Shown: one piece after another, positions 1 through 24,602 of the stretch
How positions within the stretch are numbered: the first letter of the stretch is position 1
Layout: the number at the start of each line of letters is the position of its first letter
NCBI GenBank assembly: GCA_017609985.1
Contig: JAFCCW010000019.1
Location: 1 to 24,602, forward strand
DNA: 24,602 bases
Direction: 5' to 3'
Source of the DNA: Candidatus Iainarchaeum sp.
Lineage (GTDB): Archaea > Iainarchaeota > Iainarchaeia > Iainarchaeales > JAFCCW01
Translations under genes and position numbers: made by a program
The notes under the pieces: model-generated
Told to the model about the DNA's origin: nothing
Seen by the model: only the letters and a program-made list of their open reading frames with translations
Databases searched by the model: none

Positions 1-5
1 GAGAG

Positions 6-1760
6 TTGGTTGGATTGCTGTTGTCAGTTGACAGCAACTGCGATAAGTGCGGAGACTGCCTCAGGCACTGCCCTAACAAGCTTGAAATTAATGGTCTTAA
101 CTGCAGGCATTGCCCGCCCTCAGAAGCAAAATGCGCAGAAGCTTGCCCGCAAAATGCTTTTTTTGAAACTGCTTCCAGTGTGCTCTCAATCGACAAGAGC
201 AAATGCGATGGCTGTGGAGCTTGTGTTGAAGCCTGTCCTTATTCTGCAATCAGCCTCGTGAACGGCAAGGCAGTAAAATGTGATTTGTGTGCTGATAACA
301 ATTTTTTTCAATTATGCATTGGAGCCTGTCCTTTAAACAAGATAAAACTAGTTCATTCAAAAAAAGACATTGAAAAAATTGAAAAATTCCTTGGCTGGAA
401 TGTTGTTCAGGGAAATCTGAGCACAAACAATATAATTGAAAAAAACAGTCGGGGGCAAAGAATATTTATTGCAGCCCTCCCATCCCTGTCTCTTGGAGAA
501 GCAGAATTATTTTTGGAAACCGTTGAAAAAATACAGTCCTCAAAACAGAACTCGTTTCATGCTTTGAAAAAACAATGCATTGAAAAATGTGCTGAAATTA
601 GTACTGAACAAAAAGAGTATCTTTGCAGATTGCTTGAGATTGACACAAAAAAAGGCGGAGTGCTGAGTGTCTTACTGGACGATGACAGCATTGAAGAAAT
701 TGCAGTAATTGGAGTTGGAAAAGAAAAACCTGTTTTTGTTTTTCACAGAGCATTCGGCTGGATTGAATCAAGCCTTTTCTTTTGTGAAGAAAAAAAGCTT
801 GTTGAAAGCGTTAACAGATTGTGCCGTTCAACTGGAAGAAGACTTTCAATGCAGACTCCGTTGATTAATGCTTCTCTCGAAAACGGAAGCAGGCTTAATG
901 CAGCAATTGAACCTGTTGCTTTTTCTGGACCAAGTGTTACAATAAGAAAGTTCAGGTCAAAAGCTTTTACTCCTGCAGAGCTTGTTTCAAACAAAACATT
1001 CAGCGCAGAGGCAATGGCCTTTGTTTGGACTGCAATGGAAACTGATGCTTCTCTTCTTGTGGCAGGAAACACGGGAAGCGGAAAGACAACATCACTCAAT
1101 GCATTGTTCTGCTTTGTGCCGGAGAACGAGAGAATTGTTGTAGTGGAAGAAACCCCAGAGTTATTTTTTCCGCACAAGCATATTGTGAAATTGAATGTCT
1201 GCGACGAGCGAAGCATTAGAATGCATTCCCTGATTGAAAACACTTTGAGAATGCGCCCTGACAGAATTGTAGTAGGAGAAGTTAGAAGCAGGGAAGAGCT
1301 TTCCTCATTTATTGATACTCTTTTGGCTGGACAGGGAAGAGGAAGCTATGCAACATTCCATTCAACTTCTTCAGAGGAATGCATCAGAAGAATGAGAAAT
1401 CTCGGAGCAGATGAAACAGACTTGTGTTCAATAGACCTGTTGATTTTGCAGAGAAGATGGGTTTCATTCGATGACAAAGGAAAAACAAAAACTGAAAAGA
1501 GAAGAATTATGGAAATTTCAGAAATTGTGCAGAAAGACGGGTGTGTAAAACCAAACAAGATTTTTTCATTCAATTACAGAAAAGACTGTTTGGAAAAGAC
1601 AGGAGAAAGCAGCAGGATAAAGGAAAAAACAAAAAATGCTTTCTCTGGCGCAGAAAACAGTTTTAAGAAAAGCATTCTGAAAAAGAAAAAATTTCTTGAA
1701 ACTGTTTCAAAAAAAACAATCAGCCTGGAAGAGTTTATGAGTGAAATCCATGAAAATTGA
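6..1760 (+). CDS. Type IV pilus/Tad secretion ATPase (CpaF/TadA/VirB11 family) with N-terminal 4x[4Fe-4S] polyferredoxin domain
   Basis: N-terminus has CDKCGDCLRHCP, CRHC-x6-CAEACP, CDGCGACVEACP and CDLC-x8-CIGACP (16 Cys, DmsB/CooF/HydN-like spacing). C-terminal part has TIRKF, Walker A GNTGSGKTT, Asp box VVVEETPEL, LRMRPDRIVVGEVR (Walker B) and ATFHS. The TTG start at 6 is at the window edge and the frame is open upstream, so the true start may lie outside the window. Confidence 0.92.
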   Translation: MVGLLLSVDSNCDKCGDCLRHCPNKLEINGLNCRHCPPSEAKCAEACPQNAFFETASSVLSIDKSKCDGCGACVEACPYSAISLVNGKAVKCDLCADNNFFQLCIGACPLNKIKLVHSKKDIEKIEKFLGWNVVQGNLSTNNIIEKNSRGQRIFIAALPSLSLGEAELFLETVEKIQSSKQNSFHALKKQCIEKCAEISTEQKEYLCRLLEIDTKKGGVLSVLLDDDSIEEIAVIGVGKEKPVFVFHRAFGWIESSLFFCEEKKLVESVNRLCRSTGRRLSMQTPLINASLENGSRLNAAIEPVAFSGPSVTIRKFRSKAFTPAELVSNKTFSAEAMAFVWTAMETDASLLVAGNTGSGKTTSLNALFCFVPENERIVVVEETPELFFPHKHIVKLNVCDERSIRMHSLIENTLRMRPDRIVVGEVRSREELSSFIDTLLAGQGRGSYATFHSTSSEECIRRMRNLGADETDLCSIDLLILQRRWVSFDDKGKTKTEKRRIMEISEIVQKDGCVKPNKIFSFNYRKDCLEKTGESSRIKEKTKNAFSGAENSFKKSILKKKKFLETVSKKTISLEEFMSEIHEN

Positions 1761-2505
1761 AAAACACGAGCTGAAGAAAGCAGTTGAGAAACATGCTGGG
1801 ATTTCCGCAGTCGCAGGAATAATTGTGTGGTTTATTGTGGGGCTTTATTCAAAGAAACTTTTTGAGAGCCTGTTTTTTGGAGCTCTCGCGGGCTTTCTTG
1901 TTCTTGCTATTTTAATTTCAATCCAGTTCAGGAAAAAAAAATTTAAGACAGAGTTGTTCAGAAAAGAACTTCCCTTTGCACTTAATTCTTTTGCGTTAAG
2001 CATTTCGCTTGGAGCCTCTTTTGAAGAAGCTCTTTTGTCAGTAGGGAAAGGAAGCTATGGCTTGGTTTCAGAAGAATTCTGCAAAGCACTAAAGTCAATA
2101 GAAGAAAAAGGCACCAGCGTGCAGGAAGCACTTTTGTCTATTTCAAAGAAATATCAAAACATTGAAATAAAACAGGCAGTGTCAAGGATTATTCTGATTT
2201 ATGAACAGGGAAGCAGAAAAACTAGTGTTGAAGCAATTCACAAAATGTCTTCAGAAATTTTAAGAAAACAGAAAGCCTCAGCACAAGAGTTCTCCGGAAA
2301 GATTGTTGTTTTTTCTCTTGCATTCATCGCAGTTTCCGCAGTCATTCCTGCAATTTTCCAAGCTTATGTTATAATAGGTGGACTTTTTCTTAAAACAAGT
2401 TTCACACCAGTGCAGGTTTTTATTACAATCGCTTTTGTGTTCCCCCTCCTCGATCTCATAATTCTTGCAATAATCAGGTCAAAGACTCCTGTTTTTCTGA
2501 GGTAA
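1750..2505 (+). CDS. TadB/TadC-like (T2SSF family) pilus membrane platform protein
   Basis: Two N-terminal TM helices, then ELPFALNSFALSISLGASFEEAL...GLVSEEF...GTSVQEAL (T2SSF signature) and two C-terminal TMs. Overlaps the ATPase stop. ATG at 1750 preferred over GTG at 1741. Confidence 0.85.
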   Translation: MKIEKHELKKAVEKHAGISAVAGIIVWFIVGLYSKKLFESLFFGALAGFLVLAILISIQFRKKKFKTELFRKELPFALNSFALSISLGASFEEALLSVGKGSYGLVSEEFCKALKSIEEKGTSVQEALLSISKKYQNIEIKQAVSRIILIYEQGSRKTSVEAIHKMSSEILRKQKASAQEFSGKIVVFSLAFIAVSAVIPAIFQAYVIIGGLFLKTSFTPVQVFITIAFVFPLLDLIILAIIRSKTPVFLR

Positions 2506-2551
2506 TTAAAAGAGCGGGTGAGTAGCATGTGGGCAAGTAGTGGGTGAGTAA

Positions 2552-3466
2552 ATGGAATTGATTGAAATTTTTGTTGAAAAAAAAAGAATTCAGTTGCTTG
2601 AAAAAAAACTAGAATGCTCCGGACTTTCATTCAATAATTTTTTGAAACTGTGCATTGCCACAGGTCTTGCAGGAGCAGGAACAATAGGAATTTCTTCTTT
2701 TTGGATTGAATTTTTCAGAGAATTTTTCGTGGCAACAGCAGCGCTTGGCTTTGTTCTTCCCTGCATTCTCTTATTTTTTATTGTGTCCTACAAGTATGAA
2801 AGCCAATTCAGAAAGAAAGAGTCTGCGGTTCCGGAATCTCTTTTGTCTGCTTCAAGCTTTCCCTCAGGCACGACAGCTGAAGAAATTTTGAAAAAACTGG
2901 GGGAAGAAGAAAATGCTCTTGCGCAGGAATTCAAAAAAGCAAGTCAGGAAATAAGACTTGGAGCCGATTTTGACAAGGCATTGATGAATCTTGGAAAAAG
3001 AGTGCAGAGCCCTGTTGTGGACAGAGCAGTTGAACTTTTAGTTCAGGCTTATGGAAGCGGAGCAGACATGAGCCTTGCTTTTAGACAGGCAGCAGAGGAT
3101 ATGCTCGAAACAGAATCAATTATTAGAGAACGGAGAGCAAATCTAATTATTCAAAAATACACACTTCTTTTTGCAGGAGGAATTCTTGTGCCTCTTGTTC
3201 TTGGACTTCTTGAAGGAGTTGTTTCAGGAATTGATTTTTCAATGCTTGAAGAGCTTTCTTTTGGGGGAACAAAACAATACGGAAAAGAACTTGCAGATTC
3301 AGCAGGGATAGCAAGTTTTTTTTATCTTGCAGAATATGCTCTTATTGCGTCTGCCTTTGTTGCGTTTATGGAGGGTAACAGAAAAAATTTTTTCTTTTAC
3401 GCAGTGATTCTATTACCATTGAGTTTTTTTTCCTATTTTGCTGGAAAAATCATTTCAATGGCTTAA
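2552..3466 (+). CDS. TadC/TadB-like (T2SSF family) pilus membrane platform protein
   Basis: TM pair, then ALAQEFKKASQEIRLGADFDKALMNLGKRVQSPVVDRAVELLVQAYGSGAD (T2SSF core) and three C-terminal TMs. Third gene of the ATPase operon. Confidence 0.87.
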   Translation: MELIEIFVEKKRIQLLEKKLECSGLSFNNFLKLCIATGLAGAGTIGISSFWIEFFREFFVATAALGFVLPCILLFFIVSYKYESQFRKKESAVPESLLSASSFPSGTTAEEILKKLGEEENALAQEFKKASQEIRLGADFDKALMNLGKRVQSPVVDRAVELLVQAYGSGADMSLAFRQAAEDMLETESIIRERRANLIIQKYTLLFAGGILVPLVLGLLEGVVSGIDFSMLEELSFGGTKQYGKELADSAGIASFFYLAEYALIASAFVAFMEGNRKNFFFYAVILLPLSFFSYFAGKIISMA

Positions 3467-3498
3467 GCTTGTAAAACAAAGACATAGGGGAGAGCAGG

Positions 3499-3532
3499 TT
3501 TATTAAGAAGTTTAGTTATTTTTTTACTGGTG
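3499..3532 (+). promoter_or_regulatory. Putative TATA box and RBS for the PAC2 gene
   Basis: TTTATTAA at 3499-3506, about 31 nt before ATG 3538, and GGTG at 3529-3532. Confidence 0.45.
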
Positions 3533-3537
3533 TATAG

Positions 3538-4290
3538 ATGAGAGTAGCAGAAATAGAATTTGTAATGACAAAAAAAACAGACCTATCTGGATTTACTCTC
3601 ACAGAGGGTTTCCCAGGCATGGGTCTAGTGGGAACAATTAGTTCAAAATATCTTGTAGAAAAACTCGGGTTTCAAGAAATTGGTTATATGAAGTCAAATA
3701 TTTTTGTTCCAGTCATAAGAATTCACGGAGGCGAACTTGTAAGACCTTCAAGAATTTATGCAAGCAAAAAACACAAACTTGCAGTGATTGTTTCAGAGCA
3801 GATTATTCCAACAGCTTACACAGAAGATGTTGCAAAAGCTATTGTTCAATGGATTAAGAAAAATAAGATTTCAAGAATTATTTCCTTGAGCGGAATTCGC
3901 GCACCAGATACAGAATATAAGAAGAGCGATTCCTGCATTTATGGAATTGCAGCAAATGCAAAATCAAAAAAGTTTCTTGAAAAATATAAAATAAAAATTA
4001 TTCAAGAAGGAATAACCAGCGGCATTACATCTCTTATCCTGCTAGAACTGAAAGCAACCGGAATTGAAGCTGTTTCAATAATGGGCAATGTGCATATTGC
4101 CGCAGACTATGAAGCAGCATCAGACATTCTAAAAAAGCTTGATGAAATCGTGAAACTAAAGATAGACCTGAATCCGCTAAAAAAAGAAGCAAAGGAAACA
4201 GAGTCAGCTCTACTGAAACAGTTAGAGCAAATAAAAAAAGAACACGAGGAAGTCAAAAAGGTTGAAGAGCGGACTCCAATGTACACTTAA
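3538..4290 (+). CDS. PAC2-family proteasome assembly chaperone/activator (PbaA/PbaB-like)
   Basis: Characteristic EGFPGMGLVGTISSKYLVEKL N-terminus, P(S)RIY, ADYEAA, IDLNPLKKEA and a C-terminal HbYX motif (M-Y-T). Confidence 0.88.
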   Translation: MRVAEIEFVMTKKTDLSGFTLTEGFPGMGLVGTISSKYLVEKLGFQEIGYMKSNIFVPVIRIHGGELVRPSRIYASKKHKLAVIVSEQIIPTAYTEDVAKAIVQWIKKNKISRIISLSGIRAPDTEYKKSDSCIYGIAANAKSKKFLEKYKIKIIQEGITSGITSLILLELKATGIEAVSIMGNVHIAADYEAASDILKKLDEIVKLKIDLNPLKKEAKETESALLKQLEQIKKEHEEVKKVEERTPMYT

Positions 4291-4325
4291 ACAAAAACTT
4301 ATACATAATTAAGTATGGTGATATT

Positions 4326-5270
4326 TTGCCGCGAAGACCAAGAGAAAGACCTGAAAGACAGGAACCGGAAAGAAGAGAAGAAGTTTCTCACGAAACTGAA
4401 ATTACCCGAGCTCAGCTTGACAGAGCAAGAGCTGAGGTCTGGGAAAGAATTCCTAAAGAACAGAGAGAAAAGCTAAAGAGAGCCTGGTACAAATCTGGTT
4501 TTCCACAGGGTTTTGTTCCAGTGAGACTTTTTGTTGAAGGTTCAGGAAACAGCACTGCTGGATTTTTGTTTAATAATTTTCAGTCTTCTTCAAAGGCATT
4601 TAATCATATAAAGGCCGGGGCTGCACAAGCTAGAAAAGACGCGAGATTTTCTACAAAAATGTCTTCTTGGATTAAGAAATCTCCTTCAAATGCAAAGAAC
4701 TGGTTTTTGGAAAAAATAAGCCCAAGTTATTGGTTGCCAACCGACAACAGCATTTGGGTTAAATCCGCTTCAAGTCTTAGCAACATAGTTACTGGAACTC
4801 TTGGCTGGGTTTTTGCTCCAAGAAGCAGGTTCAAAACTTCCAGAATGGGAAAGTGGGTGACTGAAAGAAGAATTGCCAGAGCAACTGATTTCTGGAGCTC
4901 AGGCTCAAGACAACTGCTCGAAGAATATGAAAGAAATCCTGGAATGAATCTTGAACAATTGAGAGAAAAAAAAATCGAGCTCGATATAGGAATTCTTAAA
5001 GCATACGGAATAAAGGATGCTGCTAAGATGGCAGAAAGAATTAATTATGGGAGAGAGTACCAGCATGCTGTCAGAGAAACTCCAAGAGAATTTAGTGAGA
5101 CTGGGGGGCAAGAACCGCAAGTTGGAGAAGAAATGCAGCAAGGTGAAGACCAGAGAATGGAACAGCAAAGACCAATAGAGCCAGCTCCAGAACCAGGACA
5201 ACCAGAAAGGGAACAGGGAGAAGAAGGGGAAGAAGAAAATGAAGGAGAAGAGCTTAGGCCTGCTGCCTAA
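4326..5270 (+). CDS. Hypothetical protein with R/E/P-rich N-terminus, Trp/basic core and acidic C-terminal tail
   Basis: 314-codon ORF with a TTG start preceded by GGTGA (4317-4321) and TATA-like TTATACAT (4299-4306). Fills the gap between PAC2 and ribH. No family recognised. Confidence 0.75.
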   Translation: MPRRPRERPERQEPERREEVSHETEITRAQLDRARAEVWERIPKEQREKLKRAWYKSGFPQGFVPVRLFVEGSGNSTAGFLFNNFQSSSKAFNHIKAGAAQARKDARFSTKMSSWIKKSPSNAKNWFLEKISPSYWLPTDNSIWVKSASSLSNIVTGTLGWVFAPRSRFKTSRMGKWVTERRIARATDFWSSGSRQLLEEYERNPGMNLEQLREKKIELDIGILKAYGIKDAAKMAERINYGREYQHAVRETPREFSETGGQEPQVGEEMQQGEDQRMEQQRPIEPAPEPGQPEREQGEEGEEENEGEELRPAA

Positions 5271-5290
5271 CCCTAAACCAACTCCGCCCA

Positions 5291-5349
5291 ACTAACTTTA
5301 TTTCTTATTCTAAGTACTTTAATTTACTTTTTACTTTAATTTACCTTAA
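5291..5349. terminator. T-rich intergenic region between convergent genes, probable terminator with short ACTTTAATTT repeats
   Basis: T-rich on + directly after the 4326-5270 stop, with repeated (T)ACTTTAATTT / ACCTTAATT units. Confidence 0.4.
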
Positions 5350-5751
5350 TTACTTATCACATAGTTTGACTGCTGTTTCAACTGCTCTTCTAGCATAAGA
5401 GTCAACTCGCTCCGCAGCCTGTTGCCGTGTCATCTTCGGTCCTGAAACACCAAAGCCAACTGGCTTGTTGTATTCAAGTGAGAGGTCCATTACCTTTCTA
5501 GAGCAATGACCAGCAACAACATCATCATGAGCTGTGCCACCCTCAATAACTGCCCCCAAAGTTACTACTGCGTCAATCTCTTTTTTTTCAAGAAGACGCT
5601 TTATTGCCAGAGGCATATCAAATGCGCCGGGAACAGAAACTGTTTCCGCAATCTCTGCACCAAGAAACTTTGCATGCTCTTCTGCTCTCTTCAACATCAT
5701 TTGGGTTATGTCATAATTGAATTCAGACACAACAAAACCTATTCTAACCAT
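5350..5751 (-). CDS. ribH: 6,7-dimethyl-8-ribityllumazine synthase
   Basis: [39 protein letters not shown] and [10 protein letters not shown] are archaeal RibH motifs. 133 aa. Confidence 0.96.
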
Positions 5752-5866
5752 TTTTCCACACTCCTTTGCATTGATTTTTTCGACTTCAGTTAGTTATTTG
5801 ATTTTATTGATTTTTTGATTCATTAATTTCTTTGTTTGAATTTTGATTCCCTGATTTTTTCAATTT

Positions 5867-6334
5867 TCAAATATTTAATTTTTTAGCGTTTTTTGAACCC
5901 TGTCTCTGCCCGGTTCCAGCTCTTTTTCGAAGAGAATCCTGATTAAACAAAAGGTCAAGTACATTTAGCGCGTGCTTGGATGCCCTATCACGCATTATTT
6001 CAGCAAGCTCTCTGTCATTCCTGCCCTCGTCTTCATGAACAAATACTTCAATTATGTGAGTGTTTGTTGCAAGCTGTGCCTGAATAATTCCTTGAGATGC
6101 TTCATGTGTACAGACCTTGTCAATATCTTCCTTGCCAGGCATTCCGAGCGCAATAACAATATCACATTCTTTTTCTTCAATAAGTTTCTTGCAGGCAACA
6201 GGCAAATCTTTTACTCCTGGGACAGTGAATCTCTCCACTCTGACATCTGGCCTTGCTTCCTTAATTGTTCTTTCAGCTAACCCGCCCATATCTCCGCGGG
6301 CAAACATAGTGTCAGCTATTCCAATTTTTTTCAT
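5867..6334 (-). CDS. ribC: Archaeal-type riboflavin synthase (lumazine-synthase paralog)
   Basis: KIGIADTMFARGDMG, TVPGVKDLPVACKKLIEE, ALGMPG and HIIEVFVHEDE are typical of archaeal RibC. Overlaps the ribK stop. Confidence 0.96.
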   Translation of the reverse strand: MKKIGIADTMFARGDMGGLAERTIKEARPDVRVERFTVPGVKDLPVACKKLIEEKECDIVIALGMPGKEDIDKVCTHEASQGIIQAQLATNTHIIEVFVHEDEGRNDRELAEIMRDRASKHALNVLDLLFNQDSLRKRAGTGQRQGSKNAKKLNI

Positions 6335-6996
6335 TTAATCCCGTCTGAAATTTTTATTTTGTCTCCGTTTTCCAAGGAAAGCTTTTTTCTGAGAAAAACA
6401 GGCGAGACAATTTCAAGAATTTTTTTTCCAAGAGAAGAACGCTCTGGCACAAGAACTGCTGCTTCAATTCCTTTTCCAACCAGCACAGGAAATGCATCTA
6501 TTTTTCCAAAGCTTCTTTCACCGGTTTTGAAACCATCTATTTTCACAGGATTCATTTTCCTGAGAAAATGCTCTGCTTCGTGCTCTTCCACTTTGATATT
6601 AAGAGTTCCTTTGAATGGCTTGAATCCAAGGAGTTTTTTAAACTGCAAAACATAGCTTGGTCTTGAAGTATAATATGCCCCCTCACCCAGACCATCACAA
6701 ACAAGCCCTAAGAGTTCATTTCCTGTTTTGCAAGAAGCCAAGCTTACTGCCCTTTTTCCTGTTTTTTTAAGAAAATTTTTTCCCTTTTCAGAGACTGAAA
6801 GAATTGTTCCTGTTGAAGAAGGAATTCTTTGAACAAGATTCTGAAATTCAAGAGAGCGCATGATTCTCGAAGCAGTCTGCTGTGAAACCATGAGTTTTTT
6901 TGCAAGTTGGGCAGTAGACATTTTAGAGCCTTGGGTGCTTCTGCTGTTTACGTGCTCAGCTATTTCAAGAAGCGCAAAAAATTCAACTGATTTCAT
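6331..6996 (-). CDS. ribK: CTP-dependent riboflavin kinase with N-terminal winged-HTH (RbkR-type bifunctional regulator)
   Basis: HTH region STAQLAKKLMVSQQTASRIMRSLE. Kinase motifs GLGEGAYY, LGFKPFKGTLN, PERS and LEIVSPVFLRKKLSLENGD. Confidence 0.92.
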   Translation of the reverse strand: MKSVEFFALLEIAEHVNSRSTQGSKMSTAQLAKKLMVSQQTASRIMRSLEFQNLVQRIPSSTGTILSVSEKGKNFLKKTGKRAVSLASCKTGNELLGLVCDGLGEGAYYTSRPSYVLQFKKLLGFKPFKGTLNIKVEEHEAEHFLRKMNPVKIDGFKTGERSFGKIDAFPVLVGKGIEAAVLVPERSSLGKKILEIVSPVFLRKKLSLENGDKIKISDGIK

Positions 6997-7017
6997 GAAA
7001 TAAATAAAACTAGAAAA

Positions 7018-7030
7018 TACTTAAAAAAGT
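7018..7030 (-). promoter_or_regulatory. Putative TATA box of the ribK-ribC-ribH operon overlapping a small inverted repeat (possible RbkR operator)
   Basis: Minus strand reads TTTTTAAGTA about 22 nt before ATG 6996 (leaderless geometry). ACTT-AAAA-AAGT dyad at 7019-7030. Confidence 0.35.
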
Positions 7031-7138
7031 TATGCTTAACCTTTTTGGGTTGTTTTGTGTTGCATTGATTGCATTAGTTGCTTTGAGTTGCTTTCCCAAG
7101 ATTGTGCGATTGGATTGCTCAGTTAAATTGTTGCTCTA

Positions 7139-10100
7139 CTAAGATTGTCCTTTAATCAGAATTGTTTTTCTCACCCAGACAAAGCAGACAGCAAGACTTG
7201 AAATAAATACTGCAATCCACAGCAAGTCTGTTGGTAAAGATGGAAGATCAAGTAGCGATCCAGAGCCAGAGCCAATATTCACATTCATGCTATTGCCTGT
7301 TGCATTTGATGTAACTGCCCCATCCGGCCCAACAGAGGTTCCAACACCAACCTGTTTGAATGCTTCAAGCAATGGAAGAAGCTGTGCATTTTCTGGATAC
7401 CACAAGCCCTTATCTGGATCGTAGTAAAAAGAACCATTCTTTCCCTGAGCAGATGTCAAAACCTCTTCAGGAGAATCATTGTATTTGAGCATTGGAATTC
7501 CGCCATCCGCTGAAAATTCAAGGTCATGAGTCTTTCCATCCTCTGTTGTTATCTTTATTCCATCAGCAGTCTGTTCTACTCCACCATCAACTATTTCAGA
7601 TTCATAGACTTCACCTGTCTGCTTGTCAATTACCTTGAAGAAGTTTTTGCAACAATCAAGGCCATTGCAACCGCCTTCTTCAACATATTTTGAATAAATT
7701 ATGAAACGTTTTGTGGGAGTATCAAACACCTGGAATGGGCCAAGATGTTTCATTGAGTCATTGAAGTTTTCAACTCTCGTGGAAATCATTTCAGAGCCTT
7801 CAGTAGCTATTGCACTTAAGTCAACTGCTGGCTCAGGACAGTTTGTAACAGGATTTGTAACCTGTGTTAAATCTGCTTTCAATCCAGCCACATCTGTTTG
7901 ATTAAGCACTGCATTCTTGTGGTGCTTTAACCAGACAATAAGCTCGTTTGTTTCAGGCTTGTAGACTATTACTCCGTTTTCAAACTGGATTGAATCAAAC
8001 AAGCCAACATTTACATCTCTGCTGTTTGAAAGCTTTACTTCTCTGCTTCCATAAACCATCGCGTGTGCGCCTGTTCCCTCTACAACTTCTCTTGGAACTC
8101 CCTCTGCAATAATTATTTTTTCAGAAGGCTTTACCAAAATAGCAGGATGTGAATCAGTAACTATTGATTTTACTTGTCCAAAAGCATCCGTAAGATTGCT
8201 TGAATAAAGCGGGACAGCAGTCTGTTCAAGAACACCTGCTTTTATGCAGTCTAAAACCTGTTTGTCAAGAACCGTAAACCTGCCGTCAACATCAAGCCTG
8301 AACAAAGGACCTGTTCCAGACAACTTAACCTTTGTCAGATTCTGTGGAATTTCCTCAGCAGGAATATTTGTATTAGTGCTTGTTAACCTTACAGCATCCT
8401 CATCATCAATCACGCCTTCTCCGTTTACCTTAATTTTTCCATCTTCAAAATCAATGTCAACATCAATTCCATTTTCTTTGTCAGAAATAACTTTTTTGCC
8501 ATCCTCTCTGTACTTGGAGGCATTGGTTTCCCCCTTAAACCAGTGATAGAACAAAGCAGGACTGGAGATTTTTCCGCTTGACTCACCCCTCATTGACACA
8601 ACGGATTCTACAACATCCGGCTTTGTCTGGCTTTTAGTGAATTTTTCGACTTGTTCCTTTACTTTTTGAGCCTGCTCTGCTAGTGCTCCGCCCTCTCCTC
8701 CGCTCAGCGAATCCATTACAGTATTTGTTCCATCGCTTACCATCTCACTAATGTTTTCAGCTGAAAGCTTGCTTGCTTGCTCTGTTCCCTCTGCTTCTTT
8801 GTCAGAAGCCGCGAACATGTGAGTATAATATCCTTCTTCAGTGTCAATGCACCCAGCAATCTTTGGAGCAACCATTATTTGTTGAACAACTGTTGAAAAA
8901 CCTCCGCCAGCCCAGCCGAACAAGAAGTAAGACAATGATTCTCCTGCAGCCATGACTCCTCCAGCCCTGCTTCCAAGATCCCAGCCAAGCAATGCTTCCT
9001 TAACAGCTTCCCTGCATGTGTTTCCCTCTCGCTCTGCCTTGACAAGGTCAATGGGTTCGCCGCCCTCTTCTCCAACCATGTTAGTGTGATGTGAAAAAGA
9101 AATAAGTGTAGTGCCTATTTCTCTTGCTTCTTTTCCAGCATCCTCAACCATATAAGCATCCAAGTTACCAGTTACGTCAAATGCTGGGCTGAAATCTTTG
9201 CCAGTCTGAGAATTTATAACTGAGGTGCAGCCATAGCATCGTTGAGAAGTAGTCATGTAAAGAGCAATGTTCTCAACCTTGTTTCTCACACCAGTGCCTG
9301 TTAACTGCTGAAATGTTTTCTTCAATGGATTGTATTTTTCTGAAACAGTGTCAAGAATCATCTTCCAAGGCAGCTTGTTTAAAACCTGTGAAAAGATATC
9401 CCCCTGGTCACTTCCAGCGTTTGCAAAATAGTCAATGTAAGCATCCTGATAGATTGGATTGTTTCCAAGAACTGAAGAAATTTCTTCCCAGGATTCAGGA
9501 AGCATGTAAGCTGAGAGACCAGAAGCAGCATCTTCTCCAACAATCTCTGCCCCTCCTCTCTTAACTTCCCAGAAGATGAATGGATAGAGAGTCCACTTAA
9601 CCCCGCCCTTTAAAATAAAATAATCTTTAAGAAGCTCGTCCTGCTGTGCAAAGGCTTTGTCAAGTGCACTGAAAAAACGCCTTTCAATATAGTTGGATTC
9701 TCTTAATGTCTTGTAAAAGTCATCAATATTTTTTGTGACAGCACTATATTTACTAAGACTTCTGTCTCTCACAAGCAAGTCCGAGAAATCCAACGGAGTC
9801 CAGTCACCAGCATGTTCCCAGCCACCGTCAAGAATTTTTACGTCACCGGAAATATTTGACTTAATAAAATTCATATTGTGTTCTGCAAGCTGCATTCTCT
9901 TGCCGTTGTCAAGCTGAACAAACTTATCCTTGTATTTTGACAAAGCCTGCTCTATGTTGTCAGCAGGAACTGATGCAATTTCATTTCCAGCTCCAATCCG
10001 ATAATAGGATAATGCTTCGCCCCCGTTTTTTGTCACATACGCAGTGTTAGAGCCAACCTCGGGGGTTGCAATGCTTTTAAAGTCAGGCTGTTTTCCAAAT

Positions 10101-11143
10101 TCCCTCATTATTTTTCCGATGTGCGTACTGTCTCCGGAAAGTTCATAAAACTCGCCAGTTGTTGCATCCTTTACAGCCATGTCATACATTCCCGAGAATG
10201 ATTCACGGCTAAAGTATTCAGGAAAATCAAGTGAAATAGTTGCATCCATGCTCTCGTAAAGACCTGATACCTTGCTACCATAGTTTACTCGTGCTGCCTG
10301 CCCAGCAGGATGATTGAATGGATCTTCAATGCCTTGCTTTCTGAGAAGAGCAATTAAGTTATCAAATTCAGACTTTGCCTTGTCCATCATTGCCTGGTTT
10401 GTTTTTTGATAGCCTCTGATTTCTGCAACACTTTTTGCAAGCTCTCTTCGCCTCACAGGGTCAGTTATTTTTCCAACAATTCCTTCCTCCGGATCCATCA
10501 TATTATTTTTAAATTTTCTCCAGCCACTGCCCGCAGTAAACTTGTAACCGCCAGTCCAGCCGTCAGTGGATTCAATCAAAGGCTCGTACACATCGTAGAG
10601 ATGATACTTGGAAAGCCGGTTGTTAAACTGGTTCAGCCTCTGCTTTCCAAACCACTGGTCTGGTCTTGTGAAAGTGTTTCTAAACCATTGATGGAATTTT
10701 GAATTGGAAATATCCCAAAACCATCCGCGCATTTCTGCCCCGCCAAGAAGTCTGCCTGCCTCTGAAAAAAAAGTTGGGCCAAAATTGCTCACAACCATTT
10801 CCGCAGAAAACCAAGAATTAAAGTATTTGTCAAAAAGAGAATAGGTTGAAATAATTGTTGCTCCTGATGTTCCATCAGTTTGTGTCTTTGCAGTAAATTC
10901 ACGGGTAAGAATTGAATTAGGAATTAAGTCAACATCAGTGTTTCTCTGCAAAAACTGGTACTGGAATGTTTGACCAAGTGACACGATATGTTCTTTTGCA
11001 TTTAGAATCTGGTCTTTTGCTTTTGCAACAGTTGATGTGGATGTGTTTTCATCACCTGTGCTTCCTGAGCTATTGTCGCCACTGCCTGTGCTATTTTTTT
11101 CCTCATCAGCATTGTTTTCGCCACTGTCTTCAGTTCCTTTACT
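7139..11143 (-). CDS. Giant cell-surface protein, C-terminal part (about 1330 aa open frame) with C-terminal TM anchor; probably joined to 11002-11796 by a -1 frame change
   Basis: The frame stays open upstream of the GTG at 10984 as far as a TGA at 11144-11146, and encodes an S/G/N/T/D linker there. It has no signal peptide of its own. It ends SGSGSLLDLPSLP-TM(LLWIAVFISSLAVCFVWV)-RK. Confidence 0.8.
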   Translation of the reverse strand, partial: SKGTEDSGENNADEEKNSTGSGDNSSGSTGDENTSTSTVAKAKDQILNAKEHIVSLGQTFQYQFLQRNTDVDLIPNSILTREFTAKTQTDGTSGATIISTYSLFDKYFNSWFSAEMVVSNFGPTFFSEAGRLLGGAEMRGWFWDISNSKFHQWFRNTFTRPDQWFGKQRLNQFNNRLSKYHLYDVYEPLIESTDGWTGGYKFTAGSGWRKFKNNMMDPEEGIVGKITDPVRRRELAKSVAEIRGYQKTNQAMMDKAKSEFDNLIALLRKQGIEDPFNHPAGQAARVNYGSKVSGLYESMDATISLDFPEYFSRESFSGMYDMAVKDATTGEFYELSGDSTHIGKIMREFGKQPDFKSIATPEVGSNTAYVTKNGGEALSYYRIGAGNEIASVPADNIEQALSKYKDKFVQLDNGKRMQLAEHNMNFIKSNISGDVKILDGGWEHAGDWTPLDFSDLLVRDRSLSKYSAVTKNIDDFYKTLRESNYIERRFFSALDKAFAQQDELLKDYFILKGGVKWTLYPFIFWEVKRGGAEIVGEDAASGLSAYMLPESWEEISSVLGNNPIYQDAYIDYFANAGSDQGDIFSQVLNKLPWKMILDTVSEKYNPLKKTFQQLTGTGVRNKVENIALYMTTSQRCYGCTSVINSQTGKDFSPAFDVTGNLDAYMVEDAGKEAREIGTTLISFSHHTNMVGEEGGEPIDLVKAEREGNTCREAVKEALLGWDLGSRAGGVMAAGESLSYFLFGWAGGGFSTVVQQIMVAPKIAGCIDTEEGYYTHMFAASDKEAEGTEQASKLSAENISEMVSDGTNTVMDSLSGGEGGALAEQAQKVKEQVEKFTKSQTKPDVVESVVSMRGESSGKISSPALFYHWFKGETNASKYREDGKKVISDKENGIDVDIDFEDGKIKVNGEGVIDDEDAVRLTSTNTNIPAEEIPQNLTKVKLSGTGPLFRLDVDGRFTVLDKQVLDCIKAGVLEQTAVPLYSSNLTDAFGQVKSIVTDSHPAILVKPSEKIIIAEGVPREVVEGTGAHAMVYGSREVKLSNSRDVNVGLFDSIQFENGVIVYKPETNELIVWLKHHKNAVLNQTDVAGLKADLTQVTNPVTNCPEPAVDLSAIATEGSEMISTRVENFNDSMKHLGPFQVFDTPTKRFIIYSKYVEEGGCNGLDCCKNFFKVIDKQTGEVYESEIVDGGVEQTADGIKITTEDGKTHDLEFSADGGIPMLKYNDSPEEVLTSAQGKNGSFYYDPDKGLWYPENAQLLPLLEAFKQVGVGTSVGPDGAVTSNATGNSMNVNIGSGSGSLLDLPSLPTDLLWIAVFISSLAVCFVWVRKTILIKGQS

Positions 11144-11796
11144 TCATCTGGAGTTGCGCCGGTTTCCTCAGTAAACTTTGCTCTTAAATTTTCATATTCT
11201 TCGGCGGAGAGTTCAGGGGGTTTTTCTACAAAAATGCTTTTGAAGTCGTCCCAGACATTTCCAAAATTCTGTTTTATTCCCTCTCCAGAATTTCGATAAG
11301 CAAGATTTTTTCCCTGAAGCATGCAACTGTTCAGGTCAAGCTCTCCAGCTTCTTTGGATTCACACCTGCCTATTCGGATTGTGTCCTCAAGAACTATGCC
11401 AAAAGCAAAAGGCCCATTATAGTGAGTGTTGATTAGATGAGAAACTTCCTCTGGATTAATTTTTTGAGAAGGCATTTCCTGTTCAATGGCTAGCTCGTCA
11501 CTTGCTTTTACAAGAAGCGTGTTCTGGTCAAGAACATCTCTGTCAAGGTCAGGTTCTGTTCCGGAACTGAGCTCACCCCCAGTAAAACCCTTGTTTATTG
11601 TTTCATCGTATAATTTCTGAACCTGTTTTGGGCCAAGGGAAGTATTTGTGCAAGCAAAACTGTTTGTGCTGGTTTCAACAACTGGCACTGCAACAGGCAC
11701 TGGGTTTTCTCCACCCACATCTGCAAAAACAGGCAGAAACATTGAATTCAAAAAGAGATAGAAAACAATTAGCGAATAAATTTTGTTCCATTGCAT
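11002..11796 (-). CDS. Secreted protein, N-terminal part of the giant surface protein (Sec signal peptide)
   Basis: MQWNKIYSLIVFYLFLNSMFLPVFA|DV signal peptide. ATG at 11796 overlaps the upstream TGA (TGATG coupling). The 3' end overlaps the downstream frame by about 140 nt. Confidence 0.8.
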   Translation of the reverse strand: MQWNKIYSLIVFYLFLNSMFLPVFADVGGENPVPVAVPVVETSTNSFACTNTSLGPKQVQKLYDETINKGFTGGELSSGTEPDLDRDVLDQNTLLVKASDELAIEQEMPSQKINPEEVSHLINTHYNGPFAFGIVLEDTIRIGRCESKEAGELDLNSCMLQGKNLAYRNSGEGIKQNFGNVWDDFKSIFVEKPPELSAEEYENLRAKFTEETGATPDEVKELKTVAKTMLMRKKIAQAVATIAQEAQVMKTHPHQLLQKQKTRF

Positions 11797-12329
11797 CAAG
11801 AACCACCGTAAATAAACATGACAAGCGCAAGCAATAACCAGGGCATTACAAACAGCACTAAAGCAATCACTATCAAAACAGTTAAATAAACTGAGGCAAA
11901 GACTTTCAGCATTGTTTTTCCAACAAATTTTTTGTCAAGGAAAGAAAAAGCAAGAGAGGCAATAAGTTCAAATGGAATCACAATAATTGTGAGAACAAGT
12001 GACTTGAGCAAGAGAGAAACAAATGTTGAAATATTGTAGAAAATTACATCCTGTGCACTTGGCAGAAATTCAGGCGGAACAGTGCCTTTAAGGTCAAATG
12101 GTACAGAAAGCAGCGGAAAGAAATACAAAAAGAATATTAATAAGGTTACAATTACATATGTGGAAATGAACGAGGTTTTAACCCAATTCATGTCCAGTTT
12201 TTTTGAAAGCTTTGACTGTATTGCTGCAGCAATTAATGCCAGCCCGAAAACAGGAATTGAAAGCAGTAATCCTGTTTTCAACAGATCAAAAACCGAAATT
12301 AGGAAAACTACGACTAAATCAAGAACCAT
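11796..12329 (-). CDS. Integral membrane protein (about 4-5 TM), co-transcribed with the giant surface protein
   Basis: Almost entirely hydrophobic 177 aa, with stop/start overlap to the next gene. Confidence 0.8.
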   Translation of the reverse strand: MVLDLVVVFLISVFDLLKTGLLLSIPVFGLALIAAAIQSKLSKKLDMNWVKTSFISTYVIVTLLIFFLYFFPLLSVPFDLKGTVPPEFLPSAQDVIFYNISTFVSLLLKSLVLTIIVIPFELIASLAFSFLDKKFVGKTMLKVFASVYLTVLIVIALVLFVMPWLLLALVMFIYGGS

Positions 12330-12352
12330 GTGAAAATTAACATTAAAACTAC

Positions 12353-12361
12353 TATAAATAA
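12353..12361. promoter_or_regulatory. TATA element in a divergent promoter region
   Basis: TATAAATAA on + (TTATTTATA on -), about 24 nt from ATG 12329 (-) and upstream of the GAGGTG RBS and TTG start at 12399 (+). Confidence 0.5.
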
Positions 12362-12398
12362 CTTTTCAAAGATGATTGGCGGAGAAGAGGTGCATTAA

Positions 12399-14711
12399 TT
12401 GATTGAATTGTTAGGGCAAGCAGCGTATCTTTTTGTTGGATCTGCTTCTGCAGGATACATTCTTTTAAGAATTGGCTGGCCTTCAACCCGCGGCCTTAAC
12501 GAAAGCTACAAGGCGGGCTGGGCAATAGTTATAGGAGCCTTGTTTGCAGTTGTTGCCCTTATTATGGCAATAGTTATTGCTGGTTTTGGAATTGGAAATC
12601 CATTGCTGGCTTCTGCTTCACTTGCATTTATAATCAGCGGAATTGCTCTCAGCACGAAAAGAAAGACAATTGCAAAAAAAAGAGTGAGAATTTCTATTCC
12701 AAAAAAGATTTATGTAAACAAAGCAGAGGGCAAACGCAAAGAAAAACTATTGATTGCATCAAAAAAGATTCCGGAACACAGAGCAAGAGAATTAAGAGAA
12801 CTGCTTCATGAAAAAAGTGAAAAGAAAAAAGAGGAGAAAGAAAAAGATGCTGAAAAAAACAAAACTGCGGAAGGAATTGACAATGTTTTGAAAAATAAAA
12901 AAGTTGTTGAAAAAACAAAAGAAACTGAAGAAAAAACAGAGAACGCAAAGAAAGAGAATTTGTCGGTAGTCACTGAATCAAAAAAATTATCTTTTGTTTC
13001 AAAATTTAGAGACGGGAAAGAAAAAGAGACAGACAAAGAAGAGGTTGTTGACAAGATTGAAAAAGAATGGAGCAAGCTTGAGAAAAGAGGAGAAAAATCT
13101 AAAAGAAAGCAAGCTGGAGCTGGCTCAAACTTAAAGACTTCGTTGTTTGGATTTCTTTCCCGAAAAAAAGATGACAAAAAAGAAGTCTCAGAAAAAAAGC
13201 AATTGTCAGAACCGGAAACTAAAACCGGGCAAACCGCAGAAAAACCTGAACAAAAAGTTTCAGAAGAAAAAAAAATCCAAGGCAAAGAAAAAACTGAAAC
13301 TGGTTATGAGCGACTGCCAAGAAGATTTTCTTCCAGACAAGAGAAAAGAATGAAGGAACAAAAAAGAAGGGGACAAGAAAGAAAAGCAGAACAAAAATCA
13401 GAAAGCAAGATTTCAGGAACTGAAAAATTAAAACTTGCCTTGTTTGGAGCACACACAAAAGACTTTAAAAAAGATAATCTGGAAGAACAAAAGAGTGGAG
13501 AAGAAGGCAAGGAGTCATTCAAACAAGACCGGGGCAAAGAAGAGGAAACAAAAACAATTGGACAGATATTAGCAGACCAGACTCTTGAAGAATCCAAGCC
13601 AGAGAAGACGCACGGGGCTGAAGCATTTAAGAGAATTGTTGAAGACAAAGAACTTGAACTTTTAGAGAGAGAAAAATCAATATCTGAAAAGGCAAGACTT
13701 GCAAGACAGTCAGTTATTGAAAGTGAAAAAACTGAGCAAGAACTTGAAGAAACTGAAAAACAAGAAAAGGAAATTTCTGAAAAAAGAGATGAAGAAGTAA
13801 AGAAAATAATGAGCAAGCTTAAGTCGATTTCAGAGAAAAAAAAGAAACCAAGCAAGAAAAAGAAAAAACACACCCCGAGAAGGCTCAGAAGATTCAAAAG
13901 AGCAGAGGGACAGGAAATTTCAGAAGAACAAGAAGATGAAATATCAGACGCACTTGGATCAAGCATGCCAAGAGACAGTTTCAAGGGAACTGATTTAGGG
14001 GAAGAAAGTGAAGATTTGTTTGAGCAGATTGATTCTGGAAAAGGCGAGAGAACACGAAAGCTTGCTTCAGAAGAATACGAACTCTTTGTTTCAAAACACA
14101 GGCGTGTTCCAAAAGGAAGAGAATATGATGAGATTGCGTCAAATCTTTACGACCAGATAAAAGATGATGGTAGTGGAGAAGAACATGGTCGAGGAAGAAG
14201 AAGCAGAAGAGATGAAAGCCTGGGCGAAGAAGAAAAAGAAAAAACCAGCAGAGGAAGAAGAAGCAGGAGTTCAAGGCACGGTAAAAGAGATGAGCAAGAA
14301 AACGAGGAAGAACCAGGGGAAATTAAGGATATTGAAGACAGTGATGTTGGCGAAACAGGATCAATGGAAGATTTGAGTGTAAAAGAACTTCTGGGAGCTG
14401 ATTCTGGAAAAGATACCGCAAACCAAGCAATTGAAAAAAGCAGTAATTTTGAGGGTGGCGTGCCAGACTTTTCTGAAGACCTTGAATTGAAAGGACTGGA
14501 AGACGGAGTAGACAATATTTCTGAAGAACTTGAAACAGACAAAAACTCTTGCCCAAGTTGCAAGAGCAAGACAGGTGAACTAATTTTTTGCTTTGAATGC
14601 GGAACAGGTTTTTGCCCACACTGTGCAACAAAAGCAAAGAAAATTGGAGACATTACACATTATTCTTGTCCAAAGTGTGGAGCAGAAGTAAAAGTTAGAC
14701 CTAAGATGTAA
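12399..14711 (+). CDS. Membrane-anchored protein with long charged disordered region and C-terminal double zinc ribbon
   Basis: Three N-terminal hydrophobic helices, more than 600 aa of K/E/R/S-rich low-complexity sequence, and C-terminal CPSC..CFEC..CPHC..CPKC. GAGGTG precedes the TTG start. Confidence 0.82.
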   Translation: MIELLGQAAYLFVGSASAGYILLRIGWPSTRGLNESYKAGWAIVIGALFAVVALIMAIVIAGFGIGNPLLASASLAFIISGIALSTKRKTIAKKRVRISIPKKIYVNKAEGKRKEKLLIASKKIPEHRARELRELLHEKSEKKKEEKEKDAEKNKTAEGIDNVLKNKKVVEKTKETEEKTENAKKENLSVVTESKKLSFVSKFRDGKEKETDKEEVVDKIEKEWSKLEKRGEKSKRKQAGAGSNLKTSLFGFLSRKKDDKKEVSEKKQLSEPETKTGQTAEKPEQKVSEEKKIQGKEKTETGYERLPRRFSSRQEKRMKEQKRRGQERKAEQKSESKISGTEKLKLALFGAHTKDFKKDNLEEQKSGEEGKESFKQDRGKEEETKTIGQILADQTLEESKPEKTHGAEAFKRIVEDKELELLEREKSISEKARLARQSVIESEKTEQELEETEKQEKEISEKRDEEVKKIMSKLKSISEKKKKPSKKKKKHTPRRLRRFKRAEGQEISEEQEDEISDALGSSMPRDSFKGTDLGEESEDLFEQIDSGKGERTRKLASEEYELFVSKHRRVPKGREYDEIASNLYDQIKDDGSGEEHGRGRRSRRDESLGEEEKEKTSRGRRSRSSRHGKRDEQENEEEPGEIKDIEDSDVGETGSMEDLSVKELLGADSGKDTANQAIEKSSNFEGGVPDFSEDLELKGLEDGVDNISEELETDKNSCPSCKSKTGELIFCFECGTGFCPHCATKAKKIGDITHYSCPKCGAEVKVRPKM

Positions 14712-14721
14712 TAAGTAAGGC

Positions 14722-15585
14722 CTAGGGCGTAATGGACACAGGTGGACAATCAGATGTTCCAATTACACAGCACCTCAAATGAGAGTTGTCTCCTTCAAGC
14801 AATGGAAGGCCATCATTTGGTTCCGGAACTTCTCCAGAATGCCACATTAAGAGATAAGCTGTTGCAACAGGCCACTCTGTTTCAAAATGCGAACCAGCAG
14901 AACGTGATTGAGTCAGCTTTGGAAGCTTTATTGTAGTACTGCTTTGAAATATATCCCCAATGTTTACAAGAAAATTATTTGTAAAGTCATCCATTGAAAC
15001 TGGATTGCAATAGTATTCTACACGCTGGGCATCGGAAACAGTTTTGTATCTCCCCTCTCCCTCAAGCGCGTATTTTGTCCATTTCAGATACATGTAAACA
15101 AATTCATCTGTTACAGCAGAACCAGGATCAGGTTCTATGTGAATATAGAAAACATAGTTGAAGACATCGCTTTGCGGAGCCATAACTCCCTTGACAACAG
15201 AAGTAAGGGTTTCCCTGTAATCATCCAGCATGCTGTCATCAGCATAGTCTTCTTTAATAGCAGTAATCAGGTAGTCTACTTCTTTTGCATCAGAGATAGA
15301 AGCAGAGTCTCCACGCGGAACAGTAACATACATTATTGTTTTAAGAGATGAATCAATGTATTCTGCAAAATATTGTTTGTCAAGCTGTTTTGTTACAAGA
15401 AAGCCGTACTGAGTTGAAGAGATAAGCAGGAAAACTGAAAGCACTGAAACAATCATTAAGAAAAACATTGCATCTGTCACAGAAGCTTGTCCATTTGAAT
15501 CCCTTGATTTTGATTGATTCAAAGACCAAGCTTGGTTTGAATACAATGATTGCTTTAATTGCTTTAACTTGATTAATAAGCCCAT
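14722..15585 (-). CDS. Pilin-like protein with class III signal peptide (minor pilin)
   Basis: SNG|QASVTDAMFFLMIVSVLSVFLLISS. Last gene of the pilin run. Exact start uncertain. Confidence 0.75.
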   Translation of the reverse strand: MGLLIKLKQLKQSLYSNQAWSLNQSKSRDSNGQASVTDAMFFLMIVSVLSVFLLISSTQYGFLVTKQLDKQYFAEYIDSSLKTIMYVTVPRGDSASISDAKEVDYLITAIKEDYADDSMLDDYRETLTSVVKGVMAPQSDVFNYVFYIHIEPDPGSAVTDEFVYMYLKWTKYALEGEGRYKTVSDAQRVEYYCNPVSMDDFTNNFLVNIGDIFQSSTTIKLPKLTQSRSAGSHFETEWPVATAYLLMWHSGEVPEPNDGLPLLEGDNSHLRCCVIGTSDCPPVSITP

Positions 15586-16151
15586 AACACAATCACCAAA
15601 ACCATTGGCCTGACTGCAAACTTGCTGTCAAGCGTTCTTGCCATGTCAGGATTACTCTCTGACCAGATTTTTGTTGTTTGAAGAGCAATAGGATACTGTA
15701 CTACAACATAGTCTCCGCTTCTTGAAGAAGCATCTTCTTCAACATTAGTGCACCTGAAATCCTGTCCTGTTTCAGGGTCTTTGTAGAATTGAATGTCCAA
15801 AACATTAACTGTTTCGTAAACATCTTCAATCTTTTCTTCACCGATTTTAAGTTCAACCAAGCCAGCTCTGTACTTGAGCTTTTTGATTCCAAGAGAATCG
15901 CAGACTTTCTGAAATGAATCATGTCCTTGAATATATGCCGCAGACCTCATTTCAGCAGTAATCTTTGAAGACTCAACAGATCTGTCAAAAACAGTGTTGT
16001 GTCTGTCAAACTCGTTCAAGGAATATGAAAAAACTCCAAAGAAAAGAACAAGAGCAAAGATAAGTGGAATAAGGCTGGGAATATCATCTCCAATCGGACC
16101 AATAAAACCTTTTTTGTTAATCACCACTTTTTCGTTAATCACCAATATCAC
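15573..16151 (-). CDS. Pilin-like protein with class III signal peptide
   Basis: NKKG|FIGPIGDDIPSLIPLIFALVLFFGVFSYS. The start may be one of the downstream GTG codons. Confidence 0.72.
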   Translation of the reverse strand: MILVINEKVVINKKGFIGPIGDDIPSLIPLIFALVLFFGVFSYSLNEFDRHNTVFDRSVESSKITAEMRSAAYIQGHDSFQKVCDSLGIKKLKYRAGLVELKIGEEKIEDVYETVNVLDIQFYKDPETGQDFRCTNVEEDASSRSGDYVVVQYPIALQTTKIWSESNPDMARTLDSKFAVRPMVLVIVLWAY

Positions 16152-16860
16152 ATCCGCAAGTCCACTCGCTCACAGTATCAGATTCACAGCAGGGAGCTAG
16201 AGGAAAACAGGCTCCTTCAAAACCGCGCTCTTTTTTTATCATACAGCCAACTAAACCAAGATTTTCTTCACAAAAGCCTCCGTCTACTCCCCCTTTTGAA
16301 GAGCAGGCAATGATGTAGATTGTTTTTTCTCCCTCATATCTTTCCATTAAAATTGTTACTGCATCTTTTGGAATTTGCTCTCCCCACATGTCTCTCTGAG
16401 GATCAATTAGAAGAGAATCAGATTCTTCAAAAAAACACTTGTTTCTTGTCTCATCCTCAACCCATTCAAACAAGCGAACATTTGCAAAGGTTTCAAAATC
16501 GGTTCCGCCAATTATTTGGGTTGGGTCAATTCTGCTTGCTGCTTTGAGGAGAATATAGTTTTTGCCAGAGTCATTTTCAACAAGCTTTGAAATTTTAACA
16601 GTGTAAAAATAACGTCCACCAGAAGCAATATCTGCAAAATAGTCAATGTATTTTGGAACTGAATTAATAGGGCTCCTGTCACAGATTGATTCCGAATCAA
16701 TCTTGTTGTAGATGTCGCTTCCTATTCTTTTGTCAATTATTTGCTGAGCAGAGTACTTGACCAGAACAGTGCTCCAGCCAAACATGAAGTAAGTGAGAAT
16801 AACAAACATGGAAAGAACAAGAATTAGCAAATTTATTTTGCTTATTGTAAAACCAAACAT
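16135..16860 (-). CDS. Pilus-associated single-TM Cys-rich protein (no class III leader)
   Basis: MFGFTISKINLLILVLSMFVILTYFM N-terminal helix, 10 Cys, GAGGTGA RBS upstream, embedded in the pilin operon. Confidence 0.75.
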   Translation of the reverse strand: MFGFTISKINLLILVLSMFVILTYFMFGWSTVLVKYSAQQIIDKRIGSDIYNKIDSESICDRSPINSVPKYIDYFADIASGGRYFYTVKISKLVENDSGKNYILLKAASRIDPTQIIGGTDFETFANVRLFEWVEDETRNKCFFEESDSLLIDPQRDMWGEQIPKDAVTILMERYEGEKTIYIIACSSKGGVDGGFCEENLGLVGCMIKKERGFEGACFPLAPCCESDTVSEWTCGCDIGD

Positions 16861-16906
16861 TCTTTCACCTCAAAACCTCAACTTTTATTAAACTCATTCG
16901 CTTTTT

Positions 16907-17464
16907 TTAAACTCGTTCCTTTTTGTAAGCGCAAATTGTTGGAATCCCACCAGTAATGCTTTTGTTAAGCAGCATATATCTGCCCTGCGGAATATCCTCT
17001 GAAAGATCTTGAAGAACAAATTTTTCAAACTGTCCGTCTATAGGGCAGGGCCCTGGATTTGACTGAGAAGGATAGTTTGTTTGAGCAGGAATGCTTAAAC
17101 ATTTTCTGAAACCAAAATCAGGATTGGTATAGCTGAGCAAAACACAGTTTTTCATTATTCCACTGCAAAAATTTTCGCACAAATATTCATTGTCAACGTG
17201 AACAACAAAAAAGTCCTCGTCTTCATCGGAATAGCAATCGTTTGGAAAATCAACAATTGTGTCAACACTTCCCTTCTTTATTACAACTTCTTCAAGCGCT
17301 GCTCTAAAGTCTTCCGACAGCTTGTTTATTTTCTGCCTGCAAACCTTGTCCTGAATGTCCTGCATTGCCATATATCCTGCAACAAGAACAAAACCCATTA
17401 TAACCACGGCAACAAGCAACTCAAAAGGAGCTTCCTCTTGTCCTTTTTCATCTAAGAATTGCAT
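16907..17464 (-). CDS. Pilin-like protein with class III signal peptide
   Basis: DEKG|QEEAPFELLVAVVIMGFVLVAG followed by an amphipathic helix. 8 Cys. Confidence 0.8.
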   Translation of the reverse strand: MQFLDEKGQEEAPFELLVAVVIMGFVLVAGYMAMQDIQDKVCRQKINKLSEDFRAALEEVVIKKGSVDTIVDFPNDCYSDEDEDFFVVHVDNEYLCENFCSGIMKNCVLLSYTNPDFGFRKCLSIPAQTNYPSQSNPGPCPIDGQFEKFVLQDLSEDIPQGRYMLLNKSITGGIPTICAYKKERV

Positions 17465-17635
17465 TCAAGCACCTGCTGGTTTTAGCTCTGCTTTTTGAAC
17501 AAGCTGTTGGCTTTGCTTGAACATAGGCTTTACTACAGCTATCAAAAGCAGAGCAGCTATTGCCAGGACTATGAGAAGATATATTGAACTCCATTCACTC
17601 TGTCCTTGCTCTTCTCTTAAAATCTCTTCAAGCAT
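17465..17635 (-). CDS. Small Flp-like pilin (56 aa), not in the supplied ORF track
   Basis: Manual translation: MLEEILREEQG|QSEWSSIYLLIVLAIAALLLIAVVKPMFKQSQQLVQKAELKPAGA*. Its TGA (17465-17467) abuts the ATG of the next pilin. TATA-like TATTAAATA 28 nt upstream. Confidence 0.85.
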   Translation of the reverse strand: MLEEILREEQGQSEWSSIYLLIVLAIAALLLIAVVKPMFKQSQQLVQKAELKPAGA

Positions 17636-17663
17636 TTAAACCAGTAATAGAAGCAGATTGTGG

Positions 17664-17679
17664 TATTTAATAGTTTCTC
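17664..17679 (-). promoter_or_regulatory. BRE/TATA promoter for the small pilin and downstream minor pilins
   Basis: Minus strand GAGAAAC-TATTAAATA, 28 nt before ATG 17635. Confidence 0.55.
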
Positions 17680-17730
17680 AAAAAAATAAAAATGAAAAAA
17701 ATAGGGCTTTTGCCCGGAGAAATTAATCTC
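17680..17730 (-). terminator. Hairpin plus poly-T terminator after the putative major pilin
   Basis: Minus strand GGGC-AAAA-GCCC followed by several T-runs, preceded by a second weak hairpin GAGA-TTAATT-TCTC. Confidence 0.6.
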
Positions 17731-17744
17731 TAATTGCCTGAAGT

Positions 17745-18326
17745 TTAGTTGCCTAAAAGAACTACTACACAACAGGTTTCAGAATCGCCTTCGCAAATTC
17801 CTTCGTCTATTGGACAACAGTCATCAATATGGTCTTCGTAGTCGTCTTCACCTAAGGCATCATATATTCTTCCGCCAAGAGAAATTGCTGATTTAACTCC
17901 TTCAATTCCTTTGTCACAGAGAACAGCAATTTTTGCCTGTTTGTCTCCGCCATCATATGTGATTGATTGCCCAAGACTTGTGTATTCCCAGTTTGGTTTT
18001 CCTTCGTCACAGTCTCCGTCTGAAAAGTCTCCAAGTAACAAGCAAACTTGTTCCTGTGTTAATGCTACTTTTCCTCCGCTGACTACGGCACGAGAGTTAA
18101 TGTTTGTTCCTCTTGCAAACTGCACTGGATTTGAAACAACCTCAGAAGACAGCTTTCCCGCAGAAGCATCTTTCAAGGAAGTCGTGATTGCATCAGTAGG
18201 GTCTGTTTGACCAAGAGAGGGAATCACGCCAATTATTGAAAAAAGAATTGTGAGAATTGCCATTGCAACGATTGCTGCAATTAGAAGTTTAAAGGTGGAA
18301 TATGCTTGACCTTTTGAATTCATCAT
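17745..18326 (-). CDS. Type IV pilin, candidate major subunit
   Basis: NSKG|QAYSTFKLLIAAIVAMAILTILFSIIGVI. Has its own TATA, GGGTGA RBS and terminator. 8 Cys, acidic C-terminal region. Confidence 0.82.
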   Translation of the reverse strand: MMNSKGQAYSTFKLLIAAIVAMAILTILFSIIGVIPSLGQTDPTDAITTSLKDASAGKLSSEVVSNPVQFARGTNINSRAVVSGGKVALTQEQVCLLLGDFSDGDCDEGKPNWEYTSLGQSITYDGGDKQAKIAVLCDKGIEGVKSAISLGGRIYDALGEDDYEDHIDDCCPIDEGICEGDSETCCVVVLLGN

Positions 18327-18358
18327 TTAAATCACCCACTAAAAGAAACACATTCTTG

Positions 18359-18375
18359 TATTTAAATATTTCTTA
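18359..18375 (-). promoter_or_regulatory. BRE/TATA promoter of the candidate major pilin
   Basis: Minus strand AAGAAATA-TTTAAATA, about 33 nt before ATG 18326, with GGGTGA at 18332-18337. Confidence 0.6.
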
Positions 18376-18481
18376 AAGGATTCAGCACCCAATTATGCAG
18401 TTTAGAACCCAATGTGCAATTCAAAATTCAGCATGCAATTCATAATCGATTATGCAATTCAGAACTTGGTTATACAATTCA
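18376..18481. repeat. Degenerate 19-20 bp tandem repeat (core TGCAATTCA) containing a perfect 14-bp palindrome
   Basis: Cores at 18396 (TGCAGTTTA), 18415, 18434, 18453 (TGCAATTCA) and 18473 (TACAATTCA), spaced 19, 19, 19 and 20 bp. CATAATCGATTATG palindrome at 18441-18454. Confidence 0.75.
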
Positions 18482-18943
18482 GGACTCTAATGACTCAATC
18501 TCTTTTCCGAATGAAATTAGACAGCATTGAATGCACTCTTCTGGACAGTCAGAATCAAGCTGTTGAAGAGCACACCTGTAATAAACATCAACAGAAACAG
18601 GGTTTGCAGAGTAAACCGATTTTGAGTTTTCACCCAGCTTGAAGCCCAGTCTTTCATTTGCATCAAAGCTAATGCATTGTTCTCCCATTGCAACAAGCTC
18701 TGAAAGTCCACGGCTGTTCACACTCTGGCCTACTCCAAGAGAAAGGCTTTTTTCCACAATAACGCTTCCGTCCTTGAGTTCTGAAGCAGATTCAAAACCG
18801 TCAATAAAAATTCTCCAGTCAATATCAGTGCTCTTTTGTTCAAAGAAGTGAATTGTTGCAACAATCATAACCATTATTGCAAGACCCATTATTGCTCCAA
18901 TCAAGAGACGATATGCCGAGAAAGCCTGTCCCCTGTTGTTCAC
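18479..18943 (-). CDS. Type IV pilin-like protein, paralog of 17745-18326
   Basis: NNRG|QAFSAYRLLIGAIMGLAIMVMIVATI. Shares (I/V)NSR, EQ(V)C and a terminal C..CC-hydrophobic pattern with the neighbouring pilin. GTG start overlaps the platform gene stop. Confidence 0.8.
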   Translation of the reverse strand: MNNRGQAFSAYRLLIGAIMGLAIMVMIVATIHFFEQKSTDIDWRIFIDGFESASELKDGSVIVEKSLSLGVGQSVNSRGLSELVAMGEQCISFDANERLGFKLGENSKSVYSANPVSVDVYYRCALQQLDSDCPEECIQCCLISFGKEIESLES

Positions 18944-21282
18944 GCAAACCCTCCTCCGAAAAAAGAGCTTACAATAAAGTTTGTGGCAACAACTGCAAGA
19001 AGGAATGCACCAACAGCAATTGGCATGGATTTTGCAATATTTATTTTTGCGAGAAGAGAATTGTCTTCTTCAATTCTGGTAGTGAACCAGCTCATTATTA
19101 TGACAAGCTCTAGAACATAAATTGCAACAATGATGAGAAATTCTGCAGGAGAAGCAAGGCTTTTAAGTGATTCAACTCCTCCGCCAAACACCTGGTCCAT
19201 TTGGTCAAATGAAGCGAATTCTGCAGGAAGATCTTTTGCAGTACTAAGAGCAGAGGAAGGAGACTGCATTGAAATCTGAGCAACAGTCAGCATAACAATT
19301 TTTTGAAACGCAGCAGTTATTCCAAGAACAATTGGAGCAATAAACATAGTCATTGTTTTCATCATAGAGGTTACGTCTGAAACAAGAACTTTGAGCATTC
19401 GCTGAACTTTTTCAGTGTTTGAAAGCTGAAGGGAAAGAGAAATCAGTGTTCTGGACGCAACATTTACTCCAAGGCGCACAGAGTCAATCAAAAGTTTCAT
19501 TCCACTTCTGATTCCCTCAGACGGAATATCTTTCAAAACACCGTACTGTGAATCAAAGACAGCGTTTTCAAGAGTCATTCCAAACAAGCTGATGTTATCA
19601 TAGGCTCTTCCGAAAATTTTTTCAGAAATTGTAAGTGTTGGCAAAAATTCCCGCGTATGCCTTAATGCTTCTTCAACAGGCTTGTTTTCTCCAAGACGGG
19701 ATGCAAGAACATAGAGAGAGTCCTTGAATTCTGACTCCATTTCCATTACTTCCACTTGAACTTTTCTTTTGTAAATATTTCTGAAATAAATTAAAACAAA
19801 ACCGCAAAGTGAAGAAGTCAAAAGCATTCCAAAAATCAGATTATAGGGCGTGGTGTCATTCGCAGGAGTCATAAAGAAAATAAAGGCCTCATCTTCTGTT
19901 TTCTGCCAGGCAATTTCTGCATCCAACCCCTGCGAGATATACTGCTGATAGGCTTGCCCGCCTTTGTCAAAGTAAGCAGAGTCGTTTTTTTCCATTAACA
20001 AGATGTCATCCCTTGATTTGTCAGCTGGAAGAAGCTGTCCGGAAAAACCATCTTCTCCAAAAAAAGACTTGGGGGGAATCCCCTCAGCTGAAAGAAAAAG
20101 TGAAACCATTAAACCAATTACCAGGACTATTCCTGCAAAAACTCTTGCATCCATTGAAAAATTTTTTGTGCGAATCATCCACTTGGGTGGAAGATCAGGG
20201 TGATTGTCTGGAATTTCAGGAGGCGAACGAGTAGGCGGTTTTTCAGAAACAACTTTTCTTGCAAAGAAAAGAACTGCTCCCGGAATCAATACATTGTAAA
20301 GCAGAAAAAGAACCCAAGTGACAGCAAAACCCTGTCCAGTAAAAGCAGAGCCAACAGGCAGGATTATTATGAGAATCAATGGAAGGAGAACTCCTAAATA
20401 AAAAAGCATGACAGATGGCTGGGAAAGATTTCGTGCATAGTCCTCCATCTTTGACTTAATTGATTCAAGAATTGAAGTCATGGTCTTGTCAAGAAGTTGA
20501 TAGCGTTTTGCTTCAGTGTTTTCAAGAACAGAGGCGCGAATCATCATCAAAGCATGTTTGAATTCCTCGGAATTGTTTCCCCACCTGTAAGCTAAATCAT
20601 CAAGCCCCTCTGATAAAGAAGAAAACACTCCTAATTGAACATCCCAAAGCATTCTTTTGAAGTCCTCTGCTATCTTGCCCCGCCCGTGCTCTGCTGAAAA
20701 TTCAACAGCTTTTTCAAGATTTGGAACAAGCTTCATGGACATAATCATGTATCCAAGAATCTCAGGCACATAGGTTAGGGCGCGAGTTTGTTCCATTCGA
20801 ACCTCGGTTAGAGGAAAGTTTTGAACAAAGCTGGCTATGTAAATTCCAACTGCAAGAGGCAAGCCATAAATGTAAACTATTGCCAGTCCACCAGCAAGCT
20901 CTCCAATTAAATCTGCAAGAGGGGAGAGAGCAGTAAGAGTTCCAACAACAAAAGCCAGCATGATAACTGCTAAAAGAGTAAACTTTGTTGCAGCAGCAAA
21001 CTGTTCTGCTTTCAAATCCCATCCAAGAAAATTTATTGCATTCCTGTACTGGCCAGTGTAATGAGCTCCGTTTCCAAGAGAAGGAACCATTGAATGAATT
21101 CTTTTGCAAAAAACAACATAAGGGTGTTCTCCTCTTTTGACAAGCTTTCCCTCTCCTTCATCAAACTCGGGCCTTGAAACAGTAATGTTTCTGTACATTG
21201 CTCCTGGAGAAAGCGGTTTCATCTTTCTAGAAAAATCTATTTTTGATTTTCTTGCTCTTGATTTTATTGGCATTTCAAACAA
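18940..21282 (-). CDS. Fused double-domain pilus platform protein (TadB+TadC/FlaJ-like, T2SSF family)
   Basis: Two cytoplasmic T2SSF-like domains (VPEILGYMIMSMKLVPNLEKAVEF; EFKDSLYVLASRLGENKPVEEAL) flanked by multiple TMs. Directly downstream of the ATPase. Confidence 0.85.
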   Translation of the reverse strand: MFEMPIKSRARKSKIDFSRKMKPLSPGAMYRNITVSRPEFDEGEGKLVKRGEHPYVVFCKRIHSMVPSLGNGAHYTGQYRNAINFLGWDLKAEQFAAATKFTLLAVIMLAFVVGTLTALSPLADLIGELAGGLAIVYIYGLPLAVGIYIASFVQNFPLTEVRMEQTRALTYVPEILGYMIMSMKLVPNLEKAVEFSAEHGRGKIAEDFKRMLWDVQLGVFSSLSEGLDDLAYRWGNNSEEFKHALMMIRASVLENTEAKRYQLLDKTMTSILESIKSKMEDYARNLSQPSVMLFYLGVLLPLILIIILPVGSAFTGQGFAVTWVLFLLYNVLIPGAVLFFARKVVSEKPPTRSPPEIPDNHPDLPPKWMIRTKNFSMDARVFAGIVLVIGLMVSLFLSAEGIPPKSFFGEDGFSGQLLPADKSRDDILLMEKNDSAYFDKGGQAYQQYISQGLDAEIAWQKTEDEAFIFFMTPANDTTPYNLIFGMLLTSSLCGFVLIYFRNIYKRKVQVEVMEMESEFKDSLYVLASRLGENKPVEEALRHTREFLPTLTISEKIFGRAYDNISLFGMTLENAVFDSQYGVLKDIPSEGIRSGMKLLIDSVRLGVNVASRTLISLSLQLSNTEKVQRMLKVLVSDVTSMMKTMTMFIAPIVLGITAAFQKIVMLTVAQISMQSPSSALSTAKDLPAEFASFDQMDQVFGGGVESLKSLASPAEFLIIVAIYVLELVIIMSWFTTRIEEDNSLLAKINIAKSMPIAVGAFLLAVVATNFIVSSFFGGGFA

Positions 21283-21313
21283 CCCATGCTATTTTTTTGC
21301 AACATAGTCAAAA

Positions 21314-23602
21314 TCATTTTTTTGCAATAACCTGTTTTACAAGCTTGTTTCTGACCCAGTACTTCCACTTACCAATCAATTCATCATAGTCAACAGAGCC
21401 ATGTTCCACAATTTGATTTTCTTTGAGAAGCAATAGCTTGTTGTGAGCAAACGAACTGTTCTCTGCCTCAAGCAGTTCAGGTAACTTAAATTCTTCTTTT
21501 AGGTCAACAAGGAAAGAATTTGCATTTCCCCTTGCCCTGATGTCTTTCCAGATTTCCTTTACATTCATTCCCGACGTCATCCTGATTTTGTCAAAAAGTT
21601 CACTTTCTTTCAGGTTGTCTTCAAGAAGTTCTAGTTCATCCTTTTTTGCATCGTAAAGCATTAAGTCAAGCAAGCCACCCTCTTCTTCCGGATCTTCACG
21701 CCAATGCTTTTTAACTTCAGTTATTTGAACCACGCGCTTGTGTCTTGTAAGCGAACCAGCAAACCTTATTGGTCTTGCTACAACAACAACATCTGTTGCC
21801 TTGAAAGAAGTGTTCGGTACTTCAAGATCGTTGACTACACGATCCCAGACGCTATAAGCAGAGTCTCCGTGAATTGTTCCCATTACAACATTTCCTGCTG
21901 CTCCAATTCTCATTGCCTCATAAAGAACTTTTGCTTCCTTGGAACGAACCTCTCCCAAAATCAAAGCAGAGTCTCCGAGGCGCAAAGCAGTTCTCAAAGA
22001 CTCCTCTGGAGCAACCTCTGTCTCGGTTTTTGAAACACTGATTGCAGACCTGGTTTTGAGGCGCTGGATGTTGTAACCTATTCTCTTCAGGTATTCAACT
22101 GGAATTTCAAGCGTGTCCTCTTGCACAATTATTCTTGAATTCTGCAAAATTTCCTGAACCAAGGCACCGAGAAGAGATGTCTTTCCCGAACCCCTGCTAC
22201 CAGTAATCAAGGACGTAGCCTGCATGTCAATAAAGAAGGAAAGCAAGCCAGCGGAAAGAGAATTCATGTACTTAACATCAATGAATTGGGGCAGAGTCCA
22301 CGGCGTTATCTTGTGAAGTCTGAAAGCAAAAGCTAAACCATCAGTTGCAAGAGGCGGACCAATTACTGCAACACGTGTTTCAAGGTCAGGCAAGTCATAG
22401 TCGAGAACAGGATGTGCTTCGTCAAACGGGCGACCAGACATTGCCCTGATTTTTGAAACAAGAGATTCTGCTTCGTTCTGCGTATAAATTATGTTCGTCT
22501 GGCATTGCCCAAAGTCAGAGTGAACTGCATAAATAGGCTTTTGACCGATTGGAGAGTCAAGATAAATATCAGTCATTTTTCTGTCAGACAAAAGAACTTC
22601 AAGCATCCCATATCCAACAGTGTAGCGGGCAACAATTTCTGCAAGATTAACAATTTCTTCCTTTGAAAGCTCAACACGAAATTCTTTGGCAACATCGCGA
22701 ATTGTTGATTCATAAATTCTTTCAAAATACTTGCGGGATTTTGCAACAGTGCTTAATGAAGTGCGACCTGGCTTGTAACCAGCAACAACCTCTCTTGTTT
22801 TGCTGAGAACAAAATATTTCTCAGGAGGCAGTAAGTATTCAGGAGGATTGATGAAATAAATTTTCTCAATTTTGTCAGGATGACTAAAGATTTGAACAGT
22901 TGAACCCATTACCTGATATTCGTCAAGCAATTCCATTTGCTCAATTCCCTTAAACATTAAGCGGGAGCCAATAAAAGAAGGCTTAATCGATGCCTCAAAA
23001 AACGCCCTGTATAGCTCGGTTGATTCTGGAATTTTTACAGAACGCTGAAGAAATTTTCGCGAAGACTTGATAAGCCTTGTTTCCTCAAACGCCTCTTTGA
23101 TGCTGGCAAGTGTTTCAAGATAGGATTCAGTGCACTTTGCATATGCTCCTCCCTCTTGTTGCATGCGCTTGCTTTCTCTGGAAATTTCGTTAAGGCAGGT
23201 TAGATAAGCCATGATTGGATCATAGGAAAGAAGATCATGCGCTATCTTGACAACAGCATTGTGCCTTTCAGAAAAATATTTTTCACAGCCTTCACCAGCT
23301 TTTCCAAGATGAGAATAGCTCCAGATGCTCTCGACTTCAAATCGCTGGAGAAGATTTGCAACCTCGGAAAGCATTTGAGTCTGGTCTTCTTCGTAAACTC
23401 GTTCATAAACTTCTGCCAAGACAAGAAGGTCTGCTTCAACCTTGTTCAAAACAGAAATTGCGTGAAACCTGCATGCCTTGTCATCAGCAATGTTTGCTGA
23501 ATAAACACAGTTTTTGCAGTCAAAAATAAGATGTCTCCGCCCACCCTCTTCTTTGACTGCATAATCTCCTACCTTAAAGCCGCCTATTCGCATAACAAAC
23601 AC
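21314..23602 (-). CDS. Type IV pilus assembly ATPase (FlaI/CpaF family) with extended N-terminus
   Basis: Walker A GSRGSGKTS, QEDTLEIP, LRLGDSALILGEVR, GTIHG and KRVVQITEV. The real start may be ATG 23593. Confidence 0.93.
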   Translation of the reverse strand: MFVMRIGGFKVGDYAVKEEGGRRHLIFDCKNCVYSANIADDKACRFHAISVLNKVEADLLVLAEVYERVYEEDQTQMLSEVANLLQRFEVESIWSYSHLGKAGEGCEKYFSERHNAVVKIAHDLLSYDPIMAYLTCLNEISRESKRMQQEGGAYAKCTESYLETLASIKEAFEETRLIKSSRKFLQRSVKIPESTELYRAFFEASIKPSFIGSRLMFKGIEQMELLDEYQVMGSTVQIFSHPDKIEKIYFINPPEYLLPPEKYFVLSKTREVVAGYKPGRTSLSTVAKSRKYFERIYESTIRDVAKEFRVELSKEEIVNLAEIVARYTVGYGMLEVLLSDRKMTDIYLDSPIGQKPIYAVHSDFGQCQTNIIYTQNEAESLVSKIRAMSGRPFDEAHPVLDYDLPDLETRVAVIGPPLATDGLAFAFRLHKITPWTLPQFIDVKYMNSLSAGLLSFFIDMQATSLITGSRGSGKTSLLGALVQEILQNSRIIVQEDTLEIPVEYLKRIGYNIQRLKTRSAISVSKTETEVAPEESLRTALRLGDSALILGEVRSKEAKVLYEAMRIGAAGNVVMGTIHGDSAYSVWDRVVNDLEVPNTSFKATDVVVVARPIRFAGSLTRHKRVVQITEVKKHWREDPEEEGGLLDLMLYDAKKDELELLEDNLKESELFDKIRMTSGMNVKEIWKDIRARGNANSFLVDLKEEFKLPELLEAENSSFAHNKLLLLKENQIVEHGSVDYDELIGKWKYWVRNKLVKQVIAKK

Positions 23603-23648
23603 ATATCACAGTTTTCGCCAAGATTCAGTGGATTAAATAGCATTAAAC

Positions 23649-23656
23649 TTATATAA
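23649..23656. promoter_or_regulatory. Palindromic TATA box in the ATPase/sortase divergent promoter region
   Basis: TTATATAA is self-complementary and lies 24 nt before ATG 23680, in a 77-bp intergenic gap. Confidence 0.5.
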
Positions 23657-23679
23657 AAGAATTAGCTTGAATTAAAGTA

Positions 23680-24255
23680 ATGGTTGCTGAGAAGTTTTTG
23701 GAAAGTGAAGACATAAAAAGTGGAGCAAGATTTCTTGCCTTGTTCTCTGTTTTTTTTCTTGCATCTATTGTTCTGGTCTACTTTGCACCGCTTGAACAGG
23801 TTGAAGGATTTGTTGCAGAGCAGGCATTGTTTGTTCTTGAAGCAAACAGTATTAGAGGAATATTGGAGCTGAGCGAGCCAGTACTTATTCTACTTTCGAC
23901 AGGGCACACAATTTCAATCTCGTTTCTTTGCACTGGATTGCTGGAAATAGCAGTGCTTGCTTCAGCTATTCTTGCATCTTATGGAATATCTTGGAGTAGA
24001 AGAATTCTGGGAGTTTTGATTGCAGTGTTTTTTGCACACTTGTTCAATCTTGCGAGGATTGTGATAACAGTGTTTGCAGTGCTTGAGCAGCCACCCTATG
24101 TTGCAGAGCTAGCTCACGACTTCCTGTTCAGACTGTTATTGTTTGCAATTGTTTTCTTGATGTATGCAGTGTGGTTTGCGATTGTGACTGGAAAGTTGCA
24201 GGCTTATGTGCCAAAGGGAAAAGGAAAAGAATTAATAGTTGAAAAGAGAAAATAG
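23680..24255 (+). CDS. Exosortase/archaeosortase family transpeptidase (short ArtE/XrtH-like)
   Basis: Multi-TM 191 aa protein with catalytic-type Cys in ISFLCTGL, Arg in FNLARI and His in LAHDFLF. Confidence 0.87.
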   Translation: MVAEKFLESEDIKSGARFLALFSVFFLASIVLVYFAPLEQVEGFVAEQALFVLEANSIRGILELSEPVLILLSTGHTISISFLCTGLLEIAVLASAILASYGISWSRRILGVLIAVFFAHLFNLARIVITVFAVLEQPPYVAELAHDFLFRLLLFAIVFLMYAVWFAIVTGKLQAYVPKGKGKELIVEKRK

Positions 24256-24263
24256 TGGTCTTT

Positions 24264-24602
24264 ATGGAACAGCCTGTTAAGATGCTTGTGATTGCGATTG
24301 CTGCAGCAGCCTTATTACTGATGTTTATACTTTACATTGCACCGCAGTTTTATCAACAACCAGAACCAATTGATGAAATACACGAAAGTCTGTCAATAGC
24401 AGAAAACTCACTTGGAACAATGACAGACACAAAAGAAATAGAATTCGGAATAGAGCATCCGCATCTTAACGCAAAAACCTTTGAATATGAAACACAAAGA
24501 AGCGTAACAATCCACTGCAACAACGAAAACATCTGCTGCGACAAAGACACAGACTGCACCAAAATAATCAAATGGAACGAACTAACAGCAAACTTCGGAC
24601 AA
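24264..24602 (+). CDS. Pilin-like/single-TM Cys-rich exported protein, truncated by the window end (not in the ORF track)
   Basis: Manual translation: MEQPVKMLVIAIAAAALLLMFILYIAPQFYQQPEPIDEIHESLSIAENSLG...HCNNENICCDKDTDCTKIIKW.... Open for 113 codons to the edge, starting 8 nt after the sortase stop. Confidence 0.75.
   Translation, partial: MEQPVKMLVIAIAAAALLLMFILYIAPQFYQQPEPIDEIHESLSIAENSLGTMTDTKEIEFGIEHPHLNAKTFEYETQRSVTIHCNNENICCDKDTDCTKIIKWNELTANFGQ

What the first reader, a model, noticed from the sequence alone, without database searches (positions are those of the whole stretch)
6..3466. Pilus motor ATPase fused to a four-cluster iron-sulfur wire: candidate redox-gated type IV/Tad pilus system
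Seen: one uninterrupted ORF joins a polyferredoxin with all 16 Cys ligands to a complete CpaF/TadA ATPase, followed by two TadB/TadC platform genes. Established: the four-motif spacing is that of DmsB/CooF/HydN electron-transfer subunits, which normally serve oxidoreductases and hydrogenases, and T4P ATPases are hexamers. Inference: a hexamer could place up to 24 Fe-S clusters at the pilus base, coupling assembly or retraction to redox/O2 state, or passing electrons to a surface structure. I know of no characterised pilus ATPase with this architecture, but I could not search databases to confirm novelty.
Basis: partly seen in the sequence, partly recalled or inferred. Interest (0 to 1): 0.88.

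Follow-up and report, generated by a model that had tools for sequence, protein, structure and literature searches.

The report
Iron-sulfur domain fused to pilus motor
A small symbiotic-type archaeon encodes a pilus-assembly motor ATPase that carries a built-in four-cluster iron-sulfur domain, and this unusual fusion is conserved across many related uncultured archaea, so the motor may be tied to the cell's redox state.

Summary
ORF 6-1760 joins a 16-Cys, four-motif CooF/HycB-type polyferredoxin to a FlaI/GspE/TadA-type secretion ATPase, followed by two single-domain T2SSF (TadB/TadC-like) genes.

One caveat: the frame is open to the contig's first base. Homologues start within about 4 codons of it, so little or nothing is missing.

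It is not a chimera:
- The fusion occurs in about 48 of 215 species genomes of the phylum.
- It also occurs in Ca. Iainarchaeum and Ca. Micrarchaeota MAGs.
- All 16 Cys are invariant in 20 of 20 species aligned.
- ATPase-TadB-TadC synteny is conserved.

Unfused orthologues also exist. The tree suggests repeated loss.

The AlphaFold model is confident (pLDDT 91). The Fe-S domain matches four-cluster electron-wire subunits.

Redox gating remains untested inference, and I found no membrane redox partner. No paper describing the fusion was found, although automated database names already record it.

Verdict: a real, conserved new variant of a known machine. The mechanism is open.

The parts
6..1760 (+). 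Polyferredoxin-ATPase fusion gene. The frame is open from nt 3 at the contig edge. Candidate starts are TTG 6 and TTG 15; the stop is at 1758-1760.
   Evidence: Homologues of 570-620 aa cover 94-99% of it.
39..329 (+). Four-motif, 16-Cys polyferredoxin domain. Motifs lie at 39-71, 102-146, 204-236 and 279-329. It is predicted to bind 4 [4Fe-4S] clusters.
   Evidence: Sequence. Pfam Fer4 families above cut-off. All 16 Cys invariant in 20 of 20 species. In 63 fused sequences, 14 are invariant and 2 are at 90% or more. The fold matches four-cluster subunits.
360..455 (+). Linker: a helix (residues 119-129) with the conserved LGW motif, then a lower-confidence stretch (about residues 131-150).
   Evidence: AlphaFold model (blocks of pLDDT 74 and 65). 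G130 is invariant and W131 nearly invariant. Unfused orthologues begin about here.
456..1757 (+). Secretion-ATPase body: N-terminal domain plus RecA-like C-terminal domain. Walker A is at about 1065-1088, Walker B (RMRPDRIVVGE) at about 1248-1280 and the His box at about 1359.
   Evidence: Pfam T2SSE. PDB sequence hits 2oap, 4ii7 and 8rkd. Foldseek TM (target) 0.71-0.75. Invariant motifs.
1741..2505 (+). TadB-like platform protein with one T2SSF domain. It overlaps the ATPase gene by 20 nt.
   Evidence: Pfam T2SSF 29.9 bits. Orthologue directly downstream in related loci.
2552..3466 (+). TadC-like platform protein with one T2SSF domain.
   Evidence: Pfam T2SSF 48.9 bits. Conserved position.
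3538..4290 (+). PAC2-family gene. It is a conserved neighbour of the operon; a functional link is not shown.
   Evidence: Pfam PAC2, E 2e-39. Found near the operon in 10 of 11 loci compared.
7139..11799 (-). Giant conserved neighbour (group F2, about 1450-1525 aa in relatives). Here it is two ORFs, 11002-11799 and 7139-10984. It has a C-terminal membrane anchor and no Pfam family.
   Evidence: (10 of 11 loci).

Best explanation
The locus encodes the motor and platform of a Tad/Epd-like type IV filament machine of a small DPANN archaeon of the Ca. Iainarchaeum/Diapherotrites lineage. It consists of one GspE/FlaI/TadA-type ATPase followed by two single-domain platform genes.

The motor carries at its N-terminus a HycB/CooF-type domain that most likely binds four [4Fe-4S] clusters. 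I read this domain as a cluster-dependent regulatory and docking module on the motor. It is held against the ATPase body, so motor activity or its engagement with the platform would depend on the clusters being assembled and on their redox state. That would tie filament assembly to anoxia, Fe-S supply or the ferredoxin pool.

Shown:
- the architecture;
- its conservation and vertical inheritance with losses;
- strict conservation of the Cys ligands;
- synteny;
- the fold class;
- presence in the genome of Fe-S assembly genes, pyruvate:ferredoxin oxidoreductase (PFOR), ferredoxins and prepilin peptidases.

Inferred:
- cluster binding;
- the hexamer (up to 24 clusters);
- any sensing or gating.

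My odds are about 0.9 that it is a genuine Fe-S-bearing filament motor and about 0.4 that the domain's role is regulatory or sensing.
For: Architecture and motifs.

Not a chimera:
- In one search, 74 of the 121 sequences examined (120 homologues plus the window) have 2-4 Cys motifs ahead of the ATPase, and 61 of them have all four.
- In one search, 79 of 121 have 11 or more Cys ahead of the core.
- In one search, 46 of 215 species genomes of the phylum have one match spanning the Fe-S and ATPase N-domains. G214 and G043 add two more.
- In one search, 45 of the 80 loci kept span both parts. They include 8 titled Ca. Micrarchaeota and 20 titled Ca. Iainarchaeum or Diapherotrites.
- In one search, a 900-nt contig of a roughly 92%-identical relative in an independent run covers window 1-472 continuously, that is, the Fe-S domain into the linker.

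Selection on the ligands: the 16 Cys are invariant in 20 of 20 species.

Synteny.

Fold:
- Whole-protein model pLDDT 91.4, pTM 0.79.
- The ATPase is nearest afGspE 2oap, FlaI 4ii7 and CpaF 8rjf.
- The Fe-S domain is nearest four-cluster subunits (9mqx, 6x1o, 7qv7_A, 2vpw_B, 7z0s_B, 8c0z_C, 1kqf_B), TM (query) 0.55-0.67.

Docking of the Fe-S domain on the ATPase body has WEAK support only:
- Score 0.58 against a best control of 0.00.
- The mark was reached by 58 of 80 solved complexes and 2 of 110 mismatched pairs. At 0.60 or under it was reached by only 7 of those 80, and by both mismatches that passed.
- Runs agree in at least 90% of contacts; partner pLDDT is at least 85.
- My own alignment and riding 4Fe-4S ligands differ from the calibration.

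Cofactor supply in the own genome:
- IscS and IscU are adjacent.
- PFOR is present.
- About 10 other ORFs carry two ferredoxin motifs.
- Fused genomes that lack IscU have SufBD, 5 of 5.

Filament context:
- Two prepilin peptidases are present.
- Precedent: M. maripaludis Epd pili need one pilB homologue and two pilC paralogues, like tadB/tadC (PMC4371748, passages read).
Against: - No experiment bears on this. Cluster binding, the hexamer and redox dependence are all untested.
- Known redox or O2 sensors usually use one cluster (recalled). A four-cluster chain is the hallmark of electron transfer, and every close structural neighbour is an electron-transfer subunit.
- About three quarters of the phylum's species run the orthologous motor without the domain, with no separate ferredoxin gene within 1.5 kb in 9 of 9 unfused loci. 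The domain is therefore dispensable for the machine itself.
- Some lineages keep only about 12 Cys.
- No pilin gene of 70 aa or more adjoins this operon, and Pfam Pilin_N finds nothing in the genome, which is 86.6% complete. The filament it builds is unidentified.
- The docking prediction is only weak.
- NCBIfam scores are below the FlaI and TadA cut-offs.
Confidence: 0.5

Rival explanations
1. Electron conduit. The polyferredoxin domains of the hexamer form a wire or ring of up to 24 clusters. It would pass electrons from cytoplasmic ferredoxin (PFOR) to the platform, the filament, the cell surface or a host cell, possibly with ATP hydrolysis gating the transfer.
For: - The domain belongs to the fold class whose known members are all electron-transfer subunits.
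- Four clusters are more than sensing needs (recalled generalisation).
- The top structural neighbours include HycB3 of the CO2 reductase (7qv7) and AorA (8c0z). I recall these polymerise into conducting filaments; that is recalled, not checked here.
- PFOR and small ferredoxins are present as donors.
Against: - No acceptor is visible. TadB/TadC-like proteins of 11 loci have no column with Cys or His in 60% or more of sequences, apart from one His column in 6 of 10 TadB-like sequences.
- No cytochrome or other redox gene is conserved beside the operon.
- The domain has been lost repeatedly without replacement.
- Variants with 12 Cys exist.
Confidence: 0.15
2. Structural or mechanical module only. 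The Fe-S domain is a rigid N-terminal handle that docks the motor to the platform or another partner. This resembles the N-terminal di-cluster domain of the ribosome-recycling ATPase ABCE1 (recalled). The clusters would serve stability, not signalling or electron flow.
For: - It sits at the N-terminus, where related ATPases carry partner-binding extensions (recalled for FlaI and GspE).
- It is predicted to pack on the ATPase body, with weak support. One search gave score 0.58 against a best control of 0.00. The mark was reached by 58 of 80 solved complexes and 2 of 110 mismatches, and passes at 0.60 or under are more often wrong than right.
- The whole-chain model is confident, pTM 0.79.
- ABCE1 chains appear among the weak fold matches (5lzv_jj, 3jah_jj, E about 0.03).
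Against: - Unfused orthologues work with the same TadB/TadC neighbours, so no docking handle is needed.
- The ABCE1 fold matches are weak (TM query 0.27).
- Invariance of all 16 ligands is expected under this reading as well, so it does not discriminate.
Confidence: 0.25
3. Assembly artefact or mis-joined genes: the ferredoxin and the ATPase are separate genes fused by a sequencing or assembly error.
For: - The gene lies at a contig edge.
- Window 473-653 was not covered by the one related public run.
Against: - The same fusion occurs in 46 or more species genomes, in 45 loci from independently assembled MAGs and in tens of metagenome proteins.
- The frame is uninterrupted.
- An independent contig covers 1-472.
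- The model of the junction is confident.
Confidence: 0.01

Closest known systems
Archaeal secretion ATPase afGspE (PDB 2oap) and archaellum ATPase FlaI (4ii7/4ihq)
   Same: These are the best sequence and fold matches for residues about 200-573: 165 and 140 bits, Foldseek E 1e-33, TM (target) 0.71-0.75. They share the same N-domain plus RecA-like C-domain and the same Walker and His boxes.
   Different: Neither has an Fe-S domain. No PDB chain matches both parts of the query. The score against the NCBIfam FlaI model is 204 bits, against a cut-off of 550. No archaellum genes lie nearby.
Bacterial Tad pilus CpaF/TadA with TadB/TadC, and the archaeal Epd pilus EpdL with EpdJ/EpdK
   Same: One ATPase is followed by two separate single-T2SSF platform genes. 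CpaF structures match (8rjf, TM target 0.73). The Epd precedent of one pilB homologue and two pilC paralogues comes from PMC4371748 (passages).
   Different: The TadA model scores 173 bits against a cut-off of 373. The other Tad parts (secretin, CpaE, Flp) were not looked for. There is an N-terminal polyferredoxin. Pilins are not adjacent.
Four-cluster ferredoxin subunits (HycB, CooF, HydN, DmsB/PsrB/NrfC/FdnH, AorA, WOR5 small subunit)
   Same: Sixteen Cys in four motifs. Pfam Fer4_11 is above cut-off. NCBIfam partial hits to YgfT/AegA, DmsB, NrfC and DsrO. Fold TM (query) 0.55-0.67.
   Different: It is not a free-standing subunit of an oxidoreductase, and no catalytic partner gene is nearby. 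All NCBIfam scores are far below the equivalog cut-offs (for example DmsB 39.8 against 214). It is very compact, about 118 residues.
ABCE1/RLI1, an Fe-S domain fused to a P-loop ATPase motor (an analogy recalled from memory)
   Same: An N-terminal ferredoxin-type Fe-S domain sits on a mechanochemical ATPase.
   Different: ABCE1 has two clusters and twin ABC domains, and it acts on ribosomes. Only weak fold matches were seen (E about 0.03). There is no homology of the ATPase parts.

Membership tests
Type II/IV secretion-system ATPase superfamily (Pfam T2SSE, PF00437) | Profile match above the gathering score | tested here: met
   118.2 bits against 24.9, residues 260-520
Type II/IV secretion-system ATPase superfamily (Pfam T2SSE, PF00437) | Walker A, Asp/EETPE box, Walker B with catalytic Glu, His box | tested here: met
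   All present and invariant in the alignments
Type II/IV secretion-system ATPase superfamily (Pfam T2SSE, PF00437) | Hexameric ring with ATPase activity | not testable with these tools
   A hexamer of 3,504 residues exceeds the 1000-residue limit of complex prediction. No biochemistry is available.
Archaellum ATPase FlaI (NCBIfam NF058587, equivalog) | Score above the curated cut-off | tested here: not met
   204 bits against 550
TadA/CpaF (NCBIfam TIGR03819) | Score above the curated cut-off | tested here: not met
   173.3 bits against 373.15
Tad/Epd-like type IV filament system | ATPase gene adjoined by two separate platform genes, each with one T2SSF domain | tested here: met
   Conserved in 18 of 20 fused and 9 of 9 unfused related loci and in the 20-kb loci.
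Tad/Epd-like type IV filament system | Prepilin peptidase (Peptidase_A24) in the genome | tested here: met
   Two matches above cut-off on contig C25
Tad/Epd-like type IV filament system | Pilin genes with class III signal peptides assigned to this machine | tested here: inconclusive
   No ORF of 70 aa or more of that kind lies beside the operon in 11 loci. Pilin_N has no match. Pilin-like ORFs exist only in the window's second locus, 16907-18943. Upstream DNA is missing at the contig edge.
Four-cluster [4Fe-4S] ferredoxin (CooF/HycB/DmsB type; Pfam Fer4_11) | Four Cys motifs supplying 16 ligands | tested here: met
   Invariant in 20 of 20 species.
Four-cluster [4Fe-4S] ferredoxin (CooF/HycB/DmsB type; Pfam Fer4_11) | Profile match above the gathering score | tested here: met
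   Fer4_11 28.4 against 26.2. Fer4 36.4 against 21.1. Fer4_7, Fer4_9 and Fer4_10 also pass.
Four-cluster [4Fe-4S] ferredoxin (CooF/HycB/DmsB type; Pfam Fer4_11) | Fold of the four-cluster subunits | tested here: met
   Foldseek top 10 are all such subunits, E 5e-7 to 4e-5. The model's pLDDT is 88.
Four-cluster [4Fe-4S] ferredoxin (CooF/HycB/DmsB type; Pfam Fer4_11) | Clusters actually bound; electron transfer to a catalytic partner | not testable with these tools
   Needs anaerobic purification, Fe/S analysis and EPR. No partner gene was seen.
DmsB (NCBIfam TIGR02951, equivalog) | Score above the curated cut-off | tested here: not met
   39.8 bits against 214.1

The most novel reading that the evidence does not exclude
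The hexameric motor carries a closed ring or wire of up to 24 [4Fe-4S] clusters at the cytoplasmic base of a type IV filament. It would couple ATP hydrolysis to electron flow, or electron flow to filament dynamics. These genome-reduced DPANN archaea could then exchange reducing power with, or sense the redox state of, a partner cell through the filament machine. That would be a previously unknown class of redox-active secretion motor.
Probability: 0.1. Interest if true: 0.95.

Novelty: new variant of a known kind. Interest (0 to 1): 0.64.

Why it matters
Type IV filament motors are among the best-studied prokaryotic machines. Their known N-terminal add-ons bind nucleotides, second messengers or partner proteins (recalled), and I found none described with an iron-sulfur domain.

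Here a four-cluster domain has been kept, with every ligand intact, in dozens of species of two DPANN phyla. These organisms are thought to live attached to other cells and have very few genes to spare.

If the clusters gate or power the motor, that would be a direct link between cellular redox state (or oxygen, or iron supply) and surface-filament assembly in uncultured symbionts.

It also offers natural controls. Orthologous motors with four clusters, about three clusters and none exist side by side for comparative biochemistry.

Tried and rejected
**Chimera or assembly error.** Rejected.

**Split-gene form.** I looked for a stand-alone ferredoxin beside the 9 unfused orthologues (±1.5 kb). 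There was no hit.

**Redox site in the platform proteins.** None was found.

**Conserved redox neighbour.** The conserved neighbours are PAC2 and two kinds of giant surface-type proteins without a Pfam family.

**Fe-S supply as an explanation of presence or absence.**
- IscU is found in 191 of 215 genomes, in fused and unfused families alike, so it does not discriminate.
- SufBD is absent from the window's genome, which is 86.6% complete. IscS and IscU are present.
- I did not run oxygen-marker families across the phylum, so a link between the fusion and anaerobiosis is untested.

**Gain versus loss.**
- The FastTree of the ATPase core (121 rows, none dropped; Fe-S columns cut off) needs 11 changes, of which 6 are forced by starred branches. 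The shuffled mean is 35.
- Fused rows lie on both sides of the midpoint root. Thirty of the 42 unfused rows sit in one starred clade.
- The tree is unrooted, so loss is favoured, not shown.
- Some 'unfused' rows are fragments (for example P0093, named partial).

**Reads.**
- No RNA holder was listed.
- One run (X1) holds a relative that is about 92% identical.
- Window 473-653 and about 1365-1615 had no cover there. This says nothing either way.
- X3 gave only a 34-nt ferredoxin-motif match.

**Literature.**
- Searches found no paper on a ferredoxin or Fe-S fusion to a type IV pilus, secretion or archaellum ATPase.
- Makarova et al. 2016 (PMC4858521; only term-finding passages seen) has 0 occurrences of ferredoxin, Fe-S, 4Fe-4S or DPANN.
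- Its supplementary tables, which list domain content, are closed and were not seen. They may bear on the novelty claim.
- For the other papers I saw only search listings, except PMC4371748, where I saw passages.
- Subscription journals are not in the library.

**Not done.**
- A hexamer model was not possible because of the size limit.
- Model coordinates are not returned, so cluster-to-cluster distances and the 3+1 cross-ligation pattern could not be measured.

Full report
**What is there**

The window is the first 24.6 kb of contig C5 of a 1.16-Mb genome in 37 contigs, 86.6% complete. From its third base one frame runs without a stop to 1760.

Its first 118 or so residues hold four Cys motifs, at nt 39-71, 102-146, 204-236 and 279-329. 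That is 16 Cys. Each motif ends in CP, and the spacing is that of the CooF/HycB/DmsB type.

- Pfam places Fer4, Fer4_6, Fer4_7, Fer4_9, Fer4_10 and Fer4_11 above their cut-offs on residues 28-114, and T2SSE on 260-520 (E 4e-34).
- The ATPase motifs (Walker A, EETPE box, Walker B with Glu, His box) are all present.
- Two genes follow, 1741-2505 and 2552-3466, each with one T2SSF domain.

One correction is needed. The frame is open to the contig edge, so the TTG at 6 is not a proven start. Homologues begin with Met 9-10 residues before the first Cys. That aligns with the TTG at 15, so at most a few residues are missing. What is lost is the promoter and whatever lies upstream.

**Is it real**

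A search of the large protein collection gave 2460 relatives among 8000 scored candidates. The best 60 or so are 550-620 aa, cover 91-99% of the query and carry Fer4 plus T2SSE.

- Of the 120 listed proteins plus the window, 61 have four Cys motifs ahead of the ATPase, 10 have three, 3 have two and 47 have none. Five of those 47 were not evaluated because my Walker A pattern missed them.
- With another anchor, 79 of 121 are fused.
- In whole genomes, all 215 species of the phylum have an orthologous ATPase.
- Forty-six of the 215 have a single match running from the Fe-S domain into the ATPase N-domain at E ≤ 1e-25. Two weaker cases appear.
- The fusion is frequent in some families (f9 16 of 22, f11 10 of 13). 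It is absent in others (f12 0 of 23, f14 0 of 23, f15 0 of 38).
- A scan of one genome per prokaryotic species kept 80 loci, of which 45 span both parts. Twenty are titled Ca. Iainarchaeum or Diapherotrites, 8 Ca. Micrarchaeota, and 17 'archaeon' or 'uncultured archaeon'.
- Of the 46 loci I re-read, 28 have four motifs, 5 three, 10 two, 2 one and 1 none. Some lineages keep about 12 Cys.
- All 16 Cys are invariant in 20 species. In 63 fused sequences 14 are invariant and 2 are kept in at least 90%.
- A contig from an independent public run, about 92% identical, covers window 1-472 in one piece and extends 425 nt further upstream.

A chimera is excluded.

**Context**

The order ATPase, TadB-like, TadC-like is kept in 18 of 20 fused loci (the other two loci end at the ATPase) and in 9 of 9 unfused loci. 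No unfused locus has a separate ferredoxin within 1.5 kb.

In eleven 20-kb loci the neighbourhood is wider:
- A large membrane-anchored protein lies upstream in 6 loci.
- A PAC2-family gene lies just downstream in 10 of 11.
- A giant protein of about 1500 aa lies nearby in 10 of 11. In the window it is split into 7139-10984 and 11002-11799.

None of these has a redox family, and no pilin-like ORF of 70 aa or more adjoins the operon. The platform proteins have no conserved Cys or His site.

The genome has two prepilin peptidases. The window also holds a second, canonical pilus locus on the minus strand:
- an ATPase at 21314-23602;
- a 780-aa platform protein at 18940-21282;
- ORFs with class III-type signal peptides at 16907-18943.

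Separation of motor genes from pilin genes has a precedent in the Epd pili of Methanococcus, which need one pilB homologue and two pilC paralogues (PMC4371748, passages).

**Cofactor supply**

- IscS and IscU are adjacent on C25.
- PFOR is present.
- About ten further ORFs carry two ferredoxin motifs.
- SufBD is not found.
- IscU is nearly universal in the phylum, 191 of 215.
- The fused genomes that lack IscU have SufBD, 5 of 5. In 4 of them it lies 2-3 kb from the fused gene.

**Structure**

- The full-length AlphaFold model is confident (pLDDT 91.4, pTM 0.79), with a dip at residues about 131-150.
- Its ATPase body is closest to afGspE (2oap), FlaI (4ii7) and CpaF (8rjf). No solved chain matches both parts.
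- The Fe-S domain modelled alone (pLDDT 88.1) matches four-cluster electron-transfer subunits. These are from tungsten aldehyde oxidoreductases, WOR5, the hydrogen-dependent CO2 reductase, polysulfide reductase, formate hydrogenlyase and formate dehydrogenase-N.
- A two-chain prediction of the Fe-S domain against the rest, with four clusters riding along, gave weak support. The score was 0.58 against a best control of 0.00. The mark was reached by 58 of 80 solved complexes and 2 of 110 mismatches. At 0.60 or under it was reached by only 7 of those 80, and by both mismatches that passed. The runs agree in at least 90% of contacts and the partner's pLDDT is at least 85. My own alignment and the ligands differ from the calibration.

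**History**

On a tree of the ATPase core, fused and unfused states need at least 11 changes, 6 of them forced by well-supported branches. Fused forms lie on both sides of the midpoint root, and 30 of 42 unfused rows fall in one clade, which also holds the window's protein. The simplest reading is an old fusion lost several times. The tree is unrooted and some unfused rows are fragments.

**What it does**

Secure: this is the motor and platform of a Tad/Epd-like type IV filament machine whose ATPase has a conserved, almost certainly cluster-binding, polyferredoxin N-domain.

Open: what the clusters do.
- I favour a cluster- and redox-dependent regulatory or docking module (about 0.4). The domain is dispensable for the machine in relatives, no electron acceptor is visible, and it appears to pack on the motor.
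- A purely structural handle, as in ABCE1 (recalled), is nearly as likely (0.25).
- An electron conduit is less likely (0.15) but fits the fold class best.

None of these can be settled without protein in hand.

**Comparison and novelty**

By curated cut-offs the ATPase is neither FlaI (204 against 550 bits) nor TadA (173 against 373). It belongs to the archaeal GspE/FlaI/TadA branch of the superfamily. The Fe-S domain belongs to the four-cluster ferredoxin class but to no named equivalog.

Automatic annotations already record the combination, for example JGI's 'Flp pilus assembly CpaF family ATPase/Fe-S-cluster-containing hydrogenase component 2'. Seven literature searches and the main census of archaeal type IV pili gave no description of it. 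That paper's supplements could not be seen.

I rate it a new variant of a known kind. It is of clear interest to people who study type IV filaments and DPANN biology, and it comes with natural four-cluster, roughly three-cluster and cluster-free orthologues for comparison.

Noticed in passing
window 14722-23602 (-): A second, canonical archaeal type IV pilus locus. It has a 762-aa T2SSE ATPase with a long unassigned N-terminal region (21314-23602) and a 780-aa platform protein (18940-21282, T2SSF just below cut-off). Downstream are ORFs of 154-287 aa, of which three (18479-18943, 17745-18326, 16907-17464) begin with class III-type signal peptides (KGQ/RGQ followed by a hydrophobic stretch).
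   Followed up: partly
window 7139-10984 and 11002-11799 (-): A giant protein, conserved near the operon in 10 of 11 loci (1450-1525 aa where complete), is split here into 265-aa and 1281-aa ORFs in different frames. This is a frameshift, a sequencing error or two genes. It has no Pfam family and a C-terminal membrane anchor.
   Followed up: partly
window 3538-4290 (+): A PAC2-family (proteasome-assembly-chaperone-like) gene sits just after the platform genes in 10 of 11 related loci, fused and unfused alike. The reason for the linkage is unknown.
   Followed up: partly
window 5350-6996 (-): A riboflavin gene set: a lumazine synthase, a second DMRL-synthase-fold gene (probably archaeal riboflavin synthase) and a CTP-dependent riboflavin kinase fused to a MarR-type HTH. 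The same set lies near the operon in 3 of 11 loci.
   Followed up: no
window 12399-14711 (+): A 770-aa protein with N-terminal membrane helices, a very long Lys/Glu-rich low-complexity middle and C-terminal zinc-ribbon-like Cys pairs. Pfam hits are only below cut-off.
   Followed up: no
window 23680-24255 (+): A 191-aa ORF with a sub-threshold match to the exosortase/archaeosortase family (23.6 bits against 25.7). The giant neighbour protein ends in a short motif plus a membrane helix plus basic residues, which could be a sorting signal. This was not tested.
   Followed up: no
G198:C82, G202:C8, G203:C5, G205:C5 (genus g75, family f34): These fused-gene genomes lack IscU. In them sufB/sufD lie only 2-3 kb from the polyferredoxin-ATPase gene on the same contig. 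This may be mere genus-level synteny.
   Followed up: no
L072-L077, L068, L069, L076: Some lineages carry shortened versions with about 12 N-terminal Cys, probably three clusters, on ATPases of 510-526 aa. They are natural intermediates between four-cluster and cluster-free motors.
   Followed up: partly
L038 (G214:C36) 7183-15909: One relative has two ATPase-TadB-TadC sets in tandem: the fused 604-aa ATPase and an 802-aa paralogue.
   Followed up: no
window 1 (contig edge); run X1, record 1: A 900-nt contig of a roughly 92%-identical relative in a hydrothermal-vent metagenome run extends 425 nt upstream of the window's first base. The missing upstream region could therefore be recovered from public data.
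   Followed up: no

Follow-up and report, generated by a model that had tools for sequence, protein, structure and literature searches.

Gene content of the locus

The locus lies at positions 7139–24602 of a 24,602-nt contig from an Iainarchaeota (DPANN) archaeon and, since this window (the whole stretch of DNA that was analysed) is the entire contig, it is truncated at its right end. It encodes the machinery for building a pilus, together with a small membrane enzyme resembling a sortase and a surface protein of approximately 1,550 residues, hereafter the giant (Table 1). This combination is kept throughout the phylum and, in agreement with its earlier designation as undescribed, no description of it was found in the literature searched. 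A preliminary description of this DNA had presented an integrated island containing an ATPase, a platform protein, prepilin-like ORFs, a sortase-like gene, the giant, its membrane partner and a protein with TM segments, a disordered region and a Zn ribbon; all these elements were found, although the right end of the island is missing at the contig edge. It had also stated that a prepilin peptidase and archaellum-specific genes are absent and, in fact, profile searches of the stretch retrieved neither peptidase A24 nor archaellum-specific families.

TABLE 1. Features of the locus, by position in the window
Feature	Position	Strand	Description
Giant, main part (1281 aa)	7139..10984	-	Iainarchaeota-specific family, ~1,460-1,700 aa
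Tripartite sorting signal	7142..7246	-	LPSLPTD motif, TM helix, R/K tail
Giant, N-terminal piece (265 aa)	11002..11799	-	Sec-type signal peptide; last ~40-50 residues out of frame
Frameshift zone, both frames open	11005..11143	-	Low-complexity linker; splits the giant gene
5-TM partner, 177 aa	11796..12329	-	Small polytopic protein; its stop and the giant-gene start overlap
Zn-ribbon protein, 770 aa	12399..14711	+	TM segments at the N-terminus, long disordered region rich in K and E, double Zn ribbon at the C-terminus
pil287, prepilin-like	14722..15585	-	NGQ|ASVTDAMFF; minor
pil192, prepilin-like	15573..16151	-	KG|FIGPIGDD-[LI]PSL-[IV]P, then TM; minor
pil241, prepilin-like	16135..16860	-	M-x-G|F-T-L-S-K; minor
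pil185, prepilin-like	16907..17464	-	KGQ|EEAPFELL; first of the four minor genes
pil56, mini prepilin-like, 56 aa	17465..17635	-	Prepilin-type N-terminus
pil193, prepilin-like	17745..18326	-	KGQ|AYS; pil154 paralogue
pil154, prepilin-like	18479..18943	-	RGQ|AFS and hydrophobic helix; no Pfam family
Platform protein, 780 aa	18940..21282	-	TadC/FlaJ/T2SSF type
Type IV filament (T4F) ATPase, 762 aa as listed	21314..23602	-	FlaI/GspE/CpaF type
Divergent intergenic region, 77 bp	23603..23679		Between archaeosortase and ATPase genes; A/T-rich TATA-like boxes
Mini archaeosortase, 191 aa	23680..24255	+	Exosortase/archaeosortase family, T4F-type clade
Open-ended ORF	24255..24602	+	N-terminal TM helix, Cys-rich start; cut by contig end

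Orthologues of the five-TM partner are present in seven of nine relatives; the protein has no family match, and one orthologue has a weak, sub-threshold match to 60KD_IMP. The Zn-ribbon protein and its orthologues gave weak matches to Zn-ribbon and to RING/B-box-like families, respectively, and its gene, on the opposite strand, keeps its position in G016, G015, G011, G001, G024, G010 and G054. The open-ended ORF has no homologue in the loci of nine relatives, and thus its membership of the system is doubtful.

Motor and pilin-like proteins

The ATPase is a member of the T2SSE family (64.2 bits, cut-off 24.9), its closest solved relatives being A. fulgidus GspE (2oap, 5.4e-30), followed by CpaF and FlaI. 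Its top NCBIfam row is the FlaI equivalog (138.9, cut-off 550), followed by the BasE (67, cut-off 1000) and TadA rows. The ATG at 23593 agrees with the start of the proteins from relatives (MKIGGF), and orthologues with 56–73% identity are present in 95 of the 100 other genomes of the order. The platform protein, with nine hydrophobic segments, scores 23.0 bits against T2SSF (cut-off 25.2); eight of its 10 orthologues match this family at E ≤ 0.01 and five reach the cut-off. It had been described as a fused platform: the platform is present, but a second T2SSF repeat is undetectable by sequence. Its gene adjoins that of the ATPase in seven of the nine relatives first fetched.

The seven pilin-like genes previously announced correspond to seven ORFs within 14722–18943 of the reverse strand, all with prepilin-type N-termini, in which [KR]G|Q/F is followed by a hydrophobic helix. 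These N-termini are conserved in the orthologues (for pil154, in six of the eight orthologous ORFs listed); the pilin-like assignment was made solely from them, and none of the 38 pilin-like orthologues scanned reached a Pfam cut-off. The best conserved of the seven is pil56 (41–70% identity), the likely candidate for the main, or major, subunit. Two A24 peptidases are encoded on another contig of the genome (C25). Since the seven pilin-like proteins, the giant and the partner match no Pfam or NCBIfam family, the locus is not mappable gene-for-gene onto a characterised pilus.

A small archaeosortase and the sorting signal of the giant

The gene first noted as a divergent sortase does encode a sortase-like enzyme, but by family it is an archaeosortase-type protease, with 38.5 bits against TIGR04178 (cut-off 23) and a sub-threshold 23.6 against PF09721 (cut-off 25.7). 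A Gram-positive sortase was rejected, the exosortase/archaeosortase family being unrelated. The protein has four hydrophobic segments and an intact catalytic triad, Cys84, Arg126 and His146, invariant in 17 sequences. It was found in 91 of the 101 genomes of the order and forms a T4F-type clade apart from a CarS-linked paralogue (tree support 99/96). Its scores stay below the cut-offs of all named subfamily models, with XrtX highest (41.6 bits against 170) and ArtD at 20.1 against 125. The TATA-like boxes upstream may represent promoters of the two divergent genes.

The giant is single-copy and present in 98 of 101 genomes of the order and 150 of 151 of the phylum. In relatives it is encoded by one open frame, as the preliminary description assumed in counting one protein, but here it is divided between two ORFs in different frames; among public contigs, no sequence covering the frameshift zone was found. 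None of 120 homologues carries a Pfam domain, and every source name shown for them is "hypothetical" or "uncharacterised", most being unnamed. AF2 models (pLDDT 84.5 and 93.1) gave no clear fold match in structure searches, which retrieved no known adhesin or pilus-associated fold: beta-propeller rows in Foldseek had TM values of 0.08–0.15, and the best VIA Z was 7.0 over 84 residues. Cys pairs are invariant in the family, its acidic and His motifs are strongly conserved, and the density of sequons is low (10 in the main part). The giant could act as an adhesin, a pilus cargo or an envelope protein.

The nine orthologues fetched all begin with a signal peptide; at the C-terminus they carry N[LI]P..PE, then a TM helix and, last, a basic tail. 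The family consensus of the motif is NLPSLPE, directly abutting the helix. The pattern [LIFMV]P[STA][LIVM]P[EDTQ] fits 95 of the 120 family representatives, each with a TM helix and basic residues after it; the remaining ones are mostly near-variants, and three are truncated. None of the NCBIfam CTERM/sorting-signal models matches this C-terminal signal, whose occurrence on the giant is a new observation. Of the 121 ORFs of the genome that have a C-terminal TM helix, the giant alone carries the motif and, therefore, it is probably the dedicated substrate of the archaeosortase, by which it is predicted to be clipped and anchored.

Conservation and linkage in relatives

In searches at the level of the order and the phylum, almost all genomes had the ATPase, the archaeosortase and the giant, for the most part in an unchanged order, and six relatives from six families preserve the gene order gene-for-gene. 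Archaeosortase and ATPase genes share a contig in 56 genomes and are at most 8 kb apart in 52 of these; in four of five genomes from other orders of the class they are adjacent and divergent. ATPase and giant genes share a contig in 37 genomes, 32 of which have them no more than 25 kb apart. In most genomes, archaeosortase and giant are not adjacent, being separated by 12–16 kb. Linkage of the sortase-like, giant, Zn-ribbon and pilus genes is seen in relatives throughout the order and the class, in keeping with the integrated island of the preliminary description.

This linkage resists rearrangement. In five rearranged genomes (G029, G097, G002, G033 and G054), with three different kinds of breakpoint, the giant and the four minor pilin-like genes stay together in all, and the archaeosortase stays with the ATPase in three; in G002, G033 and G054 the platform stays with the pilin-like genes and the ATPase is elsewhere. 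In family f31, the archaeosortase, an orthologue of the T4F-type enzyme by the tree (support 99/96), lies 4–5 kb downstream of the giant and away from the ATPase (both genomes with the two genes on one contig), and enzyme and motif (WDIPLT) have both diverged. In family f3, the whole locus is dispersed, ATPase and archaeosortase included.

The PAC2 and riboflavin genes, functionally unrelated, are also syntenic with the locus, PAC2 adjoining the giant in G054, G030 and G072 too; since they share the conserved order, adjacency alone is weak evidence. The left-end Fe-S ATPase system, earlier regarded as distinct, itself shows synteny with the locus, and in one relative (G070) it lies immediately before the giant gene.

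Comparison with known systems

The archaeosortase and the giant resemble the ArtA/PGF-CTERM system of Haloferax volcanii: ArtA belongs to the same superfamily of Cys/Arg/His enzymes, is a polytopic membrane protein and has a large secreted surface substrate with a tripartite C-terminal signal, whose motif abuts a TM helix. ArtA is reported to anchor the Haloferax S-layer glycoprotein. In contrast, the Iainarchaeota enzyme is much shortened, at 191 residues, and outside the named subfamily models, its motif is NLPSLPE and not PGF, it has one substrate per genome instead of many, and its gene is divergent from that of a T4F ATPase. One-enzyme/one-target sorting systems (JDVT-CTERM/MrtJ and several exosortase subfamilies; Haft) are likewise one-to-one and recognised by regular neighbourhood co-occurrence, not by a multitude of targets. 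Unlike these sporadic systems, the Iainarchaeota one is phylum-universal, and a whole T4F operon usually stands between enzyme and target.

A precedent for cooperation between a sorting enzyme and a filament system is offered by Vibrio cholerae, where rhombosortase processes GlyGly-CTERM cargo, which subsequently requires the T2SS (Haft, 2023, preprint). Rhombosortase, however, is of the rhomboid protease family, and the bacterium has an outer membrane; in Iainarchaeota, such cooperation is suggested by analogy. Rhombosortase, GlyGly-CTERM cargo and T2SS genes are not known to occur in one locus.

In bacterial type IVa pili, a minor-pilin operon includes a large non-pilin protein, PilY1/PilC. 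The Iainarchaeota arrangement is similar: after four minor pilin-like genes comes the gene of a very large secreted protein, and this module is separable from the ATPase and major pilin genes. Nevertheless, the giant has no sequence or convincing fold similarity to PilY1/PilC (Pfam PilC/PilY1 unmatched, propeller rows at TM ≤ 0.15), it bears a C-terminal membrane anchor and sorting signal, and the archaeal pilins carry class III signal peptides.

Catalogued archaeal T4F systems share the ATPase, the platform, pilins with class III signals and a peptidase in trans, and several have accessory "S-layer-like" or "adhesin" proteins (Makarova et al., 2016, PMC4858521; 2026 MacSyFinder2 survey, PMC13705601); they differ from the present locus, whose pilin-like and accessory proteins belong to no Pfam or NCBIfam family. 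The words sortase, archaeosortase and exosortase are absent from both texts, supplementary tables aside. The 2026 survey describes an ordered T4F locus as rare in DPANN (PMC13705601), whereas that of Iainarchaeota is ordered and conserved.

A putative three-module surface apparatus

We consider it probable that the locus encodes a phylum-wide cell-surface apparatus of three modules, in which the giant works with minor pilin-like proteins. Module 1 would be the T4F motor (secretion ATPase and platform) with pil154, pil193 and pil56, module 2 would comprise pil185, pil241, pil192, pil287, the five-TM partner and the giant, and module 3 would be the archaeosortase. One of the two class III signal peptidases that the genome encodes outside the locus would process the pilin-like proteins, which ATPase and platform would then assemble, possibly into a filament. 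The giant would be a Sec export substrate retained in the membrane through its C-terminal helix, until the archaeosortase recognises NLPSLPE on the membrane face, cleaves off the helix and, by analogy with ArtA, transfers the giant to a lipid or another acceptor. The processed giant may then act with the four minor pilin-like proteins as a distal or cargo component of a filament, as PilY1 does with minor pilins, or a short pseudopilus may push or position it, as in the T2SS. The distance between enzyme and giant, the dispersal in f3, the adhesin-fold mismatch, the pilin assignment from N-termini only and the frameshifted giant in this contig are points against this explanation. Host attachment, perhaps through adhesion, may be a candidate role of the giant and the locus; host dependence cannot be presumed for the phylum, because Diapherotrites were earlier proposed to be free-living (PMC5905446).

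The universal, single-copy occurrence of the giant is no less consistent with a basic S-layer-like envelope protein than with a pilus accessory. Two independent systems could, indeed, share an ancient neighbourhood, one an adhesion pilus and the other an archaeosortase with the main S-layer-like envelope protein, anchored in the manner of ArtA. We regard this as somewhat unlikely. The signal peptide and archaeosortase-type C-terminal signal are those of an ArtA-like substrate, archaeal T4P loci often have S-layer-like proteins nearby that are not classed as components (PMC4858521), and the PAC2 and riboflavin genes are equally syntenic; against it stand the persistence of the giant/minor-pilin-like neighbourhood in every rearranged genome and the divergent pairing of ATPase and archaeosortase across the class. 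A further argument against it may come from the Cys pairs, acidic and His motifs and low sequon density of the giant. These would be unusual for a typical S-layer protein, which is fast-evolving and heavily glycosylated.

A variant of the three-module explanation with another mechanical role, which we find unlikely, is that the T4F genes build a short T2SS-like pseudopilus, a piston moving or positioning the processed giant through or onto the envelope. Four minor and few major pilin-like genes resemble the T2SS pseudopilin set, and the locus has neither a dedicated peptidase nor a retraction ATPase; surface localisation of rhombosortase-processed GlyGly-CTERM proteins is reported to need the T2SS, and a T4P-associated secretion system is reported in Clostridium perfringens. 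Nothing in the sequence separates a pseudopilus from a pilus, however, and the 56-residue subunit may be akin to short filament-forming pilins, which would count against the piston, as does the lack of a barrier to cross: no outer barrier or secretin equivalent is known for these archaea.

A divergent archaellum or a characterised archaeal filament (Epd, Aap, Ups or bindosome) is very improbable, since, despite the FlaI, BasE and TadA rows heading the NCBIfam matches of the ATPase, its scores are far below the cut-offs, profile searches of the stretch found no ArlH, ArlF, ArlG, ArlCDE, ArlX, archaellin or pilin families, and the genome contains four T2SSE ATPases, so that this locus is one of several systems.

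Gene organization of the locus

The interpretation best supported by our analysis is that the locus encodes a surface apparatus of three modules, which would consist of a type IV filament (T4F) motor with its likely major subunits, a group formed by four minor pilin-like proteins (pil185, pil241, pil192 and pil287), a secreted protein of giant size (the giant) and its small membrane partner, and a dedicated mini archaeosortase (the enzyme) that would cut off the C-terminal helix of the giant at NLPSLPE and then re-anchor the protein. The source genome comprises 1.16 Mb in 37 contigs, is estimated to be 86.6% complete, and the window corresponds to one entire contig of 24.6 kb (C5). The ORF listing and family scans bore out the gene inventory that the preliminary description had assigned to positions 7139-24602.

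Features of the locus and of its flanking region
Feature	Position (nt)	Strand	Basis or remark
Ferredoxin-fused FlaI-like ATPase and two separate T2SSF genes	3-3466		left end of the window
Riboflavin genes and PAC2 gene	5350-6996
Giant, main ORF (1281 aa)	7139-10984	-	ORF listing
Giant, sorting motif with LPSL.P element	7142-7246
Giant, N-terminal ORF (265 aa)	11002-11799	-	ORF listing; Sec-type signal peptide
Membrane partner with five transmembrane (TM) segments (5-TM protein, 177 aa)	11796-12329	-	overlaps start of 265-aa ORF
Zn-ribbon protein (770 aa)	12399-14711	+	N-terminal TM segments, K/E-rich region, C-terminal Zn ribbons
Seven prepilin-like ORFs	between 14722 and 18943	-	N-termini
pil192, one of the seven, with polar handle	15573-16151
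pil56 (56 aa), one of the seven	17465-17635	-
Platform, polytopic protein with T2SSF-like domain (780 aa)	18940-21282	-
T2SSE ATPase (762 aa)	21314-23602	-
Enzyme, exosortase/archaeosortase-family protein (191 aa)	23680-24255	+	divergent from ATPase, 77 bp between
ORF running past the contig end	24255-24602	+

Two filament systems are present in the window, separated by a block of riboflavin genes (two of the DMRL-synthase family and a CTP-dependent riboflavin kinase with a HTH domain) and a PAC2 proteasome-chaperone gene, which is syntenic in several relatives. The left-end Fe-S ATPase system is also syntenic with the locus in relatives and, in genome G070 (L020 2-7714), stands immediately ahead of the giant gene in the same orientation; its independence of the locus is therefore not established. 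In two other genomes, G011 (L007:1-6973) and G015 (L005:1-6635), a protein of >2,200 aa, whose conserved cytoplasmic start leads into a TM helix, is encoded downstream of the enzyme gene; the window contig ends before the position of any such gene.

The filament machinery

The ATPase belongs to the T2SSE/VirB11 class (PF00437, 64.2 against 24.9 bits), and its nearest solved relatives are Archaeoglobus fulgidus GspE (2oap, 5.4e-30), CpaF and FlaI. The T2SSF score of the platform was just under the Pfam cut-off in the window (23.0 against 25.2), this domain being detected in eight of ten platform orthologues and at or over the cut-off in five of the ten; sequence tests did not detect a second T2SSF repeat. 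The seven prepilin-like ORFs were assigned by motif, namely class III-type N-termini in which [KR]G or G before the predicted cleavage site is followed by a hydrophobic helix. These N-termini are conserved in orthologues (RGQ↓AF, KGQ↓AYS, E(R/K)(A/G)Q↓SEW, KGQ↓E.APFELL, M.G↓FTLSK, KG↓FIGPIGDD.PSL.P and KGQ↓A..TDA, where the arrow marks the predicted cleavage site). Neither the seven proteins nor 38 orthologues from relatives reached a Pfam or NCBIfam cut-off; the best conserved of the seven is pil56, with 41-70% identity. All Zn-ribbon matches of the 770-aa protein were sub-threshold.

Peptidase A24 is absent from the window. The class III signal peptidase, which was expected elsewhere in the genome, is indeed found there, as two A24 peptidases on contig C25, one of which lies approximately 5 kb from another T2SSE ATPase; the genome contains four T2SSE ATPases in total.

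In at least 10 of the 101 genomes of the order sample, the ATPase orthologue lies within an open frame of approximately 1,225-1,835 aa and its match is split at query residue ~492-498 (G041:C4, G094:C14, G099:C62, G008:C13, G025:C13, G035:C19, G052:C32, G064:C109, G095:C14 and G034:C37), while in G091 the split is at ~553. This interruption of the ATPase core looks like an intein-type insertion. At the other end of the gene (23560-23602), the listed GTG start is probably too early, as the proteins of relatives begin where the ATG at 23593 would place the start (MKIGGF...). Within its first ~50 residues the ATPase has a conserved C..C ... C..H pattern, which suggests a Zn site.

The enzyme and its candidate substrate

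The preliminary description had named the 191-aa protein a sortase, an assignment to be replaced by exosortase/archaeosortase-family protein according to the signature model TIGR04178, which it passes with 38.5 bits against a cut-off of 23 (NCBIfam scan); no Gram-positive sortase family (class A-F) appeared among the Pfam/NCBIfam matches of any window ORF at E<=0.01. PF09721 was slightly below its cut-off (23.6 against 25.7 bits), as were, by a larger distance, all named subfamily models (best matches: XrtX, 41.6 against 170; XrtH, 32.1 against 86; ArtD, 20.1 against 125). The enzyme is polytopic, with four hydrophobic segments, and Cys84, Arg126 and His146 are invariant across its alignment (n=17); these residues correspond to the catalytic triad put forward for exosortases and archaeosortases (Haft, 2023). 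A homologue search with the enzyme retrieved at least eight proteins, a number limited by the word index of the search and thus not a sign of rarity.

According to the same preprint, a motif abutting the helix in a tripartite C-terminal signal is the mark of cutting by membrane-embedded sorting enzymes, and "dedicated" one-to-one systems are recognised by gene neighbourhood (Haft, 2023). The giant carries such a signal. Its orthologues in all nine fetched relatives have a signal peptide at the start and, at the end, N[LI]P..PE, immediately after which come a hydrophobic helix and a basic tail. The pattern [LIFMV]P[STA][LIVM]P[EDTQ] fits 95 of 120 representatives of the giant family (LPSLPE in 73 of these 95), a TM segment with basic residues follows the motif in all 95, and the other 25 are mostly near-variants, three being truncated. 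Among 3,491 open frames of at least 80 aa in the own genome, 121 have a C-terminal TM helix and then a basic residue, and the motif is present on the giant alone. A protein with a tripartite signal co-occurs with the enzyme, as expected for the exosortase/archaeosortase family. When NCBIfam CTERM models were run on the C-termini of the window and of three relatives, the sole match at E<=10 was Loki-CTERM (13.1 against 19.9 bits). Complex prediction of the enzyme with the last 60 residues of the giant scored 0.29, against a mark of 0.32, which speaks neither for nor against their interaction.

Gene integrity and fold of the giant

The length of the surface protein of ~1550 aa described previously results from adding up the ORFs of 265 aa and 1281 aa; as one protein it does not stand in this contig, where the two ORFs are in different frames. 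Both frames are open at 11005-11143, within a low-complexity linker. Relatives encode the giant uninterrupted, in one frame of about 1,440-1,710 aa, which the family profile matches end to end, while in the own genome the match starts only at position 207 and lies within 1334 open codons. Four public DNA sources contain similar sequence, all from related strains (88-99% alike), and none bridges 11095-11134; no RNA source is listed among the public runs for this zone. The frameshift may be either real or an assembly error.

Neither the giant nor its 5-TM partner has a Pfam/NCBIfam family match, and for the giant this includes the PilC/PilY1 sequence family. The giant contains a single TM segment, at its C-terminus, its Cys pairs are conserved, and N-glycosylation sequons are few. 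Confident AlphaFold2 models were obtained for residues 30-1229 (pLDDT 84.5) and for the C-terminal 441 residues (pLDDT 93.1, pTM 0.90), in which the N-terminal half is predicted to be alpha/beta and the C-terminal half beta-rich. Foldseek and VIA-align gave no convincing fold match for either the 1200-residue model or the 441-residue C-domain: all Foldseek matches of the C-domain were beta-propellers (E down to 3.8e-5) with TM scores of 0.08-0.15 and rmsd >18 Å, and the best VIA-align match was a small barrel (Z 7.0 over 84 residues). The ESM Atlas gave no usable match to the giant.

Conservation and rearrangement of the locus

We followed the genes in a set of 101 genomes sampled from the order, the own genome among them, and the giant also in 151 sampled from the phylum. 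In the order sample, the ATPase was found in 101/101 genomes, and 95 of the 100 besides the own genome have a clear orthologue (56-73% identity). The enzyme was found in 91/101 (45/45 among high-quality genomes) and the giant in 98/101; a profile finds the giant in 150/151 genomes of the phylum sample. The enzyme and the ATPase are found on one contig in 56 genomes, no more than 8 kb apart in 52 of them (the exceptions are two genomes of family f3 and two at 10-13 kb). The corresponding numbers are 37 genomes for the ATPase and the giant (within 25 kb in 32), and 32 for the enzyme and the giant (within 30 kb in 27). Beyond the order, five genomes from other orders of the class were compared: in four, the ATPase orthologue has an exosortase-family gene as its immediate divergent neighbour, and in the fifth the ATPase is at a contig edge.

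Comparison of all window proteins with the fetched loci by tblastn revealed an identical gene order in six relatives from six families: the enzyme; the ATPase, platform, pil154, pil193, pil56, pil185, pil241, pil192 and pil287; the Zn-ribbon gene on the opposite strand; and the 5-TM gene and the giant. Conserved order alone is weak evidence, since PAC2 and the riboflavin genes, whose functions have no relation to the locus, and the left-end Fe-S ATPase with its two T2SSF genes are syntenic too. Broken loci are more telling. In family f30 (G029 and G097) the break falls between pil56 and pil185, leaving the enzyme, ATPase, platform and three pilin-like genes at one site, and pil185, pil241, pil192, pil287 and the giant at the other. 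In G054 the enzyme/ATPase pair has moved as a unit to approximately 125 kb away, and the platform, pilins, Zn-ribbon gene, 5-TM gene and giant are still together. In f3 (G002 and G033) the platform, all pilin-like genes and the giant are still together, with the ATPase and the enzyme each located at a different place. The giant therefore keeps the four minor pilin-like genes in all five rearranged genomes, with the caveat that PAC2 likewise stays beside the giant in G054, G030 and G072. In f31 it is the enzyme that is found away from the ATPase; in each of the two genomes in which one contig carries the enzyme and the giant, it lies downstream of the latter by 4-5 kb. This enzyme is an orthologue of the window enzyme in the tree, and both it and the motif (WDIPLT, SIPLFEG) have diverged.

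Proposed function and alternative explanations

Within the three-module apparatus, the giant could be a distal or cargo element of the filament, by analogy with PilY1, which works with minor pilins. It could also be the passenger of a pseudopilus, comparable to the rhombosortase-processed GlyGly-CTERM proteins that are handed to the T2SS, as reported in the same preprint (Haft, 2023).

The main rival explanation regards the giant as the envelope protein of the phylum; its anchoring would then resemble that of the Haloferax S-layer glycoprotein, and its place beside the pilus operon would be no more than historical. Its universal, single-copy occurrence fits such a role, these hints being indirect, whereas the persistent company of the minor pilin-like genes speaks against it.

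Very improbable, in our judgement, is that the enzyme acts as a true transpeptidase, by which the C-terminus of the giant would be joined covalently to a pilin-like subunit instead of being lipid-anchored. The best candidate acceptor would be pil192, in which a conserved polar handle, FIGPIGDD[LI]PSL[IV]P, lies between the predicted cleavage site and the helix and has the element LPSL.P in common with the sorting motif of the giant. Cutting of the prepilin would leave this unusual Gly/Pro/Asp-rich stretch exposed at the N-terminus. Inspection of 10 genomes revealed no co-variation of the two elements, and in f3 and f31 the motif of the giant changes while the LPSL of pil192 is unchanged. If true, this reading would place a sortase-style covalent step inside a T4F system, yielding a filament or pseudopilus with a covalently attached head of 1,500 residues.

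As far as sequence families can tell, both an archaellum and a known named pilus are ruled out by missing families and sub-threshold equivalog scores (FlaI equivalog 138.9 against 550; no ArlH, ArlF/G, ArlCDE, ArlX or archaellin in the window).

Relation to described systems

Archaeosortase-type C-terminal processing and T4F assembly are treated as separate pathways, and the locus offers a testable case of a sorting protease cooperating with a T4F machine in archaea. Each component by itself belongs to a known kind; what is new is the signal, the minimal enzyme lineage and its fixed association with a T4F machine. The apparatus would unite a complete filament machine with a dedicated archaeosortase and its one giant substrate, as a unit conserved in virtually all genomes of a DPANN phylum. 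The accessible literature on archaeal T4F, archaeosortases and Diapherotrites/Iainarchaeota (including PMC6393860 and PMC12462473) yielded no description of the locus, and the word "sortase" does not occur in the accessible text of the 2016 and 2026 surveys of archaeal T4F (PMC4858521, PMC13705601), supplementary tables aside. According to the 2026 survey, T4F loci of DPANN are seldom ordered (PMC13705601); at least one DPANN phylum does have one, and its subunits are missed by current family models. The new NLPSLPE-CTERM signal and the minimal archaeosortase subfamily could serve for annotation.

For these organisms of unsettled lifestyle, host-dependent or free-living, the locus provides a defined candidate as their main apparatus of surface or contact. 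An earlier proposal, noted in PMC5905446, regarded Diapherotrites as free-living, and the host attachment put forward in the preliminary description goes beyond the data.

Enzyme lineages and a possible second sorting signal

A second member of the enzyme family is encoded in the own genome (G000:C18:61166-62097), directly downstream of CDP-archaeol synthase (CarS, PF01864). This CarS-linked paralogue forms a clade apart from the window enzyme in the tree (support 99/96), and the window enzyme thus belongs to a distinct "T4F-type" lineage. In G030 (L033:16778-18150), a genome of f31, a 271-aa gene overlaps at its end with the T4F-type enzyme gene and has GGGxxG and GxSxG-like motifs, which may recall a patatin-like phospholipase.

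Two ORFs of the own genome, on contigs C9 (G000:C9, 468 aa) and C25 (G000:C25, 978 aa), have "..ISVPD[MI]" right before a C-terminal TM helix with basic tail, and a 1400-aa ORF on C32 (G000:C32) is a possible third, with the variant "GGFPDM". The ISVPD[MI] ends are perhaps a second sorting signal, a candidate for recognition by the CarS-linked paralogue.
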